From the IMG/VR virus record IMGVR_UViG_3300025669_000020, positions 41,614 to 105,613 of that record: DNA of 64,000 nt. The stretch is one strand, 5' to 3'. The notes beneath the pieces were generated by a model. That model was given only the letters and a program-made list of their open reading frames with translations. It ran no database searches and was not told where the DNA came from. Made by a program: the position numbers and the translations under genes. Below, piece by piece: positions 1 to 64,000 of the stretch. Source of the DNA: a virus. How positions within the stretch are numbered: the first letter of the stretch is position 1; every line of letters begins with the position of its first letter.

Positions 1-270
1 CCCATCGAGGGTACGGATGAGGTGGAGAGTGGTGTGGAGTGGGTGGACTGCACCCGTGAGGACATCCAGGGTCTTGCCCAGCGTGCGGTAAAGGTTCGGA
101 AGGGTCTCTACAGGCAAAAATTCGAGCCGACCCCTACCCCGAGCGGATGCCGGTTCTGCGATTACGAGACCGTGTGCGAAGCTCGCATTGCCCAGAAGGC
201 TGCCAATTCCAAGGGACGCCGGAAAAAGTCTGTGGAACTTCCCGCAGATGGTCTGTTGGAGATTTTCTAG
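1..270 (+). CDS. C-terminal part of PD-(D/E)XK (RecB/Cas4-like) nuclease, 5'-truncated by window
   Basis: Ends F-P-P..GCRFCDYETVC, the typical C-terminal Cys cluster of PD-(D/E)XK_1 nucleases. Confidence 0.65.
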   Translation, partial: PIEGTDEVESGVEWVDCTREDIQGLAQRAVKVRKGLYRQKFEPTPTPSGCRFCDYETVCEARIAQKAANSKGRRKKSVELPADGLLEIF

Positions 271-323
271 GGGGGTTCCGAACTACGGGAACCGGGTAGA
301 AAGGAAAACGGAAAGGAGTCCTC

Positions 324-593
324 ATGTCAGATCTTGATGCACGGTTGACGCAGGCGGTTAGCCGTCGTGACCAGGTAGCCAAAGATGTCCAGCGGCTTCA
401 GGGCAAGCAGGAAGCTGCCAAGGCCAACTTGACAGCCGTTGAGGATGAGTGCCGTAGCAAGGGTGTAGAGCCCGAAAACATCGCTGTGACCATCACGACT
501 CTGGAAGACAGATACCGTGAGAAGGTCGAAAACCTGGAGCGGGACGTGGCGGCTGCTGAAGCCGCCCTGGCCCCATTCACCAAGGAGTCATAA
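324..593 (+). CDS. Small coiled-coil protein (possibly part of split SbcC/Rad50)
   Basis: AAGGAG RBS; heptad-like helical sequence. Confidence 0.6.
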   Translation: MSDLDARLTQAVSRRDQVAKDVQRLQGKQEAAKANLTAVEDECRSKGVEPENIAVTITTLEDRYREKVENLERDVAAAEAALAPFTKES

Positions 594-597
594 CCCC

Positions 598-1725
598 ATG
601 CAGATCACCGTTGACAGAGAGATCCTGCAGAGTGCCATCGATAGCGTCAATGCCGCCGTCGAGGATTCTGCGGAAGACATCCACTCCCATTTCCTGTTCA
701 GGGTTCGGGAGGGTAAGGGTGACATCCTTGCCAGTAACGGAACCCGTGTCTTTGCGGGTGTTCTCGTAAATGACGGTTTCGAGTGCGACACCGACAGTGG
801 GATGTTCAGCGTCAAGGCATGGCGTATCCGCCAGCTTCTGAAGTCCATGAAGAGCGAGAAGGTCACCTTCAAGGTGGATGGGTTCAACATCACGGTGCCT
901 GACAGCAGGGGCGAGGTCACCTACTCTTCCCTGGATCCCTCCAGCTTCCCCTTCTGGGATCAGCAGTTCGAGGATGCCAAGCTGGTCGCCAAGATCACCG
1001 CGTCTCGGCTCCATGCTGCTTTCGGGTACACCAAGAACTTCATCTCTGACCGTGAGAACCAGACCCCTGCTCTGGCTGCCATGGAGGCCCGTGAGGGTGC
1101 TCTGTGGGCTACGGATCAGGTTGCTGTGTCCATGGTCTCTGTCAAGGGCATGGAGGAATCGGGCCTGTCCATCCATCGGAACGATGTGGGCAAGGTCATG
1201 AATTTCCTCCAGGCCAATGCCTCCGATGAGGTAGAGGTGCGTGAGCATGACCGCTGCACCCTTTTCGTGCGGGCTGATGGTGGTGTCCTGGGTGTGACTC
1301 GGTGGCAGTATGCGTTCCCAGCTCTGAAGCTCCAGAAGGACGGCCCCGTGAAGTGCTCCTTCACCGTGGATGCCGAAGAATTGAAGCGCCAGATCAACTT
1401 CCTGACATCTGCTGCCAAGAAGAACGATCCCCGCATCACTTTCAAGTACAAGCAGGGCGAGGACGCCCTCATCCTGGAAGTGGCCTCAGCCTTTGCGGGC
1501 AAGGTTGGTCGTACCACCCTGGACATCACTGCCCAGGACGGGATGGGAGAATTCCCAGAGGCGGGCTTCATCCTGAACCATGGCTACATCTCCAAGATCA
1601 TGACCCACTTCGGGGAAGAGTCCCTGAACATGGGCATCAACTGGACAAACAAGAATGGTTGGGTGGTCTTCCGCCACAAGCAGGAAGAGGATGACTACCT
1701 CACGGTCGTGGTGTGGCTGAAGTAG
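598..1725 (+). CDS. dnaN: DNA polymerase III beta-subunit-like sliding clamp
   Basis: MQITVDREILQSAI start, ASNG/ATD and FP motifs, ~375 aa three-domain length, near dnaX. Confidence 0.75.
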   Translation: MQITVDREILQSAIDSVNAAVEDSAEDIHSHFLFRVREGKGDILASNGTRVFAGVLVNDGFECDTDSGMFSVKAWRIRQLLKSMKSEKVTFKVDGFNITVPDSRGEVTYSSLDPSSFPFWDQQFEDAKLVAKITASRLHAAFGYTKNFISDRENQTPALAAMEAREGALWATDQVAVSMVSVKGMEESGLSIHRNDVGKVMNFLQANASDEVEVREHDRCTLFVRADGGVLGVTRWQYAFPALKLQKDGPVKCSFTVDAEELKRQINFLTSAAKKNDPRITFKYKQGEDALILEVASAFAGKVGRTTLDITAQDGMGEFPEAGFILNHGYISKIMTHFGEESLNMGINWTNKNGWVVFRHKQEEDDYLTVVVWLK

Positions 1726-2351
1726 CCGCCAGAATCCCGGCTCTCCGGTCACGGCTGGATCGCGTTCTCGGTGTTCGGGATGGGGTAGCAACCCGTCTGC
1801 AGAGCACCGAGACTGAGATCGCACGTCTGGAAAAGGAAGAGCAGCTGCTGGACATGGTATCCAACCTGTTCCGCACCCTCATTGACACTGAAGTCACCGA
1901 GGGGGTCAAGGCTGTAGAGCAGCTCCTGACGGAAGGGCTTCAAGCTGTTTTCGATGACCAAGACCTCAGTGTGCGTTCCGAGGTCAGCATCAAGAAGGGC
2001 AAGGTCAGTGTGGATTTCATCACTGTGCAGCGGCATCCTGATGGGTCTGTCACAGAAGGGCTCAGCAGGGAGGCTTTCGGCGGTGCTGTGACCACGGTGC
2101 AATCCGTGCTCCTTCGGATCCTGGTGGTTCTCCGCCGTGGTATGCGTCCTTTGCTGCTACTGGATGAGAGCCTTCCCGCTTTCGACCCCAACTATGTTCA
2201 CAACATGGGTAGATTCATACAGCTTCTCTGCAAGCGGCTTCAGGTAGATCTTCTCTTGGTCACCCATAATCCCGCTCTAGTGGAAGCCTCCAACGTCGGG
2301 TATGAGATACAGAAGCGGGGCGGTGCTGCTCAGTTTCGCAAGACCCGATAG
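1713..2351 (+). CDS. Rad50/SbcC-like ABC ATPase, C-terminal half only
   Basis: Coiled coil, degenerate signature AFGGA, Walker B LLLLDE, D-loop, H-loop LVTHN; no Walker A. Confidence 0.75.
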   Translation: MAEVAARIPALRSRLDRVLGVRDGVATRLQSTETEIARLEKEEQLLDMVSNLFRTLIDTEVTEGVKAVEQLLTEGLQAVFDDQDLSVRSEVSIKKGKVSVDFITVQRHPDGSVTEGLSREAFGGAVTTVQSVLLRILVVLRRGMRPLLLLDESLPAFDPNYVHNMGRFIQLLCKRLQVDLLLVTHNPALVEASNVGYEIQKRGGAAQFRKTR

Positions 2352-2360
2352 AGGTGCTGT

Positions 2361-2921
2361 ATGAAGAACTCTGGTGAGATCAGGCAGAAGGTCAAGCAAG
2401 TCCGCTACCGCTATCTGAAGAAGGCGTTGGATCGGAAGCTCCGCACATCCCCCGATACATGCCGCTTCAATGGGCAGCATGAGGACTGCGGGTATCAGTG
2501 TTGCCAGCACCGGATGGCAGATGAGGGGTGGAATGGCATCGTCTGTGATGAGAAGTTGGATGGTAGGGAGCGCTCTTTGCTGTGCCTCCACTTTGAGTTG
2601 AAGCACAGCAAAGAAGCCATCAAGGAGGCTTTGGACAGTTTCCTCAAGACAGCTCCTATTCAGGAGATCGCTTTCCATTTCCCCGACCTTGCGGCCCTTC
2701 TCTGGGTGCTGGATGGGGAGAGTGGTTTGCGGAATACTGAGGTAGAGCTGGACTTCCAGGACTCCGAGCCCAATCCCAAGCCCGACATGGAACCTGAAAA
2801 CGAGCAAACCCCCGCACTTCTCCCCGTAGATGACACCTCTATCCTGCATGTGCAGGATGTGGTGGAGCCCGTGTCAGGGTGGAAGGGGTGGTTCCGCCAA
2901 ATCTTTGGAGGTGGCTCATGA
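2361..2921 (+). CDS. Hypothetical Cys-rich protein
   Basis: GAGGTG RBS, operon packing. Confidence 0.6.
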   Translation: MKNSGEIRQKVKQVRYRYLKKALDRKLRTSPDTCRFNGQHEDCGYQCCQHRMADEGWNGIVCDEKLDGRERSLLCLHFELKHSKEAIKEALDSFLKTAPIQEIAFHFPDLAALLWVLDGESGLRNTEVELDFQDSEPNPKPDMEPENEQTPALLPVDDTSILHVQDVVEPVSGWKGWFRQIFGGGS

Positions 2922-3481
2922 AGGGTCCATCCGGTCTGCTGTCTGTGGCCAATTTCGACCAAGAGAACTTGAAAGAGCACACGCTTCTCCTGATGGAATT
3001 CCAGGTGAACCCGGAGACAGCTCCCTACCTTGTGTCCTCATCCGCATCCGTGATGTGGCTTCGCAGGGCTCATGGGGGTCGTGTGCGTGCCGCTGTCCGT
3101 GAGGTGTCTGTCTCTGATTACTACCGGGAGGTAGTGACAGAGGTGTACACCATGGGCACAGAGGCAGAGTGGGGCAACACTGCACCGCTGACCTTGGAAG
3201 GGGTGGAGACCTGTGTACAGCACTTGCACTCCTATGACCTGGCGAAGGTCACTGTGCTCTCCCACGAGGATGTCCCGTGGGAGTCCTGGGGAGTGCCTGT
3301 GGATGAGCCCTGGAACGGGGCCGAGATCGTGCTGACCTCTTGGATGCCACCTGGGATGGTGGTAGTCGTGCCAGAGGATCGCGGTTTTGTGGGGACCATC
3401 TGGAAGGTTGGGACACACAAGATCCTCTCTGTCATCCACAACGCCAGTCGTGGCATGGCCGTGGCTTGGGATGGGAAATGA
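2918..3481 (+). CDS. Hypothetical protein
   Basis: ATGA overlaps on both sides, GGAGGT RBS. Confidence 0.6.
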   Translation: MKGPSGLLSVANFDQENLKEHTLLLMEFQVNPETAPYLVSSSASVMWLRRAHGGRVRAAVREVSVSDYYREVVTEVYTMGTEAEWGNTAPLTLEGVETCVQHLHSYDLAKVTVLSHEDVPWESWGVPVDEPWNGAEIVLTSWMPPGMVVVVPEDRGFVGTIWKVGTHKILSVIHNASRGMAVAWDGK

Positions 3482-4206
3482 AAAAGTGGCTCCAGGAGAG
3501 AACCCGAGAGGCATTGGAACTCTCGGATGCCCTGGAGGGTCATCTCATGGGTCGGGGGATCAAGTACAAGACCATCAAGGACTTGTTCTTGGGAGAGTGG
3601 GGCAGGGACAGGGATGACGCTGAGACGGCACCTGACCCCGTGTTCCGTGAGCGGTACGGGCGGAAGGGTAAACCTCTTGCGGGCTCTCTGGTGTGCCCTC
3701 TGTTCAGCCCCAGGGGTTACCTGATAGGGGCGGAATTCCGTGCATGGCAGGGGCCAAAGGCTCTTTCCCGCTACCTCCTTCCTGAAGCGGCTTGGAACCC
3801 TATCCTGGTGGGGTTCCCGAAGGCGATGTCCAAGATATGGGATGGTGGGGATGTGTGGGTTGGAGAGGGCATCTTCGACATGTGTGCCTTGGAGCATGTC
3901 GTACCCCCACAGGATGCCCTGGTGGCTACGGTCAGAGCCAAGCTGACCAACAAGCACGTCGAGTTTCTGCGTCGGCATGTACGGGGGACGGTGTATATGG
4001 TCTATGATCGGGACGAAACAGGCAGGAGGGCGACAAAGGGGTGGGTAGATGACACGGGGAAGCGTCGTTGGGGGGCTCTGGATGTGCTGAACCGGGTAGG
4101 GGTCTCATGTAGGGATGTCCCCTACATCGGTGGAAAGGATCCCGGTGAAATCTGGGAGCGCTCTGGCACAGAGGGTCTCAGAGATGCTTTCGGCGGGATT
4201 TTCTAA
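3478..4206 (+). CDS. DnaG-like TOPRIM primase core (no Zn-binding domain)
   Basis: VGEGIFD, YDRDETG (DxD), KDPGE motifs. Confidence 0.8.
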   Translation: MKKWLQERTREALELSDALEGHLMGRGIKYKTIKDLFLGEWGRDRDDAETAPDPVFRERYGRKGKPLAGSLVCPLFSPRGYLIGAEFRAWQGPKALSRYLLPEAAWNPILVGFPKAMSKIWDGGDVWVGEGIFDMCALEHVVPPQDALVATVRAKLTNKHVEFLRRHVRGTVYMVYDRDETGRRATKGWVDDTGKRRWGALDVLNRVGVSCRDVPYIGGKDPGEIWERSGTEGLRDAFGGIF

Positions 4207-4221
4207 TTACGGGAGTCTGTT

Positions 4222-4725
4222 ATGGAAATGTGGAAGGCCAGCAAGGAAGTCGTGGATCGTGTTCAGGAGATGATCCGGGAATACCACCCTGACCTGGTGA
4301 TCGTCATGGACGAGATCGCCATCGTGTTCAAGGAGAAGGCTGCCAAGCGTGGTGGCAAGGTCATCCTGGGCAAGGCCAGCAAGGCGAACCCTTTGTTCTC
4401 CAGTGGTGTCCTCTCGGAGCAGCCCTGGAAGTTCATCATCGAGCTGCCCGCCGATGAGTGGGAGACCCTGGGCAACCGGAAGCAGTCGGCCCTCCTGGAC
4501 CGTCATCTGTGCGCGTGCCGCACCGAAGAGAACGCCGAAACGGGCGAGCTGAAGTGCAGCATCGCGCCTCCCGACGTGGCCTACTACTGGGATGAGCTGG
4601 ATCGCTGGGGCGACTGGCACCCCCGTGAGGAAGGCGACGAGGACAAGCCCAACATCATCAACGTGCTCTCGGGAGCCACCGATGGTGCAGCTGCCGTGGT
4701 CGTTGCTGAAGAGGCAGAGGAGTAG
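4222..4725 (+). CDS. Putative phage metallopeptidase-like protein (degenerate site)
   Basis: FIIEL..W..L...Q.ALLDRHLCAC..PDV resembles phage metallopeptidases (LLDHELxH), with the catalytic motif altered. Confidence 0.55.
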   Translation: MEMWKASKEVVDRVQEMIREYHPDLVIVMDEIAIVFKEKAAKRGGKVILGKASKANPLFSSGVLSEQPWKFIIELPADEWETLGNRKQSALLDRHLCACRTEENAETGELKCSIAPPDVAYYWDELDRWGDWHPREEGDEDKPNIINVLSGATDGAAAVVVAEEAEE

Positions 4726-4728
4726 ACG

Positions 4729-4970
4729 ATGCCCGCCGCTGTCAAGCCCGGCTGGAAGCTGCCTCCGCCCCCTGTGGCGGGGCACTGCCCTCCTACTATT
4801 TCGATAATGGGGACTGTCAGCTCTGGTGGGTGATCCCTACTGTGGATGCCTACGATCTTGTCCAGCAGGATGGGGAGATCGAGTGGCCTTTCACGGATGA
4901 CTATGCACACAAGTGCGATCTTGACCCGCTCGGGTTCTACGATCTGGAAGACCTCCCCGAGGTTGTGTGA
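4729..4970 (+). pseudogene. Small hypothetical gene apparently split by a 1-nt deletion in a G-run near 4780
   Basis: ATG 4729 frame stops early; a start-less frame (YYFDNGDCQLWWV...LPEVV) fills the gap to 4970. Confidence 0.35.
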
Positions 4971-5216
4971 ATGATGCTCCCCACGACTGCCGCGCAACTT
5001 CTACGAGAACAAGCCCGGCTGAGTGCGGCGGAGACGAAACAACGTGCTGAGGGAAAGGCCAAGAAGTGTCTTTTCCTCGCACAGTTGCTCCTTCCTCATG
5101 TCGAACTCCCTCTGGTCGAAGACCAGGCAGTGGATTTGATGGATGTCCCCGATGATGTGATGGAGAGGACCCTTCACAGAATAGCCGCTCAAAGGTGCGT
5201 TATAGAGGAAACATAG
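4971..5216 (+). CDS. Hypothetical protein
   Basis: Fills gap and abuts dnaX. Confidence 0.55.
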   Translation: MMLPTTAAQLLREQARLSAAETKQRAEGKAKKCLFLAQLLLPHVELPLVEDQAVDLMDVPDDVMERTLHRIAAQRCVIEET

Positions 5217-6692
5217 ATGGCATTGGATACTAAATATCGCCCCCTGACGTTCTCCGAGGTTGTGGGGCAAGAGTCCCACGTCCGAGTGCTGAGGCAGATT
5301 GTCCTCCAGGGGACAGGGTTTCATCAGAGCTATGTGTTCTGTGGTGGACATGGGTCAGGCAAGACCACGTTGGGTCGTATCCTAGCCCGTGCCCTTCTGT
5401 GTGAGAGCCCCGTAGAGGGCAACCCCTGTGACGAGTGTGCCTCTTGCCTGGAGATCCTGGAGACGGGTTCCAGTGAGTGCTTCACCGAGTTCGATGCCGC
5501 AACGAACTCCGGTAAGGACGACATCAAGCAGTTGGTGGAGGCCGTCCAGTACGACACCCTCTCGGGCAAACAGCGGCTGTACCTCATTGATGAGTCTCAC
5601 CGGCTCTCCAAGCAGGCATTGGATGCCCTCCTCAAGCCCATGGAGGACACGGTTGCAAAGAGTGGGAACAAGAGGCTGGTCTGCATCTTCTGCACCACCG
5701 AGCCTGAGAGGATGGTCGGCACCATTTTCTCCCGTTGTGCCCCTGCCTTCGTGATCCGTAATGTTGACCCGCAGAGCATTGCGAAGCGGTTGGAGTACAT
5801 CTGTGAGCATGAGGGGATCACCTATGATCCTGCTTCTTTGGTGCTCATCGCGGAGATCACGGAGTCCCATATCCGCGATGCCATCAAGACCATGGCGGGT
5901 GTGGCAACGCTGGGGTCGGTGAATGTCGAAAACACCAAGGTGTACCTGAGACTGGATACCCATGGGACATATCTCCAGATCCTGGCTGCCATCGGCAAAG
6001 ACCTGCCCCAAGTTCTTAGGTTGGCAGACACCTTGAGTGAGGCAGTGTCTCCCTCCACCTGTTACAAAAAGCTGGCCGAGTTTTCTATGCTGGCCTACAA
6101 GGTTTCATTGGGTGCGGTGGCACCCCCGACGTACATCAAGGCTGAGCATCTGAAGAAGATTGGGCAGTACCATGGTGAGAAGCTCCTGTGGTTCTGCAAG
6201 GTGTTCTCTTCCAAGATGGGGCACCCTACTCCGTATGTGCTGGCCTGTGATCTGGCCATGCTCCACCACCAGCGGTGCGGCTCTTGGGCATCGGCTACAG
6301 CGGTGCAATTGCCAACGGCGGGAAGTCGTGCCAAAGTGACTACAAGCACGATCCCCTCTACTACTGAAGAGAATTCTGGGACGGAACCCGATCCGGTCGA
6401 AGAATCCACTGCAGTTTTGGAAAATTCCGGTAAGGTAGAGGAACCAGTTTTCCCTAACCCTACTGGGAGTTCTGCCCGCACCACCAAGGGTGGTGTTTTT
6501 CTGGAGCAGAAAGCCGTTAAGAGGAAGAATGCCCCTGAAACAACCCCGGAAGGTTCTTTGCCTCCTTTGGGCGTTCCCGTTTTTCGGGATCTCCTGCAAC
6601 GTCGTGTGAACGAGCTTCGTAAGAATGCCCAGCAATACAGATCAGCGGGACGAACAGACATGGGTGGTCCTGGAACTGACCCGAACGGGTGA
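5217..6692 (+). CDS. dnaX: DNA polymerase III gamma/tau clamp loader
   Basis: KYRPLTFSEVVGQ, GGHGSGKTT Walker A, Zn cluster C..PCDECASC, IDESH, SRC motif. Confidence 0.92.
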   Translation: MALDTKYRPLTFSEVVGQESHVRVLRQIVLQGTGFHQSYVFCGGHGSGKTTLGRILARALLCESPVEGNPCDECASCLEILETGSSECFTEFDAATNSGKDDIKQLVEAVQYDTLSGKQRLYLIDESHRLSKQALDALLKPMEDTVAKSGNKRLVCIFCTTEPERMVGTIFSRCAPAFVIRNVDPQSIAKRLEYICEHEGITYDPASLVLIAEITESHIRDAIKTMAGVATLGSVNVENTKVYLRLDTHGTYLQILAAIGKDLPQVLRLADTLSEAVSPSTCYKKLAEFSMLAYKVSLGAVAPPTYIKAEHLKKIGQYHGEKLLWFCKVFSSKMGHPTPYVLACDLAMLHHQRCGSWASATAVQLPTAGSRAKVTTSTIPSTTEENSGTEPDPVEESTAVLENSGKVEEPVFPNPTGSSARTTKGGVFLEQKAVKRKNAPETTPEGSLPPLGVPVFRDLLQRRVNELRKNAQQYRSAGRTDMGGPGTDPNG

Positions 6693-7176
6693 GGCTCGTG
6701 TAGAAGAGGGGGACCTGGGCGGGGTCTTGCAGGATGCACTCAAGGTGGGGAAGAACCACCCTGTTTTCATTCCTGCAATGGTCTATGCACGGGGGAACCG
6801 TAGAGTGGTCATTCACTTGATGGAGGGGTACGCATTTATAGCCAGTGGCCTCCCAGATGTGGAGTATTTCAAGCTGGAGCATCATTGCCCCCATGTGCGG
6901 CAAGTCCTCACTGTAGAAGACCCTCACAAGATGCGTGTCCTCAGTGTGGTTCCCAACTCCAGCATTCAGGATATGCGACGCAGCCTGCACGAGCAGATCG
7001 CGTCCGACATCAAGAGGGGGATGCACGTGAACATCACAGAGGGGCTCTACTCAGCTCTGGACGGCGAGGTTTTGGAGGTGGGCGAGCAAAACGCCCATGT
7101 CCGTATCACCCTTCGATCCTTGGATTTGATAGTGCGGATCCCAAGGGTGTTCTTGTCTCCGGAGGATCCAGAATGA
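6625..7176 (+). CDS. NusG/RfaH-like transcription elongation factor
   Basis: W-V-V N-terminus, VFIP, LMEGYAFI (NGN), C-terminal KOW V.ITEGLYSALDGEV. Confidence 0.75.
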   Translation: MPSNTDQRDEQTWVVLELTRTGEARVEEGDLGGVLQDALKVGKNHPVFIPAMVYARGNRRVVIHLMEGYAFIASGLPDVEYFKLEHHCPHVRQVLTVEDPHKMRVLSVVPNSSIQDMRRSLHEQIASDIKRGMHVNITEGLYSALDGEVLEVGEQNAHVRITLRSLDLIVRIPRVFLSPEDPE

Positions 7177-7787
7177 GTCGTAATTGGTGGTCAGGCCACA
7201 AAGTTATCGATCCCGCCGAAATGGAGGCACGCTTTGCCAACGAAGACGGGATGGCTTTTCTGGATGCCGTGGTCAATGAGGAGTTGTCCAAAGAAGGCCA
7301 GGAGATGCTGGATAGGGTGAAGGGTGTCCTGGACTCCCTCCCCGCACGAGAAGCAGACTTCATTGACCTCTACTACTTCAAGCGTCTCAAACAGACAGAC
7401 ATCGCTACCATCTTCAAGGTATCCCAACCCACTGTCTGCTACAGGCTCCAACGAGCAGCCCACCGCATCCGCTTCCTGTTGTCGCTCCCAGAGATTGAAG
7501 AGCAAGCCCTGGTCGATGCTGTGCAGGAAAACCTGGAAGACCCCCTGGACTCGAACATCATGGTGCTCATGTACCACACCACCTGCCAGTCCGAGGTGGC
7601 AAAACGACTCGGTGTCAGCCAGGGCCTGGTACGCCACCGCTTCATTCGTTCTATCGGGAGGCTCTCCAAGATCGAGGGCTTGGAGGACTATGTGGAGCTG
7701 TTCCAAGCCATCTCCACCAACCTGAACATCCTCCGCGAAGTTCAGCGCCCCACCTGGGGTGCCCAGGTCACGCATATCCTGGGGTAG
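7173..7787 (+). CDS. Sigma-70 region-4-like protein with two HTH motifs
   Basis: LPAREADFIDLYY..LKQTDIA..FKVSQPTV and CQSEVAKRLGVSQGLVRHR. Confidence 0.7.
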   Translation: MSRNWWSGHKVIDPAEMEARFANEDGMAFLDAVVNEELSKEGQEMLDRVKGVLDSLPAREADFIDLYYFKRLKQTDIATIFKVSQPTVCYRLQRAAHRIRFLLSLPEIEEQALVDAVQENLEDPLDSNIMVLMYHTTCQSEVAKRLGVSQGLVRHRFIRSIGRLSKIEGLEDYVELFQAISTNLNILREVQRPTWGAQVTHILG

Positions 7788-7788
7788 T

Positions 7789-7819
7789 CGGTTATCCTTC
7801 TATGTCCTCGCAGGGGTAG
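7789..7819 (+). promoter_or_regulatory. Putative phage late promoter motif
   Basis: CGGT-tatcctt-CTAT-N12-GTAG. Confidence 0.65.
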
Positions 7820-7833
7820 TACCTTGTGAGGAA

Positions 7834-8154
7834 ATGATGTCTGAACAGAACCTAGCACCAGAGAGCAGAATCGTGATGGCCAAGGATTTGGCCACGCGAT
7901 GGTTGCAAGCCCGAACACGCCCTGAGTACCGCATGCAGGTGTACTACGGGGCGCGTGAGGTGAAGGGCATCCCCAACCTTCTGAAGAGCTTCCGCGATGG
8001 GAAGATTCGCATGGGGTCTGTGGAACCCCTGGGAGATCTCGGAATCGATGAGCACTTCGACTCGATCACCGTGTGGTCGTCCAACCGTGTAGCCCTGATG
8101 GGCCTCAAGGACTGGTTCGAGACACGGGGGTTCGAGACAACAGGGGTGTGGTAG
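7834..8154 (+). CDS. Hypothetical (probable virion) protein
   Basis: Follows motif; carries DLATRWLQA tag variant. Confidence 0.6.
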   Translation: MMSEQNLAPESRIVMAKDLATRWLQARTRPEYRMQVYYGAREVKGIPNLLKSFRDGKIRMGSVEPLGDLGIDEHFDSITVWSSNRVALMGLKDWFETRGFETTGVW

Positions 8155-8586
8155 ATGGCAGCCACCAGGCTCGGACTCGAATCCACCTACCGTTCCCCCT
8201 CCACGGGGTCGGTCTACTACACCTTCATTATCACCTCCGACGTGTCGGGGAACGTGTCGGTACGGGACATCCAAGGCCCCTATGGGCTCATTGTGGACAC
8301 CCTGACCGATGTTCCCTCCTCCGTCATTGCGGACATCACAACCGCTATCAACGCAGTGGAGGCCATTTTGGCTGGCATCTCTTCCACCAGTGGCAGCGTG
8401 ACGTTCGCAGCCGAGACTTCCCAGGCAGTGGTGTTCAGCACCGCTCTGGCTGACGCCACCTACCGCGTCTACACCAATACGGCGGAGTTCGTGCCTGTGA
8501 AGATCACGAGCAAGGCTACCACTGGGTTCACCATCGAAATCGGTGTGACCTTCACCGGAACCGTCTACTACGACGTGCTCGTGTAG
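8155..8586 (+). CDS. Virion structural protein (beta-rich, H-type-lectin-like C-terminus)
   Basis: Thr/Ser/Val-rich; VKITSKATTGFTI resembles the end of the next gene (VRVSSKTAANFVI). Confidence 0.55.
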   Translation: MAATRLGLESTYRSPSTGSVYYTFIITSDVSGNVSVRDIQGPYGLIVDTLTDVPSSVIADITTAINAVEAILAGISSTSGSVTFAAETSQAVVFSTALADATYRVYTNTAEFVPVKITSKATTGFTIEIGVTFTGTVYYDVLV

Positions 8587-8596
8587 AGAGGGCCTG

Positions 8597-9799
8597 ATGG
8601 CACAAACCCCATTCCAAGTAGATGCACTCCAGATCGAGCCGGGCTCTGGTGATACCCTGACAATCAGTCGGGATGCCACTGCAGGAGCGATGAAGCTCCT
8701 CGATGCGGTCCTCACCTCGGGGATCCTACTCCCCGATCTTTCGGGACTGCGGAACATCACGGGTGTTCATATCGTCGGTTCAGCTGGGACAGGAGCCAAG
8801 TACACCGCAATCCAAGACGGTGTCGACGCCGTGGCTGTTACGGCGGACGTGGATGCCCCTGAGCTGGTCCTGGTCCTCACCGGGGTCTACACCGAGAACC
8901 TGCTCATCCAGAAGGATGGGGTCGTCATCATGGGCCAGGGCCTGGTCCGGGTCACCCCCGACAACACCGCCAGTCCTACTGTGACCATCTCGACAGCGGT
9001 CGGCACGACACCGAACTACACGATGTTGAAGAACCTCACCGTGGAGCATCCCACCGCCGGCGAGGTTTGTGTCTCTATCGCGGGGGGAGCCGCCTCCGTT
9101 GTGGGCTCCACAGGCATCTACATCGATGGCTGCAACATCGTGGCCTCAGGGGTAGGCACCTATCAGGTGGATGCAGACACCGTGAACAACGTCTACATCC
9201 GGGGTGGCACCTGGGCAGGTTCCAGTTCCAGTGCTGTCTGTCAGGCTGCCAACTGTGCCCTCTTCTATGTGTCCAACGTGGAAGAGACACAGAACTTCCA
9301 GGTCAGCTACGACACCGCTGCTGCCCGCCCGCTGACCACCACGTCGGCTTACCGGCTGTGGAACCTGGGGTCTGCAACAGACCTCCTCTCCAGCCTCTCC
9401 GGTGCAGGTAGCCTGACCATCAGTGGCTGCCCCTCCATGGGGAATGTGGCCCAGGCAGGGGACAGAGCCCTGACCCTCAACTACAGCCGCGTTGGAACCC
9501 TCACCCTGGACGACACTACCGCAGGAACCTTGTTGGGTTCGACACGGGGTGTGGCTGCTGGAAACGGCACCCTCCAAGAGGACTCCCTGACCAGCACCTC
9601 GGTGTTTGCGGCAGAGGGGGTGGCAGGCAAGACCATCACCTTCGCAGTGGATCAGCCTGACACGGACTACGCTGTGTTCCTGGACTGGACGGGCACAGAA
9701 TCCGTGCGTGTGTCCAGCAAGACAGCTGCCAACTTCGTCATCACCACATCTGGCAACATCACCGGGTCGTTGTTCTACACCGTCAACCGGGAGATCTGA
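8597..9799 (+). CDS. Pectin-lyase-like beta-helix virion fibre/appendage protein
   Basis: YTAIQDGVDA...VLVLTGVYTENL is a typical beta-helix N-cap. Confidence 0.65.
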   Translation: MAQTPFQVDALQIEPGSGDTLTISRDATAGAMKLLDAVLTSGILLPDLSGLRNITGVHIVGSAGTGAKYTAIQDGVDAVAVTADVDAPELVLVLTGVYTENLLIQKDGVVIMGQGLVRVTPDNTASPTVTISTAVGTTPNYTMLKNLTVEHPTAGEVCVSIAGGAASVVGSTGIYIDGCNIVASGVGTYQVDADTVNNVYIRGGTWAGSSSSAVCQAANCALFYVSNVEETQNFQVSYDTAAARPLTTTSAYRLWNLGSATDLLSSLSGAGSLTISGCPSMGNVAQAGDRALTLNYSRVGTLTLDDTTAGTLLGSTRGVAAGNGTLQEDSLTSTSVFAAEGVAGKTITFAVDQPDTDYAVFLDWTGTESVRVSSKTAANFVITTSGNITGSLFYTVNREI

Positions 9800-9801
9800 T
9801 C

Positions 9802-10092
9802 ATGAGCCTTCGCAAGAACCTCATTCGCCTCGCACACACCAACCCTGAGTTGCGCCCCCAGCTGCTCCCCATTCTGAAGGGCTCCGCCTATGATGGGAAC
9901 GCTGACGGCAAGCCTATCTATGACCACGATATCGATCATGGGTACGGGCAGCCTTTGGCTGGTGGCACCGACGTGATGCGTCGTCTGCAGAACCAGTACC
10001 GGAAGGAGCAGGGTCGCCCCGAGCGCCCTGCAAACCCCGAAATCCCCAAGATGGCTTCCCGTGTTGCTCTGCGGCATCTCGACAGGAAGTAG
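9802..10092 (+). CDS. Small putative internal head protein carrying both shared tags
   Basis: MSLRKNLIRLAHTNPELRPQLLPIL ... SRVALRHL. Confidence 0.65.
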   Translation: MSLRKNLIRLAHTNPELRPQLLPILKGSAYDGNADGKPIYDHDIDHGYGQPLAGGTDVMRRLQNQYRKEQGRPERPANPEIPKMASRVALRHLDRK

Positions 10093-10101
10093 GAGAACAC
10101 C

Positions 10102-10683
10102 ATGTCCAACAACGATGAATTCTGGGACGGTCTGATTATGGCTAGTTCCGATGTGGGGATTGGGGATGTGCACCTCCCCAATCTCAGTGAGACCACCATG
10201 AAGGGGAAGGAGATGGGGAAGGGGTTCTTCGAATCCGTCCAGAGCCTAACTCAGGCGGGAGCCGCTAAGAACGCACTCCAGCTGCCCATCGCAGCTGGTA
10301 GTCGTGTGCGGTTCAAGGCCAACACGGGTTCCCTGTTGACCTACGAGAACCCCCCCGAGCCGAACGCCGAGGGTGATGTGGTGACTGTGCGTTCTGCCTC
10401 TGGCAACATCACTTCCCATGACGGGTTGGTGTTTGTCCAGTGGAAGGACAGGTTCATGCCTATTCACGCGGAGCACCTGGAGAAGGTGGCCAACCAGATG
10501 CGGCAGGGTAGCCCCCACCGTGTCCGCGTCGCCTGTCTCGGGGACCTCCAGGACTTCCTGAAGGTCAGCCAGGACACCCTGGTGCACAAGGCCACCAAGG
10601 ATCTGTGGTCGCTCCGTGCAGACGGAGAAGGCTTCGTTATCGAGCGGCTCTTCGACACGGAAGGGAACGCTCTACAGGTGTGA
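10102..10683 (+). CDS. Hypothetical virion protein
   Basis: AGGAG RBS; SH3-like segment; LVHKATKDLWSL. Confidence 0.6.
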   Translation: MSNNDEFWDGLIMASSDVGIGDVHLPNLSETTMKGKEMGKGFFESVQSLTQAGAAKNALQLPIAAGSRVRFKANTGSLLTYENPPEPNAEGDVVTVRSASGNITSHDGLVFVQWKDRFMPIHAEHLEKVANQMRQGSPHRVRVACLGDLQDFLKVSQDTLVHKATKDLWSLRADGEGFVIERLFDTEGNALQV

Positions 10684-10703
10684 GACACACGGACTGTGCG
10701 CGT

Positions 10704-10734
10704 CATTTATATGGCTATAGGCTGGCCTGGGTAG
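10704..10734 (+). promoter_or_regulatory. Putative phage late promoter motif
   Basis: CTAT-N12-GTAG before 10750; upstream box divergent. Confidence 0.55.
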
Positions 10735-10749
10735 AACAGGGAGTCGCCC

Positions 10750-11361
10750 ATGGTTGAGAAGCCCCTTGCAGCCCGTGTTGCTTCCAGGCACCTGGAAGGA
10801 CACCACAATCCGCAGACGCGGACGGCGGGTGAAGTACGCTTCATCAAGGACCGTGGTTCTGATCACAACGAGTGGGGCTGGGGAACTCCGGGCCCTTCGG
10901 AACGTGAGATCAACCATGAGTTTGTCTTCAACGCCAAGTACCTGAAGCCCCTCGCTCAGTCCCTCCGCGCTGCCCTCATGGCTCTTGGCCACACCACCAG
11001 TGCCCACACCCAGTTCGTGAAGCTCAAGAGCCGCAACGTGTCCCCTGATGGGAACCTGGGTGGCAAGGGCTACATCCAGAAGATTGCTGACATGCGCCGC
11101 CAGTTGATGAACTGCATCGAGGCGTTGTCCTCTTTCACGGATACCGTGTACGATGAGCTGGCTGCCCCTCACTGGGATCCCGCCGAAGATGTGCTCTCTC
11201 CCCGTGATCGTGATGAGGTCAAGGAAATCATCGATGATGCCGAGGAGATCAAGCTGGATCCCAAGGAATGGGCAGAGGATGAAGAGGCGGAGATGGACAG
11301 TGCCAAGGGGAACGGCGTCGGCAAAGTCGCAGCCCTCTACATGGCTCGGAGGAACGCATGA
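10750..11361 (+). CDS. Hypothetical virion protein with RVAxR tags
   Basis: ARVASRHLE at N-terminus, KVAALYM at C-terminus. Confidence 0.65.
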   Translation: MVEKPLAARVASRHLEGHHNPQTRTAGEVRFIKDRGSDHNEWGWGTPGPSEREINHEFVFNAKYLKPLAQSLRAALMALGHTTSAHTQFVKLKSRNVSPDGNLGGKGYIQKIADMRRQLMNCIEALSSFTDTVYDELAAPHWDPAEDVLSPRDRDEVKEIIDDAEEIKLDPKEWAEDEEAEMDSAKGNGVGKVAALYMARRNA

Positions 11362-14138
11362 GCAATGACAAGCACCTCGATGTGCTGGGCGAATCCCATC
11401 TCCCGGATGACATCTGGACCCCTACAGAGGGTGAGAACTATGGGCTCGATGGATACCCTGACATGGACTACGGTTCAGGGGTACTCCACGGGAATCCCAA
11501 CGTCTCCGAGACAGTCCCCCGTATGGACGAGGGTGTTCTTGCAGACATCGTAGACGGTGCTCCTGATGGGCAGGTGTTTGGCCCCTTGGGTGACATCGCG
11601 GATATGATGAAGCAATCCTCTCTCCCAGACCTGACTTGGCTGGAAGTAGATGAGCAGGATGCCACCAGGCTCCCCGTCAATCCCGTTGACCAGAGCATCC
11701 CCGAGCTGGAAGAGGCTTGGGGTGTAGACCGCCGTTCTGATGGTGTCCACCTGATCCCCAATGTGGATCTGGAGAAGGCAGCCTATGAAAAGGCTCTCAA
11801 GGATGGCGATGTACGCCCTGTCCGCACCAGAGCCGCACTCCTGAACATTGTGCGGAAGGCCATGCGACGCTCCGCCGCCGGCGTCCCCTTCGAGGACATC
11901 GAGGCAGAGGTTCAGGAGACCCTGGGAGACGATCTCCCCCTGGTGCAGAAGCACCTCCAGCTCATCCGTGATGGGCATGACCTCTCAGGGCGTGTCTTCA
12001 TCCATGCAGACGCCTACCCGGGTTGTGCCAATGGGGACTGGACAGAGGCAGTCAAGAAGGTGGCTTCGGGCTCCCGCTATGTGGTAGCCGGTTCCTCCTG
12101 TGCCAACTGCGTTCAGAACCTCAGTGGTTCCTGCTCTGTGTTCAAGAAGAAGCTCGTAGCTTCTGTCCCCTGGGACGATGCCTTGGAGCATTACAGTCCT
12201 GAGCTGGAAGCAGCAGGCCGCAAGGTCGCTTCCGGCAACCCCAAGGCAGCCTTGAGGGCAGCCTTCGCCCAGGCCCCCGAGGGCATGGGATTCATCCAGA
12301 GGCACAAGCCTGTACACGTCACCCCCTCCGAGCGTATCTCCGCAGAGGAGGCTCACCGTGAGGTGCAGGCTGCCAAGACTGAGCGCCGGGTCTACACCCC
12401 CGCTGACAAGCAAGAAGCTCGGAAACTCCATGCTGCCCGTATCCGGGTAGCTCGCTGGGTTCAGCAGGGCCTCTTGGACAAGACGGCAGCTACCCGGATC
12501 GTGGCCCAGGCCAACCCCAAGGTCATGCTGGAGCAGGCAGTTTCCCGCATGGTGGCTTCCAACGGTTCCGCTGCGTACTCGGGCCTGGTGAATGACACCC
12601 GTGCTCCTGACATGGCGGGAGACGAGGCGTGGGAGCGTCTTGGTTCCGTGGCACCTCTCCCAGCGGTCAAGCTGTCCCGTGCTCAGGTGCACAAGCAGAT
12701 CGCAAGGTGGGCTCGCACTGGACTCCTGGACAAGGGCTCTGTGCAGAAGCTGGCCCGCTCCCTGGCAGAACCCCGTGATGTCCTGCGGACAGCGGCGATC
12801 CTGGCCTCCGCAACTACCACAGGTGAATACTCGGGTGCGGTCAACAACATGCACGGCACCGAGGTCTCACAGGACCATGCGTGGAAGCTTCTCCGTGAAG
12901 CAGAGGACCATGCAGCCAAGGCAACAGCAGCCATCGTGGCTGAAGTTGAGCGCCGCGAGTTCCAGGCGTCCCGCGCTGGGAAGCACATGGCCCGTGTGCA
13001 GGTGAAGGTGGCGAAGATCGAGGAAGCCATCAACCGTGGTGTGGTGGGAAGAAATCTCCTGAATCTCATTCAGGAGACCATCCGTCCCGACGATCACGAC
13101 ATGGCAATCCCTCTCCTGGATCCCATCCTTCAGCGGACTGGTGCTCTGGAGAAGGAGATCCAGACCGTCCATGACTACTCCGGTGTGGATAACAAGCGGG
13201 CATCCGAGGATGTCACCTCCGCGGATGCCTGGAAGCATTTGTTCACGACTGCCGATGTGGCTCAGCAGAAGGCAGCCAGGATTCAGGAGTCCCGTACCGC
13301 GAGGGTTTCTCTCACCATCGAACGCAAGGTCGTCCAGGTCAAGGAGGCTATCGAGCGTGGTGCAAGAGGGCAGGCCCTCCGTAAGATCATCGCCCGCACC
13401 TTCCTGAAGGATGAGATTCCCCAGGCAGCCACTTTGCTGAACCCTCTCCTTGAGAAGACGGGGGCTCTGTCGGAGTCCTCTACTCAGGAATACCAGGGTG
13501 CCAAGTTCGAGCGGGCTGTGGGTCGTAAGGCCGAAGCTGTCCCACTCCCGAAGGAAGTGCGCGGTGTGCTTCGCTGGGCCCGGCAGAAGATGTCGGAAGG
13601 CAACGTCGGAAACCAGCTGGATGAGCTGTTGTCGATGCGGTTCTCTCCCCGTGTGCTCACAGCCGCGCAGGGAGCCCTCCAGGATGCCCGTGGGCGTCAC
13701 GAAGGGCTCGCAGGCATACTCTATGTGGATGCGTCCGCCTATGCCTCAGAGAGGGGCACAAAGGGTTGTGAGCACGGTGCCGTCAAGCACCGCGCCAATA
13801 CCCTGAAGGCTGTTCTGCAGATGGACAGGTGTGCTTCCTGCTCCCTGCGGAATGTAGGCTCCGATGGCACACCCCGTTGCCAGACCTACAAGAAGGCTCT
13901 GATCTCCGAGCTTACACCAGAGGAAGCCTCGGGTCTCCAGGCGGAGAACATCCGCATGGCCAATGCCCCTGACCAGGAAGTCACAGCCTCTCTGTTCACT
14001 CCCATGGGCAACCTGTTCAACCAGGCGGAGTTCAGCTTGAGCAGCGGTGAGTATGACGACATTTCGGTCGAAGATGCTCCTGACATCAAGAAGCTGGGTG
14101 ACGTGCTCTTTGGTGGTTTGCACCTGTCAGAGGACTGA
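11358..14138 (+). CDS. Large repeat-containing virion/head-core protein (926 aa)
   Basis: Duplicated Cys-rich modules and internal helical repeats. Confidence 0.7.
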   Translation: MSNDKHLDVLGESHLPDDIWTPTEGENYGLDGYPDMDYGSGVLHGNPNVSETVPRMDEGVLADIVDGAPDGQVFGPLGDIADMMKQSSLPDLTWLEVDEQDATRLPVNPVDQSIPELEEAWGVDRRSDGVHLIPNVDLEKAAYEKALKDGDVRPVRTRAALLNIVRKAMRRSAAGVPFEDIEAEVQETLGDDLPLVQKHLQLIRDGHDLSGRVFIHADAYPGCANGDWTEAVKKVASGSRYVVAGSSCANCVQNLSGSCSVFKKKLVASVPWDDALEHYSPELEAAGRKVASGNPKAALRAAFAQAPEGMGFIQRHKPVHVTPSERISAEEAHREVQAAKTERRVYTPADKQEARKLHAARIRVARWVQQGLLDKTAATRIVAQANPKVMLEQAVSRMVASNGSAAYSGLVNDTRAPDMAGDEAWERLGSVAPLPAVKLSRAQVHKQIARWARTGLLDKGSVQKLARSLAEPRDVLRTAAILASATTTGEYSGAVNNMHGTEVSQDHAWKLLREAEDHAAKATAAIVAEVERREFQASRAGKHMARVQVKVAKIEEAINRGVVGRNLLNLIQETIRPDDHDMAIPLLDPILQRTGALEKEIQTVHDYSGVDNKRASEDVTSADAWKHLFTTADVAQQKAARIQESRTARVSLTIERKVVQVKEAIERGARGQALRKIIARTFLKDEIPQAATLLNPLLEKTGALSESSTQEYQGAKFERAVGRKAEAVPLPKEVRGVLRWARQKMSEGNVGNQLDELLSMRFSPRVLTAAQGALQDARGRHEGLAGILYVDASAYASERGTKGCEHGAVKHRANTLKAVLQMDRCASCSLRNVGSDGTPRCQTYKKALISELTPEEASGLQAENIRMANAPDQEVTASLFTPMGNLFNQAEFSLSSGEYDDISVEDAPDIKKLGDVLFGGLHLSED

Positions 14139-14210
14139 GTTCCCCAAGGGCTCCCAGTTTCCTTTCAAACGCCTTGAAATTACGGGTAATTGCAGGTTTG
14201 TAAGGTTTCG

Positions 14211-14241
14211 CGGTAGAATCTCTATCTACAAAGGTAGGTGG
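14211..14241 (+). promoter_or_regulatory. Putative phage late promoter motif
   Basis: CGGT-agaatct-CTAT-N12-GTGG. Confidence 0.6.
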
Positions 14242-14252
14242 AGGCTTCCATC

Positions 14253-15137
14253 ATGGCCAAGCAGATTTCAGCACAGCCCGAGTTCAACATCCTGGTAGCA
14301 AACCTTGAGGGTGGGGGTGATCCCAGCCAGGGTACTACGGGAAACCCCGTAAAGATTCGGACGGGGTTCACACGGCAGCTGTTCCCCGAGCGGGGAGCAG
14401 GCAGCCAGGAGCCTCGTGCTCTGAGTCTCAAGACTCCGGGTTTGGGGACGAAGCAGGGTCTTGTGGAGTACACCACCGCGGGCATCCCCGTTCCCTGCTC
14501 CGCCACGGTCACGGTTTCCAGCTCAGTGTTCACGGACCCCGCGATTCTCTATGTAGGGGACTACACCGTCACCTCCGGTGAGGACTTCGCTGTTGCGGGG
14601 ACTGCATATGTAGGTGAGGACATCACCAACACGCCTCCTAATGGTGCCTTGGTGGTCTTCTCAACAGCGGGGCCCAACCTCATCAACGTCCCCGCCAACC
14701 TTCCCATCACACCAGGTTCCGTAACTATCCGCTGGACTTCAGGTGCGGGCAGGACTCAGCTCGATGATGGTGCAGGTGGGTTCACGGGTGATGGAGTTCC
14801 TGGTAGCTCTACCATTGACTACGTCACAGGAGCAATTACCGTGGACACCACGGGTCTTCCTCCTGCCGGCGGTACATTCATCCTCGTCAACTACACCGCT
14901 CTGACAGCAGGCGACACCGCTCTTTTGTTGGCAGCCGCCATCACCGCTCTTCCCAGTTTCACAGCCACGGCTCTTGCTGCTGTCGTCACTGTGGTGGGCC
15001 CCGCTGGACCCTCCGGGAACAACCTCCTGTTGGAGGGGTACTACACAGGGGTGGTGACCAACTACACATTCAATCCCACCAACGGCTTCTTTGGGTCGGC
15101 GGAGCCCACGATTGGGCCCCCCACCATTCTGACGTAG
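14253..15137 (+). CDS. Virion structural protein
   Basis: ITPGSVTI...DDGAGGF...TIDYVTGAITV beta module typical of tail/baseplate proteins. Confidence 0.6.
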   Translation: MAKQISAQPEFNILVANLEGGGDPSQGTTGNPVKIRTGFTRQLFPERGAGSQEPRALSLKTPGLGTKQGLVEYTTAGIPVPCSATVTVSSSVFTDPAILYVGDYTVTSGEDFAVAGTAYVGEDITNTPPNGALVVFSTAGPNLINVPANLPITPGSVTIRWTSGAGRTQLDDGAGGFTGDGVPGSSTIDYVTGAITVDTTGLPPAGGTFILVNYTALTAGDTALLLAAAITALPSFTATALAAVVTVVGPAGPSGNNLLLEGYYTGVVTNYTFNPTNGFFGSAEPTIGPPTILT

Positions 15138-15145
15138 GAGGTTTC

Positions 15146-15799
15146 ATGCCTACCACTCAGCAGATTCTTGCTACGCTCCCCTCGGACACTACTCGTGTCC
15201 AGGTGCAGAACACTATGGGCAAGACCAAGTACAAGGCCCCTTCCGAGGTGCTGCCTTCTGATACGATCCAGTTCAACAGTGCTGGTGACCCCATTGTGAT
15301 GACTAGCCTCCCTGGTCGCCGCCCGCAGGCTGCCCCGCAGGCTATCAATACTGCCACCGCAGCGGTAGTGCAGCACAAGGAAGACAGCATGAAGAAGGAC
15401 CCCCTTCTTCGGTCTGTCACGGACGACCCACACAGTCTAGAAGTGCTGGACGGCATCATCACGGGCATCTCCGAGGAAGCTGCCTCCTTGCACTTCGAGC
15501 GTCAGGAAGCAGACCGTCGCGGGAATGAAACCAGCAAGATTTCCTTGCGGCGTGTCAATGCCCTGAAGGCAGCAGCCGACGTGTACCTGAAGCGTCGTGA
15601 ACAGCTGTCCTCCGGGGTGGTGGATCTGGATGGGCCCGCTTTCGAGAAGGTCTTCCTGTTCATCATCGAGACCATCCGTAACAGCATGACTGAGTCAGGA
15701 GTGCCCTACGAGCAGGTGGATGCTCTGTTCTCCAAGGTTGCCAAGCAGTTCGATGCAGGGTGGCAGGCGGAGGCCCGAGTCCGCATGGCTCAGAAGTAG
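15146..15799 (+). CDS. Hypothetical; terminase small-subunit candidate
   Basis: Helical, immediately upstream of TerL (positional inference). Confidence 0.45.
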   Translation: MPTTQQILATLPSDTTRVQVQNTMGKTKYKAPSEVLPSDTIQFNSAGDPIVMTSLPGRRPQAAPQAINTATAAVVQHKEDSMKKDPLLRSVTDDPHSLEVLDGIITGISEEAASLHFERQEADRRGNETSKISLRRVNALKAAADVYLKRREQLSSGVVDLDGPAFEKVFLFIIETIRNSMTESGVPYEQVDALFSKVAKQFDAGWQAEARVRMAQK

Positions 15800-15807
15800 G
15801 CTACACC

Positions 15808-18159
15808 ATGGCACTTTCTGATCTGGTTCTAGGCGCAGGGCGCATGAAAACCGGGGAGTCCCGTACTCCCACGGACATCATCACGTTTATCGAGGCCCCT
15901 TGGGGCCTCGATATGAAGCTGTACCCTGTGCAGAGGGTCATCCTCAAAGCCCACTACGGCATGGGTTTGGATGACAACCCTTTGGGGTTCCCTCTTGACG
16001 ATCCGATCCCCGAGGATCACCCGCACTACGACCCCAAGTGGTTTGACATCAATCCCCGTGCGGCACAGAACACCATCGAGATCACGAACCCGTTGACGAT
16101 CCCTGACGGGGCAGACATCACCCTGGTAGACCACACAGGTGCTGCCATCTTTTTCAGGGAGGGTGTCCACTGGTCCCGCCAGGGGTCTGTTGCTGATGTG
16201 ACAGCATCCATCATACAGACGCTGAGGGACAATGTCCCGGACACATTCACGGTAGATGATACGGATTACGGGCGTATCAAGGTGCTAAGCAAGGGGTATA
16301 GCATCGAAGGGAATGCTGCGGATATGCAGCTGACGCCTTGTGCTGGTTGGAGGGTGGGGCTCCCCGCCTTGGAGACGGATCAGGAGGGGTATGAGCAGCA
16401 CCACCACCGCTTCTTTGCGGGTGAGGGCGGCTTCTACAAGTACCGCATCCCCATCTCTGACTGGCGTCGTGAGAACGCTCGTGTGTACACGGAGGCAGGG
16501 TATCTCAAGTACCTGCATAGTGAGAATCGCTGCAACGTAGCAGAGATCATCCCGGGGCAGGAACGTCGTGAGATGGTTCTTTCCATTGGGCGTCGTTCTG
16601 GCAAGACGCTCCTGACTTCCTGCATCCTGGCCTATGAGACATACAAGCTGTTGCTCAAGGGCAACCCGCAGAAGCATTACGGCTCCAGCCAGTCCAACGT
16701 CATCCAGCTCATCAGTGTTGCTACTGACAAGGATCAGGCAGGGCTTCTCTACCAGGAGGCCGCCGGACATTTTGGAAAATGCGATTTCTTTGCAGCCTAT
16801 ATGGCGAACGCCACCCAGAGCTTCGCTACGTTCCAGACCCCTTTCGACATTGAACGCTACGGCTCCTACGCGGAGAACCAGAAGGCCCGCTACTCGGTCA
16901 AGGTCACCTTCAAGAGCTGTGTGGCCAAGGGGCTTCGCGGTGGTGCCAACATCCTGGTTGCCTTGGATGAGGTTGCTCACTTCACAGACAAGGGTCAGTC
17001 CTCCGCAGAATCTGTCTACCAGGCAGTAGAGCCCTCTACCCGAACCTTCTCTCCGAAGGACCCCAACAACGCCACCCGTTCCGTGGGCCAGAACGAGGGT
17101 CGGATCATCATGATCTCGTCCCCTCTGGGCAAGCAGGGGCTCTTCTACAAGAGCTACCAGATCGGCTACACCAGTGGTCGTGCTGCCAAGAACATGCTCT
17201 GTATCCAGGCACCAACATGGGAGGTCAACCCCACGGTGCCCGCAGGGACGTTTGAGTCTTCCTACCTCAAGGATGCCCGTGTGTTCGACACGGAGTTCGG
17301 GGCGAAGTTCACGGACAGGTCTTCAGGCTGGATCGAGGACAAGAGAGATCTCCTTGACTGTGTGACCCCATCGCTGAGACCCAAGCAGAAGGCCCGTCCT
17401 CGTGAGCCTCACTTCCTGGGACTCGATGTGGGTCTTGTAGGGGATGGTTCCGCTGTGGCTATCGGGCATGTGGATGATAATAAGAATGTCGTCCTGGATT
17501 TCATTGAACAGATCAAGGCTGGGGAAGGGCGGTTCGAGCACTTGGAGCGGTTGGAGTTCACGGATGTTGCGGACTGGGTTTATGACCTCTCCCGGAGGTT
17601 CTACATCTCGGAGGGGATCTTTGACCAGTGGGCAGGTATTCCCATGGAGCAGGCACTGGCTGCCCGCGGTCTCAAGCAGCTGAAGTCTGTGTTTTTCACG
17701 AAGCCCAAGAGCAGTGAGATATTCCAGAACTTCAAGAACATGATGTACGACAAACGGCTTTCACTGTTCAACTACCCTCTCAAAGAGGGGGAGGAACATT
17801 GTGACTACCTCAAGGAACTGCTGACCCTCCAGGCTGAATACCAGTCCAAGTACATCACGGTGGTGGCTGCTCCCAACACTCAAGGCATGCACGATGATAT
17901 GTCCGATGCCCTTGTTCGTATGGTGTGGGTTGGTTCCCAGCACATGGGCAAGATGTTGGCGGTTGGCAATTACATCGGTGGGCAAATGGGTGGGAAGGGT
18001 CCGAGGCGTAGTTCACTCACGGATCGGATGGCCACCCGGCAGAAAGCTCTTTTGGGTGGGAGCCATCCAGATCGTCAGGTGCGTCGTAGCAAGAAAAACA
18101 TCATGGGCATGCCCGTGGGTGCGACACGGGGTGTGAACCCCAGAACACGTCGGGGATAA
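15808..18159 (+). CDS. terL: Terminase large subunit
   Basis: LYPVQ Q-motif, GRRSGKT Walker A, VALDEVAHF Walker B, ISSP, nuclease LGLDVG ... HDDMSDA. Confidence 0.9.
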   Translation: MALSDLVLGAGRMKTGESRTPTDIITFIEAPWGLDMKLYPVQRVILKAHYGMGLDDNPLGFPLDDPIPEDHPHYDPKWFDINPRAAQNTIEITNPLTIPDGADITLVDHTGAAIFFREGVHWSRQGSVADVTASIIQTLRDNVPDTFTVDDTDYGRIKVLSKGYSIEGNAADMQLTPCAGWRVGLPALETDQEGYEQHHHRFFAGEGGFYKYRIPISDWRRENARVYTEAGYLKYLHSENRCNVAEIIPGQERREMVLSIGRRSGKTLLTSCILAYETYKLLLKGNPQKHYGSSQSNVIQLISVATDKDQAGLLYQEAAGHFGKCDFFAAYMANATQSFATFQTPFDIERYGSYAENQKARYSVKVTFKSCVAKGLRGGANILVALDEVAHFTDKGQSSAESVYQAVEPSTRTFSPKDPNNATRSVGQNEGRIIMISSPLGKQGLFYKSYQIGYTSGRAAKNMLCIQAPTWEVNPTVPAGTFESSYLKDARVFDTEFGAKFTDRSSGWIEDKRDLLDCVTPSLRPKQKARPREPHFLGLDVGLVGDGSAVAIGHVDDNKNVVLDFIEQIKAGEGRFEHLERLEFTDVADWVYDLSRRFYISEGIFDQWAGIPMEQALAARGLKQLKSVFFTKPKSSEIFQNFKNMMYDKRLSLFNYPLKEGEEHCDYLKELLTLQAEYQSKYITVVAAPNTQGMHDDMSDALVRMVWVGSQHMGKMLAVGNYIGGQMGGKGPRRSSLTDRMATRQKALLGGSHPDRQVRRSKKNIMGMPVGATRGVNPRTRRG

Positions 18160-18165
18160 TAGACA

Positions 18166-18411
18166 ATGCGGCAGTCACCCACCTCTCCAGTCAACGCACA
18201 TCATCGGATGATGCTCTCTCTGCTCAAGGGCACAGTTTTCGCGCCTACCCCGGAGGAGTTGGAGAAGGTTTCCAGGGTGTTTGTGCGTGCTGGGGGCTCC
18301 TGGGAGCATTTGTTCAAGGGTGCTGTGAAGGACACGACACTCCTACGTAAGGTTTTGAAGATTGCCCGTAAGAAGGGTCTCCTAAGCAAAACGTCCAATT
18401 GGGCTGAGTGA
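18166..18411 (+). CDS. Hypothetical protein
   Basis: ORF between TerL and portal. Confidence 0.5.
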   Translation: MRQSPTSPVNAHHRMMLSLLKGTVFAPTPEELEKVSRVFVRAGGSWEHLFKGAVKDTTLLRKVLKIARKKGLLSKTSNWAE

Positions 18412-18448
18412 TGGGTATGGTCTTGGATACGTCTGAGAGGTTTCATAC

Positions 18449-18832
18449 ATGGCACGACTTCGCAAAGGCTCCTTGGCATCTCCCGCTGATAGGGAGATTC
18501 TGGGCCATGTGGCAGCAGCGGAGAGGGCCCTTCGCAAGGCTTTGGATGCTTGTGTCCTAGCTAAGAGGCAATCTCGGTCCCCAGGCAGCAATCTCCGTAT
18601 GGCCCGCGTGATCAGAACACAGCGGGATCTACATCGGGTGATGGCGGCTCTGTCAAATGTGCATCGCATCGTACCCCTTCATGACATGGGCGAGCAGGAT
18701 CCGGGTGAGCTGGATCGTGATCTCATGTCCCCAGAAGAGCGTGCAGCCTTTGATGCTGTGGAAGACCAGCGAGAGGACTTGTTGGCAGCAGTAGCAGAGA
18801 AGTTGACGGCAGCCTGGGAGAGTGCTGAATGA
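18449..18832 (+). CDS. Hypothetical protein
   Basis: ATGA overlap with portal. Confidence 0.5.
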   Translation: MARLRKGSLASPADREILGHVAAAERALRKALDACVLAKRQSRSPGSNLRMARVIRTQRDLHRVMAALSNVHRIVPLHDMGEQDPGELDRDLMSPEERAAFDAVEDQREDLLAAVAEKLTAAWESAE

Positions 18833-20601
18833 CCAAGAACACACTTGAGAAACCTCCGTTCCCGGAGAAGGCCCCCACTTCACAGAAGCGATTGGCCTCT
18901 ACCTCCATGTCAGAACCCCAGGAAGGTCGTGTAGTGGCCAAGGTGCGCCCGCGCCCCAAGGTCAAGACAGGAAAGCCCAAGCGGCTGGACAAGGTCGCTG
19001 CAATGCGGGTGGCCTCCTGTGGTGGCGGCGGTCTTTCAACCTCTGGCTCGGAAAGTGCCTCCTTCGGCAACTTCTACAGCCCAGAGCTGTCCACGGACTT
19101 CTTGGAGCTGGCACAGTCCAAGACTGAGCAGTGGGCCTACTACCGCTTCTTCTACAACGCCGATCCCTTTGTGGGACAAGCCATCGATCTCCATACGGAG
19201 CTGCCCCTCTCCCGTGTACGCTTGGACATCCCCGAGGCCAAGAGCCGTGAATTGGCGATGAAGTCCACCCGGTTCTGTAAGCACTGGGCGAAGGACATTC
19301 AGCTCTTGCGGAAGCTGTGGGGTGTGCTCCATGAGTATCACCTCATTGGGGTCGTCAACATCTACATCGAGGACAACAACCCGGAGATGCCGGAAGAGGT
19401 CCGAATCGAAAGGGTGCGGGAACTCCAGGAGGACGGCACCCTGGTAGAAGAGGAGCAGGAGCTGGAGGACGCTGACGAAAGGTCCGTGGCATGGCTCAAG
19501 AAGAACTACAAGGGTTGGACAGGGTTCCGTGTCATCCCCCCAGAGCAGGTGCATGTTGAGGGGTTCCCCTCCACAGATCTGAAGCTGGTGGAGATGATCC
19601 CCGATGCCAAGACCCGCAAGCTCGTCATGGCAGCAGACAGCGGGGACGCTCGTTCCGCATCCATCGTCAACACGATGGCTCCTGAGATCGTAGAAGCCGC
19701 ACGCACAGGTCAGAATGTTCCCCTGAACACCGACCCAGATGCAGGCAGCTTCGTCCATGTCCTCGAAAACAAGAAGTGCCCCTACCAGGATGGTGGGCAG
19801 TCCATCTTGGAGCGGTGTATCCGCACCCTGGTGTTCTGGGACAAGCTCCGCCAGGCCAACACCTCCATCGCTTCCCGGCACATGACCCCTATTCGGGTTG
19901 TGTACGCAGAGGACATGGACATGGCCGACGTGGAGAACCTGCGTGACCAGGTGGACATGGCCCTGCAGGATCCCGATTTCTCCATCATCGCCAACTTCCA
20001 GATCACCTGGGACGAGATGGGGTCGGATCAGCGTCTGCTAGACCTGTCCAGTGAATACGAGTTCGTGCGGCAACAGCTGTTCGCGGGTTTGGGAGTCACG
20101 GAAGGTCTGCTCACAGGTGAGTCCAGCTACTCCGGTGACCGCATCCATCTGGATGTGATCAACACTCGGTACATGCTGCTCCGTGAGGTCATTCAGGAGT
20201 TCGTGGAAGAGCAGCTCCTGAAGCCGATGTGCAGGCGCATGGGCTTTATCGAGGAGGATGAGGACGGCCGTGATGTCGTCATCTACCCGAAGTTCAGCTT
20301 CACACGGTTGGCTCTGCGGGACAACGCGGACACTTTCGATGCCATGCTCAACCTCTACCAGAAGGGGAGCCTGGACATTGATGCCATCCTGGAACTGCTG
20401 AATATCGATCCGGTGGCCACGAAGGAGAAGCTGGACAGGGACAAGTTCACCCTGAACGATGCTGCCTTCAGCGAGGTGCTTCGAGGCATCTACGGTGAGG
20501 CAGGACGTGCATTGGCGGCAGATTCCGACGTGTTGGAGATCATTGCCAAGAACCTGGGGCTGAAATATGAGAAGCCCAAGGAAGAAGGCGGAAGGTACTA
20601 G
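18829..20601 (+). CDS. Portal protein
   Basis: Position after TerL; FYNADPFVGQAIDLHTELPLS, G.SILERC.RTL, GLGVTEGLLTGE; size fits. Confidence 0.8.
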   Translation: MTKNTLEKPPFPEKAPTSQKRLASTSMSEPQEGRVVAKVRPRPKVKTGKPKRLDKVAAMRVASCGGGGLSTSGSESASFGNFYSPELSTDFLELAQSKTEQWAYYRFFYNADPFVGQAIDLHTELPLSRVRLDIPEAKSRELAMKSTRFCKHWAKDIQLLRKLWGVLHEYHLIGVVNIYIEDNNPEMPEEVRIERVRELQEDGTLVEEEQELEDADERSVAWLKKNYKGWTGFRVIPPEQVHVEGFPSTDLKLVEMIPDAKTRKLVMAADSGDARSASIVNTMAPEIVEAARTGQNVPLNTDPDAGSFVHVLENKKCPYQDGGQSILERCIRTLVFWDKLRQANTSIASRHMTPIRVVYAEDMDMADVENLRDQVDMALQDPDFSIIANFQITWDEMGSDQRLLDLSSEYEFVRQQLFAGLGVTEGLLTGESSYSGDRIHLDVINTRYMLLREVIQEFVEEQLLKPMCRRMGFIEEDEDGRDVVIYPKFSFTRLALRDNADTFDAMLNLYQKGSLDIDAILELLNIDPVATKEKLDRDKFTLNDAAFSEVLRGIYGEAGRALAADSDVLEIIAKNLGLKYEKPKEEGGRY

Positions 20602-20610
20602 GAGTAGACC

Positions 20611-20796
20611 ATGACCGACAACCGTGAGACATTTGATGCCCTGTACGACCTGTACCAGAAAGGAGCACTGGACAGCGATCAAGTCCTGCAGGCGCTCGAC
20701 ATCGACCCCGAAGCCGTCAGGGGAAAGATGGTTCGGGGTGGGGATATTGATGCTCTGGCAGCGATAGACAAGTACATCGCGTCGTTGGAGAGCTAA
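20611..20796 (+). CDS. Mini-paralog of the portal C-terminal region
   Basis: DNRETFDALYDLYQKGALDSDQVLQALDIDP vs portal DNADTFDAMLNLYQKGSLDIDAILELLNIDP; own AGGAG RBS. Confidence 0.7.
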   Translation: MTDNRETFDALYDLYQKGALDSDQVLQALDIDPEAVRGKMVRGGDIDALAAIDKYIASLES

Positions 20797-21161
20797 GCCG
20801 CTCCCCCGTAGCTGCCGCTCATCAACCGTGCATGGTACTCCTGTGTGTACAGGTGGTAGGCTGCTTCATAGCCTGCGTTTTTGATCATCCGGAGCCCTTC
20901 CTCATCGGCTTCCCGTTCGTTGTTGGTACGGGCAATGATGTGGCCTGTCTCGTGGGCCAAGATCACCAACAGGTGTTCCTCTGTGAACCAGTCCTCTGAC
21001 AGAATACGGCCGTCCACAACGATGATCGGGGTTTTGATATCCTCACCAAACAAGGCGCAGGCATAGGTGTGGTCAAAGCGGCTGGGCTCATCCCCTGGAT
21101 CAATGACCAGGACAGGGATGCTCTTATCGAAGGGGCTCCACGGGGGGCATGTAATTGACAC
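20793..21161 (-). CDS. Zincin (HExxH) metallopeptidase, moron-like
   Basis: VILAHETGHI...EREAD; AGGAGG RBS; antisense to the head operon. Confidence 0.7.
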   Translation of the reverse strand: MSITCPPWSPFDKSIPVLVIDPGDEPSRFDHTYACALFGEDIKTPIIVVDGRILSEDWFTEEHLLVILAHETGHIIARTNNEREADEEGLRMIKNAGYEAAYHLYTQEYHARLMSGSYGGAA

Positions 21162-21258
21162 AGGGCCTCCTTTTTTACTAAGCGTGCCTCTACCTAATTG
21201 ACTCAGGTATCAACCCATTCCCTGAGTTTCCGCCCAAAGAGCAGGGGCCACCGTGGGT

Positions 21259-21289
21259 CGGTATTTCCTCTATGGCTATGGGGGGTCAG
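21259..21289 (+). promoter_or_regulatory. Putative phage late promoter motif
   Basis: CGGT-atttcct-CTAT...GTCAG. Confidence 0.6.
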
Positions 21290-21300
21290 AGGTTTAGAAG

Positions 21301-24300
21301 ATGCCAAAGCCACTGCCAGCACAGACGGGTTCTCTAAAAACCGCTGCCGATGTAGGGACAGACACGGCGGAGATTTATGCAATCTCCCCGGAAATGCTCT
21401 ACAGGGTTCTCCAACGCAAGACGTGGGAAGAGACTGCCCGTGGGGTGTGGGGTGACAGCGATCACGGGAACATGCCCGGCCAGTGGGAGAAGATGCAGAG
21501 GATCATCCGGGAACATGGCGGGGCAGTGTTCCAGACAGGCAGGGATGGCTATTTCGATGTGAAGGTGCATGGGGGGGTTTCCGAGGGAGGGGCTATGGCT
21601 CCCTATGGGACTCTCAGTACGGAACGTGTGGCCTCGATGCACAGGGAGGCACTACGGGCCCAGGAGATGCTCAAGTGGGTGGTGCAGCCCCTCTCCTTCC
21701 TCTCCAAGCACCACAAGGACTTCATCAACGGTCCTGTAGACGACGTGATGGATCAGGCGTTCCGCGAGATCGCCCCCCATGTGGTCAAGGCTGTGGGGGA
21801 GGCAGAGATCGATGCCGACGTGGATGAATTCCACGATGGGGCCATTCGGGGGAAGTGGGACTATGATCGTGAGCTTCTGTCAGACCCCCCTCGCAGAGAG
21901 ACCGAGGACTTCATCGAGGGGTACACTTGGGGGTTCCAGCACCCTGACATGGTGGGCACCAGGGAGCTGCCTGCTCGGGTCAAGAAGCAGGTGGTCGAGG
22001 ATGCCATCCAAGAATTCCGCCACAAGGTGACGGAGAAGGTTGTCCTGAAGGCACTCCGCTCTGTCTGGGGCAGAGTCAATCCCCTGGAGACATTCAGGAC
22101 CATCATCCGCATGACCAAGAAGCACGGGTGGAAGCTCGGCCTGTTCATCGCCAGTGTGGAGATCCTGGAAACCTTCGTGATGCCCGCCGTGCTCATTCAC
22201 ATCACGGGTAATGCAGCTCTGGCGGTTACGGGTCAACTCCCCTTGAGCGAGATCCTGTACGCCATCATTTTCCCCATCATGTTCCGAGGGAAGGCCGTGG
22301 ACACGTTCACACCTGACGGCCACCTGGACTGGTATGAAGCCTTGTATGGAATGGTGCGGGTGGCAGAGCGGACACCGCAGTCAAACAAACTTCAGGCGAC
22401 GATGGCGGTTTTTGAGGATGTTGTGGGGAACGCTGCCCGGGCTACAGGTCACCTTGGGTGGACGCGAAAAGTCCTGTCGCCAGAGCAGCAGCAGAAAATG
22501 GTGGTGGACTTGAATGGCAGTGCTAGGAACCTGCTTCCTTTGCTCACTTTCAAGTTTGAGAATCCTGCTCAAGAGGCTGGGTACAAGAAGTATCTGAACA
22601 GGATGCGGAACTACCGCAAGATGGTGAAGTCCTTCACGGTTGTGAAGGACTGGGATGACGTTGTAGCTGTGTGCGACAAAATATCTACCAAGTCCAAGGG
22701 GGTCTGGGAGAAGGTGCGGGAGTATGGCAGGGAAGTTCAGGGCGTGCTTGACACCGTGGACACGGAGGTCCAGGGCTCCTTTGCTGTGGGGAAATTCCGG
22801 GTGATCCTGATGTCCTCCGCAAATGGTGTGTGGGATAACGAGATGCTGGAGCGCACCCGGCACGTGTTGCACAAGACCTCCCAGCTTATGGGCAAACACG
22901 GCATGGGGAAGCTCGCAGCAGGCAATGTCTGGGCGTACTCGTCACCCTCCATTCCAGGCAGGAGCAGTGTCGTTGCGTGGTATCGGATGGCAGACGATGC
23001 CTTGTGCCTTGCTTGTGGGTCCGGATGGTGGATGAGGCGCAGTATGGATGACATCCTCAAGACCCTGGTGCATGAGCTGGGGCATCGGGCCTATTTCAAG
23101 ATCCTGGGTGGCAGCGGCCGTAAGGCGTGGGCTGACTTTTTCGAGCTGTCCCAGGAAGTCCCTGATGTGCAGGGTATGATCTCCCGCTGGGAGCGTTATG
23201 TGGAGGGCGCAGGCTCTGACCTGGAGGAATTCCGGCGTGGGCATCTGCAGCGGTATCTTCCCATTGTGAAGAAACGAGATGCCAAAGAGAAATACGACTC
23301 CTACCGCGGGTACCCCACCAAGACATCGATTTCGGGTCTGCAAGCCCTGAAGGACAAGGCCAACAGCATCAAGGTGTTCATGCACCCCGTGACGGTCTAC
23401 TCTGCCTCCAACGAGGCAGAGCTGTTTGCTGAGGTGTTCTCCCATTACATCGTATATGGGCCACAGGCCATTGCACCCGTGGTGCAAGATCAATTCAAGA
23501 GGGCACTCCCCATGGCACGACTAGGCAAAGAAAAAATCCCCGGTGGCCTCTCGGAAGGCAAGGACACCAGCGACCTCGATCCCAAAGAGATGGCGATGGG
23601 GGTCAAGGTTGAAATGGAGCATACTGGAGATCCCGCCCTGGCAAAAGAGATCGCTTCTGATCACCTTGTGGAAATCTCCGACTACTACACTCGTCTGAAG
23701 AAGATGGAGGCTGAAGCCGAGAAGCCTGGCAAGAAGGCCGCTGCCCAGAATGGCAAGAGCACCGGCAACCGCAAGTCCGTGGGCTTCTTCATCCCTCTCC
23801 CCAAGGAGCTGGCGGCGCAGTATCCGAGCAGGGCTCCTGTGGACAAATCCGCACCCCATGTGACCTTGCTCTATGTGGGTGAAGTGACTGCAGCACGGGA
23901 GAAGGAATTCCTGGCTGTGGTGACCAAGGTGATGGCTTCGGAGCCTGGCCCCATCAAGGCTGCCATCGGAGGGGTGGACTACTTCCGGCAGCCTGACAAG
24001 GACCAGTCGGTAGCCATCCAGACGATCAAGTTCTCTCGGGACGTGGGCGAGATGAAGAAGCGTCTGAGGGGTGCCTTGGAGGATGCGGACTTCGTGGTGG
24101 AGGACTCGTTCCCCGGTGCCTACAGGAGCCACACGACCCTGGCCTACCTGGACGGTACGGACTCCGTGTATGAGGGGCCTGTGCCTGTGGGTTCCTGGGA
24201 GTTCGACAGTGTCCCTGTGTGGGGGTTGCCCTCCAACCATGACATTCCCCTGGGGGAGTGGACGCAAGAGGCCCCTGTCAACCGCACGGCTGCTCTGGTT

Positions 24301-24336
24301 GAGGCCTGGGGTTCAATTCTGTGCCGTGAGGTGTAG
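21301..24336 (+). CDS. Polyprotein: hydrophobic hairpin domain, zincin (HELGH), DUF5661-like, 2H phosphoesterase
   Basis: LVHELGHR..ELFAEVF; MGVKVEMEHT..AKEIASDHL.EI.DYY; PHVTL and SHTTL 2H motifs. Confidence 0.8.
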   Translation: MPKPLPAQTGSLKTAADVGTDTAEIYAISPEMLYRVLQRKTWEETARGVWGDSDHGNMPGQWEKMQRIIREHGGAVFQTGRDGYFDVKVHGGVSEGGAMAPYGTLSTERVASMHREALRAQEMLKWVVQPLSFLSKHHKDFINGPVDDVMDQAFREIAPHVVKAVGEAEIDADVDEFHDGAIRGKWDYDRELLSDPPRRETEDFIEGYTWGFQHPDMVGTRELPARVKKQVVEDAIQEFRHKVTEKVVLKALRSVWGRVNPLETFRTIIRMTKKHGWKLGLFIASVEILETFVMPAVLIHITGNAALAVTGQLPLSEILYAIIFPIMFRGKAVDTFTPDGHLDWYEALYGMVRVAERTPQSNKLQATMAVFEDVVGNAARATGHLGWTRKVLSPEQQQKMVVDLNGSARNLLPLLTFKFENPAQEAGYKKYLNRMRNYRKMVKSFTVVKDWDDVVAVCDKISTKSKGVWEKVREYGREVQGVLDTVDTEVQGSFAVGKFRVILMSSANGVWDNEMLERTRHVLHKTSQLMGKHGMGKLAAGNVWAYSSPSIPGRSSVVAWYRMADDALCLACGSGWWMRRSMDDILKTLVHELGHRAYFKILGGSGRKAWADFFELSQEVPDVQGMISRWERYVEGAGSDLEEFRRGHLQRYLPIVKKRDAKEKYDSYRGYPTKTSISGLQALKDKANSIKVFMHPVTVYSASNEAELFAEVFSHYIVYGPQAIAPVVQDQFKRALPMARLGKEKIPGGLSEGKDTSDLDPKEMAMGVKVEMEHTGDPALAKEIASDHLVEISDYYTRLKKMEAEAEKPGKKAAAQNGKSTGNRKSVGFFIPLPKELAAQYPSRAPVDKSAPHVTLLYVGEVTAAREKEFLAVVTKVMASEPGPIKAAIGGVDYFRQPDKDQSVAIQTIKFSRDVGEMKKRLRGALEDADFVVEDSFPGAYRSHTTLAYLDGTDSVYEGPVPVGSWEFDSVPVWGLPSNHDIPLGEWTQEAPVNRTAALVEAWGSILCREV

Positions 24337-24339
24337 TAG

Positions 24340-26983
24340 ATGCATCCCAACCACTACAGAGTCGCCCAGATGCACCTGGAAGCTACCAGCCACAAGAAGT
24401 CCATCGTCCTCATGACGTTCCTGGCAGACCTTGCCCGGAGCCTCGGGGTCGGTCGGCATGTCTACGTCGTGGGTGGGGCAGTGCGGAATTTCGTGATCGA
24501 TGAGCCCATCAAGGACATCGATGTGGTCATCGACTCCCTGGCTCTCGGGGGAGGCAGGGACTCCGAGTGGTTCGCCAAGAAGGTCGTCAAGGCCATCCCC
24601 GTTCCCGTCAACATGGAGACCAACCAGTACGGTGTGGCCCTCCTCCATGTGAAGGGGGACTGGATTCTGGATGGGGACAACCTCAAGGGTGAGGACATCG
24701 AGATCGCCAACGCCCGCAAAGAGTCCTACGGCGGGGCCGAAGGGAAGGGCTACCGAGCCCCACATGGTAGAGCCCGCGACCATCGAGGAAGATGTGGTTC
24801 GAAGGGAATTCACCTTCAATTGTGTTGCGGGGGACACCCTTATCCCCACTGCGCAGGGCATTCTCCGAATCGATCAAATTGCTTCCCGTGAGGTTGGGGA
24901 TCAACAGGACATTCAAATCATGGTGGCAGGGCAGGAGGGTCCTGCTGAAGCTGTGGGGTGGCAGTACAGTGGGTTTGCTCCTACCTTGAGGGTAACAACG
25001 GGGTGGGGTCACACCCTCTCCTGTACGCATCACCATCCATTTCTGGTCCTTCGGGGGCATGGCCATGAGTGGATACAGGCGGATCAGCTTGATGAGGGGG
25101 ATCTGCTTTGTGTGCCTGTGCAGCAAATGATCCGTAGTACCTCATTGATCCTGGGGTTACCTGATCCTCCGAAACCCCGGACAGGTAAACTCAAGGAGGG
25201 GGTGGTAAAACCTGATGTGATGACACCTGAGCTGGCATTCGTGATCGGGTGTGTGGTGGCCGAAGGATCAAACACCCCTACTCGGGTCTCTTTCAGCAAT
25301 TCAGACCCCGCTTTCATTTCCCGGTATATCGAGTGCTTCAACGCTGTGTTCGGGTTCGTGCCCTCACGGAACAAGGTGGTTGAGAAGGGTTCTGTCCGTA
25401 CCCTGCGAGGTGTGGATTTTGTCGCCACTGCTGATGGTTACGACATCCTCGCTAACAGCAAGGCTGTGGTAGGATGGCTGCAAGACCTCGGCCTTTATTG
25501 CGGGGGATCCAAGGGGGGGAAATCTGCATCCCACCACAAGGTTGTGCCGTGGTCTATCCTCCAAGCCGACGAACAGAGCCAACGAGCGTTCCTTGCAGCT
25601 TATCTGGAGGGGGATGGGTGTCTCCACCACACGGGTCGCATCACATACTGTTCGGCATCTCATCAGGTGCGACAGCAGTTGCAGGTGCTTCTGGGCTCCC
25701 ACGGCATCTTGTCCAAGGTTAAGGACAGGTTCGTGTACATCAATGCTGTGGATTCCTCGCGGCTATGGGAGAAGATTCATCCGTGGATGGTCACCAAGAA
25801 ATTCGACTACACAGGCCGCGTGTTCAAGAGCCGCAACCGTTATGGCATTCCAGTGGACTACATTGCAGGGTTCCTCTCGGGCCGTAGACAGGCATCAGCG
25901 GGTAAGGCAGGGGTCGCCTACACAACAGATTCCGGGGATGCACAACCCCTTCGTGGGATGCACGACCCTGTCCGGTTAGTTCGCCGTCTTCTCCATGACG
26001 CATATGCTCGCGGGGATTTCAACGATTTCCTGGATGGTCTTAGGGTCATTAGTCCCAAGGAACACCTCAATCTCCAACGGTTGTTTGATCTCAGCTACCA
26101 ATATGTAGAGGTCACCTCTGTAGAAGATGCGGGCAAACAGGATGTATTCGACATCTCGATGGAAGAGGGGATGGAACCTGCATTTGTGGCGAATGGGGTG
26201 GTAGTACACAACACCCTCATGTGGCGGCTGCACGACCTGGCCCGAGGGCCGGACAAGGCAGAGATCATTGACCTCACCGGGTGCGGTCTGCGGGATTTGA
26301 AGAACCGCGAGCTGCGGTGCCCCTCGGACCCCGACAAGACCTTCTCGGATGACCCGACACGGCTGCTCCGTGTGGTCAAGTTCACCACGAAGTACGGGAT
26401 CAAGATTCCTGCTGACGTGAAGGCTTCCATCAAGCGGAATGCCCCCAAGCTGCGGAAGGCACCTCACAGTGCCCTGTCCAACCTGCTGATCAACACCGTG
26501 CTGGTGGAGCCATACGCCAAAAAGGCTCTCCATCAGATGAAGGACTTGGGTCTGCTGGACGTGCTGGCAGACATGGTGCGAGAGGTGAAGCCTTTCAGGG
26601 AGGCACTGCAGAGCTGGGTGTCCAACCAGCGGGTGCTCCTGATGTTCGACATCATGGACGTGGGGCTTCCCATGAACACCCCCATCGGGTGGCTGGACAA
26701 GGACCAGCAGAAGCGTCTGCGGGAGATCGCCCTTGGGATGGAGCCTGGTGAGGCCACGAAGTTCCTGGCTGTTTTGAAGCAGACTGGAAAGCTCTGGGGG
26801 GACAAGACCTTCTTCCACACCCTGGCTCAAGAGATGGGTGTAGAGCGGACTGGGATGGCAGTGTTCGGCAAGGCTCTTCAGGAAGTCGCCCGTGACATCA
26901 TTCTGTTTGACCCGACTCTGGCGTGGAAGCCCAAGGATATGCGGCAGTGGGCCCGTGAGCGGATGCGGGAAAAGCGGTTCTAG
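24340..26983 (+). CDS. cca: CCA-adding/poly(A) polymerase-family nucleotidyltransferase with intein; one extra base near 24754 joins two frames
   Basis: VGGAVRN..KDIDVV, ARKESY, then EEDVVRREFTFN, IIDLTG.GL.DL, TFSDDPTRLLR. Confidence 0.85.
24821..26212 (+). mobile_element. Intein (464 aa) with LAGLIDADG homing endonuclease
   Basis: Starts CVAGDT, block B TxxHPF, FVIGCVVAEGS and FLAAYLEGDG, ends FVANGVVVHN followed by Thr. Confidence 0.92.
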
Positions 26984-27076
26984 GTCCCCCGCCGAACAAA
27001 TTGTGTTTTCGTGGGTGGGCTTCTGGCTGTCCGAGCGTAGTAGGTTTGTGCGTCTACCTACCACGGAGTGACCTTC

Positions 27077-27982
27077 ATGCAGCCTTCCCCCCACAGCGTA
27101 GCCCAGCAGCATCGCAAGCTCCTGTCCAAGCTGGACGTGTCTGCCGACACCCTGGAAGCACAGCTCCAGGATCTGATCGACGGCGTCGAAGACCTGGATG
27201 AGGCTTCCAAGTCCCTGGGGTTCGATCTCCGTGAACTCCCCAAGCTGCTGAAGGAGCACAAGCACTCCGACGACGCGTACCACCGTGGTGAGACCATCAT
27301 GGAGCACATGCGGTGGGTGCTGGAGGATGTGGAGGCAGTCACCGTTGGGATGGATGAGCCCCGGCGTCGGATTCTGCGTGTGGTGGCTCTCCTGCACGAC
27401 GTGGGCAAGGCATGCACCTACGCCTGGGACGGCGAGAGGTGCAAGGCGACCTTCCACAACCACGACAAGAAGTCTGTGGAGATCGCCAAGGTGCTCCTGG
27501 CTCGGTTCGATGAAGATGTGGAGGACTACAAGCAGCATATCCTCGACATCGTGGCCAACCACGACAAGTTCTTCCAGCTGGGTGATGTGCGCCCCCTCAA
27601 CGGCGGCACCAAGTACCTGCGGAAGTTCACGGAGAAGGCAGTCAGCGTGGGTGAGCAGCTGGAGAACCTTGCGATGTTCGCCCGTGCGGACAGCTCCCGT
27701 GCCCGCACCATCCAGCAGACCCTGGACGAGATCCGTCTCGTCATGGCTGATGTGGTGGAGTACCGGGCCAAGGCCGAGCAGCAGAAGCTGGAGAAAGAAG
27801 AGGCAGCCATCAAGCTCCAGGAGAACATCGTCAAGTACCACGATGAGATCGCCGCTCTGGTGGATGCTGTCGTGCCTGGGCTGTCCAGCGAGCTTCCCGA
27901 CATCAAGGCAGTGAACAAGGGGCTCGGTACTGCTCGGGAGTACAGGGTGCTCAAGCAGCTGCAGGCTATCCTCACTCGCTAG
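27077..27982 (+). CDS. HD-domain phosphohydrolase (CCA-enzyme/PNKP-type HD)
   Basis: YH..ETIMEH, ALLHDVGK, FHNHD, IVANHD. Confidence 0.8.
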   Translation: MQPSPHSVAQQHRKLLSKLDVSADTLEAQLQDLIDGVEDLDEASKSLGFDLRELPKLLKEHKHSDDAYHRGETIMEHMRWVLEDVEAVTVGMDEPRRRILRVVALLHDVGKACTYAWDGERCKATFHNHDKKSVEIAKVLLARFDEDVEDYKQHILDIVANHDKFFQLGDVRPLNGGTKYLRKFTEKAVSVGEQLENLAMFARADSSRARTIQQTLDEIRLVMADVVEYRAKAEQQKLEKEEAAIKLQENIVKYHDEIAALVDAVVPGLSSELPDIKAVNKGLGTAREYRVLKQLQAILTR

Positions 27983-28007
27983 CCTGTCTATACCTCCGGG
28001 TGTGTGA
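27977..28007 (+). promoter_or_regulatory. Putative phage late promoter motif
   Basis: CGCT-agcctgt-CTAT-N12-GTGA. Confidence 0.55.
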
Positions 28008-28022
28008 CACCTGGAGTAGTTG

Positions 28023-29834
28023 ATGCCCCGCGTAGCTGGAATCTTCGAGGCACCCCCCGCCATGCTCAAGTCATTCTTGGGCTGGGCGGTGCCTTTGTAT
28101 GCGGGGCACGTGCTGGCCCAGACAGAAGCCCGCCTTCAGCTCCTGCGGAACCAAGAACAAATCTACTTGGATGCCGTGAAGGAGATGGAGCGCACCCAGC
28201 GGAATCTGGAACATATTGTGGATGCTTTGGAGGTGGGTGGGGAATTCACTTTCCACACCTACAGAGTGCTGCCGAGTGGGAAGCTCTACTCGTTTATCCA
28301 CGGGGCTCAGCGTCGTCTTGATGGGATTCCTGATTCAACGGGGAAGCCTGTACGGTTCTATGCGGTAGGGAAGGGCAGGAAGCGGCTGAAGTACCCCCGC
28401 TGGAGTAACAACACTCGCAAGAATGCCCTGTACTACTTGAGGGGTGATTTGCAGAGCGGCCTCGCTTTCATGGAGGCGGGGATCACGCAGTTCCGTGAGA
28501 GGGGGGACGACCCCGGCTCGGCTTTGGTAGACAATATTCTTCTTCGGCGTGAGTGCCTCAAGCACACATCCAAGGCCAAGGAATACGCCACTAAGACCAA
28601 GCGCAAGCTCCCCGTAAATCTCTCTGGGTGGAGGTATGCTCAGGCCACAGCCAAGGAACTGGCTGCAATCGAGTACAAGAACATCACGGTGATTCTGGAC
28701 TTCAAGGGGCACAGCACTCGTGGTGGTATTTGGAGGCCCGGCCAGAAAGAGTTGCAGGTGGACGTGCTCCACCCCATCCCCTTGACGGTAGCCGAGTTCC
28801 GGGTGGGTCTGGAAAGCATCCAGGAAGTAGCCCGTCATGAGCTACAGCATGTAGGTCAATTCCTGCTGAAAGAGCTGCGGGGTTTGGGGGAGATTGGTGG
28901 TATCCCAGGTGCTTCCGTGCGGGACACCTCTCGGGATGTGTATGGGTTCCCGGCAGATCCCAAGTATGTGCGCCGCCAAGACGAACATGAGCTTCGAGAT
29001 GTGGAGTTCTACACGGACCTCGCGGACGAGGTTCCCAATTTCATGCGGGCTATCCGCAAGGTCTCTCCTGAGGATCAGCAGGTGGCTTTCCGCACTTGGA
29101 CAGGGTTGCAAAAATGGGAACGTACCATGAGCCCCAAGGTGGGGGAGAGCACCTTCTTCCGCAGGTTGCACACATGGAACAAGGCAAAATGGGTGAGAGC
29201 TGTGGGTGAATTCCTGAAGGCCGTTGAGAAGAAAGGCTACCGAGCCCCCTCAGCCTTCCGTGTGGCCTCCCGTCACGTGGCATCGTATTTCAGCATCGGG
29301 GACCATGTCCTCTTTGGGAAGTACAAGAACAAGAAGGGCAAAGTCATTGCTGCCTACCTGGATGAGAAGGGTCACCCCGTGGTGGAGATTGAGCCTGTCC
29401 CCAAGGGCAGGAAGCAGAACAAGATCGTCCAGCTCTACCGCATTTGGCATGCACCCGCGTCCCCCAAGATGGCCAACCAAGACTGGTCCCGACCCTCTGC
29501 TGTGCGCGTAGCCCAGGCTCGCGATGAGGGCTCCAAGGATTTCTTCGACAACCCCATGCGGTCATCGGTGAGGGACTTTGCCCTGTCCAATGCCATCACC
29601 AACGAGCCGGCTGTGGCTCAGCAGTCCCTGGATGATGGGCTCATCACAGAGACTGAAGAAGAGCGGGTGGATGACGCCCCTCTCACCCCATCGGAATCGG
29701 TACAGGAGCCTGGTGGGAAAGAGTTCTCTACCCTGGCGCAGTACCTGATCGAGACCGACACCCCCACCGTAGAGCCCGTGTCCCAGGGGTTTGCCGATAT
29801 TCCTAAGTCCAAGAACTTGGCGGAGGAGGGGTAG
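28023..29834 (+). CDS. Polyprotein: zincin-like (HELQH), KOW/SH3-like module, acidic tail
   Basis: ARHELQHVGQ..EFY; IGDHVLFGKYKNKKGKV. Confidence 0.65.
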   Translation: MPRVAGIFEAPPAMLKSFLGWAVPLYAGHVLAQTEARLQLLRNQEQIYLDAVKEMERTQRNLEHIVDALEVGGEFTFHTYRVLPSGKLYSFIHGAQRRLDGIPDSTGKPVRFYAVGKGRKRLKYPRWSNNTRKNALYYLRGDLQSGLAFMEAGITQFRERGDDPGSALVDNILLRRECLKHTSKAKEYATKTKRKLPVNLSGWRYAQATAKELAAIEYKNITVILDFKGHSTRGGIWRPGQKELQVDVLHPIPLTVAEFRVGLESIQEVARHELQHVGQFLLKELRGLGEIGGIPGASVRDTSRDVYGFPADPKYVRRQDEHELRDVEFYTDLADEVPNFMRAIRKVSPEDQQVAFRTWTGLQKWERTMSPKVGESTFFRRLHTWNKAKWVRAVGEFLKAVEKKGYRAPSAFRVASRHVASYFSIGDHVLFGKYKNKKGKVIAAYLDEKGHPVVEIEPVPKGRKQNKIVQLYRIWHAPASPKMANQDWSRPSAVRVAQARDEGSKDFFDNPMRSSVRDFALSNAITNEPAVAQQSLDDGLITETEEERVDDAPLTPSESVQEPGGKEFSTLAQYLIETDTPTVEPVSQGFADIPKSKNLAEEG

Positions 29835-30386
29835 ATGGCTTCCATTACAGGCTCCTTGAGCAATGACGTAGAGCTGATGTTCCCAGGGGACAGGTTCCCC
29901 GTTTCGGCAGGCCCCACCATGATCGCCAATGGTTGGCGTGGAGGCATCTGGGTCATGTATGTCACCTCCGCCCTGGGTGATTTCGTGGTGGAGACCAGCG
30001 ATGGCACAATGACCTGTGGGTTCCTCCTGTTCCAGAGTGAGCAGTACCCCGCGACCCACATCCTGGAAGGCTCCCCCGGCAACTGGCTGGCTGGCCAGCC
30101 ACGGAGCTGTCAGGCAACCAGTGTGGTCACCCTGATCAGTGGTGGCACCCGTGCCTATTTCCGCAGATACGAGACCATCGCTCTCGCTGCTGGCACCAGG
30201 TCAGGTGGGCCAATCACCTATGCGCTGCAGGACACGTTGAAGGTGTCCGAGAACGGGTTGCTCTGCAATGACTCTGATGCCGCCTTGGCAGCGGCGGGTA
30301 TTGCCACTCCTGTCGTGGTCGGCATTGTGAGTGCAACACCCTCCACAGCCAATGAGGTCCGCCTAGGGGCGGACGTTAAGTACTGA
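29835..30386 (+). CDS. Virion structural protein (decoration-like)
   Basis: beta-rich; ITYAL.D.LKVSENGLLC resembles ITYTTG..LAASRNGFLC of 41799..42464. Confidence 0.55.
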   Translation: MASITGSLSNDVELMFPGDRFPVSAGPTMIANGWRGGIWVMYVTSALGDFVVETSDGTMTCGFLLFQSEQYPATHILEGSPGNWLAGQPRSCQATSVVTLISGGTRAYFRRYETIALAAGTRSGGPITYALQDTLKVSENGLLCNDSDAALAAAGIATPVVVGIVSATPSTANEVRLGADVKY

Positions 30387-32395
30387 TGCCCTCTGCTCCC
30401 ACCCGCGTTGCAGGACGGTTCCTGGAGGCCACCAGGCCCGTGTGCAGGACCAAGGAGGGGTGGGACATCACGTTCAAGGTACTTGTTGATGACCCCCATG
30501 ATCAGATGGGGGTGAAGAAGGGGCACAAGAACCAGCGGGTGGTGGCTTTCATAGAGGGGCAGGAAGTGGGCTACCTCAAGTGGTCCTACATCCCCGAGCA
30601 GGTGTGGGAGCGCCGCTACCCTACGGTGTGGCACTACAGGCGTGATTTTGTAGGGTCCTGGTACGACGCAGAAGGCCAGGACTTGAATGATCTGGAGACC
30701 CTCTGGACACTACTGTTCCAGCATCCCCGCTACTACGGCGAGCCCCGTGAGAAGCCTGACGTGCGGGGCATGAAGAGGGACATCAAGCGGTATCTCAAAC
30801 AGCACCCACAGCTCTCTCCAGCATATGTCAAGTCACGGGAGTTCTGGGTAGATCGGCCCCTGGTCACATATGTGCATGTGGAACCAGCTTGGAGACGACA
30901 CAAGGTAGGGCTTGCCCTTTACACATACGCAGCACGGTGGTTGGCGAAGAAGGGTTTTCCTCTCTATGGGGACACTCTCCAGACAGCAGATGCCAAGGGG
31001 GTTTGGAAGAAGATGCGGAAGCTCAAGCGTATTCCCGTGAAGAACACGGAGTTCGAGCATGGCGGCAAACCTCGTGATCGGATTGATTATCGTCGCGTTG
31101 CCTCCCGGTTCATCTCCAAGCACGCGTGCATCATCGCAGTTGGTGACTGGGAGGGGAGCCGTTGTCTACTGAAGGTGCGGGATCGGAACTACCGTCCTGA
31201 CCTGGACGTGATCCACAAGGTCAAGGCCGGGGTGGAGCTGCTCTATGTCCACGACAAGAAGACGGGCTGGGTAGAGGGGCTGAATGAACACGGGATCGGG
31301 ATCGTGAACACCTCCCTCCTGGTGATCCGGGATGAGAACGAGGTTGACCTGACCACCTCGGAGGGGAAGAAGCTCAAGGACGGCACTCGTATCCGTGAGG
31401 CTCTGACCAAGAAGACCCTGGATGATGCGGTGGACTCCATCTGCAACTACGAGGGTGGGCTCATGGGCCACACCTTCCTCAGTGATGGGGAGACCACCAT
31501 CGTTGTGGAGCACACCATCAAGCACGATTGCAAGACCACGGTGCTCACGGGGGCAGATGTTGTTGTCCGAACGAACCATGGTGTCTCCCATGAGGACGCC
31601 GGGTACACAGACGGGAAGGACGCGGAGTCCTCTCACAAGCGGTCTGATGATGCAGAAGCTGCGCTCTCTGGGGTCAAGAAGATCGAGGATTTGGCTCCTA
31701 CCTTGATGGAGGCTCGGGGTCGGAAGAAGGACCCCAACAACATGGTGCGGAACACCGCCAACATGCGTACCACGTCCCAGATGCTGCTCGACCTGGACAA
31801 CCTGACATTGTACCTCTACCTGATCCCAGGGAAGGTGCAGTGGAAGGGGTACGTGAACAAGATGCCCAAGGGTCGGAAGCCGAAGCTCAAGCTTCAGGTG
31901 CTCCGGTACAAGGACGGGGACAGCCTTGATCTCGAACCAGTCCTGAAACAGGCCCACGTGGAGCCCATGGTGCAGATGGAAGACCATGGCTCTGATGAGG
32001 TGATATTCTACCTGAGGGACAGGAACACCGATAAGGTGTTGGCCGACCTCATCCTCACCGCTATGGATCCCCCCGGCTACTGGTTCGTGGGTCATTCCGG
32101 AGCCCTTGTGCGGGGACAGGGGTATGGCACCGAGCTGTACATGGCTGCCATCAAGTACGCCACGGAACAGGGACACGGGGTGGTGTCCGATGAGGAAGCC
32201 ATTGCCTCAGCCAAGGCAGCACGCAGGTATGTGCGGCGACGCGGGGTGCATTTTCAGGACGGCTCCGTGTACAAGACACGCAGATCCTTCCTGACCTTCT
32301 GCCTGGGGTATCCAGAGGAGGAGGATGCTCACGACATCAGGGACGCGGTGGTGATGACCTCTCGCAAGGGTGCTGCCTACCCCTCGGAGAGATGA
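30386..32395 (+). CDS. Polyprotein: GNAT + Ntn hydrolase (C45/CBAH-like) + GNAT
   Basis: VHVEPAWRRHKVGLALY; CIIAV..LLKVRDRNY, EGLNEHGIGIVN, VRTNHG, RTTSQ; RGQGYGTELY. Confidence 0.75.
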   Translation: MPSAPTRVAGRFLEATRPVCRTKEGWDITFKVLVDDPHDQMGVKKGHKNQRVVAFIEGQEVGYLKWSYIPEQVWERRYPTVWHYRRDFVGSWYDAEGQDLNDLETLWTLLFQHPRYYGEPREKPDVRGMKRDIKRYLKQHPQLSPAYVKSREFWVDRPLVTYVHVEPAWRRHKVGLALYTYAARWLAKKGFPLYGDTLQTADAKGVWKKMRKLKRIPVKNTEFEHGGKPRDRIDYRRVASRFISKHACIIAVGDWEGSRCLLKVRDRNYRPDLDVIHKVKAGVELLYVHDKKTGWVEGLNEHGIGIVNTSLLVIRDENEVDLTTSEGKKLKDGTRIREALTKKTLDDAVDSICNYEGGLMGHTFLSDGETTIVVEHTIKHDCKTTVLTGADVVVRTNHGVSHEDAGYTDGKDAESSHKRSDDAEAALSGVKKIEDLAPTLMEARGRKKDPNNMVRNTANMRTTSQMLLDLDNLTLYLYLIPGKVQWKGYVNKMPKGRKPKLKLQVLRYKDGDSLDLEPVLKQAHVEPMVQMEDHGSDEVIFYLRDRNTDKVLADLILTAMDPPGYWFVGHSGALVRGQGYGTELYMAAIKYATEQGHGVVSDEEAIASAKAARRYVRRRGVHFQDGSVYKTRRSFLTFCLGYPEEEDAHDIRDAVVMTSRKGAAYPSER

Positions 32396-32892
32396 TGCCC
32401 ACTCTGACCCCTACCGGGCAGTCCGCCATGATGGATGGTGTTGTGTGGCTGGGTGATGTGCGGAAAGACCTCTTCATCCACTTCACCACACAGGAGAGGG
32501 CGGATCAGATCCTGGCAGCAGGCAAGCTCCTGATGAACCCTCCCTACAAGAAGTTCGGGACGGATGCCGTCAACGCAGTCTCCCTCAAGTGGGGGTGGTG
32601 GTCACCTGGGGTGCAGATGAAGCACCTGGGTTCCAAGGCTGACCTTGTGGGGATCGTGTTCCAGACATCCGTGGTCCCCGAGCGGGGGTATGTGGAAGAG
32701 ATCATCTGGAAGCGGGACGTACCCCTCAGGGGTGCCAAGGTGGTGCCTTTGTCCCAGGGTGCCTCGATGCTCCGGCGCACCCCAGAGCGCATCGCGGAAG
32801 ACGACATGGTGGTCTACAAGGAATCCCAGCTCCGTACAGCCGGGCTGGAGGTTGCCTGGGGGATGTGCTGTCGCGGTAATCCCTCTATTTAG
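32392..32892 (+). CDS. Putative ADP-ribosyltransferase-fold protein
   Basis: FIHFT..A..I...G.L, AVS, YVEEIIW pattern (H-S-E type). Confidence 0.5.
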   Translation: MMPTLTPTGQSAMMDGVVWLGDVRKDLFIHFTTQERADQILAAGKLLMNPPYKKFGTDAVNAVSLKWGWWSPGVQMKHLGSKADLVGIVFQTSVVPERGYVEEIIWKRDVPLRGAKVVPLSQGASMLRRTPERIAEDDMVVYKESQLRTAGLEVAWGMCCRGNPSI

Positions 32893-32905
32893 TCACCGCT
32901 GGTAG
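32874..32905 (+). promoter_or_regulatory. Putative phage late promoter motif
   Basis: CGGT-aatccct-CTAT-N13-GTAG. Confidence 0.6.
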
Positions 32906-32914
32906 AGGAACCCT

Positions 32915-35900
32915 ATGCCCACTGTCGATAAAGTAGCTGCCCGTTGGCTGGAAGCGCGCCAGGATCCCCTGGACGAGAAGTACATCCAGAAGCTCCGCAA
33001 GGAGTTCCTGATGCTCCTTCGGAACGCGGACAGGGCCAAGACTTTCGACACCCCCACAGCGGAGAAGTACCGCAAGGCTGTGGTTCGGTGGCGGGAGATG
33101 TTCGAGCTTTATGGGGGGCAGATTCGGGAGGACCTGAAGGGTAGAGAGCGTGCAGCCAAGAGCGGTTATGGGAAGAACACCAAGGCCAATGAACAGTGGG
33201 CACATTGGTATCTGGAACACATGAAGCCTTTCTGGGAAATGCACTATGAGCTGGGTAATGTTCCCGCGGTGCCAGACCTGCGCGCTGGTACTTCAGGAGG
33301 GCCTTTCGAAGACCCCGAGGTGGTGGAGGCCCGGCTTGTAGATTTTTATGAGACGCGCTATCCAGAGAGGGATGCCAAGAGGGAGGTTGAGCGGTATCTC
33401 TGGAGTTCCCCGCTCTGGACACGGAAGCAGGCAGAGGCGGATTCTCTGGAGCGTTGGGCGGAAATCACTCGCAAGTGGGCTGCACGGGCTCGGAGCAAGG
33501 CTCGTGCAACGTGGAAGTATCTCACTGATCTGGGCAACTGGGCTGCAGAGTCCGGTGGGGGTGGGGAGGCCATTGCATTGACCACGACCCAGGATGAGAG
33601 GGTGAGCCTGGAAGGTTTCTCCCTGCTTTTCCGGGGGTTCGATGATGCTGGCTCGAACCAGGAGTATTTGGAGGCACTGAAGGCAGCCCTGGCCAAGTAC
33701 AAGCAGAAGGCACGTAAGCACCTGCCTCTTCTTCTGAAGAAACAACTCCCATTCGTGGTGAACTGGTCCTGGGCCAAAGACCATGGAAGCGCCGCCGCCA
33801 CCTACAACGGCGACCACATCGAGATCACTCCTTGGGGGTTGACTTCCAACACTGACAACATGGTGCGGACATTGGCTCATGAGATGGGCCACCACCTCTA
33901 CGACATCCTGGGTCGGGAGAAGCAGCACTTCTGGGAAAGTGCCCTCCGTGGGGACTACAAGAAGCTGGATTTGCGGCATGCAGTCAAGGTCATGAAGTCT
34001 GTGGGGGCTAGCACCACCATCAGTGACAAGCTGGCTCAGAAGGACCCCATCCTCTATCTGCAGTTGGGCACCCTCCTGAACCATCATGGCTACAAGGGTT
34101 TGGACTTGTTCGGGCTGAAATCCATTGAGGAGTATTTGGCAGATCCGGAGAACAGTCCCATTGTTATAGTGCCTGCCTCTCCAATCTCAGCGTATGCGGG
34201 AACGAGTGCCTCAGAGGCTTTCTGTGAGGCTGTCGGGCACCTGGTGGCCTACGGCAAGAACCGGCTGCCTGACAAGGTGTTGGGTTGGATGAAGATCATG
34301 CTTCCCCATGTGAAGTTCGGGGCAGAGCGGCTTGGCCCCAACACCCCGCTGATGGAACACGGCAAGGTCAAGGTCAAGTACCGGGTGAAGAGCAGTGGCA
34401 AGGGCGTCGCTGTGACGGTCTATTATGGCCGTGGGAAAATTGGTGGGATGAATGCTTTTGTCACCAAATACCCCGAACGGGATTACTGCGGAGATGACGT
34501 TTGGAAGCTCCTGAAGAAGTACCCACAGGTTGAGGACACCAGCCGTGGTAGGTGGACACCAAATGGCGGGGAAGAGCGCACCAACACGAGGGGTCTCCAA
34601 GTCTACAAGGCATTCCTCACCGATGAAAGCAAGCAGGGGTTGGGCATTGGCAGGGCGATGTACCTGGCGATGATGGCGGAGTGGTTCGATAAGGTTGGGC
34701 CCTTCCTGTTCATGCCTATGGTCTGTGGGTTGGGTACATCGGGGACATCTGCCGCAGCTTTCCGTGTGTGGAAGTCTCTGGCACGGGATTTCCCCTCCAG
34801 CGGCAATGTGATTGCAGTGCTTCGGCGTCCTCGGTTGCCTTCCCCCTCCAAGGTAGCACACAGGTTCATGGGAGATTCTTCTCTTCACCCTGTGAGGGGT
34901 ATCTCCACGCATGACGGGGACGGGCGTCCTCTGCGGCAGCCCTCTGGTTTGTTGCGTATGATGCCTGACTATGGAGAGGGCGGAGCCAATCTCCCTCGTG
35001 GGAATCCTGGTGAGGTCGAAGAGGTGTGCGAGGAACTGCAGGCTATGGGGATGCGGGTGGCAGCATATGATCTGATTACAGACCTCATGCCTAAAGAGAT
35101 GGACACATTCAGAATCGGACCTTTGCACATCAGTATTTCTCCTGGGTATGACAAGTTCCAACGCCTGTTCACCCGGCAGATGGCTGCTGCCCTCCAGCAG
35201 CACAAGAAGCTCCTCCCAGAAATGCAAATCCGAGCAGCAAATGTGGTGCTTGTACACTCCCGAGGTTGGGGTGAGGATCTGGCGGGCGACTATGACGACG
35301 GGACGATCCGGATCCTATTCAAGAACAGCCCTGCCGCTGTGGAGACCGCCTTGCACGAGATCGGGCATCAGCTGTGGGATCACAACAGTGGTTTGCGGAG
35401 CCAGTGGCGTATTTTTGACTCGGTTGCATGGGATACCAAGGGGTATCGGATCAATGCTGTAGCTTCGGAGAGCATGGAGGAGCACTTCTGCGAGGCATAC
35501 GCCCTTGTGGTGGGTGGTTCTCTCCGGGGTTGGCGGAAGGAGGCTATTCTGATGGCTATCGAAGGAAAGACCCACCCCAGGATGCAGGCATCCAGAGTGG
35601 CCACACGGTTGGCGGATCGGTTCCTCAGTGCAGCAGCCAAGTACCAGAAGAAGAAGGAAGTCCCCAAGGCTGATGGCAAGGGGACCATGACCGTCTACGA
35701 GTACAGCGACGGGCAGGTTCAGCACCGGAACCGGGAGAAGGCCGAGCGCGTAGAGAAACTACGGGGGAACCTCGACAAGCTCCGTGGCCAGGTGAAGAAA
35801 GACCTCAAGTCCAAGGACCCAAGCACAAGGCTCAGTGCTTTGGCTGTGGGGCTCATGAACGACACCTACGAGCGTGTAGGCAATGCAGGCTCCGCCAAGG

Positions 35901-37318
35901 AAGGACACTTCGGTGTCACCGTGTGGCAGGCCCAGCATGTAACCCTGGGCAAGGGGAAGGCCACCTTCAGCTATGTAGGCAAGAGCGGGGTCAAGCAGAA
36001 GAAGGTCACCTCCGACAAGGCTTTGATCTCTGTGCTGCGTGAAGCCATGAAGGGGAAGTCCGGTACGGATAATGTGTTCTCACTGGACGATGTTTCCGTG
36101 GGTGCTAGCGGGGTGAACGAGTACCTCAAGCAGTTCAACATCACCGCGAAGGACATCCGAGGGCTGCATGCCAACAGGGAGATGCAGACCCGGCTCAAGA
36201 GCGTTCGTTCCAAGGGCGGCAAGCTCCCAGCTGACAAGAAAAAGCGGGATGAGAAGCTCAAGGCGGAGTTCAAGAAGGCTCTGGAGGGAGCTGCAGAGGC
36301 TGTGGGCCATGAGCCCACTACCCTGAAGGGTCAGTACCTCGTGCCTGGGTTGGAGGACAGCTACATCAAGGACGGCACTGTGATGGACAAGCTGCACAAG
36401 AAGGCTCGTGTGGCACTTCCCCCAAGCAAGTGGGTGGATGCGGTGTCTACGGAGCTGGACAGGGCTCAGAAGGAACAGGTCTGGACCGTTTACCACATGA
36501 CCTATGCGACTATCGGAGAACACATTGGGAGCTTGGGGCAGCTCCTGTCCAAGTACAAGCTCCTGTGGTTGATGGATGTCGATGGTGACCAGGAGATCGA
36601 TGCCTTCATCGCCTACAAGAAGACTCCTTTTGGCTACAAGATCGCCCTGGGAGGAACAGACGGCACCAGGGCTGCTGTGAGGGCATTTGTGCGGAAGCAC
36701 CAAGAGTTGATGGTGCGTCCAGGGTGGTATGCAGAGGCATCCGGCAAGCCCGATAAGCTGATGTCCAAGATGGGCCTGCGCCCTCTGGAAGATGAGAGTG
36801 CTGTGCGTGGGGTACTGGTAGGCAAGGACATCGAGTGGGGGCAGGATGGTTGGTACACCCGAACCCTGGGTGGTCTTGGGAAGGTTAAGAAGCGGATGTA
36901 CGGACACCCCATAGTGAGGGGTCGTGCGCTCATGGCCTCCGATGTGGAGTGGGAAGACCTCACAGGGAGGACGCTTACGGGTGAGGTGGTAGACACGGAC
37001 TCCAACGTGTGGATCGTGGCAGATGCCACTGGCAGAGAGCATCACCTGGAAGATGGGTGGGACTTTGTGCGGAGGGTGGCAACCAAGACCCCCGCAGAGC
37101 GTGAGGATGCAGAGGTGGAGCGGCTCAGTCGCAAGGAGCCCAAAGTCAAACCTCCCCGCAAGGATCTCCGCAGGCAGCGTATGGAAGTGGATCAGGAAGA
37201 CGATCCCGACATGAAACAGGACAAAAAGAATCAGTCCCACAATTACAAGGACATAGGGGCAAGCGTGCTTTCTGTGCTGGAACGACAGTACAAATTCAGC
37301 GCCTGGACGGTATGGTAG
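32915..37318 (+). CDS. 1467-aa polyprotein: zincin, GNAT, zincin, DNA topoisomerase IB, further domains
   Basis: HEMGH..EAFCE; KQGLGIGRAMY; HEIGH..EHFCE; TopoIB ERVGN, YVGKSG, TAKDIRG, VGHEP..LKGQYL. Confidence 0.8.
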   Translation: MPTVDKVAARWLEARQDPLDEKYIQKLRKEFLMLLRNADRAKTFDTPTAEKYRKAVVRWREMFELYGGQIREDLKGRERAAKSGYGKNTKANEQWAHWYLEHMKPFWEMHYELGNVPAVPDLRAGTSGGPFEDPEVVEARLVDFYETRYPERDAKREVERYLWSSPLWTRKQAEADSLERWAEITRKWAARARSKARATWKYLTDLGNWAAESGGGGEAIALTTTQDERVSLEGFSLLFRGFDDAGSNQEYLEALKAALAKYKQKARKHLPLLLKKQLPFVVNWSWAKDHGSAAATYNGDHIEITPWGLTSNTDNMVRTLAHEMGHHLYDILGREKQHFWESALRGDYKKLDLRHAVKVMKSVGASTTISDKLAQKDPILYLQLGTLLNHHGYKGLDLFGLKSIEEYLADPENSPIVIVPASPISAYAGTSASEAFCEAVGHLVAYGKNRLPDKVLGWMKIMLPHVKFGAERLGPNTPLMEHGKVKVKYRVKSSGKGVAVTVYYGRGKIGGMNAFVTKYPERDYCGDDVWKLLKKYPQVEDTSRGRWTPNGGEERTNTRGLQVYKAFLTDESKQGLGIGRAMYLAMMAEWFDKVGPFLFMPMVCGLGTSGTSAAAFRVWKSLARDFPSSGNVIAVLRRPRLPSPSKVAHRFMGDSSLHPVRGISTHDGDGRPLRQPSGLLRMMPDYGEGGANLPRGNPGEVEEVCEELQAMGMRVAAYDLITDLMPKEMDTFRIGPLHISISPGYDKFQRLFTRQMAAALQQHKKLLPEMQIRAANVVLVHSRGWGEDLAGDYDDGTIRILFKNSPAAVETALHEIGHQLWDHNSGLRSQWRIFDSVAWDTKGYRINAVASESMEEHFCEAYALVVGGSLRGWRKEAILMAIEGKTHPRMQASRVATRLADRFLSAAAKYQKKKEVPKADGKGTMTVYEYSDGQVQHRNREKAERVEKLRGNLDKLRGQVKKDLKSKDPSTRLSALAVGLMNDTYERVGNAGSAKEGHFGVTVWQAQHVTLGKGKATFSYVGKSGVKQKKVTSDKALISVLREAMKGKSGTDNVFSLDDVSVGASGVNEYLKQFNITAKDIRGLHANREMQTRLKSVRSKGGKLPADKKKRDEKLKAEFKKALEGAAEAVGHEPTTLKGQYLVPGLEDSYIKDGTVMDKLHKKARVALPPSKWVDAVSTELDRAQKEQVWTVYHMTYATIGEHIGSLGQLLSKYKLLWLMDVDGDQEIDAFIAYKKTPFGYKIALGGTDGTRAAVRAFVRKHQELMVRPGWYAEASGKPDKLMSKMGLRPLEDESAVRGVLVGKDIEWGQDGWYTRTLGGLGKVKKRMYGHPIVRGRALMASDVEWEDLTGRTLTGEVVDTDSNVWIVADATGREHHLEDGWDFVRRVATKTPAEREDAEVERLSRKEPKVKPPRKDLRRQRMEVDQEDDPDMKQDKKNQSHNYKDIGASVLSVLERQYKFSAWTVW

Positions 37319-37397
37319 GGAGTTTCCCACAACCCCCACTGAGTTTCCCCTGGGCTGTCCAAGTTTCGACATACGGGAATTTCAGGGGTTTTTAGGC

Positions 37398-37427
37398 AAA
37401 TAGTCTGTCTATACCCTCCCCTTATGA
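37398..37427 (+). promoter_or_regulatory. Putative phage late promoter motif (variant)
   Basis: AAAT-agtctgt-CTAT-N11-ATGA ahead of head genes. Confidence 0.45.
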
Positions 37428-37507
37428 GCGACAGGCAGACTCCCAAGTGATCTGTCTTGCGCCGCTACAGACAGTCTCACTACAACCCCAGCAACAGGAG
37501 TCGCCCC

Positions 37508-38197
37508 ATGGCCAGGATTACACGCCGAGGTGCCCGCAACGTCACGCTGGATCTCGACAAGATCGCTTCTCTGTTCCAGGATCACCACGAGCTGATGGGC
37601 ATCCCCCAGAAGATCGCTGCTGATTTCGCATATCGCTGTGACCTCATCTCCGACCATGTGGAGAGGCATGTCCTCGCCATGGAGAAGTCCGCAAGCGAAG
37701 AGGAAGAGGGAAAGGAAGCAACTGAGGCCGAGAAGCCTCAGACCCAGATCGATGATGATCCCGCATCCGACGACCAGAACAAGCCCGAGCACTACTACCA
37801 CGGGAAGAACGCCGAGGACGAGACCGGACTTTCGGTCGAGCCTACTGGCGGCTTTGACCCCAATGAGATCGCTGACAAGAAAAGCGGTCCCCTTGAGGCA
37901 CCTCCCGCAGAGGAAGGCGTCGAAGGCCACTTCACCCAGGTTAACTTCCAGCAGCTTTGCGACAAGGAAGAAGGCCCCGGTGTCGGAACCCAGGTCGACA
38001 AGTTCGCCGCCGAAGAAGCTGTACTTGCCGCCATGCTGGAAGAAGAAGGCATGACTGGCAAGGCCGCTGGCGACGACGATGACGAAGATGAGGAAGAGGA
38101 CTCCGATGAGGATGTCGAGAAGGAAGCCTCCGAGACGGAAGCCTCCGAGACGGAAGCCTCTACCGAGACCTTCCACGGCTACAACCTTTTCGCATAG
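37508..38197 (+). CDS. Acidic scaffold/core-like head protein
   Basis: Very acidic; KxA sites; EASET x3 repeat. Confidence 0.6.
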   Translation: MARITRRGARNVTLDLDKIASLFQDHHELMGIPQKIAADFAYRCDLISDHVERHVLAMEKSASEEEEGKEATEAEKPQTQIDDDPASDDQNKPEHYYHGKNAEDETGLSVEPTGGFDPNEIADKKSGPLEAPPAEEGVEGHFTQVNFQQLCDKEEGPGVGTQVDKFAAEEAVLAAMLEEEGMTGKAAGDDDDEDEEEDSDEDVEKEASETEASETEASTETFHGYNLFA

Positions 38198-38206
38198 GGG
38201 ATCACC

Positions 38207-38788
38207 TTGACCCATTCCCGTACCGCCGTGAACTACCAGGAGCGTGCAGCTGAATTTGCTGTGGGTGAAGAGGTGGAGACCGTCAACGGTACGCATGGGC
38301 GCATTGTGGCCCTCTGGCCTGCCATTGGCATGGCTGATGTGGAGTTCCCCAACGGGAGCCGTCGTATCCCTGTAGAAGAGATGTACCGGGCTCCTGGTAG
38401 CTGGGTAGCCTCTCCCCAGGGCGAGACTGTTCCAGGGGGACTCCCCACCGTTTCTGTTCCTGGTGGCTCTGTCGCTCCTATCCCCCCTCCCGTCAAGAAG
38501 ACCGCTTCCCCACAGTCCCAAGAGCGCGTTGCTCGGGCTTTTGTGAAGAGGGCTCTCTACTGGGCAGGGAAGGACAGGCAGTACAGGGCTTCTGGTGATG
38601 AGGTCGATTCAGGACTCTACTGCTGCCCCAAGTGCAAGGCACGGGGGGAAGAAATCCCAATGAGACGTGCGATCTACAAGCGGCGCAATGGTTGTAGTGA
38701 TCGGCTCTTGGGATGTCCCTCCTGCATGTTCTTGATCAAGCGGTCGGATGTCCTGAATGACCCCACATACCAGGTAGAGGTTGTCTGA
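38207..38788 (+). CDS. Hypothetical virion protein with SH3-like and Zn-ribbon parts
   Basis: CPKC...CPSC; RVARAFVKRA tag. Confidence 0.6.
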   Translation: MTHSRTAVNYQERAAEFAVGEEVETVNGTHGRIVALWPAIGMADVEFPNGSRRIPVEEMYRAPGSWVASPQGETVPGGLPTVSVPGGSVAPIPPPVKKTASPQSQERVARAFVKRALYWAGKDRQYRASGDEVDSGLYCCPKCKARGEEIPMRRAIYKRRNGCSDRLLGCPSCMFLIKRSDVLNDPTYQVEVV

Positions 38789-40395
38789 TGGCGTTCCTTC
38801 GCACAGCCTCCGCCTTGGTAGTACAGCCATCCATCAGCCCCAAGGGCTGGGGGAGGGTTCGTACAGCTTCCAAGGTAGAGGGAGCACCCTCCAAGAATCT
38901 GTCGGCACAAGCCAGCGAGATTCTCGGCACAGATTTTGACCCGTCCAAGTACCTGCTGACCCATTGCACCATCGTCGCCTCCGTGAATGTCGAGTCTGTC
39001 CCCAACGTGAAGTTGGGTTCTCTCACAGAGGATGGTCACAAGGTCAACCGCAAGTACGTTGACTACCGTGTCAGCTCCGACACGGACAAGTACATCAACA
39101 ACAACCTGGACTGCTTCGGGCGGGACGTGCTGCTGGACAGCTACTCCACGTTCATCGGGGCACAGAACTATCAGGAACATGTTCAGGTCGAAGCCATGTC
39201 CAAGGGCCGCATCATCGATGCCGTAGCCCGTGACATTGGCGACTCCATCTATGTCGATATCCTGGTGGCCACGGATCGGAAGCATACCGAGCTGGTCAAG
39301 GATATCGAAGCAGGCAAACTCGGCACACTCTCCATGGGTTGCAGTGTAGATGAGACCATCTGCACCAAGTGCGGCAACGTCGCCGTGGACGAGACCGAGC
39401 TTTGCCATCATGTCCGCTACGAGAAGGGCAACATCTTCTATGACGACAAGGGGCATCAGCACCGTGTCGCGGAGCTGTGCGGACACCCCTCTATCGAGCC
39501 CCATGGTGGAGTGACCTTCATCGAGGCTTCCTGGGTTGCAGCACCCGCTTTCACTGGCGCGGTCTTGCGGAACATCATCCACCCCGGCGATCTGACAGAC
39601 AAGCAGGCTTCCCGAATCCAGGAAATCCTGAACACCCCTCCCTGTGACTGGACTGACAGCTGTGGTATCGCCAAGGCTGCCTCCGAGACCACGAGTGAGC
39701 GGGTTGTCGGCAAGGTCGCAAATCCTGCTGTTCAACACACCCTGGTCCTTGACCCCCATCGTCAGGCAGGCACCCCCGTGGATGCTTTCAACTTCGATGA
39801 GCCGGGCGGTGACGAAGGCGGCGGTGACGAAGGCGGCGGTGAAGAGGCTGAGAAGCCCAAGGAAGAGAGCCCTCTGCACCAACTAGAGGATGATGTCCTC
39901 CATGAGGTAGTGGACAGGGTCAAGACCCGTGTCCGTGAGGACTTGGAGCGGGACAAGGATAAGGATGCCCCTGTAGTGGCTCCCACCTTTGCTCCTAACG
40001 ATACTCTCATCAAGGAAGCTCGTAAGAAAGCAGCACGCTCTTTGCAGCGTGTCCGTGTTGCGGCAGCCAAGCAAGCCTACAGGCAGGCATATTGGGCAGC
40101 CACAGCTACGTTGACGAAGACTGCTACTTCCGATGCAGACCTTGTGAACAGTGTGGCAGTACTGGACGGCAACTTTGGGATTAACGTCCCTGTGGATGTC
40201 TACCAGGCAGCCCTTTCGGTCGGTTCTGCCGATAACTACCCTACTGTGGGGAAATTCCTGACCGCGTGTAAGAGCACGGTGAGGCGTCCTATCAGTCTCC
40301 AGGATGCCAAGGCGTTCATCCGCCTCGGTAAAATCCTATCCCACGCGGAGGCAGTTTCCTCCGTTTGCCTACCCCCAAAAAGCAGGAGTGTGTGA
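38788..40395 (+). CDS. Prohead maturation protease (HK97/assemblin-like with Zn finger)
   Basis: NYQEH, GRIIDA, TLSMGC..CTKCG..C.H, FIEASWVAAPAF; upstream of scaffold and MCP. Confidence 0.7.
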   Translation: MAFLRTASALVVQPSISPKGWGRVRTASKVEGAPSKNLSAQASEILGTDFDPSKYLLTHCTIVASVNVESVPNVKLGSLTEDGHKVNRKYVDYRVSSDTDKYINNNLDCFGRDVLLDSYSTFIGAQNYQEHVQVEAMSKGRIIDAVARDIGDSIYVDILVATDRKHTELVKDIEAGKLGTLSMGCSVDETICTKCGNVAVDETELCHHVRYEKGNIFYDDKGHQHRVAELCGHPSIEPHGGVTFIEASWVAAPAFTGAVLRNIIHPGDLTDKQASRIQEILNTPPCDWTDSCGIAKAASETTSERVVGKVANPAVQHTLVLDPHRQAGTPVDAFNFDEPGGDEGGGDEGGGEEAEKPKEESPLHQLEDDVLHEVVDRVKTRVREDLERDKDKDAPVVAPTFAPNDTLIKEARKKAARSLQRVRVAAAKQAYRQAYWAATATLTKTATSDADLVNSVAVLDGNFGINVPVDVYQAALSVGSADNYPTVGKFLTACKSTVRRPISLQDAKAFIRLGKILSHAEAVSSVCLPPKSRSV

Positions 40396-41573
40396 TGAGC
40401 ACGCGTAACCGCATGACGTGGGACGGTGAGGAAAAGCGCGCCTCCCTCCCGGTCGAAGAAGCCGACAAGAGGGCATCCGCCCCCCCCGCCGTCCCCATGG
40501 ACCCTGACCACCCCGCCGCCAAGCCCGACCCCGATGAGCATCACTACGAGAATGGTGACACCTCCTCATGGGCCGAAGACCCGACGACTGGTCCCTACCC
40601 CAACAGCGAGGCCCCCGCGGTTCCCACCGATACGGGCCACCCCGCTGCCAAGCAGGCTGCTGACATTCGTGTCGCCGCTGAGAAGAAGGCTGCCAAGTGC
40701 ATCCGCATCGCGCAGACCCTTCTCGTTGGCTTGGATGTCCCCACCATCGAAGACCAGGCCCTTGAGCTGATGGATCTCCCCGATGTCTCCCTGGACGCTA
40801 CCCTCCGCCGGATGGAAGCTGCCCATGAGGACGAGGAAGTCCTGCTCCGCAAGATGCTGGCTGGTGATGAGGATGAGGAAGAGGAAGAGGGCAAGGAAGC
40901 CACCGATGTGGAAGCAGCCGATGAGTCCGACAAGGACGCCTCGACTGACCGCATGGCCGAAGTCCTGACCGCTCTCCGCGACCTCCAGGGTCAGCTCGAC
41001 ACCCTCCGCAACCCCGTGGTCGCTGGCGAAGACGCCGATGACGATGAGGATGAGGATGGGGACAAGGCTGCCGAAGTCGTGGAAGAGGACGAAGAGGAAG
41101 TCCTCTTGGCCCAGATGTTGGCGGAGCTGGACTCCGGCTGCGAAGGCTGCAACGAGAACGCCATGGAAGAGGAAATGGTCGAAGAGGTGGCAGAGGTCGC
41201 CCCCGAAGCCATGATGGACATCGTGGATGATGAGATGATCATCGAAGACGATCCCATGATGGACGCCGAGACTGACATCAGCCTGGAAATGATGGATGAC
41301 CCCATGGGTCTGGGCGGCACCAACGACATCCTCCCCGAGGACGAGATGGCACTGGCCAATCTGTTCCACCAGGCAGACGACAAGGTCGCTGGCGAAGAGG
41401 CCAAGGACGACAAGGACGACAAGGAAGCTGCCGAGCGTCCCCAGCCCAAGAAGGCAGGCACTGGCCCCAAGACTCTGGGCAACCAGACCATGACCAAGAG
41501 CGCCTCCAACGAGATGAACGAACTCGGCAAGCTCTGGGAGACCGCTCCCGACGTGACCAAGTTCTTCGAGTAG
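40395..41573 (+). CDS. Capsid scaffolding protein
   Basis: Highly acidic, between protease and capsid genes, many K-x-A sites. Confidence 0.65.
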   Translation: MSTRNRMTWDGEEKRASLPVEEADKRASAPPAVPMDPDHPAAKPDPDEHHYENGDTSSWAEDPTTGPYPNSEAPAVPTDTGHPAAKQAADIRVAAEKKAAKCIRIAQTLLVGLDVPTIEDQALELMDLPDVSLDATLRRMEAAHEDEEVLLRKMLAGDEDEEEEEGKEATDVEAADESDKDASTDRMAEVLTALRDLQGQLDTLRNPVVAGEDADDDEDEDGDKAAEVVEEDEEEVLLAQMLAELDSGCEGCNENAMEEEMVEEVAEVAPEAMMDIVDDEMIIEDDPMMDAETDISLEMMDDPMGLGGTNDILPEDEMALANLFHQADDKVAGEEAKDDKDDKEAAERPQPKKAGTGPKTLGNQTMTKSASNEMNELGKLWETAPDVTKFFE

Positions 41574-41583
41574 CACAGTGACT

Positions 41584-41660
41584 TTCCAGTAGTGGGGGTT
41601 TGTTCCCCCCTCTACAGGAACAAATATCGGCCCGGTAGGACTTTTCTTCCTACCGGGCCG
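41584..41660 (+). terminator. Two tandem hairpins after the scaffold gene (terminator/processing site)
   Basis: Perfect 13-bp stem CGGCCCGGTAGGA/TCCTACCGGGCCG at 41628-41660, plus a hairpin at 41584-41620. Confidence 0.6.
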
Positions 41661-41798
41661 AAGTTCTTCTCAATATCCCTTCAATAACGCGGGGACTTAG
41701 TGACGGAACAAGTTTGGATGAGGTTGTCTCACCCAACAGTTTCCGCGCCCCCCCCCACCGTCCCTGTAAACAGGGAGCGGTCGCATGAAGGAGACAAC

Positions 41799-42464
41799 AT
41801 GCCTCTGCTTGGACAGGCGAGTGGTGCATGGACTGAATCTTCCTCCGCGCTGCGGATTCTCCACCTTGGTGTTCGTAACACCGTGGGAATCCTGACGGAC
41901 GACAGTTTCACCCAGACCAATCCGCCCACCGTCGTGGTGACCACCACTATCTCTACCCAGGTTGACACTAGTGTCCTGGGCGTGATGAGTGGTTCCATCG
42001 CGTTCACGCGCCCAGACCAGGGTGCCAACTACGTCGGCGGTAACGCCGAGACCCTCGCTGTCGCCGCACAGGAGCGCCTCGTGCGTCCCCTGGGCTGCTT
42101 CATCAACTCGGCTGCTGGCAACGCATACGAGAACCTCCCCGCCTCCGCTTCTGGCAAGGGCCCCTACGTTTCGGCGCAGGGCACCTACGGAAATGCTCTC
42201 TTCGAGACGCAGTTCCTGGCCAACCCGGTCGCAGGTGCTGGCGCTGCAGGTGACCCCATCACCTACACCACGGGCCTCGCGCTCGCGGCTTCCAGGAATG
42301 GCTTCCTCTGTCCCACTTGGGACGTGGTGAACGGTCAGACCCTGGATGACGCTGGCATCATGGCTGAAATCGAACACGGTTGGGCTGCGTCCACCATCAT
42401 CGGCATCCTCAAGATGCCTGCTGATGCAACGCAGGGCGAAATCGTCTACGACCAGCGGATCTAG
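41799..42464 (+). CDS. Head decoration/cement protein
   Basis: AAGGAG RBS, directly before MCP, beta-rich. Confidence 0.6.
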   Translation: MPLLGQASGAWTESSSALRILHLGVRNTVGILTDDSFTQTNPPTVVVTTTISTQVDTSVLGVMSGSIAFTRPDQGANYVGGNAETLAVAAQERLVRPLGCFINSAAGNAYENLPASASGKGPYVSAQGTYGNALFETQFLANPVAGAGAAGDPITYTTGLALAASRNGFLCPTWDVVNGQTLDDAGIMAEIEHGWAASTIIGILKMPADATQGEIVYDQRI

Positions 42465-42473
42465 GAGAAGATC

Positions 42474-43349
42474 ATGAGCAACGTATCCAACGCTGCAAAG
42501 CAGCAGATCATCTCCGAGTTCATCAAGACCCCCCAGGGTCGCGCTAAGCTCGCAGCCTCGATGACCCAGCCTCTGCGCCTCCGCCGGGACTACACCGCAG
42601 TCGGTCGTAAGACCTTCCTCGTGGAACAGCTCCCTGACGGCGCACTGCCCATCTACGACAAGGACCCCGATGTGACGGCATACGTCGTTGGTGAAGAAGG
42701 CGAGAACATCCTCGCAGTCACCAAGCCTCGCCGTGTCATCTTCCCCCTCTTCGAGATCGCATCCAACCCCGAGATCCCGCTCACGCAGATCAAGGAACGT
42801 CGGTTCGACCTCATCGAGCGCGCCCAGGACTTGGCCCGTGCCCAGATCCAGGCAGCAGAAGACGAGCGTGTCTTCGCAGTGCTCGACAGCATCGCCACCA
42901 ACGGCTTCGACTCCGTGGCTGGCGGCACCAACCCTGACATCCCCGTGGTCGCTCCGATCTCTGGTGCTGTCCTGGCTGATGCCTTCGCACTGATCGAGCG
43001 TCATGACCTTCATGTCGCTCGCGTGTTCATGAACGCTCGGGACTACGCGGACCTCCGCAAGTTCGGTCGCGACATCCTGGACATCGAATCCCAGCGCGAT
43101 TTGTTGAAGACCGGCCTGATGGCAACCCTCTGGGGAGCACAGATCATCGTCAGCCGCCTCGTGCCTGTCGGAACGGTCTATGTGTGTTGCGAACCGGAAA
43201 TGTTCGGCCGCATCCCCGTTCGCATTGAGCTGACAGTTCTCAGCGCAGACGACCCGAAGGCTCGCACCATCGGCTTCTCCTGCTTCGAGAACCTCGGTAT
43301 CGGCGCGTTCAACCCCCGTGGTCTGACCCGTCTGACGATCACCCGTTAG
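42474..43349 (+). CDS. Major capsid protein (HK97 fold)
   Basis: Position; LPIYDKD, FEIASNPEI, RRFDLIERAQ..A.IQAAED, LWGAQIIVS..VP.GTVY. Confidence 0.85.
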   Translation: MSNVSNAAKQQIISEFIKTPQGRAKLAASMTQPLRLRRDYTAVGRKTFLVEQLPDGALPIYDKDPDVTAYVVGEEGENILAVTKPRRVIFPLFEIASNPEIPLTQIKERRFDLIERAQDLARAQIQAAEDERVFAVLDSIATNGFDSVAGGTNPDIPVVAPISGAVLADAFALIERHDLHVARVFMNARDYADLRKFGRDILDIESQRDLLKTGLMATLWGAQIIVSRLVPVGTVYVCCEPEMFGRIPVRIELTVLSADDPKARTIGFSCFENLGIGAFNPRGLTRLTITR

Positions 43350-43374
43350 TCATAGTAGAACCTCGGTTCTCAAC

Positions 43375-43402
43375 GAGCCCTCGGCCTTCGGGTCGGGGGT
43401 TC
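43375..43402 (+). terminator. Hairpin terminator after MCP
   Basis: GAGCCCTCGGCC-TTCG-GGTCGGGGGTTC. Confidence 0.6.
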
Positions 43403-43481
43403 TGTGCATTCGGGGGTTGCTGTCGTGCCCTCTCTTCCTTTGCTCTTGCTTTATTTTCTTTGCCTTGTGTCCTGAACCCTG

Positions 43482-43510
43482 TTGAAAACCTGTTGGCTTG
43501 TAGGTATAGT
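43482..43510 (+). promoter_or_regulatory. Sigma70-type promoter
   Basis: TTGAAA-N17-TATAGT. Confidence 0.65.
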
Positions 43511-43544
43511 AGGTTACCCCTAAACACCGACAAGGCTAAAGGTT

Positions 43545-44696
43545 ATGGCATCTGACAAAACAAACACACCTAAAGTATATGGGGCTTTCCGCAGGGTGGT
43601 CACACCAGAGGTCTTGCGAAAGCTGTATTTGGAGCAGAATGATGCCGAGATCGCTGCCCTCTATGGTGTCTCAGATGCCCTGGTCTCCCGGTACAGAAAG
43701 CAGTGGGGGATCCAAACACTGAATCCCAGACAACGAAGGGACCAAGTACGGGAAGCACAGGGTTTGCCCACAATTGAGGATCTGACACCTGTGGTCCTTG
43801 CAGACATCTATTCCAGAATGGGGGATGCCCAGATCGGGAAGATGTATGGGGTGAGCAAGCCTGTGATCGTGAGGTTGCGGCAGAGGTGGGGTATCCACAC
43901 CTTGACCAAAACACAGAGGGCTACACAGGAGGGGCCTTTGTCAGAGGGGCAGCAGGAGACATTGATAGGTGTTCTGCTCGGGGATGGACATGTCACAGCA
44001 CGGGGCTCTTTTCAGGTGGGGCACTCCCATTCCCAGGTGGGGTACGTCCACCATCTGTATGACCTGTGGGCTCCTTTGAGCAGGCCTGTTCAGTTTGGGG
44101 AGAAGATCATGGACAGCGGCACTGTGGCGTACACGTTCCTTCTGCGGACAGCACCACACAAATGGCTCCAGTACCTTCGCAAGCTGTTTTATCCACAGGG
44201 AGTCAAGGTCTTCCCAGAGAGCATCCTGACACACCTGAGTGCCCGGTCCTTGGCCTACTGGTACTTTGATGATGGCCACTTGGATTCAGGGTTGCCTTCA
44301 ATTGCACTGGGGGACATCACGGTAGCCGCTGCCGATGATGTGGCACGGCGGGTAGGGAAGCGGTTTGGGTTGGATGCCTACATCCGCCCACAGTCCACAG
44401 AGACCTGTAAAATCCTCGGGGTGCGAGCTGGGAGTACGGATCTGTTCTTTTCCCTTGTCCGCTCTTACCTGATCCCCGAGATGGCCCACAAGTACCCTGC
44501 CAAACAGCGTCCCGTGGGCACTGTTCCTGTACGCCCCCGCTTGACATTGGAACCTGTGAAGATGCCCCTAGACCTGACAACACGCTCCAAAGAATGGGGG
44601 CATCTGGGAGAAGAGGGGCAGGAGCATCTGTTGGATGATCTGGTGGCTTTCTGGCACCAGCAAGGGTTTCCGTACCGTTTAACAAAACTTAGGTGA
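43545..44696 (+). CDS. HTH x2 + LAGLIDADG homing-endonuclease-like protein, C-terminus cut by IS607
   Basis: Two D..I...YGVS...V...R..WGI repeats; LIGVLLGDGH and LAYWYFDDGH; last codons come from the IS end. Confidence 0.75.
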   Translation: MASDKTNTPKVYGAFRRVVTPEVLRKLYLEQNDAEIAALYGVSDALVSRYRKQWGIQTLNPRQRRDQVREAQGLPTIEDLTPVVLADIYSRMGDAQIGKMYGVSKPVIVRLRQRWGIHTLTKTQRATQEGPLSEGQQETLIGVLLGDGHVTARGSFQVGHSHSQVGYVHHLYDLWAPLSRPVQFGEKIMDSGTVAYTFLLRTAPHKWLQYLRKLFYPQGVKVFPESILTHLSARSLAYWYFDDGHLDSGLPSIALGDITVAAADDVARRVGKRFGLDAYIRPQSTETCKILGVRAGSTDLFFSLVRSYLIPEMAHKYPAKQRPVGTVPVRPRLTLEPVKMPLDLTTRSKEWGHLGEEGQEHLLDDLVAFWHQQGFPYRLTKLR

Positions 44697-45990
44697 TCCT
44701 ATGCTCTGTTACCGTCTCTTGCGAGATCGGCCCCCGGTCTGACTCTCCCCGAAGGGAAATGCCGGGTTCCTGCTTCACCGAGGTCTGCCTCCGTATCGCA
44801 AGCGATACGGAAGGTCTCACGTCCTCTCCACAGGCGTTTTTAGTGAGGTCCGACGAACTGGCGGCCCTCAAGATGTTGATCGCAGCATTGAGGTCAGCAT
44901 TGGCCTCGTGCCCGCAAGACAAGCAGCAGAACTCGCTCTGCGAAGTCCGATTGTCCTTCTCGACGTGCCCACACGCTGAACACCGCTGGCTGGTGTAGTG
45001 GGGTGGAACAGCCACGACTTCACAGCCGTAGAGTTTCCCTTTGTACTCCAACAACCTACGGAACTCCCCGAAGGCGGCATCCAGCACGACCCGGTTGAGG
45101 CCACGTTTTCGCGAGCCTCCCCCAGCCGTCATGTTCCGCACCTTCAAGTCCTCGATCACAACCTTGCCGTGGCTTTTGGCAAGCATAGTCGTGGCCTTGT
45201 GGAGTACATCACGTCGAACATTCCGAACCCGAGCATGGGCACGGGCGAGCTTCGCCCTAGCCTTGCCCCGGTTCTTCGACCCCCTCTTCTTTCTGCTCAC
45301 CTCCTGTTGAAGCCTCTTGATCTTCTTTTGCCCTTTCTGGAGGGCTCTCGGATTCTCGATGACCGTCCCGTCCGACAAGGCAGCCAACCGAGCCACGCCG
45401 AGATCCAGTCCCACAGGGGGGTTCCCGTTCGGCACTGCCGCTCCCACAACTTCGGGCCCGACGACGGAAACGAACCATCGTCCTGCCTTCTCGGTCACAG
45501 AGACCTGAGCATGCTTCCCCCATGGGAGGTAGCCACGCTCTCCCGGCTGGAACTTCACCTTCCCGATGACTGGGAGCTGGACGGTCCTGTGATCAACCTT
45601 GATGGTGCCGGTCAGGCGGAACCCGCCGACGCCCCTGCTCCTCGACTTGAACCTTGGGTACTTGGCTCGTCCTGACAGGAAGTTCTTGAAGGCCCGGTCG
45701 AGATCACGAAGGGCTTCCTGCGGTGCCGCTTTGCTAGCCTCGTACATCCAAGGGATGCCGCCCTCTTCGGGGCTGGCTTTCTTCAAGACGTTGAGGTCGC
45801 GGTGGAGAGAGATGGCGTTCAGCCATCCTTTCCACTTCTTCGGCTTGCCCTCAGTCACCCATTGCTCGTAGGCGTCCCGATGCTGACGGAGCCCCCAGTT
45901 ATACGCCCACCGAGCGTTGCCCGCATGTTGGAGAAGGGCCTGCCTCTGGCGAGGAGTCGGCCTGATCTCCGCTCGGTAGGCGAGCCTCAC
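44689..45990 (-). CDS. tnpB: TnpB RNA-guided endonuclease
   Basis: AYRAEIRP..Q...HAG.ARWAYNWGL, RuvC VGLDLG, VVIEDL, TSQRCSACG, DLNAAINI; GTG overlaps tnpA stop. Confidence 0.92.
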   Translation of the reverse strand: MRLAYRAEIRPTPRQRQALLQHAGNARWAYNWGLRQHRDAYEQWVTEGKPKKWKGWLNAISLHRDLNVLKKASPEEGGIPWMYEASKAAPQEALRDLDRAFKNFLSGRAKYPRFKSRSRGVGGFRLTGTIKVDHRTVQLPVIGKVKFQPGERGYLPWGKHAQVSVTEKAGRWFVSVVGPEVVGAAVPNGNPPVGLDLGVARLAALSDGTVIENPRALQKGQKKIKRLQQEVSRKKRGSKNRGKARAKLARAHARVRNVRRDVLHKATTMLAKSHGKVVIEDLKVRNMTAGGGSRKRGLNRVVLDAAFGEFRRLLEYKGKLYGCEVVAVPPHYTSQRCSACGHVEKDNRTSQSEFCCLSCGHEANADLNAAINILRAASSSDLTKNACGEDVRPSVSLAIRRQTSVKQEPGISLRGESDRGPISQETVTEHRIT

Positions 45991-46628
45991 TGGTCGGCCT
46001 CGACTTCTGCCTTCGCTCGTTTCCGGTTTTCGGCTGAGCGTCGCCCGTAGATACGAGCGGAGAACGATGCCATCAGCGAGAGGATGTCTTCGACAAGCTC
46101 CTCCTGATAGGACTTCCCGAGAGTCTCCTGTACCCACTCGATCTCGACGCCGTGGCTGTCGAAGTAGGCCGCGAGGAGGCCACCTCCGAACCGGGAAAGC
46201 CGATCTTTGTGTTCGACCACCACCCGGTCGATCTTGTGTTCGTTGACGAGCTTGAACAGCTTGCGGAGTCGAGGGCGGTTCTCCGACATGCCCGAGCCCA
46301 CGTCTTCCAGGACGGCGACCAGCTTGTAGCCTTGTTTGACACAGTGGGTCGTGACCCGCCCGACCTGACGTTCTAAATCGCCTTTCTTCTTTTGGTCGTG
46401 GCTGCTCACCCGACAGTAGATGGCGGCACGAACCTCGGTGGCTCCTTCCCCTGACACGTCTTGCCCTTGTAGAGCCTCGATGACCGAGAGCTTGTAGCGA
46501 CGGTGGTTCCCAAGAGTTCGTTCGGCCACTAGGCGGCCTTCCTCGTCCCAACGACGTAAGGTGTCGGGATGGACACCGAGCATCTCTGCTGCGGCACGGA
46601 CACGGAGGAGTCGGTCAGCCTTCGGCAT
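45987..46628 (-). CDS. tnpA: IS607 serine recombinase TnpA
   Basis: MerR-like HTH (LGVHPDTLRRWD), YCRVSS, DVGSG, HKDRLSRFG, ELVED..SFSARIYGRRS. Confidence 0.92.
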   Translation of the reverse strand: MPKADRLLRVRAAAEMLGVHPDTLRRWDEEGRLVAERTLGNHRRYKLSVIEALQGQDVSGEGATEVRAAIYCRVSSHDQKKKGDLERQVGRVTTHCVKQGYKLVAVLEDVGSGMSENRPRLRKLFKLVNEHKIDRVVVEHKDRLSRFGGGLLAAYFDSHGVEIEWVQETLGKSYQEELVEDILSLMASFSARIYGRRSAENRKRAKAEVEADQ

Positions 46629-46815
46629 CGGACTCCCCGTCGGGACCGAGAAGACCTTCTGCCTGGAAGACGGAGTGCCATCGGTCGTACCACTCTTGGA
46701 ACTCCTCGACGGTCGGCACTTCATCTTTGTCAAAGGGGATCGCGTGCGGGACGGTTCTTCCATCCTCGGTCTTGAATTCGGTTTCGGTGACTTGGGTGAT
46801 CACGGTCGGGGCCAT
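46615..46815 (-). CDS. Small acidic protein upstream of and overlapping tnpA
   Basis: AGGAG/GAGG RBS; 66 aa. Confidence 0.55.
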   Translation of the reverse strand: MAPTVITQVTETEFKTEDGRTVPHAIPFDKDEVPTVEEFQEWYDRWHSVFQAEGLLGPDGESDAEG

Positions 46816-46931
46816 CCTCTACTCCTATGGCGGTCGTATAAACGAACTACCGTAGAATACCCGCGTTCACCTAAGTTCCTCGCTACTGTTCAAGAACCCC
46901 TACGAGAAGCCGCATGTCTTCGGTCATGGTC

Positions 46932-48107
46932 TTACCCTCGCACAAGGTAGCGGCGTGCCCAGCCGGGCTTGCAGGACTCGTCCTGTTCCAGCATGGTGGC
47001 CTTGACCCACAGGGTGTTGGCGTAGCGGTTGCGGTTCTTGGTGTTGTCCACGGCGATGCCCACGAGCCCATCGCTCAGGCGGAAGAAGAAGGCCAGGCCC
47101 TCGGCTCCAGCGTTGGCACCCTCAGTGATTCGCACCCAGGCATTCTTGGGGATGTCCGTGGCGGCTTCCACCGCTGCCTCGCGGGCAACCTCGCGGGCGT
47201 CGGCACGGCGCTGGCACTCAGCCAGGATATCCAAGGCCCACTGCGGGCGGGCATCCCAGCCTTCCTCATCTTCGAGGACGGCCCACAGATTGTCCACTCC
47301 GCTGCTGGTTTCCGTGTCCACGAACACGAGGTTCATGCGATCCTGGGCGGTCTTGGAACCGTCCACGGAGATGCCCACGCGGCCCCCTTCCTGACTGACC
47401 CACAGCACCAGCCCTGACATACCCTTGGGGAACTTGCGGGAGCGGGGGTTGATGCCCTTGACCCAGGAGCCCTTCACGGGGGCGTGTTGTGCCTTGTAGG
47501 TGTCCTTGAGCTGCCGGATGTAGCGGCTACGGCGGTGGGCGAGGTCACGGGCCTTCTGCCACGCTGCATATGCTTCCCGCACTTCGGGGGTAGCGTCGGG
47601 GGTGGCGCTGTTGGGGTACGTCCATCCACGGGTGGAGGCGTAGATGAAGGTGTCGATGCCGTCACCGTCCCACACACCCACGGTGAAGTCGGAGTCATGG
47701 TAGCCGTTCCGCTCGCCCGTGTGGAGCACGAGGCCCACATGGGAGGTTTCCATGTAGAGGGGGCCCATGGTGCGGCAGGCTTCCGTGTAGCGGTCAACCT
47801 TGGTGGGCTGGCCCTCAGCGTCCAGCACCCATTCGCCGTCAGCGTTGACCTGGGCGTCGTACCGGCTTTCCTTGTGGTAGCGGGTCAGTACACACTCAGG
47901 GGTGAGGGTCAGGTCGGCACCGGCACGCCGGGTCTTGGAGTGGGCGCAAAGGCGACCGTGATGGACACCTTCTTCATGTCCATGGTAGTTGGAGACTCTC
48001 TCCACCTTCTTGCCGTTGACGAGCCCACGCTCGTCGGCCTCACCCGCCGCGACGGCGGCATTGTAGGCTTCGTAGGTAGCTTCATTGGTCATTTGACGGA
48101 CGGCCAT
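46932..48107 (-). CDS. Hypothetical (probably early) protein with SH3/KOW-like repeats
   Basis: Long ORF; KGSWV..GMSGLVLWV and KNAWVRITEG..GAEG. Confidence 0.65.
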   Translation of the reverse strand: MAVRQMTNEATYEAYNAAVAAGEADERGLVNGKKVERVSNYHGHEEGVHHGRLCAHSKTRRAGADLTLTPECVLTRYHKESRYDAQVNADGEWVLDAEGQPTKVDRYTEACRTMGPLYMETSHVGLVLHTGERNGYHDSDFTVGVWDGDGIDTFIYASTRGWTYPNSATPDATPEVREAYAAWQKARDLAHRRSRYIRQLKDTYKAQHAPVKGSWVKGINPRSRKFPKGMSGLVLWVSQEGGRVGISVDGSKTAQDRMNLVFVDTETSSGVDNLWAVLEDEEGWDARPQWALDILAECQRRADAREVAREAAVEAATDIPKNAWVRITEGANAGAEGLAFFFRLSDGLVGIAVDNTKNRNRYANTLWVKATMLEQDESCKPGWARRYLVRG

Positions 48108-48199
48108 TTTGTTTTCTCCGGTGAGGACACCTATACTACGCAGGCTCCTTCAGAAATGAACCAAAAAGAATCTGATCTTTTTTGTTGCGCGATCTAGCC

Positions 48200-48855
48200 G
48201 GCCGGTTATTTAGCGGGGGCCTGGAAACAGGTTCTCTTTGAAGGCGCAAAAAAGCAACCTCATCCCAACCGGGAGACAGGACGTACCGTGAACCCGCAAG
48301 GGGGAGTGGAAGCGGCCCAGACCCAGGGGGAGATGAGGAGGCAGTGTCCTCCACGGCACATTTCGGGCTGACCCGCCAGGGTTTCAGTAATTAAGAAGTG
48401 TGTTGACAGAGGGCCTTTGGCGGAGTCCTCCAATCCGCCCATTTCGGAATCCATAGGCCATGGGTTGTGAAAGGGCAAGAGCGGGAGACAGAAGTCAAGG
48501 CACGTTGCAAGGGTAAGGAAAAGGGTTCGTGTGCTCTCACCAGTACGGAACCCTTGGTGAACCCCGCGTAGCAAGCTGTCCCAGGATAAGAGTCTACAGC
48601 TCTTGTCGGCGGTCATGTCTGTAGGACATGGTAGGTGTACCTGGACGCACCATTGGTCTGGTAGTGAGGTGTTAGGAGTCCGCTGCTCCCTTGAACGACA
48701 CCAAAATGGAGTCCCGACAGGTTGATAAACCGAGAAGGGCCCCGACCCCCCAAACCTTCGGGTAGAAGGGGAGGCAAAAACGCAGTTCCGACCAAATTGG
48801 GTGCCCCGTGGCTAACGCTTCGGGGTGCTTCAATTTGGGGGGCTGCGGTTTTTCA
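48200..48855 (+). ncRNA. Candidate large structured ncRNA (~650 nt)
   Basis: No credible ORF; >12 helices, GNRA and cUUCGg tetraloops on + strand, nested long-range stems. Confidence 0.6.
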
Positions 48856-48965
48856 ATTGTGTTTGTCTAAGGGGGGTGCTCAGTGATGTTATGGGGGTAG
48901 CTCTCTGTTATGATGACATTCCTTGGCCCTTCTGAAGGCGTCCCCTGCGTGATTGTGGAGCTTGC

Positions 48966-49331
48966 ATGTCCGATTTCCATAGCCGTTACCGAAACACCCC
49001 CACATTGGAGTGCTCCTCTGGAACGGCAGGTGGGGATATTTGGAAGCGGTACTATGAGGATCTGTCTGTTGGTGAGCGGGCCACAATGTTGTTGTGGGCT
49101 CGGATGTACTTGCGTCCGATCAAGACCACAAACTGGCATTGTGACTGTGCTGTCATCAAGGAGCTGTTCGAGGGTAGCTCTGACGGCTTCAAGGTGACCG
49201 TCGACATGGTGCGGGGTGCACTGCTGGAATCTGGCTACACTCCCCATGATCACCGCCGTAAGCTCTGGTACTACAATGTGGGCCAGCGTGGTCTGAATGC
49301 CATGAAAAAGGAGTTGTCCAAGGGGGTCTAG
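48966..49331 (+). CDS. Hypothetical protein
   Basis: GGAG RBS, phage-like codon use. Confidence 0.5.
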   Translation: MSDFHSRYRNTPTLECSSGTAGGDIWKRYYEDLSVGERATMLLWARMYLRPIKTTNWHCDCAVIKELFEGSSDGFKVTVDMVRGALLESGYTPHDHRRKLWYYNVGQRGLNAMKKELSKGV

Positions 49332-49380
49332 ATCCGATCTCGGTTGCGTAGTTAGTAGTGTGCGAACAAGGAGTTTCCAC

Positions 49381-50550
49381 ATGTCTAAAGCGCAATTCAC
49401 TGAGAAGGAACAACAGGTTTGGGATAGCCTCCAGGGCACTCTGGGTAATGGTCTCACTACCTGGCAGCAGGAGAACATCGTCCGTGACTTGGATGTGTTG
49501 TTCGGGCTGCGACCCACCTACATCAACCTGGGTGGCAAGCTCGTGGGGTACGACTGGGATGTGTACAGTCGGAACGTGCACATCAGGGACGGGTTCTGCA
49601 CCGCGTACTACCATCCGCGGGACTGTGGTGTCATCACAGGAAGCAGCCCTGACAACTGGGGACAGTGGGCCCGCCTCCTGTTCGGGAAGAAGTCCCATGC
49701 CCATTCCCCCCGTCTGAGTCTCCCCCAGGATCTCTACCAGATGCTGCGGGACAGGGGCTACGCCAAGGTAGATGGTCCCCGTCGCCCCCATCGGTTCCTG
49801 TCTGTGGCCATGGTGTCCTTCTACATCGCGGCACAGACCGACGCATGGGACACCCCCCAGCAGATCGCCATGATGAGCGACATGAAGAAGATGCTGAAGC
49901 TGCACCGTGTCCAGGTCATCGACCTCGTGGTCAATGATGAGGGCGTTCAGCGGGTGCTGTCGGGTCCTCCCAAGGCAGACATCCTGGGTGCCTCCCCTGC
50001 CCCCATCGCCCCCTCTGGTCCCATCGCCCCCTCTGGTCTCATCGTGGTTGACTTGTTGGCTGATGAGATCAAGCTGCGCCGGGATCGGGAGCAGGCTGCC
50101 CATGTCGCCCTGGCATCCTTTGTGGATGATGTCACGGGGCCAGTGGCAGCCCAGGCACCGGAGTCCAGCCTTCTGGATCTCCTGGGTAGCAACGAGCCCC
50201 TTCTCCTGGATGAGCGGGACGATGCCGTGCCTGTCCCCAACCAGGACATCCAGGACTTGTTGGGGGGTTCCCCCGCTGTGGAACAGGACGACATCCCCAG
50301 TGAGTCCCTCCAGATGGATCTCAGCCAGATGAACCCCCAGCAGCTCCAGGAGATGGTGACAGCCATGGAGCAGGAGCTGGAGAAGCGCAAGATGGCAGAC
50401 ATGGAGAGCTACTGCTCCAAGGCTATGATCACCGAGGGTGCCATCAACCCCATCCTGCGGACATATGAGACCCTGACGGTGCGCTACCCTGATGGGACAT
50501 GTCAGGAGTACGAGAGGGTACGGGAGAACCTCCTGCGGGATATCGGGTAA
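49381..50550 (+). CDS. Hypothetical protein
   Basis: AAGGAG RBS; PIAPSG x2 repeat. Confidence 0.65.
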   Translation: MSKAQFTEKEQQVWDSLQGTLGNGLTTWQQENIVRDLDVLFGLRPTYINLGGKLVGYDWDVYSRNVHIRDGFCTAYYHPRDCGVITGSSPDNWGQWARLLFGKKSHAHSPRLSLPQDLYQMLRDRGYAKVDGPRRPHRFLSVAMVSFYIAAQTDAWDTPQQIAMMSDMKKMLKLHRVQVIDLVVNDEGVQRVLSGPPKADILGASPAPIAPSGPIAPSGLIVVDLLADEIKLRRDREQAAHVALASFVDDVTGPVAAQAPESSLLDLLGSNEPLLLDERDDAVPVPNQDIQDLLGGSPAVEQDDIPSESLQMDLSQMNPQQLQEMVTAMEQELEKRKMADMESYCSKAMITEGAINPILRTYETLTVRYPDGTCQEYERVRENLLRDIG

Positions 50551-50575
50551 TTCTCCTATAGGGATTGGGTGGTGA
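50545..50575 (+). promoter_or_regulatory. Putative phage late promoter motif
   Basis: GGGT-aattctc-CTAT-N12-GTGA before 47-aa ORF 50584..50727. Confidence 0.5.
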
Positions 50576-50717
50576 GGTGAAAGATGTTCAAGAAAGAAAG
50601 CATCGCCATCACTACCCAGTCCCATAAGGTGGAGAGGGTGCCCCGGTCACAGACTCCTCAGGAGCGGCCACAGGCACCCAAGACCACGAGCCGTGTTCCT
50701 ACGGAGAAGATGGAATC

Positions 50718-50748
50718 GGGTAAGTAGTCTATAAGGCAACCTGTGTAG
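50718..50748 (+). promoter_or_regulatory. Putative phage late promoter motif
   Basis: GGGT-aagtagt-CTAT-N12-GTAG. Confidence 0.6.
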
Positions 50749-50762
50749 TTACCGAGGTTGTC

Positions 50763-51341
50763 ATGCACGAAGCGAAAATGCGTTCCCGGCTCATCCGCCT
50801 GGCTTATGCACGCCCCGAGCACCGGGAGCGTTTGCTCCCTCTGCTGCGGAGTGGGGCTTCCACCCCTCGCTCCCAGGTGTCTCAGGCAGTGATGAAAGTC
50901 CGGAGCATCTTGGGGGAGATGGTCAAGGACATGTCGGTACACATCGAGGAGGCGGAGGCCAACAGCAAGGAGACGGGGGGGACGGTCTTCTACACCACCC
51001 GTGGTGAGGTCTGTAATGCGGGGAGGCAGTTGGCAGACGAGATCAGGGCAGCTGGTGTGCCGAAATTCAAGGGTGTGCGGCAATCTGTCGGGACGTACAG
51101 CAGCCCCAGCGATTGGGGTCTTCCCCGCACGGGGAGAGCCTCAGCCAAGAATCTCTGGAGACGCCTGCAGCGGCATCTGTTGAATGTGCAGGTGGTGTTG
51201 CAGAAAACCGCTGTGGAAATGCTCCCTCTCGTAGAGGATATGCCTTTGGAGGAGCGTGTGAGGTGGGCTCGTTTTGTGGAGGACACGTTCTGCGACATGG
51301 GAATGGCTGCAGGCCGACAGTTCGATCAGCTCGTGTCCTAA
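50763..51341 (+). CDS. Putative internal head protein with LIRLA tag
   Basis: MRSRLIRLAYARPEHRERLLPLLR. Confidence 0.65.
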   Translation: MHEAKMRSRLIRLAYARPEHRERLLPLLRSGASTPRSQVSQAVMKVRSILGEMVKDMSVHIEEAEANSKETGGTVFYTTRGEVCNAGRQLADEIRAAGVPKFKGVRQSVGTYSSPSDWGLPRTGRASAKNLWRRLQRHLLNVQVVLQKTAVEMLPLVEDMPLEERVRWARFVEDTFCDMGMAAGRQFDQLVS

Positions 51342-51382
51342 CAGGGGTAGAGTGGGCTATTACCAGCCCTGTGAGTTTAGAG

Positions 51383-51664
51383 ATGTCAGCCTATGACCGT
51401 GTAGATTGCGATGTCCGGGTGGGGGATCTGGGGCTTGGATCATTCTCCAATTCCCTACGGATTCTCCCCGAGTCGGGTTCCGAGTGCCTGCTGGACTTCT
51501 GCCTCTACTCCTCTGTGGAGGGGACTGCACAGGTTGTAGCCCGTGTGCGGGTGCACCGCAGTTTCCTCCCGCTGCTCAAACAGCGGATAGAGGATGCCAT
51601 GGGTGAAATGCTGTCCCAGGATGAAGACAGCTGGGTTCTGCTATGCACGCCTGCTGAGGGTTAG
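51383..51664 (+). CDS. Small protein, paralog of 57974..58207
   Basis: FSNSLRI...LLDFC...AQVVARVRV. Confidence 0.6.
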   Translation: MSAYDRVDCDVRVGDLGLGSFSNSLRILPESGSECLLDFCLYSSVEGTAQVVARVRVHRSFLPLLKQRIEDAMGEMLSQDEDSWVLLCTPAEG

Positions 51665-51858
51665 AACAGGGTGTCCACCACACTGCCGATCTCACTGCTG
51701 ATTTCGGTATAGCCCCTCTTGGCAGGTTCTTCCCGCTCGGGGCTTTCTGTGGAGTTGGGGGGGGTACAAGGGAAGGCGCAGGTAGGGGCGTTGGCGCTCG
51801 GCCTGCTCCTTTCCTGTTCCTGTTCCTGGATTTTCTCGATGACCCACGCGTCGAGCAT
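51661..51858 (-). CDS. Small hypothetical protein
   Basis: GAGG RBS and TATAAT upstream. Confidence 0.5.
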   Translation of the reverse strand: MLDAWVIEKIQEQEQERSRPSANAPTCAFPCTPPNSTESPEREEPAKRGYTEISSEIGSVVDTLF

Positions 51859-51941
51859 ACTGCACCTCTCAATTATACTACGCAGAATAGGAGGATTCTG
51901 AATCTCTTGGGTAGAGTAAGGCGATCTCCTAGGAGGAATAT

Positions 51942-52892
51942 ATGCCCCAGCCCATCGTTTTCAAGCCTGGCACCTTCCAAACATTCCGAGCAACTACCCA
52001 GATCGCGATGCCCGAGGGCCTCGACATCCCGAGTGGGTACATCAGCATGGATGCCATCATCCAGTACGATGGACAGACCCTCAAGTACGGCGGGGGCACC
52101 TACAATGTGTCACAGCTGCGGTCAGCCATCAAGGCTGGGTGGTTCGTGCCCGAGGCGGACACCACCACGAGCTATGTCCCCCAGCCCGCCAACGTGGCCA
52201 TCCACAAGGCCACGTCTGCCAATGAGCTGCGTGGGGAGCCCATGACGGTCTCCACCGTGGATGAGGAAGAGCGTGACCTGGGCAGCATCAAGTCCATCAT
52301 GGGGCGCGAGGCCCCGAAGGCTGTGAGTGCTACCGAGGATGGGCAGGTGGTCTCCACGATCAAGACGGCAGCCAAGCAGCACACTGTCCTCAAGGACAGC
52401 CATGCCGCCACCGCAGCCATCCGCAAGCTGGACAACACGCCTCCCCCCAGGGCGGAGGCTGTGAAGAGGGCTGTGGCCACTGGTGACGTTCAGGAAGCCA
52501 GGATGGGTGAGGGGCTGGAAGACATCCTGCCCGACGCCGAGTCCGCTGGAACTCCCGAGCCCGGTATGGCTGGTGAAGGCGACATGCCCCACCTGACAGC
52601 GGAAGAGAGGGCTGAAGCCCTGCGCCAGGCCCGCCTCTCCAAGATGGCAACCGCCAAGGCAGCTCCTGTGCCGGAGCCGGAGCCCGAGGCACCCGGTGAC
52701 AAGGCCCTTCGGGATGCCAAGATCGCCGCACTCCAGGCTGTCATTCCTGGGTTCAAGTGGGACATGAGCGTGCACTGGCGCACCCGCGTCAAGGTGGCCC
52801 TGACCCACAAGGACGATCCGGTCTACATGAACGGCATCATGGCTGTCGAGATAGACGCCGTGAAGAAGCACGTGCAGAAAGAACTGGCATAG
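51942..52892 (+). CDS. Hypothetical protein
   Basis: AGGAGG RBS, 316 aa. Confidence 0.7.
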   Translation: MPQPIVFKPGTFQTFRATTQIAMPEGLDIPSGYISMDAIIQYDGQTLKYGGGTYNVSQLRSAIKAGWFVPEADTTTSYVPQPANVAIHKATSANELRGEPMTVSTVDEEERDLGSIKSIMGREAPKAVSATEDGQVVSTIKTAAKQHTVLKDSHAATAAIRKLDNTPPPRAEAVKRAVATGDVQEARMGEGLEDILPDAESAGTPEPGMAGEGDMPHLTAEERAEALRQARLSKMATAKAAPVPEPEPEAPGDKALRDAKIAALQAVIPGFKWDMSVHWRTRVKVALTHKDDPVYMNGIMAVEIDAVKKHVQKELA

Positions 52893-52899
52893 CCGTCCT

Positions 52900-52930
52900 C
52901 GGTCGCTGTCCTATAGTTATGCTCCGGTAG
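52900..52930 (+). promoter_or_regulatory. Putative phage late promoter motif
   Basis: CGGT-cgctgtc-CTAT-N12-GTAG. Confidence 0.65.
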
Positions 52931-52954
52931 AGCTTTAGCTACCGGAGCATTGCC

Positions 52955-53329
52955 GTGAGTGCAGAAAAAAACGCCAACAGCCAGGCAACTTGGGCTCTCC
53001 TCACGGAGAGCGTCTCGTCAGCACGGCTGAATGCTTACCGTCTAAGTCACCTTGTACAAAGGGCTCTCGCCTTGGTGGAGAAGTCCACCCACAAGGACCA
53101 TCTGTACCAGGTCGCGGGGGATGTCATCCAAGGGCTTCCAGAGCGCCTGGAGCGCCTGGAAGGGGACTTGGATAGGACTTCCTATACATTGTCCCGCCTT
53201 GCAGAGGATTCCTTGAGGGACCGCCTGCCTCTCGCAGACCGTGCCTTGGTGGATGAAGCCCTGCACAAGCCCAAGACGGCTTCTGCATCTCGGGTGGGTG
53301 CTCGCTTCTTGCAGAAGTTGGAGAGCTGA
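52955..53329 (+). CDS. Helical virion protein with C-terminal RVGARFL tag
   Basis: KTASASRVGARFLQK. Confidence 0.6.
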   Translation: MSAEKNANSQATWALLTESVSSARLNAYRLSHLVQRALALVEKSTHKDHLYQVAGDVIQGLPERLERLEGDLDRTSYTLSRLAEDSLRDRLPLADRALVDEALHKPKTASASRVGARFLQKLES

Positions 53330-55338
53330 TGGGGTACAGCCCACCCGTAGGAGACATGGCTGGGGTTCAGACTTTCGTGAGCCCTGAGTCCCATGCTAAC
53401 CTACCCTCCGGATGGGAGGGGGAGAAAAAGCAGGTTCTGCCTCCAGGGTCGGCTACCCCCAACACCCCCAACAAAGAATTCACCGACAAGGACCATGGTA
53501 GGAGTCTCCCCCACCCTGAGTACCAAGGCCCCGCATCTGGTAGTGGCACCGTAGAGAAGAAGCCCATCAAGCCGGAACAGGGTGAGGAGTACGGAGTCCC
53601 GGAGAAGAACGACTATTATGTGCCCAAGCGTCGTTCCATGACAGCTGATGGGTATCAGGCCCGTCGTCCCTGGGAGCGCCAACGCAGGCAGCATGTGGAT
53701 GAGCGCTTCGAGAGCAAACGGTACTACAAGCGGAACAAGAAGCGCATCCTGACCAAGGCCCGCGTGTACTACAAGAAACTGAAGCGGAATCCCATATACA
53801 AGAAACTGAAGGGGAAGCGACGGGACAACCCCGCCAAGTACAAGCGGCGGAAGCTCTCGATGGAGATCCCCTTCGTAACGGGACCCTCTCTCCATGAGGG
53901 CGTGTTCCTGGGTGTCTCTCCGCTGGGTGCCCACTACAGGGTGGGAGACACCACTGAGCAGTATGCCTCTGTGGATGTCTTTCTGGACAGCGTTGTGTTC
54001 CATTCCGATGAGGACATCCTGCGTGTGGCCCACATCCTTGCCCCGATGCCCTGTGAGGGTCAGGTTCGGGTGGCGGGGTTGACCCTCAATGATGAGTGGC
54101 TCCTCGATGAGAGGGAGGAAGCGGACAAGGAAGGCATCGGCAAGTACACGCCGCTGTCCCCTGGTAAGAGGCGTCGTAAGCAGAAGGGCAAGAAGCGCGT
54201 CACGCGGAAACGGCAGTACAAGAAGAACCGGCAGAAGGAACGTGTCCGGGCCAAGCTCTACTACAAGAAACGCAAGCACAGCCAACGCTTCAAGCGGCAG
54301 CAGACACGGCGTAGGTCACAACCCAGCCGGTACAAGCTCCGTCGTGGAACCCAGATGACAACTCCCGACATCGCATTTGTATGGGGAGCAGAGATGCTCC
54401 TGGGCTACGTCCAGGACATCTCCCCAGAATCCAACTCCGTGACGTTCTCCCTGGAGAACGAGAAGGGGGAGGAATCGGTGAGGACTCTCCCCTTGGAGGA
54501 CTTCCTGGATGAGATCACCTTCCTCTCGGAAGAGGACATCGAGGCTCTGTTCGCCCTGGTGGACGAAGTGCTGGGCCTGGAGGGGTACGACTTCGACCCC
54601 GGTGAGATCTATGAGACGGAGCAGGAGATCAAGGCCCTGATCGAACGTGTTGCCTCCCGCTATGCAGGGGACATCATTCTCTATGATCAGGAGGCTCCCA
54701 CGGATCAGGAGACTATCTATGGTCCCGAGCTGAGTTCAGGGAAGCCCGAGCGTGGGAAGGGCGACGACACCTACTACGACGTGGAGGGTGGCGGTCTGTC
54801 TTGGCGTGTGGTTTCTCCTGGTGATGGGAGCCAACTGGTGCGTTCTGCAGCCACGATGAAGGACATCTCCACCAAGACGGGGCCCAAGGTGCATGAACGT
54901 GCCCGTGGGGTGCAGCTCCAGCTCAACCGTGCGGATCCCAAGCGCGGCATCTGGAGTTTCAGGGCAGCCAGCTCCAAGGGTGCGCCCTACATCGTCCGCA
55001 TCAAGGGCATCAAGGAACGGGGAATCACGAAGCTCTCTACTGCTCGTGTACAGGTGAGCTGCACTTGCCCCTTCTTCCAGTGGCAGGGGCCTGAGCACTG
55101 GGCCAAGAAGAACGGCTACTTGTACGGGAAGACAGAGGGCACCGCCAGCATCCCTGATGTGAAAGACCCCAAGGGTCAGCACTGGGCTTGCAAACATGTC
55201 CTTGCCGTCCTCAACCAGGTGCGAACATACAGAATGGCCTCTGCCGAGTCTCTGCAGGCCCTTCTACAGAATGCCACCCTGGAACCAGTGTTCGAACCTT
55301 CTCCCGAGCGTGTTGCCTCTCTGCATCTGAAAGACTGA
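53329..55338 (+). CDS. Protein with two Arg/Lys-rich repeats and C-terminal SWIM Zn finger
   Basis: Duplicated basic block + FLD...F.S.EDI; CTCPFF...WACKH. Confidence 0.7.
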   Translation: MGYSPPVGDMAGVQTFVSPESHANLPSGWEGEKKQVLPPGSATPNTPNKEFTDKDHGRSLPHPEYQGPASGSGTVEKKPIKPEQGEEYGVPEKNDYYVPKRRSMTADGYQARRPWERQRRQHVDERFESKRYYKRNKKRILTKARVYYKKLKRNPIYKKLKGKRRDNPAKYKRRKLSMEIPFVTGPSLHEGVFLGVSPLGAHYRVGDTTEQYASVDVFLDSVVFHSDEDILRVAHILAPMPCEGQVRVAGLTLNDEWLLDEREEADKEGIGKYTPLSPGKRRRKQKGKKRVTRKRQYKKNRQKERVRAKLYYKKRKHSQRFKRQQTRRRSQPSRYKLRRGTQMTTPDIAFVWGAEMLLGYVQDISPESNSVTFSLENEKGEESVRTLPLEDFLDEITFLSEEDIEALFALVDEVLGLEGYDFDPGEIYETEQEIKALIERVASRYAGDIILYDQEAPTDQETIYGPELSSGKPERGKGDDTYYDVEGGGLSWRVVSPGDGSQLVRSAATMKDISTKTGPKVHERARGVQLQLNRADPKRGIWSFRAASSKGAPYIVRIKGIKERGITKLSTARVQVSCTCPFFQWQGPEHWAKKNGYLYGKTEGTASIPDVKDPKGQHWACKHVLAVLNQVRTYRMASAESLQALLQNATLEPVFEPSPERVASLHLKD

Positions 55339-55376
55339 CCTGTACGGTAGAGTAGAGGCGTCCAAGGAGTTCCTGA

Positions 55377-55784
55377 ATGCCTACCTACGATTATACCTGC
55401 AACGACTGTGAAGAAGAATTCGAGATGATCCTTCGCGTCGCAGAGATGGATGATGTCCAGGAGTGTCCCGAGTGTGGTTCCACGGACACCAAACGTATGT
55501 TCATGGTTGGCAACTTTGTTCTCAAGGGTGACGGGTGGTCGGGGAAGAACATGCGGATCAAGAAGCAGATGGAGAAGAAAAACCGTGGCCTCCGCATGAA
55601 GGAAGAGGAGATGAGGCGGGATGCCCCAGGCATGAAGCTTGTCCCCAATGTGGAAGGTGAACGTGTAGATTCCTGGTCAGAGGCTAAGGATATGGCAATC
55701 AGCAAGGGGAAGGACACCGCTGGGTACGAGCGGATGGAGAGGAAGGAGAAGGGGCTCGCGGATAAGCCGACCCTGGCCTCCTAG
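55377..55784 (+). CDS. FmdB-family zinc-ribbon protein
   Basis: MPTYDYTCNDCEEEFE...CPECGS...FVLKGDGW. Confidence 0.8.
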   Translation: MPTYDYTCNDCEEEFEMILRVAEMDDVQECPECGSTDTKRMFMVGNFVLKGDGWSGKNMRIKKQMEKKNRGLRMKEEEMRRDAPGMKLVPNVEGERVDSWSEAKDMAISKGKDTAGYERMERKEKGLADKPTLAS

Positions 55785-55789
55785 GTTCA

Positions 55790-55820
55790 CGGTATTCTCC
55801 CTATGAGGCGCTAGGAGTGA
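55790..55820 (+). promoter_or_regulatory. Putative phage late promoter motif
   Basis: CGGT-attctcc-CTAT-N12-GTGA. Confidence 0.65.
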
Positions 55821-55838
55821 GCTACCAAAGGTGAGCCC

Positions 55839-56531
55839 ATGTCCTCAGTCCCCCGCATTGTAGAGCGCTACCCCAACTTCGTAGACCTTGCCTTCCACAA
55901 CAAGGCGGGTGTCCAGGCCTACCGGGTGGGGACAGCCAACACCTTGGATACCGCTTATGCGGGTGTCACCGCTTTGTTCGATGTCACCCAGGACGCCGCG
56001 TTCCGTTCCCCGGCGCTCCGCCGGCGTCGGCTAGGGTTTCTCCACGAGTCCACCAGGGGGTTGACCAGGGCTCTCTTCGATCCCGAGGAGTATTTCACGG
56101 TGGGCGGCATAGTCCCCCATGACAACCAGCTCTCCTTCATGCGGATTCAAGAGCAGAACCTGGCAAGTGTATGGCGTCCAGCGGGCCCCATCATGCTGCT
56201 GCCTCCCCCGAACTTCTACGGCATCCCCAATCCGGGAATCCCTCTTGCGGGCACGGCTCCCAATGTGGCTGCCACGGTTACGGGAATCCCGGCCACGACT
56301 TGCATGCACATCGTCTTCCCGAAGGCTTGTCACATCGTCACGGTCAGGAACTTGGATGCGGCTAACGCTCTGTTCTTCTGCAACGACCCTGGTGTTCCGA
56401 TGATGGAGCTGCCCTCGGATACAGAGAGTATGTACATCGAGGGTGGTGTGGATACCCAGCTGTTTATCAGGGGCGACGGTGCCCCTGTGAGCTTCGTGGT
56501 CTACATCGCACTCAACACCGGACATTATTAG
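55839..56531 (+). CDS. Probable virion structural protein
   Basis: Follows late motif; beta-rich C-terminus. Confidence 0.55.
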   Translation: MSSVPRIVERYPNFVDLAFHNKAGVQAYRVGTANTLDTAYAGVTALFDVTQDAAFRSPALRRRRLGFLHESTRGLTRALFDPEEYFTVGGIVPHDNQLSFMRIQEQNLASVWRPAGPIMLLPPPNFYGIPNPGIPLAGTAPNVAATVTGIPATTCMHIVFPKACHIVTVRNLDAANALFFCNDPGVPMMELPSDTESMYIEGGVDTQLFIRGDGAPVSFVVYIALNTGHY

Positions 56532-56598
56532 GCACTTTGGGGCCACTTTTCTTTCAATACCTCCGGGTAGTAGATGAACAACTCACCCGGAGGCATTT

Positions 56599-57276
56599 AT
56601 GCCTTATCTCTGCATGGTCCGCGCCGATATCCCTGACGGTACGCTTCAGGTTCTCGACCTCGATCCCAACACTTCCCAGCGGTCCCTGATCTATGATCCC
56701 CCTGGGCAGACCAAGTACGTCAACCGCACCCAGAACGACACCGTGGCTACCACGAACGTCGGTGGTGTCATCACCACGAACGCCGTCTACACTGGCGTCA
56801 CTGCCTACCTGATCGACAACTGTGAGTCCGCTGGTCTGGCTGCTGGTACAGGTGCCCTGACGGCTGCCTTCGCCAACACCATTGGCCTCGCCCTCATCGC
56901 TCGCATGGACGCTGGCAACACCCTGACCCTGGCTGCCGTGAATGCTGTCATTCAGGCCACCGCCGTCAACACCGAGCTGACCCCCGCTGGTGGTTCCCTC
57001 TCCACGGGCAGCATCACGGAGCTTCTCCAGATCATGGCTGGAGACACCTACACCGTCACCGCTGGTACCTCGGTGGAGGCTGCTGGTTCAGCCAACCTGG
57101 GCAACGGTGCCTTCGGCACCACCACCTACCGCTCCACCTACGACACTGGCGCTCTGAAGATCTCCTTCTCCGAGGGTGCCGTGTCCGAGATGATCGCCGC
57201 TACCTTCACCTACCTGGGCACCGCTGGTGCCGCCCTCGTCGCGTACTCCGACGCGGGTGCCATCTACACCGTCTAG
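56599..57276 (+). CDS. Probable abundant virion structural protein
   Basis: Ala/Thr/Gly-rich; strongly biased codons like MCP; GGAGG RBS. Confidence 0.6.
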   Translation: MPYLCMVRADIPDGTLQVLDLDPNTSQRSLIYDPPGQTKYVNRTQNDTVATTNVGGVITTNAVYTGVTAYLIDNCESAGLAAGTGALTAAFANTIGLALIARMDAGNTLTLAAVNAVIQATAVNTELTPAGGSLSTGSITELLQIMAGDTYTVTAGTSVEAAGSANLGNGAFGTTTYRSTYDTGALKISFSEGAVSEMIAATFTYLGTAGAALVAYSDAGAIYTV

Positions 57277-57349
57277 TAGACCCCCTCCAGGTTCCTGGTA
57301 GGGGCCACACGGTCCCTGCCAGGATGCCTTGGCTCTATATGGAGTTGAT

Positions 57350-57604
57350 ATGAACAGAAGCAAAACCACACCCGTGACAGGTGACTACCGCACTTCCGAT
57401 CTCTACTACGCGGCCTATCTGCGGGTGGCGGGAGTGCCTTTCCAGGAATCTCAGAGGGAAGGCAAACGTGTCTTCTTTGTCTTCGAGAACTCGGAAAGCA
57501 TCCGTGATTTGAAGAATCAGTACTTCAACAGAACCGCAAAGGTGCCTGCCATGACCTATGCGGACGAAATCAAAGCCATGAAGGCTCTGACACACATGCT
57601 GTAG
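57350..57604 (+). CDS. DUF5659-like small protein
   Basis: TSDLYYAAYL...RVFFVF motif. Confidence 0.55.
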   Translation: MNRSKTTPVTGDYRTSDLYYAAYLRVAGVPFQESQREGKRVFFVFENSESIRDLKNQYFNRTAKVPAMTYADEIKAMKALTHML

Positions 57605-57629
57605 TTGCAGAAGTCCCAGGAGTGCCCCG

Positions 57630-57977
57630 ATGATGTACCCTCTCTACCTCCTGGCAGCTTTTGGACTCTGTTTTGGGTTCATGAACAAGGCCACACCCCT
57701 GTACGGGAAGATCGACTTCTTCGACAGGATGTGGGAGTGCTCCTACTGCACAGGCTTCCACTGCGGGTGGTTGATGTGGGTTCTCGCCTTCATACTGGAA
57801 GGCAAGCCACCTATGGGAGACTTCGGAAGTGCCCTGGGTGTTGTCCAGGTCGTAGGCTCCATCCCCCTGTGGGCGTTCGCCTCTTCGGCGTTCTGCTACA
57901 CGCTGGATATCACGACGAAACTCATGGAGTCCCACATACAGGTTCCCAACTATGATGAGGAGGAGGACTCCGAATGA
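57630..57977 (+). CDS. Small membrane protein (DUF1360-like, holin candidate)
   Basis: Hydrophobic helices with CSYCTGFHCGW. Confidence 0.5.
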   Translation: MMYPLYLLAAFGLCFGFMNKATPLYGKIDFFDRMWECSYCTGFHCGWLMWVLAFILEGKPPMGDFGSALGVVQVVGSIPLWAFASSAFCYTLDITTKLMESHIQVPNYDEEEDSE

Positions 57978-58207
57978 ACCCCAAGCTTCTCGAAAGTCAG
58001 GAGGATGGCGTCTTCGCCAACACTTTCCGCATCCAGCGGGACATCAACGGTGATTATCTGTTGGACTTCTGCAGGCTCTCAGCAGAGAAGGACTGTGCAA
58101 AGGTCGTGGCCAGGATTCGTATTCGGGGAAAGCTCCTGGTGGACATCCTGCAGCGCATCATTGCGATAGCCCGTGAAACCCTCCTACCCCAGGAGGAGGA
58201 GAACTGA
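57974..58207 (+). CDS. Small protein, paralog of 51383..51664
   Basis: FANTFRI...LLDFC...AKVVARIRI. Confidence 0.6.
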   Translation: MNPKLLESQEDGVFANTFRIQRDINGDYLLDFCRLSAEKDCAKVVARIRIRGKLLVDILQRIIAIARETLLPQEEEN

Positions 58208-58210
58208 ATC

Positions 58211-58384
58211 ATGTGTAATTGTCGTGGTGCTAATCGTGCACGGACATCGCCCGCTACCCAGAAGCCACGTAAGGCCCGCAGTGGCCCCGTGAGCACAAAG
58301 CCCAGCCCTACGCGGGTGGCAAGCCGGGCTACATCCAAGATGCCTACACCGACCCGCAAGAGCCCCAGGCGGAAGCTACGATAG
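58211..58384 (+). CDS. 57-aa basic micro-protein (MCNCRG...), not in ORF track
   Basis: GGAGGAG RBS; R/K/S/T/P-rich; contains RVASR. Confidence 0.5.
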   Translation: MCNCRGANRARTSPATQKPRKARSGPVSTKPSPTRVASRATSKMPTPTRKSPRRKLR

Positions 58385-58410
58385 CCTGCCTATGAGCCCA
58401 GGGTAGGTAG
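58379..58410 (+). promoter_or_regulatory. Putative phage late promoter motif
   Basis: CGAT-agcctgc-CTAT-N13-GTAG. Confidence 0.55.
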
Positions 58411-58435
58411 AGACCTCTCGTAGGAGATCAAAACC

Positions 58436-59329
58436 ATGGCCGTAGCATTCAACCCAGGCGATACCACCTCTCGTGGAGACCTGGATCTGTTTTTGACGAC
58501 CTCCGGGGGTGCCCCCGCCAATGCCTACTCCATCTCCTATGCCATCTACTATGTAGACCCAGGCACAGGAGCAGAGACGCTCATTGGCTCCGCCACCCGG
58601 ACTCCAGTGAACCCCGCTGTGGGTGAGTATTATGCGGCCCTCACTGTCCCCACCTCCGCAACAGTGGGCACATACCGCATCCGGTGGACGTTCAGGGAAA
58701 CCTCCACGTCCACAGCTCAAACGGTGGTCATGGAGTGGGCAGTGGTATCCGTCTCAGGGGAGACAGCTACGACCTACACCCTCTACCAGCAGTCCATGAT
58801 CGATAAGCTGCGGATCCTTTTAAGAGACCAGAACCCTGACAAATTTTATAGATTCAGACCACCTGAGCATGAGGGCACCATCGGGTGCTTCAACCAGGTG
58901 TTCGGCTATATCTGGGAGGATGCAGAGCTGTTGGAGTACCTGGAACGGGCCTTGGACTGGTGGAACATGTTCCCACCCGAGACCGAATCCCTCTGCACCA
59001 TCGACAAGCTCGTCAGCATGAAACCAGCATGGAGAACCGCTATCCTCTGGGGTGCCATGATCCATGCCCTCATGGCTCTGGCAATTAATTGGACATCTGA
59101 GGAATTTGACTACTCCATCGGAGGCATCTCACTCTCCATCGACAAGTCCTCCAAGTACGAATCCCTCAAGCAGAATGCCGAAGGACAATTTGATAAGGCA
59201 ACAGATGCTAAGCACCGAACCACTAAGTTTTCGCGTGGCCTCCAGCAACCGCGCTATGGTATAGGCGTCAGAAGTTCCTTCGGGCCGCATGTGGGCAAAG
59301 GTGTGCTTTCACCGCGTAATTTCAGTTGA
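58436..59329 (+). CDS. Head-tail connector/neck-like virion protein with N-terminal Ig-like domain
   Basis: VGEYYA...GTYRIRW; EFDYSIGGISLSIDKSSKY. Confidence 0.55.
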   Translation: MAVAFNPGDTTSRGDLDLFLTTSGGAPANAYSISYAIYYVDPGTGAETLIGSATRTPVNPAVGEYYAALTVPTSATVGTYRIRWTFRETSTSTAQTVVMEWAVVSVSGETATTYTLYQQSMIDKLRILLRDQNPDKFYRFRPPEHEGTIGCFNQVFGYIWEDAELLEYLERALDWWNMFPPETESLCTIDKLVSMKPAWRTAILWGAMIHALMALAINWTSEEFDYSIGGISLSIDKSSKYESLKQNAEGQFDKATDAKHRTTKFSRGLQQPRYGIGVRSSFGPHVGKGVLSPRNFS

Positions 59330-59333
59330 GGTT

Positions 59334-59363
59334 TTGCTTTTTTGGGGTGTGTTGAGATATAGT
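59334..59363 (+). promoter_or_regulatory. Sigma70-type promoter
   Basis: TTGCTT-N18-TATAGT. Confidence 0.5.
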
Positions 59364-59385
59364 GTCTCCGAGCAAGGAGATGACT

Positions 59386-60223
59386 ATGGCTATATGCCCT
59401 CCATTGTGGACGTGAATTCAAAGGTTCCCGAGTCAACGCCCGCCATCTGGCGAAATGTAATCCCTCGGCGTCACCCCCGGTGCCACCTTGTCTTTGTGGG
59501 CATGAATCCACCAGTTTGACACAGATGAAGCGTCATCGGCGTACATGTGCGGTGTGGCAGAACCGGGACAGGAACGCAGTGAAAGTGGCAAGGCAACGAG
59601 CCACAAACTTGGAACGGCATGGGGTAGAGAATGCCGCGTGGGCTCCTGAGGTGGCTGCGCGTCGCCAGGAGACGGTACGAGAGAAGTACGGGGTGGAGAA
59701 CCTGTTCCAGTCCGAGTCCATTAAGGCCAAGTCCAGGGCTACAATGCGTGAACAGCATGGGGTGGAGCACAACAGCCAGGTGCCTGCGTTTGCAGAGAAG
59801 CGTCGCCAGACCAACCTGGAACGTCGTGGTGTGGAGAACCCCTTTGCCTCTCCGGAGGTACAGGAGAAAATCCGCAGCACGATGCAAGAGCGGTATGGAA
59901 CAGTGCGTCCTCAACAGGTGCCCGAGATCAGGGCTCGTACCAAAGCTACCTGTGAAGAGCGGTACGGGGGACAGTTGCTGGCTTCACCTCAGATACGGGC
60001 AAAGGCTGAGGCCACGAATCTGGCACGGTATGGAGCTGCTTTTGCAGGTGGGACGCCTGAGGTGCAGGCCAAGATCATCCAAACGAACATGGAGCGGTAT
60101 GGGGTTCCTCATACCTGCATGGACCCGGAGATTCGTCGGAAACAGTTAGAAACGATGGAGGCGCACTACGGTTCTCATTGCCTCCACTGGGGTCCTGGCC
60201 TCACCCCTTTGGACTACCTGTAG
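59386..60223 (+). pseudogene. Zn-finger + (T.LERYGVEN)n repeat protein, homing-endonuclease-associated type; extra base near 59400; C-terminus replaced by array unit
   Basis: MAICP/HCGREF..RHLAKC across frameshift; ~9 YG/HG repeats; ends GPGLTPLDYL. Confidence 0.6.
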
Positions 60224-61221
60224 AGGGTCACACCCCAGCCCGGATCGCGTAGAGGGTTGATGCACCCCCTGAGCCCTCTGGACTACCTGCAATGATCCCT
60301 CTCCCTCCCTACATGTATGGGCAGAAATCCAAGACCCTGGATACGCTGTCGGTGTCGGTGTCAGAATCGGCGTCCGCATCGCTGTCCGTGTCGTGGTCGT
60401 TGTCGGCGTGGTCGCTGTCGGAGTCCATCTTGTGGAGAGGGCATTCTCGAACACGGCACGGTCCCCACGGCGGTCCTCCCCTGCAGCCTCTGGACTACAT
60501 CTGATGATCCCTCTCCCTCCGATTTTCTGGGATGGCCAGAGATCCGAGACTCAAAACAAAACGGAGTCGGTATTGGCGATGTGGTCGGGGTCAAGGTCGA
60601 AGTTGGTGTCATGGTCGGTGTTGTCGTCAGGGACGTTATTGGGGGGGACTGGGTCATGGTCGGGGTCGGGATCGCGATTGACAGTGGGGTCGGTGTCGCT
60701 GCTGTGGCATTCCGAGACTGGGCATGGTCCTGAAAGTGGTCCTGGCCTAAGTCCTCTGGACTACCTGCGATGATCCCTCTCCCTCCCTGCAGATATGGGC
60801 AGAAATCCAAGACCCAGGCTCAGACTGTTTCGGTGTCCGTGTTGGGGTGGTGGTCGCGGTCGGTGTCGTTGTCGCGGTCGCTGTCCGTGTCGCTGTCCGT
60901 GTCGTCGTCGTGGTCGTGGTGTTCCACCTGTGGGCATGGTCCTAAAGAAGGTCCTGGTCTCACTCCTTTGGACTACCTTCGATGATCCCTCTTCCTCCCT
61001 ACAGATATGGGCAGAAATCCATGACCCAAGACAAGAGGGTCTCGATGGCGGTGTCGTGGTCGGGGTTGAAGTGGGGATCGTTCTCGTGGTCAAGAGTGCT
61101 GTCGTTGTCGATGGCGGTGTCGTGGTCGGTGTATTCTCAAGCAGGTCATGGTCCTGAAGGGGGTCATCCCCTGAGCCCGCTGGACTACTTGGGGGGTTGT
61201 ACTCCTGCTCGGATCGCATAG
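60184..61221 (+). repeat. Tandem array of Ser-X micro-ORFs (60292-60504, 60504-60773, 60770-60985, 60982-61221) plus remnants
   Basis: Conserved junction TGGACTAC.TGATCCCTCT.CCTCC; degenerate 6-bp GTCGNN core. Confidence 0.85.
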
Positions 61222-61235
61222 TGGGGTAGAGCACC

Positions 61236-61670
61236 GTGCCGGTGCCTGGAGGTGTGCTGATGTCTTTCGAGCATGTGGAGTACAAGACCGCTCGTGCTTT
61301 TTGGGAAGCTCACAAGGTGCTGGTGGCTGAGGGGTGCTCCTTGGCGGTGCTGACCCTCCCCCTATCCAGAACCGTTGGTTTCGTGGAGCAGGAGCGCCGG
61401 AGATACCACAGCATTGGGGTGTCCAAGTACAAGGCCACGAACGGACAGTACCTCCCTGGTGGGTGGGGGTTGCTGGCGAACTCGGTGGGTCCTGGGGATG
61501 CGGGGTTGTCGGACACCCTGGGCTGTCCTGTGATGCGATCAGGGGCTTTGCACCGACAGCAGCAGGTTCTGGAGTGGGAGCCCCAGGATTTGAGGAAGTT
61601 GCGAACTCTGATTGATGAGGCGCTCAAGGATCCAGACTGCAGCATCGTCATTTCGCCTGCCGCCGAGTAG
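61236..61670 (+). CDS. Hypothetical protein
   Basis: GGAGGT RBS before internal ATG (~61260). Confidence 0.5.
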   Translation: MPVPGGVLMSFEHVEYKTARAFWEAHKVLVAEGCSLAVLTLPLSRTVGFVEQERRRYHSIGVSKYKATNGQYLPGGWGLLANSVGPGDAGLSDTLGCPVMRSGALHRQQQVLEWEPQDLRKLRTLIDEALKDPDCSIVISPAAE

Positions 61671-61681
61671 CTGCCATGCTG

Positions 61682-61712
61682 TGGTAGCTTGTCTATAGCC
61701 GGGCTCAGGTAG
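61682..61712 (+). promoter_or_regulatory. Putative phage late promoter motif
   Basis: TGGT-agcttgt-CTAT-N12-GTAG. Confidence 0.65.
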
Positions 61713-61731
61713 CAACCTACAGGAGTCCCAA

Positions 61732-62382
61732 ATGAACGCACGCCGGAACCGCAAGCCCGTTCAGGATCACCGTCGCCATCCCGCCTTCATCCGTGTCCTT
61801 GACGGGTTGGAGGATGTGGCTTCCGGGATCCGTGTTCTGAAGGTTCAGTACGAGCAAACGCCAGAGTACGATGGGGGCACCTACGTTGAGGTGTACGACT
61901 CCAACGATGATCTCCTGGATGACAGCTATGGGAAGCACAACGACCTCCGCAAGGCATTGGCAGAGGCTTTGGAGGATTTTGGAGAGGACTACAGCCATAA
62001 CGCCTCCCTCCGCAAGAGGGCCATCAAGCTGGCTCACGTCAATCCTGTGCTGCGCCCTCACCTGCTCCCTCTCTTGAAGGAAGCATACGGAAGGGATGTT
62101 GCGGGGAAGCACCTGATCTTCAGCCCCAATGACCCCCCTTTCAGCTTCCGCGAAGTCGCGCAGGATGCCCATGGGCAGGTGTATGACGCCGCGATCCTGA
62201 TGGACAAGCGTCGCACTGTCGTCCAGGCAGTTGCACAGGTTTGGCGGAAGTACCAGCGCGAGTTGGTGGGGATGAGGAAGCGCTACGAGGCTATCAAATT
62301 CATCGAGGCGAAGATCCCCGAGTTCGCCAGCCGTCCCATCAAGGGCTACATCAAGTGGCACATGTACTCGATGCCTGATTAG
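61732..62382 (+). CDS. Putative internal head protein with internal LIRLA-type tag
   Basis: SLRKRAIKLAHVNPVLRPHLLPLLKEA between two domains. Confidence 0.65.
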   Translation: MNARRNRKPVQDHRRHPAFIRVLDGLEDVASGIRVLKVQYEQTPEYDGGTYVEVYDSNDDLLDDSYGKHNDLRKALAEALEDFGEDYSHNASLRKRAIKLAHVNPVLRPHLLPLLKEAYGRDVAGKHLIFSPNDPPFSFREVAQDAHGQVYDAAILMDKRRTVVQAVAQVWRKYQRELVGMRKRYEAIKFIEAKIPEFASRPIKGYIKWHMYSMPD

Positions 62383-62681
62383 CGCCTGCGCTGATCCCTG
62401 TGTTGATCCCTGCGCTGAGTCCAGTGTCCTGACACCCAATGGCCCCTGTGGTCACGGCGTCCCTGCACCCAGGTATGCCCCGCACGCTGCTGGGTGGCTT
62501 GCCAGTGCCCAGGGATCATCCGACCCTTGTGGTCCCTGTGGCGGGGAACCCATGCCCATCCCTGCTGCTGTTGCCGCTGGTGGTGAACCTGGGGCCTTGG
62601 GGGAGGCCCGAAGTGGATGATGATGTCTGCCTGTGCGGGGGAAGAGAGCAGGGTGAGAGCAAGGGCCAGGGTAGTGAGCAT
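62379..62681 (-). CDS. Secreted YXWGXW-repeat-like protein
   Basis: Signal peptide ..PAQA/D; WVP..RD..G..IPGHW and WVQG.RD..G.WVSGHW repeats. Confidence 0.7.
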   Translation of the reverse strand: MLTTLALALTLLSSPAQADIIIHFGPPPRPQVHHQRQQQQGWAWVPRHRDHKGRMIPGHWQATQQRAGHTWVQGRRDHRGHWVSGHWTQRRDQHRDQRRR

Positions 62682-62930
62682 GATTCTTTGACCTCCGGTT
62701 ACACGTTGACGGGGTGGCCCACCTGCTCATTCAGCGTTTCCCTCGGTAGAGTGTCCCGATACGAGGAGGCCCCAACCATGTCCAACCCAGAAACCGTCCT
62801 GATCAATCATGACGGGTATCTGTTTCAAGACCCCGGCAACCTCCAGCCTTTGGAGGGTGACCTCAGTGCTGACACCAAGCTGGAAGAAAGCCTTCCTCTC
62901 TGAACTCCCCCCACGGCAAGGAGATGCCCC

Positions 62931-63143
62931 ATGGAAACCAACGCCAACCCCTGGACTGACAACAAGGATTGGGCTGAGAAGTGTGACGAGCTTCGCAAGC
63001 AGATCATCTACAAGGCTCTGAAGCATGCAGAGCATTCCACTACTGCGAATGCACCCGACAAGGCCCAGCACTACCTTGAGGTGGTGCGTATGGCTACCGA
63101 GACCCCTTCCTTCGATGCACTGCTCGCGGTGGCATCCCGGTGA
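62931..63143 (+). CDS. Hypothetical protein
   Basis: AAGGAG RBS. Confidence 0.5.
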   Translation: METNANPWTDNKDWAEKCDELRKQIIYKALKHAEHSTTANAPDKAQHYLEVVRMATETPSFDALLAVASR

Positions 63144-63559
63144 GAGAAATGACAGCCCTTGAATCCTACATAGAGCTGTTGAGGGAGATCCTTCAGTACA
63201 GGTGGTCAGTCGAGCCCGAGAAGGTGGATGTACACAGAAGGGCGCTTAGAGAGCTGGCGATGTGCCCCGTCTCCGATGCCCTGGATGCGTACATGAAAAT
63301 CGCGGTGCTGTATCTCCGGGCTATGAGGGAGAGGGAGAGGCGGGAGCCTGACATCTATGCAGGCTGCACGAGCCCTGTGTGGGAAGGGTGGAATGCAGAA
63401 GAGGACGCATGGCTCCTGCAAATGGAAGTGGCACACGAGAAACTGTCCGAGTCCGAGAAAAGATGGGCGGAGCGCCGTTTCAATGAATTCGACCACACCA
63501 GGGCGATGGACAAGGCTATGAAGTCCATACATCAGGAGAAGGTCGATGAAACTGCGTGA
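63140..63559 (+). CDS. Hypothetical protein
   Basis: Overlapping operon packing. Confidence 0.5.
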   Translation: MREMTALESYIELLREILQYRWSVEPEKVDVHRRALRELAMCPVSDALDAYMKIAVLYLRAMRERERREPDIYAGCTSPVWEGWNAEEDAWLLQMEVAHEKLSESEKRWAERRFNEFDHTRAMDKAMKSIHQEKVDETA

Positions 63560-63854
63560 CCTGTTCACGGGTGATCCCGTCAGGAATCCCGAGCTTCAGG
63601 ACCTTGTCAACCCCGAGAACCCTGAGCCCCTCCAGCCTCGCAATGAGGCTGAGGACAAGGTTCGTGCCTGCCTCCCCGGGGATGATGTGACTCAGCACCC
63701 CCTCTACCAGGAGTCCAACCCCTATCTCACGAACCCCTTCACGATGGGGACGATGGAGAAGATGCGGCAGCTCCGAGCGGGCACCTTGCAGGTGAGCCGG
63801 GAGGAAGAGCAACAAATCCGTGCAGCATGGTCAATTCTGAATGGGGCGGGGTAG
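63546..63854 (+). CDS. Hypothetical protein
   Basis: AGGAG RBS. Confidence 0.5.
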   Translation: MKLRDLFTGDPVRNPELQDLVNPENPEPLQPRNEAEDKVRACLPGDDVTQHPLYQESNPYLTNPFTMGTMEKMRQLRAGTLQVSREEEQQIRAAWSILNGAG

Positions 63855-63872
63855 GGGTTGTAGGAGGTGCTC

Positions 63873-64000
63873 ATGGAAGAGATCGTCGAATCCCGCAAGA
63901 CATCATTGGAAGACCTGGCAGAGAGGGTTCTACGGGCCTATCTGGATCGCATGGTGTCGGTCTGCAACAAGATGTGTGCTGATGACATGAAGAAGTACAT
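63873..64000 (+). CDS. Hypothetical protein, 3'-truncated by window
   Basis: AGGAGG RBS, open to window end. Confidence 0.45.
   Translation, partial: MEEIVESRKTSLEDLAERVLRAYLDRMVSVCNKMCADDMKKY

What the first reader, a model, noticed from the sequence alone, without database searches (positions are those of the whole stretch)
9802..58384. Shared [RK]VAxR[FYWH]L peptide tag on many unrelated proteins: candidate capsid-loading zip code
Seen: the same short amphipathic motif recurs at termini or domain junctions of non-homologous ORFs. Examples: RVALRHL (~10060), RVASRHLE (~10774), KVAALYM (~11323), RVASMHREA (~21625), RVAQMHLEA (~24358), RVASRHVA (~29259), RVAGRFLEA (~30404), RVASRFISKHA (31094), KVAARWLEA (~32930), KVAHRFM (~34850), RVATRLADRFL (~35594), RVARAFV (~38525), RVGARFL (~53291), RVASRYA (~54646), RVASLHL (~55309), RVASRA (~58313). 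I did not see it in the replication genes, terminase or MCP. Established: T4 internal proteins use a short capsid-targeting sequence that the prohead protease removes. Inference: a portable docking helix lets this phage load many different enzymes (even a CCA-adding enzyme) into the head for injection with the DNA.
Basis: partly seen in the sequence, partly recalled or inferred. Interest (0 to 1): 0.9.

Follow-up and report, generated by a model that had tools for sequence, protein, structure and literature searches.

The report
Shared peptide tag on phage-head cargo
A huge uncultured phage and its relatives put the same seven-residue helical peptide on the ends and module joints of about a dozen unrelated enzymes encoded among the head genes; it is most likely an address label for loading them into the capsid, but no loading or cutting has been measured.

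Summary
The core R/K-V-A-x-R-[YFWH]-L occurs 9-10 times in the coding frames of this 105.6-kb contig. Residue shuffles give 0.04-0.08, and the minus-strand frames give none. Its synonymous codons vary freely, so the peptide is selected, not a DNA repeat.

The tag recurs throughout a clade of 290-436-kb uncultured phages: 13 hits against 0.27 expected in a complete 436-kb relative. It is absent from the more distant cultured jumbo phage Tunturi_5. About half of 73 distinct copies lie within a few residues of a protein's start or stop. The rest lie at module joints of giant multi-enzyme "polyvalent" proteins. The same module is fused behind an internal tag in one phage and is a separate gene starting with the tag in another.

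Tagged genes sit between the portal and prohead-protease genes, or in operons behind the promoter-like motif that also heads the terminase-portal operon. Replication genes, terminase, portal, protease and major capsid protein lack the tag.

The capsid-loading reading is the best fit but rests on context only. The reader of the tag, any cleavage and virion presence are all unknown. This scan has reported the same tag before on related phage DNA.

The parts
10060..10080 (+). Tag core, C-terminal (3 residues before the stop) of the 96-aa ORF 9802-10092
   Evidence: 18.4 bits
10774..10794 (+). Tag core, N-terminal (residue 9) of the 203-aa helical protein 10750-11361
   Evidence: 19.9 bits. AF2 predicts helix 6-16 at low pLDDT. 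About 10 of 17 orthologs keep an N-terminal tag.
11323..11343 (+). Weak C-terminal tag of the same 203-aa protein
   Evidence: 8.3 bits. 12 of 17 orthologs carry a clearer C-terminal tag at this place. AF2 predicts helix 191-202.
21625..21645 (+). Internal tag (aa 109) of the 1011-aa protein 21301-24336 (DUF5661 plus 2H cyclic phosphodiesterase)
24358..24378 (+). N-terminal tag of the CCA-adding enzyme gene, which starts at 24340
   Evidence: In G001 the same tag is internal, at the 2H|CCA joint (aa 269) of one 2494-aa ORF.
29259..29279 (+). Internal tag (aa 414) of the 604-aa protein 28020-29834, just before a MoCF/CinA-like module
   Evidence: In L042 the downstream module is a separate gene that begins with the tag.
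30404..30424 (+). N-terminal tag of the 669-aa GNAT / C45 Ntn-hydrolase / GNAT protein 30386-32395
31094..31114 (+). Internal tag (aa 237) between the first GNAT and the Ntn-hydrolase module. It ends 5 residues before the candidate nucleophile Cys.
32930..32950 (+). N-terminal tag of the 1467-aa polyvalent protein 32915-37318
34850..34870 (+). Internal tag (aa 646), before the second zincin (H-E-x-x-H) module
35594..35626 (+). Internal tag (aa 894, an extended variant), directly before the topoisomerase IB module (aa 936-1138)
   Evidence: G001 has a tag at the equivalent joint, aa 1437.
38525..38545 (+). Tag in the linker of the 193-aa protein 38207-38788 (small beta-barrel, linker, tag, zinc ribbon), encoded just upstream of the protease
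   Evidence: AF2 predicts helix 102-111 in a low-pLDDT linker.
53291..53311 (+). C-terminal tag of the 124-aa ORF 52955-53329
   Evidence: 19.7 bits
54646..54666 (+). Weak internal tag (aa 440) of the 669-aa SWIM protein 53329-55338
   Evidence: 7.7 bits
55309..55329 (+). C-terminal tag (2 residues before the stop) of the SWIM protein
   Evidence: The G001 ortholog also ends in a tag.
58313..58330 (+). It has no aromatic residue and lies in a 58-codon frame between genes.
7894..7914 (+). Degenerate N-proximal tag in ORF 7759-8154. The G001 ortholog has a clear N-terminal tag.
15760..18159 (+). Terminase large subunit (untagged)
18829..20601 (+). Portal protein (untagged). The polyvalent cassette begins about 700 bases downstream.
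38788..40395 (+). Prohead maturation protease. The catalytic part is about residues 93-351. A clade-specific C-terminal extension ends in a basic amphipathic helix.
40365..41573 (+). Very acidic 402-aa protein, a scaffold candidate and possible docking partner
   Evidence: composition only
42474..43349 (+). Major capsid protein, 291 aa, 90% identical to that of G001 (untagged)
21259..21273 (+). One of 7 promoter-like CGGT-N7-CTAT sites, all on the + strand. The others are at 7789, 14211, 32874, 52900, 55790 and 56680. They head the tagged-gene operons and the terminase-portal operon.

Best explanation
The tag is a short linear motif: a basic amphipathic helix with extended consensus [RK]-[PA]-[SM]-A-[ST]-R-V-A-x-R-[YFWH]-L. 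In a helix, Val, Ala, the aromatic residue and Leu fall on one face, and the two Arg flank it. Flexible linkers tether it to either end of a protein or between the modules of polyvalent proteins.

Proposed mechanism (inferred, not shown):
1. Tagged proteins are made late, together with the head proteins.
2. The helix docks on a conserved site of the assembling prohead. Candidates are the very acidic scaffold-like proteins, the inner face of the highly conserved major capsid protein, or the protease's clade-specific C-terminal domain.
3. The cargo is thereby trapped inside the head.
4. The prohead protease and/or the zincin peptidases embedded in the polyproteins may then separate the modules.
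5. The cargo leaves with the DNA at the next infection. It includes a 2H cyclic phosphodiesterase, a CCA-adding enzyme with an HD partner, topoisomerase IB, acetyltransferases, an Ntn hydrolase, zincin peptidases and a SWIM protein.

Shown here: the motif exists, is enriched, is conserved across the clade, is selected at peptide level, can occupy any position, lies at module boundaries, is predicted helical and lies in a head-gene context.

Inferred: docking, packaging, cleavage and ejection.
For: Enrichment and selection:
- 9-10 copies against 0.04-0.08 expected, none on the minus strand.
- Synonymous codons are scrambled.
- A complete 436-kb relative has 13 against 0.27 expected. Tunturi_5 has none.

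Position:
- Of 73 distinct tags, 20 are N-terminal, 19 are C-terminal and 34 are internal.
- In G001 the internal tags lie exactly at the joints 2H|CCA, before topoisomerase IB and after GNAT.
- The same modules are split in this window, with the tag at the new N-terminus.

Ortholog families:
- Both keep the tag while the linkers diverge, and the tag is gained, lost or left as the very C-terminus.
- Among 150 diverse representatives of the 203-aa family, tags occur in 13% of C-terminal and 12% of N-terminal windows, against 0.3% of interior windows.

Structure: AF2 places the tags as isolated helices in low-confidence linkers.

Genomic context:
- The gene order is terminase, portal, tagged polyvalent cassette, protease, acidic proteins, capsid protein.
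- In 32 related loci, 20 tags fall in the 6 kb after the portal gene, 10 in the block upstream of terminase and none in terminase, portal or the protease region.
- The promoter-like motif is shared with the terminase-portal operon.

Literature: polyvalent proteins next to portal genes are predicted virion cargo (PMC5512222). T4 offers a precedent for a shared capsid-targeting peptide (PMC3012670, PMC7411985).
Against: - There is no direct evidence of virion presence. No cultured relative carries the tag.
- In G001 several tagged genes lie far from the head module, at 61-85, 154, 180, 242, 252-255 and 269 kb.
- No consistent cleavage motif accompanies the tag. [KR]-x-A-S is enriched twofold, but equally so in tag-less Tunturi_5.
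- The late character of the promoter-like motif is inferred only from the genes it precedes.
Confidence: 0.55

Rival explanations
1. The tag is only a processing signal. It is the recognition or cleavage site at which the prohead protease, or the zincin metallopeptidase modules embedded in the polyvalent proteins, cut polyproteins into modules. It has no targeting role.
For: - Tags lie at module joints.
- The 1467-aa protein carries two H-E-x-x-H zincin motifs.
- Iyer et al. proposed such peptidases process polyvalent proteins.
- The R-V-A core fits a [KR]-x-A pattern that also recurs at the protease N-terminus and in the acidic scaffold candidate.
- Small residues Ser/Ala precede the core.
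Against: - About half the tags lie 1-8 residues from a start or 2-8 residues from a stop. Cutting there would remove almost nothing.
- Small single-domain proteins carry tags at both ends.
- [KR]-x-A-S enrichment is not specific to tag-bearing phages.
- The flanks beyond about 6 residues are not conserved.
Confidence: 0.2
2. The tag docks the proteins on a hub other than the capsid, such as RNA polymerase, a nucleic-acid repair or replication platform, or a phage-made compartment. It acts during infection, as PIP-box or clamp-binding peptides do.
For: - The tag is a position-independent short helical motif, typical of hub docking.
- Many tagged proteins act on nucleic acids: topoisomerase IB, CCA-adding enzyme, 2H and HAD RNA-repair domains.
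- One doubly tagged protein gives a weak sigma-70/HTH match.
- Tagged genes are scattered in G001.
Against: - The family-A DNA polymerase of G001 has no tag at either end. The clamp, clamp loader and primase here have none either.
- The densest tagging is between the portal and protease genes, in units co-oriented with the capsid genes.
- The tagged set also includes acetyltransferases, an Ntn hydrolase, zinc ribbons and helical proteins with no obvious common cytoplasmic platform.
Confidence: 0.15
3. The tag has no reader. It is a linker cassette or recombination scar that travels with shuffled modules, or simply a helix that terminates domains.
For: Modules are clearly shuffled, fused and split between relatives, always at the tag.
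Against: - Conservation is at peptide level with free codon choice, so it is not a DNA recombination site.
- The tag persists at the free ends of orthologs whose adjacent linkers are unalignable.
- Five of seven core positions are strongly constrained across a clade whose orthologous proteins are mostly 40-65% identical.
Confidence: 0.05

Closest known systems
Capsid targeting sequence (CTS) of phage T4 internal proteins IPI-III and Alt
   Same: A short peptide is shared by otherwise unrelated accessory proteins made with the head proteins. In T4 it binds the scaffolding core, loads the proteins into the prohead, and they are ejected with the DNA (PMC3012670, PMC7411985).
   Different: The T4 CTS is strictly N-terminal and is removed by gp21 after a Glu. 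This tag has a different sequence and is equally N-terminal, C-terminal or internal. It occurs several times per polyprotein and has no consistent cleavage residue. Packaging is untested.
Phage-type polyvalent proteins (Iyer, Burroughs, Anand, de Souza, Aravind 2017, PMC5512222)
   Same: These are giant multi-enzyme proteins encoded beside portal and terminase genes, with zincin peptidase, GNAT, Pol-beta nucleotidyltransferase and 2H domains. They are predicted to be packaged and injected.
   Different: The passages of that paper returned by keyword searches (including 'motif', 'cleavage', 'processing' and 'linker') mention no shared short peptide that delimits modules and also tags separately encoded small proteins. 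The tag ties the giant proteins and about ten small proteins into one set.
Propeptides of ejection proteins and the protease C-terminal propeptide in giant phages SPN3US and phiKZ
   Same: Many head-internal proteins are processed by a prohead protease. The propeptides, and the protease's own C-terminal tail, are proposed to target proteins into the prohead (PMC7411985). Here too the protease has a long C-terminal extension ending in a basic amphipathic helix.
   Different: Those propeptides are long (about 64-130 residues) and are not one common short motif. Their cleavage motif is T4-like, after Glu. No sequence relation to this tag was seen.
Encapsulin cargo-loading peptides
   Same: A short terminal peptide on unrelated cargo enzymes docks on the inner face of an HK97-fold shell protein (own knowledge, not tested here).
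   Different: Encapsulins are not viruses, their peptide consensus is unrelated, and internal multi-copy use at domain joints is not their usual form.

Membership tests
T4-type capsid targeting sequence system | One short peptide shared by non-homologous accessory proteins encoded with or near head genes | tested here: met
T4-type capsid targeting sequence system | The peptide is N-terminal on every cargo protein | tested here: not met
   20 N-terminal, 19 C-terminal and 34 internal among 73 tags
T4-type capsid targeting sequence system | The peptide is removed by the prohead protease at a fixed motif (after Glu in T4) | tested here: inconclusive
   Glu follows the core in only 16% of tags. 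[KR]-x-A-S enrichment is not specific. No proteomic data exist.
T4-type capsid targeting sequence system | Tagged proteins are present in proheads or virions and are ejected | not testable with these tools
   No cultured tag-bearing relative exists.
Phage-type polyvalent proteins | Two or more unrelated effector or enzyme domains in one polypeptide | tested here: met
   DUF5661+2H; GNAT+C45 Ntn hydrolase+GNAT; two zincin motifs+topoisomerase IB
Phage-type polyvalent proteins | Encoded in the portal / terminase / head-gene neighbourhood | tested here: met
   The cassette 21301-37318 lies between the portal (18829-20601) and the protease (38788-40395).
Phage-type polyvalent proteins | Zincin-like metallopeptidase module present | tested here: inconclusive
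   Two H-E-x-x-H motifs were read in the 1467-aa protein and one in G001. No profile match was obtained.
Sliding-clamp / PIP-type docking peptide | Present on the replicative DNA polymerase and other replisome clients | tested here: not met
   The G001 family-A polymerase has no tag at either end. The replication genes of the window are untagged.
Twin-arginine (Tat) signal peptide | N-terminal consecutive Arg-Arg followed by a hydrophobic stretch | tested here: not met
   The Arg residues are four apart, no hydrophobic stretch follows, and many copies are C-terminal or internal.
DNA-level repeat or recombination site | Conservation of the nucleotide sequence itself | tested here: not met
   Four Arg and two Lys codons at the first position, four Val codons and four Ala codons (one copy has Gly) are used interchangeably.

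The most novel reading that the evidence does not exclude
A position-independent, seven-residue 'load me' helix is read by a conserved site inside the prohead of a whole clade of huge phages. Any protein, or each module of a polyprotein, could then be packed and injected simply by adding the tag at either end. On this reading the phage ships a ready-made kit with its DNA: RNA repair enzymes, topoisomerase and acetyltransferases, and perhaps a sigma-like factor.
Probability: 0.5. Interest if true: 0.8.

Novelty: new variant of a known kind. Interest (0 to 1): 0.68.

Why it matters
How giant phages choose which of their hundreds of proteins go into the capsid is largely unknown outside T4.

A single short tag that works at either end or between modules would give a sequence-level rule. 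That rule would predict the injected proteome of a large uncultured phage clade from metagenomes alone. It would also explain how polyvalent proteins are built and shuffled.

In practice it could offer a portable handle for packing foreign proteins into phage heads. Because the tag defines a concrete candidate cargo list, the idea that RNA-repair and DNA-topology enzymes are delivered with the genome can be tested directly.

Tried and rejected
- DNA repeat or recombination site: rejected, because codons vary freely.
- Chance: rejected by shuffles and by the empty minus-strand frames.
- Clamp-binding peptide: rejected, because the polymerase and replisome genes lack it.
- Tat signal: does not fit.
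- A fixed cleavage motif next to the tag:
  - 'L-E-A' after N-terminal tags is not general.
  - [KR]-x-A-S is enriched (41 against 20), but 7 of the 41 are the tag core itself, and tag-less Tunturi_5 shows a similar excess.
  - K-T-A-G-E-V-R-F is private to the 203-aa family.
- Identifying the unknown tagged or neighbouring proteins led nowhere:
  - PDB sequence search.
  - ESM Atlas.
  - Foldseek on two AF2 models, which returned only generic helical-bundle and KOW/Tudor-like barrel matches.
- Searching for a cultured relative with a virion proteome: only an unannotated metagenomic record and the tag-less Tunturi_5 turned up.
- Similarity between the protease's C-terminal helix and the tag: suggestive by eye, clearest in the L051 lineage, but not detected by the tag HMM.
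Full report
**What the DNA is.**
- The window is the last 64 kb of a 105.6-kb IMG/VR viral contig judged 23% complete.
- Its portal protein has 58 relatives in IMG/VR contigs of up to 436 kb.
- Among deposited phages, only an unannotated 485-kb metagenomic record is close. The cultured Acidobacteria jumbo phage Tunturi_5 is next, at 38% portal identity, followed distantly by Bacillus phage G.
- The window therefore belongs to a clade of huge, uncultured phages.
- Gene order on the + strand:
  - replication genes: clamp, clamp loader and primase (0.5-6.7 kb), then a sigma factor (6885-7787);
  - a block of unknowns (7.8-14.1 kb);
  - terminase (15760-18159) and portal (18829-20601);
  - a 16-kb cassette of multi-enzyme proteins (21301-37318);
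  - a 246-aa acidic protein and a 193-aa protein;
  - the prohead protease (38788-40395);
  - a 402-aa very acidic protein and a 254-aa protein;
  - a 291-aa HK97-type major capsid protein (42474-43349).

**The observation.**
- The strict pattern [RK]-V-A-x-[RM]-[FYWH]-[LMIV] occurs 10 times in the three + frames and never in the three - frames. In called genes it occurs 8 times, against a mean of 0.04 in 500 residue shuffles.
- An independent gene set gives 9 against 0.08.
- An HMM built from 16 copies separates them (10.5-19.6 bits) from everything else on the coding strand (5.9 bits or less). The one exception is a minus-strand hit at 9.3 bits upstream of the window, listed under things noticed in passing.
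- Three listed copies are weak or doubtful: 11323, 54646 and 58313. The last lies in a 58-codon frame between genes and lacks the aromatic residue.
- Further copies exist upstream of the window, and weak ones at 7894 and 27095.
- Codon usage at the conserved positions is scrambled. The first position uses four Arg and two Lys codons, and four Val and four Ala codons are used interchangeably. Selection therefore acts on the peptide.

**Conservation.**
- The tag recurs in most portal-linked loci.
- A complete 436-kb relative with terminal repeats (G001) has 13 strict copies against 0.27 expected, all on its coding strand.
- Tunturi_5 has 0 against 0.16 expected.
- From 58 distinct tags the extended consensus is [RK]-[PA]-[SM]-A-[ST]-R-V-A-x-R-[YFWH]-L-(polar)-(basic). 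Nothing is conserved further out.
- On a helix, Val, Ala, the aromatic residue and Leu form one face and the two Arg flank it.

**Position.**
- Of 73 distinct tags, 20 start within a few residues of a start codon, 19 end 2-8 residues before a stop, and 34 are internal.
- The internal ones lie at module joints. In G001 one 2494-aa ORF carries tags at four places:
  - aa 269, between the 2H phosphodiesterase and the CCA-adding enzyme;
  - aa 934;
  - aa 1437, just before topoisomerase IB;
  - aa 1910, after a GNAT domain.
- In this window the same modules are separate genes or differently fused, and the tag sits at the new N-terminus (24358) or at the equivalent joint (35594).
- A module that follows an internal tag here (29259) is a separate gene in L042 that begins with the tag.

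**Two ortholog families studied in detail.**
- The 203-aa protein (10750-11361):
  - It has a conserved helical core flanked by unalignable linkers. 12 of 17 orthologs have a C-terminal tag and about 10 of 17 an N-terminal tag.
  - AF2 (pLDDT 73) models both tags as isolated low-confidence helices.
  - A profile search of 1.84 billion representatives finds 389 members.
  - Among the best 150, a relaxed tag occurs in 13% of the last 20 residues and 12% of the first 32. It occurs in 0.3% of interior windows.
- The 193-aa protein before the protease:
  - It is built of a beta-barrel, a linker, the tag and a zinc ribbon.
  - In relatives it is either free or is the last module of the giant protein.
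  - The tag can be missing, or can be the very C-terminus with the zinc ribbon lost.
  - AF2 again shows a short helix in a disordered linker.
- This is the behaviour of a self-contained short linear motif.

**Who carries it.**
- Tagged here:
  - a 2H cyclic phosphodiesterase protein;
  - the CCA-adding enzyme;
  - a CinA/MoCF-like module;
  - a GNAT / C45 Ntn-hydrolase / GNAT protein;
  - a 1467-aa protein with two zincin H-E-x-x-H motifs and topoisomerase IB;
  - a SWIM protein;
  - several small unknowns.
- The CCA enzyme's HD-domain partner gene (27068-27982) has only a very weak N-terminal copy (1.4 bits).
- In G001, separately encoded proteins also carry the tag: a second topoisomerase IB, an RNA-repair HAD domain, a 2H/CPD-like protein and the SWIM ortholog.
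- Untagged: clamp, clamp loader, primase, the sigma factor at 6885-7787, terminase, portal, protease, capsid protein and G001's DNA polymerase.

**Context.**
- In 32 loci with full flanks, 20 tags fall in the 6 kb after the portal gene and 10 in the block upstream of terminase. None fall in terminase, portal or the protease region.
- A promoter-like motif, CGGT-N7-CTAT, occurs 7 times in the window, all on the + strand, against 0.76 expected.
- It heads the units that start at 7.8, 21.3, 32.9 and 52.9 kb, all of which contain tagged genes. It also heads the terminase-portal unit at 14.2 kb.
- In G001 it lies directly upstream of several tagged genes.
- The 1467-aa polyvalent gene, the protease, the acidic proteins and the capsid gene are co-oriented with only short gaps. 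The enzymes are therefore probably made with the head.

**Mechanism.**
- The most economical reading is a docking helix that loads cargo into the prohead. It is analogous to the T4 capsid targeting sequence (PMC3012670, PMC7411985). It also agrees with the prediction that polyvalent proteins next to portal genes are packaged (PMC5512222).
- Terminal tags only 2-8 residues from a chain end argue that the tag must be bound rather than merely cut.
- Candidate readers are clade-specific or highly conserved head components:
  - the acidic 246-aa and 402-aa proteins;
  - the capsid protein, which is 90% identical between this phage and G001 while the portal is 61% and the protease 44%;
  - the protease C-terminal extension. 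Tunturi_5 lacks it, and it ends in a basic amphipathic helix.
- None of these could be tested.
- Cleavage remains open. The zincin modules and the prohead protease are both candidate agents, but I found no specific cut-site signature.

**Rivals.** Three alternatives remain and are weighed separately: a pure processing site, a non-capsid hub, and a readerless linker. All are less consistent with terminal placement, with the untagged replisome and with peptide-level constraint.

**Earlier notes.**
- Notes of this scan on the same genome pointed to the upstream copies, the promoter-like motif and the Ntn-hydrolase junction. I re-derived the first two.
- Notes on other genomes report the same R-V-A-x-R-aromatic tag in related huge phages. 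Those are AI notes and count as leads, not evidence.
- I found no description of the tag in the papers I could search.

**Verdict.** The tag is a real, clade-wide and apparently undescribed peptide tag. Capsid loading is the best-supported explanation, at about 0.55, but it is untested.

Noticed in passing
window 24671-26983 (residues 51-514 of that ORF): The CCA-adding enzyme gene carries an in-frame intein of about 463 aa with a LAGLIDADG domain (Pfam Intein_splicing and LAGLIDADG_3). G001 has the uninterrupted extein junction.
   Followed up: yes
window about 24745: The N-terminal part of the CCA-adding enzyme (ORF 24340-24891) continues in another frame (ORF 24671-26983). Both pieces align to one continuous ORF in G001. 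The cause could be an assembly indel, a frameshift or a broken gene.
   Followed up: partly
window 7789, 14211, 21259, 32874, 52900, 55790, 56680 (+ strand): The promoter-like motif CGGT-N7-CTAT occurs 7 times against 0.76 expected, all on the + strand. It lies ahead of the tagged-gene units and the terminase-portal unit. It also lies directly upstream of several tagged genes in G001.
   Followed up: partly
window 42474-43349: The major capsid protein is 90% identical to that of G001. The portal is 61% and the protease 44%. This is unusually strong constraint and makes the capsid protein a candidate reader of the tag.
   Followed up: no
window 43545-46551: A LAGLIDADG homing endonuclease (+ strand) and a 620-aa transposase-like gene (phrog_506, - strand) lie directly after the capsid gene. 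In G001 the genes flanking this stretch are adjacent across the record's ends.
   Followed up: partly
window 32915-37318, residues about 322 and about 814: Two H-E-x-x-H zincin-type motifs lie in the 1467-aa polyvalent protein. No profile hit was obtained. They are candidate self-processing peptidases.
   Followed up: partly
G000:C1:23171-24100 (upstream of the window; L100:8171-9100): A 309-aa protein with tags at both ends gives weak NCBIfam matches to ECF sigma-70 and an HTH family (E about 1e-5, below the cut-off) and no Pfam hit. It may be a packaged sigma-like factor.
   Followed up: partly
G000:C1:31633-31926, minus strand (upstream of the window): A high-scoring tag-like peptide lies near the end of a 98-codon frame antisense to the 834-aa helicase/exonuclease gene. 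It scores 9.3 bits on the seed HMM and 17.6 bits on the iterated one. It is either chance or a small overlapping gene.
   Followed up: no
window 38788-40395, residues 1-45; window 40365-41573, residues 20-40: [KR]-x-A-S motifs cluster at the protease N-terminus and in the acidic scaffold candidate. This resembles Ala|Ser sites of assemblin-type proteases, but the genome-wide excess is not specific to this clade.
   Followed up: partly
L051 (and L045), 11889-16504: In this more distant lineage (portal 50% identical) the tags appear as an R-[VI]-A-x-[RL]-L variant without the aromatic residue. The protease itself ends in a near-identical peptide.
   Followed up: partly

Follow-up and report, generated by a model that had tools for sequence, protein, structure and literature searches.

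A hypervariable cassette of modular, peptide-tagged proteins between the portal and capsid genes of an uncultured megaphage

What role could be served by a run of multidomain enzymes encoded inside the head gene cluster of a very large phage? We addressed this question in a 64,000-nucleotide stretch of IMG/VR record IMGVR_UViG_3300025669_000020 (positions 41,614 to 105,613; hereafter, the window), for which the original prediction proposed that a cassette at 21301-37318 (~16 kb) encodes packaged, protease-processed polyproteins releasing an anti-defence toolkit on injection. That reading is partly supported by the results below.

The ORF list of the window contains nine cassette ORFs, all on the plus strand (as are all features below), which combine unrelated modules; about 20 shuffled modules are encoded by these late-operon-like genes. 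Upstream, the cassette is bounded by the portal gene (18829..20601; phrog_16240, 5.2e-23; weak Portal_Mu match), and TerL was identified nearby by a PHROG match (4.6e-23). Downstream lie the acidic J246 (37457..38197), whose N-terminal segment is conserved by sequence reading and in relatives; K193 (38207..38788), which combines an SH3-like N-terminal part and a Cys-rich C-terminal part with the tag-like ERVARAFVKRALYW (aa ~106); a prohead-protease-like gene (38788..40395; phrog_18299 'head maturation protease', 8.7e-10; phrog_2774, 2.5e-21), originally taken as the downstream boundary; M402 (40365..41573), highly acidic on sequence reading and putatively scaffold-like; and the major capsid protein of phage G gp27 type (42474..43349; phrog_2522, 1.1e-50; PDB 6WKK, E 9.2e-65, full length). 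The ORFs and flanking PHROG and PDB matches confirm the predicted placement of a modular cassette between portal and protease. A PDB sequence search with the protease-like protein returned no match; its gene is kept in relatives, as are the position of K193 directly 5' of it and the M402 slot between protease and capsid genes. The genome size is estimated at ~450 kb from a fragment with a CheckV completeness of 23%.

A promoter-like motif, CGGT-N7-CTAT, starts 42 nt 5' of the start codon of the first cassette gene (21259..21273), and a second copy starts 41 nt 5' of that of the last (32874..32888). The window holds seven copies, all on the plus strand, versus 0.76 expected; genome-wide there are 10 on the plus strand and 0 on the minus strand. 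The motif stands at the head of the cassette, the terminase operon and further tagged genes, and it also occurs immediately 3' of the portal in relatives L007/8, L029, L032, L033 and L041.

The first protein, A1011 (21301..24336; 1011 aa), carries a tag-like ERVASMH (aa 107), a hydrophobic stretch (aa ~280-330), RVAER (aa 353), a lethal-factor (LF)-like zincin module (aa ~547-751; HELGH, 591), and the predicted DUF5661 (aa 763-804; E 5e-10) and 2H phosphoesterase (aa 844-953; E 9e-7). It is followed by a CCA/poly(A)-polymerase-type nucleotidyltransferase (24340..26983; N-terminal tag variant RVAQMHLEA), also anticipated, which occupies two frames (24340-24891 and 24671-26983) with PolyA_pol, phrog_1614 and phrog_2244 matches in both. 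Two features of this gene had been overlooked. A 1-nt frameshift near 24754-24757 splits it, while relatives L041, L044 and L019 read through in one frame at GKGY-K-PHMVEP. An intact 464-aa intein with a LAGLIDADG homing endonuclease (24821..26212; Intein_splicing 3e-11; LAGLIDADG_3 2e-10) is inserted at FTFN/C...VVVHN/T, its junctions being read from the sequence; the intein is present in L041 and L044 and absent from L019, L052 and L054. Likewise overlooked was the HD-domain protein D304 (27068..27982; PF01966, 3.5e-8).

At the N-terminus of E604 (28020..29834) is the tag variant MPRVAGIFEA. It is followed by an HExxH module of a second type (HELQH, 273), the tag RVASRH (aa 414), a small KOW/SH3-like module (aa ~420-475) and a C-terminal module (aa 508-598); in relatives, segments 404-477 and 508-598 turn up apart from one another. 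F183 (29835..30386), with no assigned function, is 50-63% identical to proteins of L007-L009, L012, L013 and L059, and its counterpart is placed between terL and portal in several relatives. G669 (30386..32395) begins with the tag TRVAGRFLEA, followed by a GNAT-like stretch (aa ~155-204), the tag RRVASRF (aa 237), K-H-A/Cys248, an AAT-type Ntn hydrolase (aa ~248-510; scoring 26.5 bits, above the 23.2 cut-off, in line with the prediction) and a second GNAT-like stretch (aa ~576-620). Predicted acyltransferases would thus flank a predicted self-activating Ntn hydrolase. The sequence K-[HQ]-A-C-[IV]-I-A is conserved in L059 and L013. Of all the junctions, K-H-A/Cys is the only one for which a mechanism of cleavage can be named, and this would be Ntn self-processing and not protease action. 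The small H166 (32392..32892), originally called ART-like, has invariant H30-x-T32, R36, S64 and E102-E103 in the alignment and a DarT/PARP lead from an atlas; the top structural matches of its predicted model (pLDDT 74.5) belong almost all to the ART superfamily, the best being Tpt1/KptA (Z 6.3). It is fused 5' of TopoIB in L004 and L019.

The last protein, I1467 (32915..37318; 1467 aa), combines the N-terminal tag KVAARWLEA, an LF-like zincin (aa 263-483), a GNAT-like stretch (aa ~490-640), the tag KVAHRF (aa ~646), a partial zincin (aa 743-898), the tag RVATRLADRFL (aa 894), TopoIB (aa 905-1177; E 3e-26; PDB 2f4q also matched; Tyr in LKGQYLVP), a GNAT_CG-like stretch (aa ~1190-1340) and a conserved charged C-terminal module (aa 1385-1449). 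The predicted TopoIB was therefore recovered, as were the four predicted HExxH motifs (A591, E273, I322 and I814). Modules A591 and I322 are paralogues (E 2.5e-10) of a family in which HExxH, P, Y and E-x-F-x-E are invariant in the alignment, and E273 belongs to another family. The one of the four modules that was folded, from the A591/I322 family, gave a predicted LF-like fold (Z 9.8). The claim of three GNATs held less well: G669 gave two matches, both below the Pfam threshold, and the two stretches in I1467 are recognised by motif and homologue annotation only.

Comparison with 58 IMG/VR relatives, whose portals are 55-69% identical to this one over the best tblastn segment (50% in L047/L053), showed that the cassette position between portal and scaffold/protease is conserved. 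Its length is highly variable: the portal-to-K193 interval spanned 2.7-9.4 kb at the 33/58 loci in which K193 was reached, exceeded the ~10 kb examined in others, and is 17.6 kb in this window. The cassette here consists of nine separate multidomain ORFs rather than one polyprotein. Relatives do encode true giants: in L019, L033, L041, L043, L054 and L056 the same modules are fused in one frame (ORFs of 1772-3091 aa). Database searches yielded at least 336 giant homologues anchored on TopoIB, their Pfam sets shuffled, on contigs of up to 530 kb, and HAD_SAK, RNA_ligase, 2H, CCA and PAP2 were found among homologues. Judged from these domain matches, TopoIB is the conserved anchor of the cassette family. 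Two relatives, L043 and L044, have ORFs in which Pfam places TopoIB and tblastn matched the C-terminal part to J246; J246 is likewise at the C-terminus of a TopoIB polyprotein in L052. ORFs fused to K193 had no recognisable enzyme domain, and a large database held only 2 longer K193 homologues. The argument from fusion depends on a head role of J246 and K193, because their functions are assigned solely from synteny.

The RVAxR tag proved wider than first described, namely [RK]-V-A-x-[RK]-aromatic, a clade-specific peptide that in its longer form ends in [L/M]. Cassette proteins hold five exact RVAxR copies. The scan also covered eight neighbouring head ORFs, namely TerL, portal, J246, K193, protease, M402 and two small ORFs, and none of these contained it. 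A PSSM trained on relatives only gave 14 matches in this genome; shuffles gave <=1 and minus-strand frames 1-3. Strict matches numbered 35 in the portal-proximal interval and 8 elsewhere (3.35 vs 0.39 per 10,000 aa), and over 42 relatives the tag was 7-9 times enriched in that interval. In 120 database homologues, 165 matches were found against ~4 in shuffles (about 40-fold), 28 of them <=30 aa from the N-terminus. Many tags lie 3-10 residues from the N-terminus or 4-16 residues from the C-terminus, and in seven homologues mapped with Pfam all tags (11/11) fell outside domain envelopes. The tag codons vary synonymously, which argues that selection acts on the peptide. The K193 homologue of L014 and L034 ends just past a canonical tag, and proteins encoded outside this region carry tags too, among them a weak sigma-like protein. 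No canonical tag was found in the 21 kb examined in L011, L020 and L047, closer relatives with short intervals, and the portal regions of the cultured, distant relatives phage G and Tunturi_5 contain neither cassette nor tag. The predicted placement of RVAxR at junctions therefore stands in part: the motif is real, highly enriched and terminal or interdomain, but at ~1 per 1000 aa it is absent from many junctions, too sparse to release every domain. The [KR]xA sites also named in the prediction are a pattern of very low information content.

The closest known counterparts are the phage-type polyvalent proteins (Iyer, Burroughs, Anand, de Souza, Aravind 2017, J Bacteriol; PMC5512222). These join several unrelated enzymatic domains per polypeptide beside portal/terminase genes, use an LF-fold zincin-like peptidase (reference fold 4dv8) as a hub domain alongside 2H, GNAT and ART modules, and occur with the same modules solo and fused in related elements; for those adjoining portal/terminase genes, packaging and processing by such peptidases has been predicted. 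The cassette fits this type in its unrelated enzyme modules, LF-like zincins and portal-adjacent position, as originally proposed, and on sequence grounds would be a topoisomerase-anchored, RNA-repair-rich and tagged version of it. It differs in its TopoIB anchor and its richness in CCA-type nucleotidyltransferase/RNA-repair modules, in having no detected MuF domain, in its location in megaphage-sized genomes with a locus reaching 17 kb, and in the short tag at termini and junctions, for which term searches of PMC5512222 gave no counterpart; that paper mentions topoisomerase once and CCA never, and lists a pol-beta NTase domain for conjugative-element polyvalent proteins only.

Other systems share single aspects. 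'Swiss-army-knife' RNA repair proteins and jumbo-phage genes (PF10307, PMC7824862) combine 2H, CCA-adding enzyme, HAD_SAK, RNA ligase and Tpt1/KptA-like domains within a single protein or operon; here such modules are fused to TopoIB and zincins inside a head module, whereas in the jumbo-phage survey CCA enzymes and TopoIB figure as replication/repair genes of their own (PMC7824862). The giant phages phiKZ and SPN3US package many inner-body proteins, some enzymatic, which are cut at a motif and ejected (PMC5694885, PMC10052503). They belong to another lineage than the phage G capsid type seen here, and theirs are paralogous families, not shuffled enzyme modules. The phiKZ-like cleavage motif is S/A/G-x-E, unlike the present tag. 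In T4, Alt and the internal proteins carry an N-terminal capsid-targeting peptide that is removed by the prohead protease. As in that system (Alt, IPI-III; gp21), a short N-terminal peptide marks otherwise unrelated proteins in or near the head cluster, and T4 injects host-modifying enzymes, including an ART, with its DNA, for which the cassette proteins may be the counterpart. The sequences are unrelated, however, the present tag is also C-terminal and internal, and the prohead-protease-like protein here has no known cleavage consensus.

Taken together, we consider that there is an even chance that the stretch is a hypervariable locus for 'polyvalent proteins', carried by an uncultured megaphage whose capsid is of the phage G type, and that the tagged proteins are packaged and delivered with the DNA. 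Somewhat improbable, though deserving of serious weight, is that the cassette forms an accessory island whose enzymes are not capsid cargo but work inside the cell, late and in the cytoplasm, in RNA/tRNA repair, in DNA relaxation and in the transfer of acyl or ADP-ribosyl groups, adjoining the portal only since that junction tolerates insertions, with the tag serving some other purpose, such as binding a shared partner, chaperone or unfoldase, or localisation. The variable-length hotspot, which inteins and homing endonucleases also invade, the resemblance to normally cytoplasmic RNA repair proteins and the tags on non-structural-looking proteins elsewhere all suit such an island; the location conserved over 58 relatives, the J246 fusions and the tag on K193, the tag enrichment in the interval and the LF-like zincins, a hallmark of packaged polyvalent proteins (PMC5512222), argue against it.

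It is unlikely that the tag serves mainly as a cleavage site of the embedded LF-like zincins, in cis or trans between basic and aromatic residues, and not as an address label, with loading left to other features. Gluzincins, including lethal factor, favour a hydrophobic or aromatic P1' with basic residues upstream, and [RK]-V-A-x-[RK]/aromatic fits this preference. The invariant catalytic residues, the predicted LF fold and the interdomain tags are also consistent with cleavage, and autoprocessing by such peptidases was proposed by Iyer et al. (PMC5512222). Set against this, a cut at the many near-terminal tags would remove few residues, tags are far fewer than domain junctions, and no canonical tag turned up in the scanned part of L020, which like L023 has several zincin paralogues. 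An artefact of coincidental motif matches and overpredicted ORFs in GC-rich DNA (58% GC, where long spurious frames abound on both strands) can be practically dismissed given the Pfam, PHROG and structural matches, >300 database homologues, a tag count well above shuffles here and in homologues, and strong strand bias.

Under the favoured reading of a packaged polyvalent-protein locus, we infer both packaging and cleavage as follows. The cassette proteins would be made late in infection; the tag may direct them into the procapsid for injection with the DNA; and either the embedded zincins or the prohead protease may trim them there. Their module content, which includes an RNA-repair-type set (2H phosphoesterase, CCA-type nucleotidyltransferase with intein, HD protein and Tpt1/KptA-like ART fold), points to RNA/tRNA repair and DNA topology at least as much as to generic 'anti-defence'. 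Delivery with the DNA would make enzymes for RNA repair, for DNA relaxation and for protein modification available from the very start of infection.

By architecture, genomic context and hub peptidase, the cassette (21301–37318, nine plus-strand ORFs) is a polyvalent-protein locus. As in the polyvalent proteins of Iyer et al. 2017, the products A1011, G669 and I1467 (ORFs are named by a letter and their length in residues) each carry at least two unrelated, mostly enzymatic domains, the locus lies by the portal–terminase genes, and structure modeling suggests a zincin-like hub of the lethal-factor fold, which is also the reference for the zincin-like peptidase in the sections of that paper on polyvalent proteins (PMC5512222). 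Those sections, which describe the class, predict packaging of these proteins and their processing by zincins (PMC5512222). The relevant passages of a 2021 jumbo-phage survey from the same group treat TopoIB and CCA enzymes as distinct genes, touching on polyvalent proteins in passing (PMC7824862), and our literature search yielded no paper in which topoisomerase IB and huge phages came up together.

The window corresponds to bases 41614–105613 of a 105.6-kb IMG/VR viral contig with a CheckV completeness of 23%, implying a genome of roughly 450 kb. The relatives of its portal include the 485-kb uncultured phage LR745208 (63% identity), Tunturiibacter phage Tunturi_5 and Bacillus phage G. All of the large consecutive ORFs of the original prediction were present, and their placement in the head gene cluster held: on the plus strand, TerL (15760–18159) and the portal (18829–20601) precede the cassette, which begins 700 nt past the portal, and are followed beyond it by the acidic protein J246, K193, a protease-like protein (38788–40395; phrog_18299, 8.7e-10), the very acidic, scaffold-like M402, a 254-aa ORF and the major capsid protein (42474–43349), which matched phage G gp27 (PDB 6WKK) over its full length (E 9e-65). 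J246, K193, M402 and the protease were assigned from weak profile matches and synteny, and a PDB sequence search with the protease-like protein returned nothing useful. The gene order around the cassette, beside the portal–terminase packaging genes, was kept across 58 relatives. Several further features were observed in this region. A small plus-strand ORF right after the portal stop (20611–20796) partly duplicates the portal C-terminus (portal residues 495–538, ~50% identity), and a 122-aa ORF with HETGH (20793–21161, minus strand; weak Peptidase_M48 match, E 0.005) is the sole minus-strand gene candidate in the interval. Directly past the capsid gene lies a free-standing LAGLIDADG homing endonuclease with an HTH domain (43545–44696, plus strand; PF03161, 9e-21). 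The similarity between the cassette protein F183 and the ORF preceding the capsid gene was limited to 22 residues, and a paralogous relationship was dropped on this ground.

The motif CGGT-N7-CTAT, which resembles a promoter element, occurred seven times in the window, always on the plus strand (7789, 14211, 21259, 32874, 52900, 55790 and 56680), compared to 0.76 expected. Genome-wide, 10 copies were found on the plus strand and 0 on the minus strand, each 12–56 nt ahead of an ORF; the genes so preceded include A1011, I1467, the TerL-containing operon and several other genes whose products carry the peptide tag described below. The motif also stood directly past the portal gene in relatives L007/8, L029, L032, L033 and L041. 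This placement is consistent with co-regulation of the cassette with the packaging genes.

We located the four HExxH motifs of the original prediction at A1011 residue 591, E604 residue 273 and I1467 residues 322 and 814. A1011 547–751 and I1467 263–483 are paralogues (E 2.5e-10), and sequence comparison placed the E604 module in a family other than that of the A1011 and I322 zincins. Among the loci studied, the lethal-factor-like family comprised 22 non-identical members with invariant HExxH, one Pro, one Tyr and E-x-F-x-E. The predicted model of I1467 260–480 (pLDDT 87.5) best matched the anthrax lethal factor catalytic domain in VIA (LF 600–774, including 4dv8; Z 9.8, rmsd 3.9 Å, 134 residues), while Foldseek alone gave weak zincin matches. 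By this model, the cassette holds a predicted zincin-like metallopeptidase hub domain with HExxH, a downstream Glu and a lethal-factor-like fold. In five relatives (L020, L022, L023, L045 and L050), two to five tandem lethal-factor-like zincin paralogues were observed as separate minus-strand genes upstream of terL.

The remaining enzymatic modules were recovered at differing strength. Pfam and PHROGs identified the predicted DUF5661 (5e-10) and 2H phosphoesterase (9e-7) domains, which A1011 unites with a zincin, as well as an HD domain protein (3.5e-8) absent from the original list. I1467 unites zincins with a TopoIB domain, which matched PF01028 (3.2e-26) and, over residues 920–1161, Deinococcus TopIB (PDB 2f4q, 4.6e-10). 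At ~1142–1154 it reads HEPTTLKGQYLVP, including LKGQYLVP with a plausible active-site Tyr, which we take, from the S/T-K-x-x-Y motif, to be the catalytic residue; I1467 is thus predicted to hold a type IB topoisomerase catalytic core with its active-site Tyr motif. The anticipated Ntn hydrolase is of the AAT type (PF03417, 26.5 bits against a cut-off of 23.2) and lies in G669, where the order is GNAT, Ntn, GNAT. The sequence K-[HQ]-A-C-[IV]-I-A at the start of the domain was conserved in three loci, and the module is accordingly annotated as a putative AAT/C45-type Ntn hydrolase with the nucleophile Cys at the domain start and predicted self-cleavage. Three GNATs had been proposed; we found two sub-threshold Pfam matches in G669 and, by motif and the annotation of database homologues such as P0083, two GNAT-like stretches in I1467; these assignments are of moderate strength. 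The proposed ART-like unit corresponds to H166. Its H-x-T, R, S and E-E residues were invariant in six homologues, and the top structural matches of its model (pLDDT 74.5) were almost all of the ADP-ribosyltransferase fold. The best VIA match was Tpt1/KptA at a middling Z of 6.3 (rmsd 3.6 Å, 90 residues), followed by TreTu, DarT, Pierisin and cholera toxin, and Foldseek gave none at E ≤0.001; the model thus lends moderate support to H166 as an ADP-ribosyltransferase-fold protein. PDB sequence searches with A1011 and G669 returned nothing useful, and in Pfam searches of excised segments most inter-domain stretches had no match. A fusion to a MuF-type (SPP1 gp7) head protein was dropped as no cassette protein matched Phage_Mu_F in Pfam or PHROGs, even at permissive E-values, although such searches could miss a very remote relative. 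Two neighboring hydrophobic, membrane-span-like stretches were observed at A1011 residues ~280–330 (22138–22290), between tag-like sites at 107 and 353.

The predicted nucleotidyltransferase was assigned to the PolyA_pol/CCA type by Pfam and PHROGs (PF01743, phrog_2244), and it carries VVGGAVRNF...DIDVV, the GG-x-VR and D-x-D motifs of the class II CCA-adding/poly(A) polymerase head. We therefore annotate it as a putative enzyme of this class whose gene is interrupted by a frameshift in the window. It occupies two frames (ORFs 24340–24891 and 24671–26983), with one extra base near 24754–24757, whereas in L041, L044 and L019 a single frame runs through GKGY-K-PHMVEP; the extra base may reflect faulty assembly, mark a pseudogene or form a +1 frameshift site (TAC-CGA-G). 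The gene also contains an intact intein with a LAGLIDADG endonuclease (24821–26212; Pfam 3e-11 and 2e-10), with junctions FTFN/C and VVVHN/T. Its features (FTFN/CVAGDTL, GHTLSCTHHH, LEGDG and VVVHN/TLMW) give the Cys1, block B TxxH, terminal HN followed by Thr, and endonuclease domain expected of a class 1 intein, to which its sequence assigns it, and the intein-free alleles of some relatives are joined exactly at FTFN-TLMW. In addition, terL of L011, L015, L016, L054, L057 and L060 has an insertion at ~residue 284 with ~24% identity to the intein region of the window's nucleotidyltransferase, and the portal of some relatives (L054–L059) has an in-frame insertion of ~1.5 kb at ~residue 331. 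Inteins or other selfish elements appear to be spreading among the head and cargo genes of this clade.

Comparison of related contigs revealed the expected domain shuffling, with modules recurring in varied orders and combinations. K193 was reached in 33 of 58 loci, at 2.7–9.4 kb from the portal; in other loci this distance exceeded the ~10 kb fetched, and in the window it is 17.6 kb. In several relatives, modules are fused in a single frame into ORFs of 1772–3091 residues (L019, 2495; L033, 2103; L041, 2808; L054, 3091; L056, 2048). In L043, L044 and L052 the J246 homologue forms the C-terminal part of a fused ORF, and Pfam confirmed TopoIB in the L043 and L044 ORFs. Most relatives have a conserved charged segment after TopoIB (ATKT-x-AEKEDE ... 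KPPR-x-DL ... DLSLNYK-RVA-x-RW). The wider database held at least 336 TopoIB-anchored proteins (806–2568 residues, on contigs up to 530 kb), whose partner domains include PolyA_pol, 2H, DUF5661, PAP2, RNA_ligase, HAD_SAK_1, GNAT, AAT, PF18760, SOD, ChaC and NUDIX; where given, their source annotation was only 'DNA topoisomerase IB' or 'tRNA nucleotidyltransferase'. The database homologue P0002 (1665 aa, 35-kb contig) is near-identical to I1467 apart from an internal insertion of ~198 residues somewhere between ~570 and ~710, and is not an H166–I1467 fusion. K193 as a frequent enzyme carrier was also dropped, since no more than two homologues proved slightly longer and the K193-fused ORFs of L022, L025 and L034 had no Pfam domain. 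Phage G and Tunturi_5 resemble this phage in portal and capsid type, yet the cassette and the tag are absent near their portals, and these cultured relatives were dropped as a guide. Phage G particles are reported to contain many enzymes (PMC12484599), a result from too distant a phage to be transferred here.

RVAxR tags had been predicted at the module junctions. The tag proved real, but it does not mark every junction: tag number per protein was 1.1 in 1-kaa proteins and climbed just to 1.9 in 2.3-kaa proteins, or ~1 per 1000 residues. Exact RVAxR occurred five times in the cassette proteins and 0 times in the eight flanking head ORFs scanned. The full motif is [RK]-V-A-x-[RK]-[YFWH]-[LM], often with E-A/G after it and an Ala/Ser/Pro-rich stretch before it. 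A scoring matrix trained on relatives only gave 14 sites in the plus-strand ORFs of this genome, compared to 0–1 in shuffles and 1–3 in minus-strand frames. Canonical tags are N-terminal in G669 and I1467 and variants are N-terminal in the nucleotidyltransferase and E604; canonical or variant tags are internal at E414, G237, I646 and I894 and occur in K193 at ~residue 106. The census covered one 105-kb fragment, 58 loci of ~21 kb and 120 homologues partly overlapping those loci. Across 42 non-redundant relatives, tag density was 7–9 times higher in the portal-to-J246/K193 interval than elsewhere, with 35 strict tags in the portal-proximal interval against 8 elsewhere (3.35 vs 0.39 per 10,000 residues). 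The best 120 database homologues of the TopoIB region held 165 tags, compared to ~4 in shuffles; 28 of these lay within 30 residues of the N-terminus, and others were internal or C-terminal. Pfam mapping of seven homologues put all 11 of their tags outside domain envelopes. The canonical tag was not found in the portal regions of phage G, Tunturi_5, L047, L011 and L020, and term searches of Iyer et al. 2017 (PMC5512222) returned no junction or terminus tag in the text they covered. Tagged proteins were also observed beyond the cassette, at 9661–10092, 10750–11361, 52931–53326 and 53329–55338, the last with a SWIM zinc finger and the others with no family match. Outside the window, at 23171–24100 of the whole record (L065:3171–4097), a 309-aa protein carries the tag at both ends (N-terminal MLHRVATRWIL, C-terminal SERVATKFLSQ) and matches Sigma70_r2 weakly (E 0.026); were it a sigma factor, it might be a transcription factor carried in the particle.

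Production of the cassette proteins would coincide with that of the head proteins, after which they would be drawn to the procapsid and enter the host by injection. As signal for this recruitment the tag is the strongest candidate, because it lies at the extreme ends of many otherwise unrelated proteins, occurs on the conserved head-module protein K193 and is concentrated in the portal-proximal interval. We tentatively propose, as a possibility somewhat short of an even chance, that it acts as a portable address for capsid loading, one that works at either terminus as well as between modules. A widespread megaphage clade would use it to fill the head with a freely reshuffled kit of at least 10 enzymes for co-injection. 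The address would function much as the capsid-targeting sequence of T4 or the cargo peptide of an encapsulin does; T4 cargo bears a short N-terminal peptide on unrelated proteins, whereas the tag here is N-terminal on some and also internal and C-terminal.

Serving as a cleavage site may be an additional or alternative role of the tag. Gluzincins prefer sites with basic residues followed by an aromatic residue, a pattern that the tag has and to which the embedded lethal-factor-like zincins would be suited; however, many tags stand so near a terminus that just a few residues separate them from it, and domain junctions greatly outnumber tags. Ntn hydrolases normally release an N-terminal Cys by self-cleavage, and in G669 the tag is followed by K-H-A/Cys, the Cys opening the Ntn hydrolase, in a sequence kept in relatives. 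By this analogy, it is the one junction with an independent mechanistic basis for cleavage, and self-cleavage is predicted there. A T4/phiKZ-type site with Glu at tag position −1 was dropped, as Glu occurs in a minority of tags. The codons of the tag vary synonymously, and conservation is therefore at the peptide, which ruled out a DNA-level element such as a recombination linker or promoter. Stop recoding or readthrough was likewise ruled out: TAA, TAG and TGA were mixed and most had no long in-frame ORF downstream, so that tags near stops are genuine C-terminal tags.

If the tag serves as a capsid-loading address, the kit would include peptidases, topoisomerase IB and enzymes of tRNA/RNA repair along with acyl- and ADP-ribosyl-transferases, and a sigma-like factor might belong to it as well. 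The 2H, CCA, HD and Tpt1/KptA-like modules found here, together with RNA ligase, HAD_SAK and PAP2 in homologues, suggest an RNA/tRNA repair repertoire, with TopoIB adding DNA relaxation and the GNAT and Ntn modules adding modification of proteins or small molecules. Even without packaging, these giant proteins form a large unannotated class, with at least 336 members and contigs reaching 530 kb. A tag acting as a loading or processing signal would allow the injected cargo of an uncultured megaphage to be listed from sequence and would explain the free swapping of cargo modules, and it would be a candidate handle for packing heterologous proteins into capsids of very large size. The modules suggest that these phages reach the host with RNA repair (2H, CCA enzyme, HD, Tpt1-like) and topoisomerase IB on board, a cargo that would bear on surviving tRNA-cleaving and nucleotide-signalling defences.

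Follow-up and report, generated by a model that had tools for sequence, protein, structure and literature searches.

A tandem array of putative micro-genes with conserved ends and repeat-rich variable cores in a huge-phage genome fragment

Results

Layout of the array

The DNA analysed here, referred to as the window, is a stretch of 64,000 nucleotides comprising bases 41614-105613 of the viral record IMGVR_UViG_3300025669_000020. The record is 105.6 kb long and was estimated by CheckV to be 23% complete, which implies a phage of several hundred kb. Towards the right end of the window lie four ORFs of 70-89 aa on the + strand, linked by two ATGA overlaps and one TGATG overlap and headed by an ORF of 11 codons, itself overlapping the first of the four by ATGA. 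This chain had been noticed in an earlier reading made from the letters of the window (the sequence-only reading), and all of its members were found again where that reading had placed them. The features of the array and its surroundings are as follows.

38788-40395: head-maturation-protease-like gene, upstream of the array
42474-43349: major head protein gene, upstream of the array
43545-44696: LAGLIDADG endonuclease, directly after the major head protein gene
44689-46551, minus strand: TnpB-like transposase
58436-59329: connector-like ORF, 297 aa, with a weak head-tail connector likeness (phrog_17327, E 1.4e-4)
59480-60223, + strand: remnant of a DUF7487 homing endonuclease, 247 aa (Pfam 2.3e-36; phrog_3339 1.6e-28)
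60224-60259, + strand: array-end segment, homologous to 61191-61236 after unit 4 (81% mean column identity in a pairwise alignment)
60260-60295, + strand: starter ORF, 11 codons, ending in ATGA on the start of unit 1
60292-60504, + strand: unit 1, 70 aa; core at ~60340-60450, a VNTR of 18/36-nt units
60504-60773, + strand: unit 2, 89 aa; TGATG overlap with unit 1; core at ~60552-60716
60770-60985, + strand: unit 3, 71 aa; ATGA overlap; core at ~60818-60928
60982-61221, + strand: unit 4, 79 aa, the last in the chain; ATGA overlap; nine extra tail codons leading to TAG

In each of the four units a Ser-X core is flanked by a 16-residue leader and a 17-residue tail, and the alignments bore out the common leader and tail with a variable core between them that the sequence-only reading had described. 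The units are spaced by 212, 266 and 212 nt. At the junction of units 1 and 2 (TGATG), the CGA codon that usually precedes the stop is replaced by TGA. A Shine-Dalgarno-like run, GAGGG, is located 3-4 nt before the ATG at 60260, within the segment 60224-60259. A scan for promoters and terminators gave nothing above the chance level, and no tRNA genes were found within the window.

The cores contain tandem repeats with periods of 6, 12, 15 and 18 as found by TRF, which are short repeats lying inside ORFs, as in VNTR loci. The S-x-S motif occurred 11 times in the core of unit 1 versus 3.1 times in residue shuffles of the same core, and 7 versus 2.8, 10 versus 3.5 and 5 versus 2.2 times in units 2, 3 and 4, an excess of 2.3 to 3.5 times with p from <0.0002 to 0.036. 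The core hexamer with a fixed Ser codon, earlier written as TCG+NNG, is more exactly TCG+NKG, with X mainly TGG, GTG, AGG, GGG, ATG or TTG.

The left end of the array and the genomic setting

The left end of the array holds two features that had previously been missed. The last ~17 codons of the 247-aa DUF7487 ORF (from ~60170, with the shared tail sequence at 60191-60220) are the tail of a fifth micro-gene, called unit 0 here, and the 36 nt that follow are homologous to the sequence downstream of unit 4. The presence of this tail together with the homologous post-array segment means that the window holds two abutting arrays. The first is reduced to a tail fused in frame to the endonuclease remnant, and the second consists of four units headed by the relic of a unit tail (the 11 codons at 60260-60295), which now acts as the starter ORF. 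The 247-aa ORF aligns only to residues ~110-330 of a 477-aa DUF7487 protein encoded in the uncultured phage LR745208.1 (L005, 6600-8033), where that gene has the same position, after the connector-like gene. The ORF in the window is devoid of the C-terminal nuclease domain and carries the micro-gene tail in its place. An intact unit 0 of 94 aa with the same tail was found in contig L024, which is 100% identical to the window from 60170 to 62805 and looks like an allele without the DUF7487 endonuclease. After 62805 this contig jumps to 63902-64000; the resulting 1.1-kb indel (62806-63901) between near-identical phages removes several small ORFs, including 63140-63559 and 63546-63854.

Within this huge-phage fragment the array belongs to the late/head region or adjoins it, with several selfish elements around. 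Of the deposited phages only LR745208.1 (485 kb) gave a match, and only over the 297-aa connector-like ORF. The LR745208.1 homologue of this ORF (L005, 5578-6471) has an unrelated N-terminal part of ~130 residues, which by eye is Hint/intein-like. The head module itself (42474-46551) is crowded with selfish elements.

Several further observations were made on other genes. Downstream of it, a 216-aa ORF (61732-62382) carries the motif L-R-x-x-x-I-[KR]-L-A-H-x-x-P-x-L-R-P-x-L-L-P-L-L, which is also present in two ORFs of LR745208.1 (L005, 8639-9337 and 9351-9710), and a weak homologue follows the array in L008/L043 (L008, ~6848-7090). This ORF family seems to belong to the phage backbone and not to be specific to the arrays. 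A 1467-aa ORF (32915-37318) includes the catalytic core of a eukaryotic-type topoisomerase IB in residues 936-1138 (Pfam 3e-26). Outside the window, record bases 6562-6900 lie in a 639-aa minus-strand open frame and gave a sub-threshold Pkinase match (E 2e-4, 16.7 bits). A candidate phage Ser/Thr kinase encoded alongside Ser-rich micro-proteins is only a lead.

Coding frame and conservation of the overlaps

The coding frame was assessed with 72 non-redundant units extracted from metagenome relatives and the window. Over the 17 codons of the tail, the entropy sums were 17.6, 13.0 and 23.1 at codon positions 1, 2 and 3, and in the leader 13.0, 12.6 and 16.2, which is the same trend in a weaker form. 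Conserved Gly, Leu and Pro residues of the tail are encoded by 3-6 synonymous codons, and conserved Ser residues by both TCN and AGY. The start/stop overlap was kept in all 69 distinct junctions (ATGA in 54 and GTGA in 15), as would be expected if the ORFs are translationally coupled, as had been proposed for the window. Unit spacings in the family vary from 209 to 281 nt and are all -1 mod 3, so that changes in length always comprise whole codons. Together, the variation at third positions, the kept overlaps, the spacing and the switching of frame by minus-strand ORFs from unit to unit fix the frame as +, and the + strand micro-genes are very probably real.

The junctions also appear to be constrained as nucleotides. 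Their invariant elements are TGGAYTAY, a T four bases before the start, and NTGA. The Leu or Met codon before Asp always ends in G, as seen in 48 of 48 Leu codons versus 38% at the other conserved Leu column, which indicates a constraint at the nucleotide level on top of that at the protein level. The invariant G before GAC could have a role in ribosome binding, or could instead reflect toggling between Leu and Met. The overlapping start codon also determines which residue closes a unit, either Leu (CTA or CTG) or Arg (CGA). No consensus RNA structure was obtained by RNAalifold for the 69 junctions, and there was no match in Rfam.

Distribution of the family

Scanning of JGI metagenome contigs with a degenerate pattern of the tail gave 41 loci, of which ~27 were true relatives and 14 were chance matches. 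The sequence-only reading had proposed such a search with the constant ends as a check, and the ~27 contigs contained arrays of up to 10-11 consecutive units with varying cores. Contig L045 carries 10 complete units in 3 kb, and L010 and L013 have 7-8; overall the unit number per contig was from 1 to at least 10, and the products were 64-104 aa long. A profile search (full HMMER) of 1.84 billion protein representatives produced 37 matches, all of them small metagenomic ORFs or over-extended ORF calls except for one unrelated 306-aa repetitive protein. No fused form of the micro-protein appeared in a search for longer proteins. One of the relatives (P0008) is encoded on a contig of 114 kb and another (P0039) on a contig of 530 kb.

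Viral contigs, searched with the protein profile and two DNA patterns, gave no relative beyond the window's own record; the single match, L056, was rejected as a chance match in an HTH protein. A pattern scan of 185,579 species-representative genomes gave 9 single chance matches within long unrelated ORFs and no family member. No unit was found in the related 485-kb LR745208.1 by a search that recovers all units in the window's record. The units had no match in Pfam, PHROGs or NCBIfam, including any curated family of RiPP precursors, and nothing relevant was found in the literature on the tail motif or on huge phages with tandem small hypervariable proteins. The micro-gene family is real and undescribed, and has been seen only in a few uncultured phages.

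In another phage, represented by L006, L008 and L016 (98-kb contig), a chain of at least nine units is preceded by genes for an AAA ATPase and a DUF2201 metallopeptidase/VWA protein. It begins with a unit coupled by ATGA to the stop of the VWA gene, and isolated units are located a few kb upstream. In one unit of L006 (11980-12254) the leader and the tail are in different frames, which could be explained either by a frameshifted pseudogene or by a sequencing error. No homologue of the AAA ATPase and DUF2201/VWA genes was found in the window's record, so the link to these neighbours is not general. The neighbourhoods of the arrays differ between contigs and no neighbour is common to all arrays, with the caution that most related contigs are short assemblies of short reads, in which differences in unit order and flanks could partly be chimeras at repeats. 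Given the differing neighbourhoods and the absence of units from LR745208.1, the array is probably an accessory module.

Variation of the core

The cores of the family consist of 26% Ser, 10% Gly, 9% Arg and 7% Trp, and the residues most often seen as X in S-X-S are Trp, Gly, Arg, Val, Leu and Met, with the codons TGG, GGG, AGG, GTG, TTG and ATG. In many family members the core is complex and free of repeats, and Ser can make up as little as 10% of it. The codons of the core (TCG, AGG, GTG, TGG) are atypical: Ser is encoded by TCG in 45% of cases and Arg mostly by AGG, versus 10% TCG and 15% AGG in 12 ordinary genes of the window. Where Ser is conserved in the leader and the tail, it is encoded by TCC, the usual codon. 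The sequence-only reading had expected the frame and the Ser periodicity to persist in homologues; the frame and the overlaps did so in full, and the enrichment in Ser was kept in most units but not in all.

The variability of the core between constant ends, also part of that reading, was seen directly as in-frame differences between near-identical contigs. Unit 1 has 70 aa in the window and in L024, 76 aa in P0004 and 88 aa in L029, and a variant of unit 4 (P0003) was found in another assembly. A 54-nt block of repeat copies is all that separates the window from L029 over 2.6 kb. Between L012 and L044 the ends are identical, and the cores differ by 9 substitutions of X codons and two 6-nt indels. 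Between otherwise identical contigs, the cores differ by copies of 18/36-nt repeats. The copy number of the repeats thus differs between near-identical genomes, as it does in VNTR loci. On/off phase switching by frameshifting repeats was not found, all length changes being multiples of 3. Among pairs of orthologous units in different contigs, 51 of 56 had identical cores, which shows that change is episodic and not rampant.

The atypical codons and the differences in repeat copies between contigs indicate that the cores arise by slippage, for which the near-identical contigs are direct evidence. Judged by these features, the core looks like recently expanded repeat DNA (TCG-NKG, often in 18/36-nt super-units) and not like long-selected coding sequence. 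The Ser-X pattern likewise looks like a by-product of hexamer slippage; what the family conserves is the two ends instead.

Predicted properties of the proteins

AlphaFold2, run with an alignment of 61 sequences, gave a pLDDT of 60 and a pTM of 0.12 with no secondary structure. The models of the ESM Atlas had a pLDDT of 0.48 for a Ser-X unit and 0.35 for a unit with a complex core; searching the Atlas by feature and by structure yielded no usable result. Since no fold was predicted, the micro-proteins are probably disordered. A sequence profile search of the PDB gave only a compositional match, to the RS domain of SRSF1 (E 0.3). The mean net charge of the units is +3.3; Cys is frequent just before the tail, and Tyr-Gly occurs in the leader. 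The motif [RK]V[AG]x[RMLK][FYWH][LMIV], a candidate capsid-targeting tag, has 11 sites on the + strand of the window, between 10060 and 55309, and the candidate tag in the form [RK]VAxR[FWH]L was absent from all 70 units examined.

Discussion

The reading that we favour, to which we assign a probability of roughly 0.55, is that the locus is a + strand operon of real micro-genes forming an accessory module, whose products are disordered and have conserved docking ends and a middle varied by slippage. As suggested by the conserved overlaps, a terminating ribosome would re-initiate on the spot at the overlapping ATG or GTG start. The TGGA located 10-13 nt upstream of the start (GGA at 10-12 nt), within the Leu/Met-Asp codons, may act as a weak Shine-Dalgarno sequence, and the chain in the window would be primed by the 11-codon ORF with its own GAGGG. 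The predicted products carry a leader that follows the pattern M-I-P-L-P-P-Y-R-Y-G-Q-K-S and a tail that closes with P-L-D-Y-L, both under purifying selection, and between them a low-complexity middle rich in Ser, Gly, Arg and Trp. The TCG-NKG middle would expand, contract and reshuffle in frame via replication slippage and unequal recombination, and recombination at the constant junction of ~100 nt probably alters the number of units. The two ends may be docking motifs for a conserved partner of the phage or the host, with the middle serving as a tolerant, fast-changing spacer or as a variable surface. The array would then be an accessory module for interaction with the host or the virion, and neither a RiPP cluster nor a DGR target.

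Parts of this arrangement recall known systems. Mycoplasma Vlp/Vsa are size-variable lipoproteins encoded by genes of the VNTR/contingency type. As in those genes, in-frame tandem DNA repeats give length polymorphism between near-identical genomes; unlike them, the micro-proteins have neither a signal peptide nor a lipobox, do not undergo on/off frameshifting, and are encoded in separate coupled cistrons of a phage. T-even phages have hyperplastic internal-protein loci, whose products carry a short, conserved, capsid-targeting N-terminus. These too are small accessory genes that evolve fast, lie close to head genes and encode a short conserved motif at the N-terminus. However, there is no homology to them, the array adds a conserved C-terminal motif, no protease site was identified in the units, and the candidate tag is absent. 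Multi-copy sets of RiPP precursors, such as the prochlorosin ProcA, cyanobactin PatE and fungal MSDIN sets, have constant recognition ends and hypervariable cores. The array resembles them in its short products, many paralogues, conserved termini and a core free to vary, and differs from them in that no tailoring enzyme or protease was found with it, the leader is only ~16 aa long, the cores are 30-70 aa of low complexity made by slippage, and the genes are translationally coupled and in a phage.

The likeness to RiPP sets raises the possibility, also put forward in the sequence-only reading, that the units are RiPP-like precursors whose ends are recognized by an enzyme or protease encoded elsewhere and whose Ser/Trp-rich core forms the product after modification. 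This idea is in keeping with the constant ends, the hypervariable core, the many copies and the shortness of the presumed precursors; the Cys before the tail and the Tyr-Gly of the leader could be modification sites, and the record represents only 23% of the genome. Searches of the 105-kb record for Radical_SAM, YcaO and Peptidase_S9 found no such gene, in agreement with the earlier statement that no modifying enzyme is seen nearby; LanC is outside these negatives, since the LANC_like search was silent in every control genome. Neither did the flanking genes supply a tailoring enzyme: the neighbours in the window, L006, L008 and L021 are a homing endonuclease, an AAA ATPase, DUF2201/VWA and genes of unknown function, and they are not common to the contigs. 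Known RiPP cores, furthermore, do not resemble these stretches of 30-70 low-complexity residues with their slippage-type codons, and neither Pfam nor NCBIfam holds a matching precursor family. Precursors of this kind are accordingly an improbable explanation. Hypermutation of the cores by a DGR or another targeted mutator is far less probable again. Its footprint would be the X codons, which vary at positions 1-2 and have G at position 3, so that the opposite strand (NNC-GAC) recalls the codon design of DGRs; as in DGR variable regions, every second codon varies chiefly at its first two bases. No reverse transcriptase was found in the record, which is part of an incomplete genome, by a PF00078 search that gave signals in the controls, and no template repeat of equal length and differing at adenines was found. 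In contrast to DGR variable regions, the variants differ in length, by steps of 6, 18 and 54 nt; most orthologous cores are stable, and NNG would permit TAG stops. With neither a reverse transcriptase nor a radical-SAM, YcaO or S9-peptidase gene in the record, both the RiPP and the DGR readings are unsupported.

The properties of the core could also point to self-associating peptides, either amphipathic beta-strands or amyloid, or condensates of Trp/Arg stickers with Ser/Gly spacers, in the cell or in the capsid. The alternation of Ser with Trp, Arg, Val, Leu, Met or Gly, the positive net charge and the predicted disorder are consistent with this, as is the weak likeness to the RS domain of SRSF1, in which Ser likewise alternates with Arg or aromatic residues in a disordered chain of the sticker-spacer type. 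This likeness is compositional only, though, and the units, at 70-90 aa, belong to a bacterial virus and have no RNA-binding domain. The beta-strand or amyloid-like peptides suggested from the sequence found no echo in the AlphaFold2 model, which contains no strands; many family members are devoid of Ser-X, and the conserved parts are the ends and not the core. The decoys or inhibitors of host-defence sensors named as examples in the sequence-only reading likewise found no support. We consider self-association rather unlikely, and to much the same degree we doubt that the array is a decaying or selfish tandem duplication, with ORFs translated only through coupling and contributing nothing to the phage. 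The region is indeed rich in selfish elements (the DUF7487 remnant, the LAGLIDADG gene and the TnpB-like transposase), one unit was truncated by fusion with the homing endonuclease and one unit of L006 is frameshifted, and the related huge phage LR745208.1 is free of arrays. On the other hand, purifying selection is evident on both ends and every overlap is kept, across units that are 27-62% identical to the first aligned unit. It is, finally, very improbable that the + strand is not coding at all, and that the array is a non-coding DNA or RNA repeat or that Thr/Pro-rich ORFs on the minus strand are the genes. A series of minus-strand ORFs of 102-174 aa does run through the region, and stops are scarce in several frames. 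With a unit length of 3n+2 nt, however, the minus-strand ORFs change frame from unit to unit and cannot give a conserved product; the 3-periodic conservation fits only the + frame, and neither a consensus RNA structure nor an Rfam match was found.

A broader view, which we regard as unlikely, is that huge phages carry a self-renewing library of disordered micro-proteins. In such a library the constant handles would dock to one conserved partner, be it a virion component, a host machine or a tailoring enzyme encoded in trans, and slippage would renew the surfaces, made of Trp, Arg and hydrophobic residues on serine. If this were true, it would amount to a diversification driven by DNA repeats, for interaction with the host or for counter-defence, that works without a reverse transcriptase.

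Almost all knowledge of huge phages comes from metagenomes, and the majority of their small genes lack an annotation. The micro-genes described here form a clear-cut new family of small proteins, for whose translation the evolutionary evidence is strong, and their architecture is unusual, with chains of up to 10 or more cistrons joined through overlapping stop and start codons and a middle that visibly varies between co-occurring strains through repeat slippage. Even if the array is selfish or neutral, it still shows repeat expansion creating coding sequence in phage genomes. If the two ends are docking motifs, the array would represent a simple, enzyme-free way for a virus to diversify its protein repertoire, and it would serve as a convenient model in which to study translational coupling and how disordered proteins evolve.
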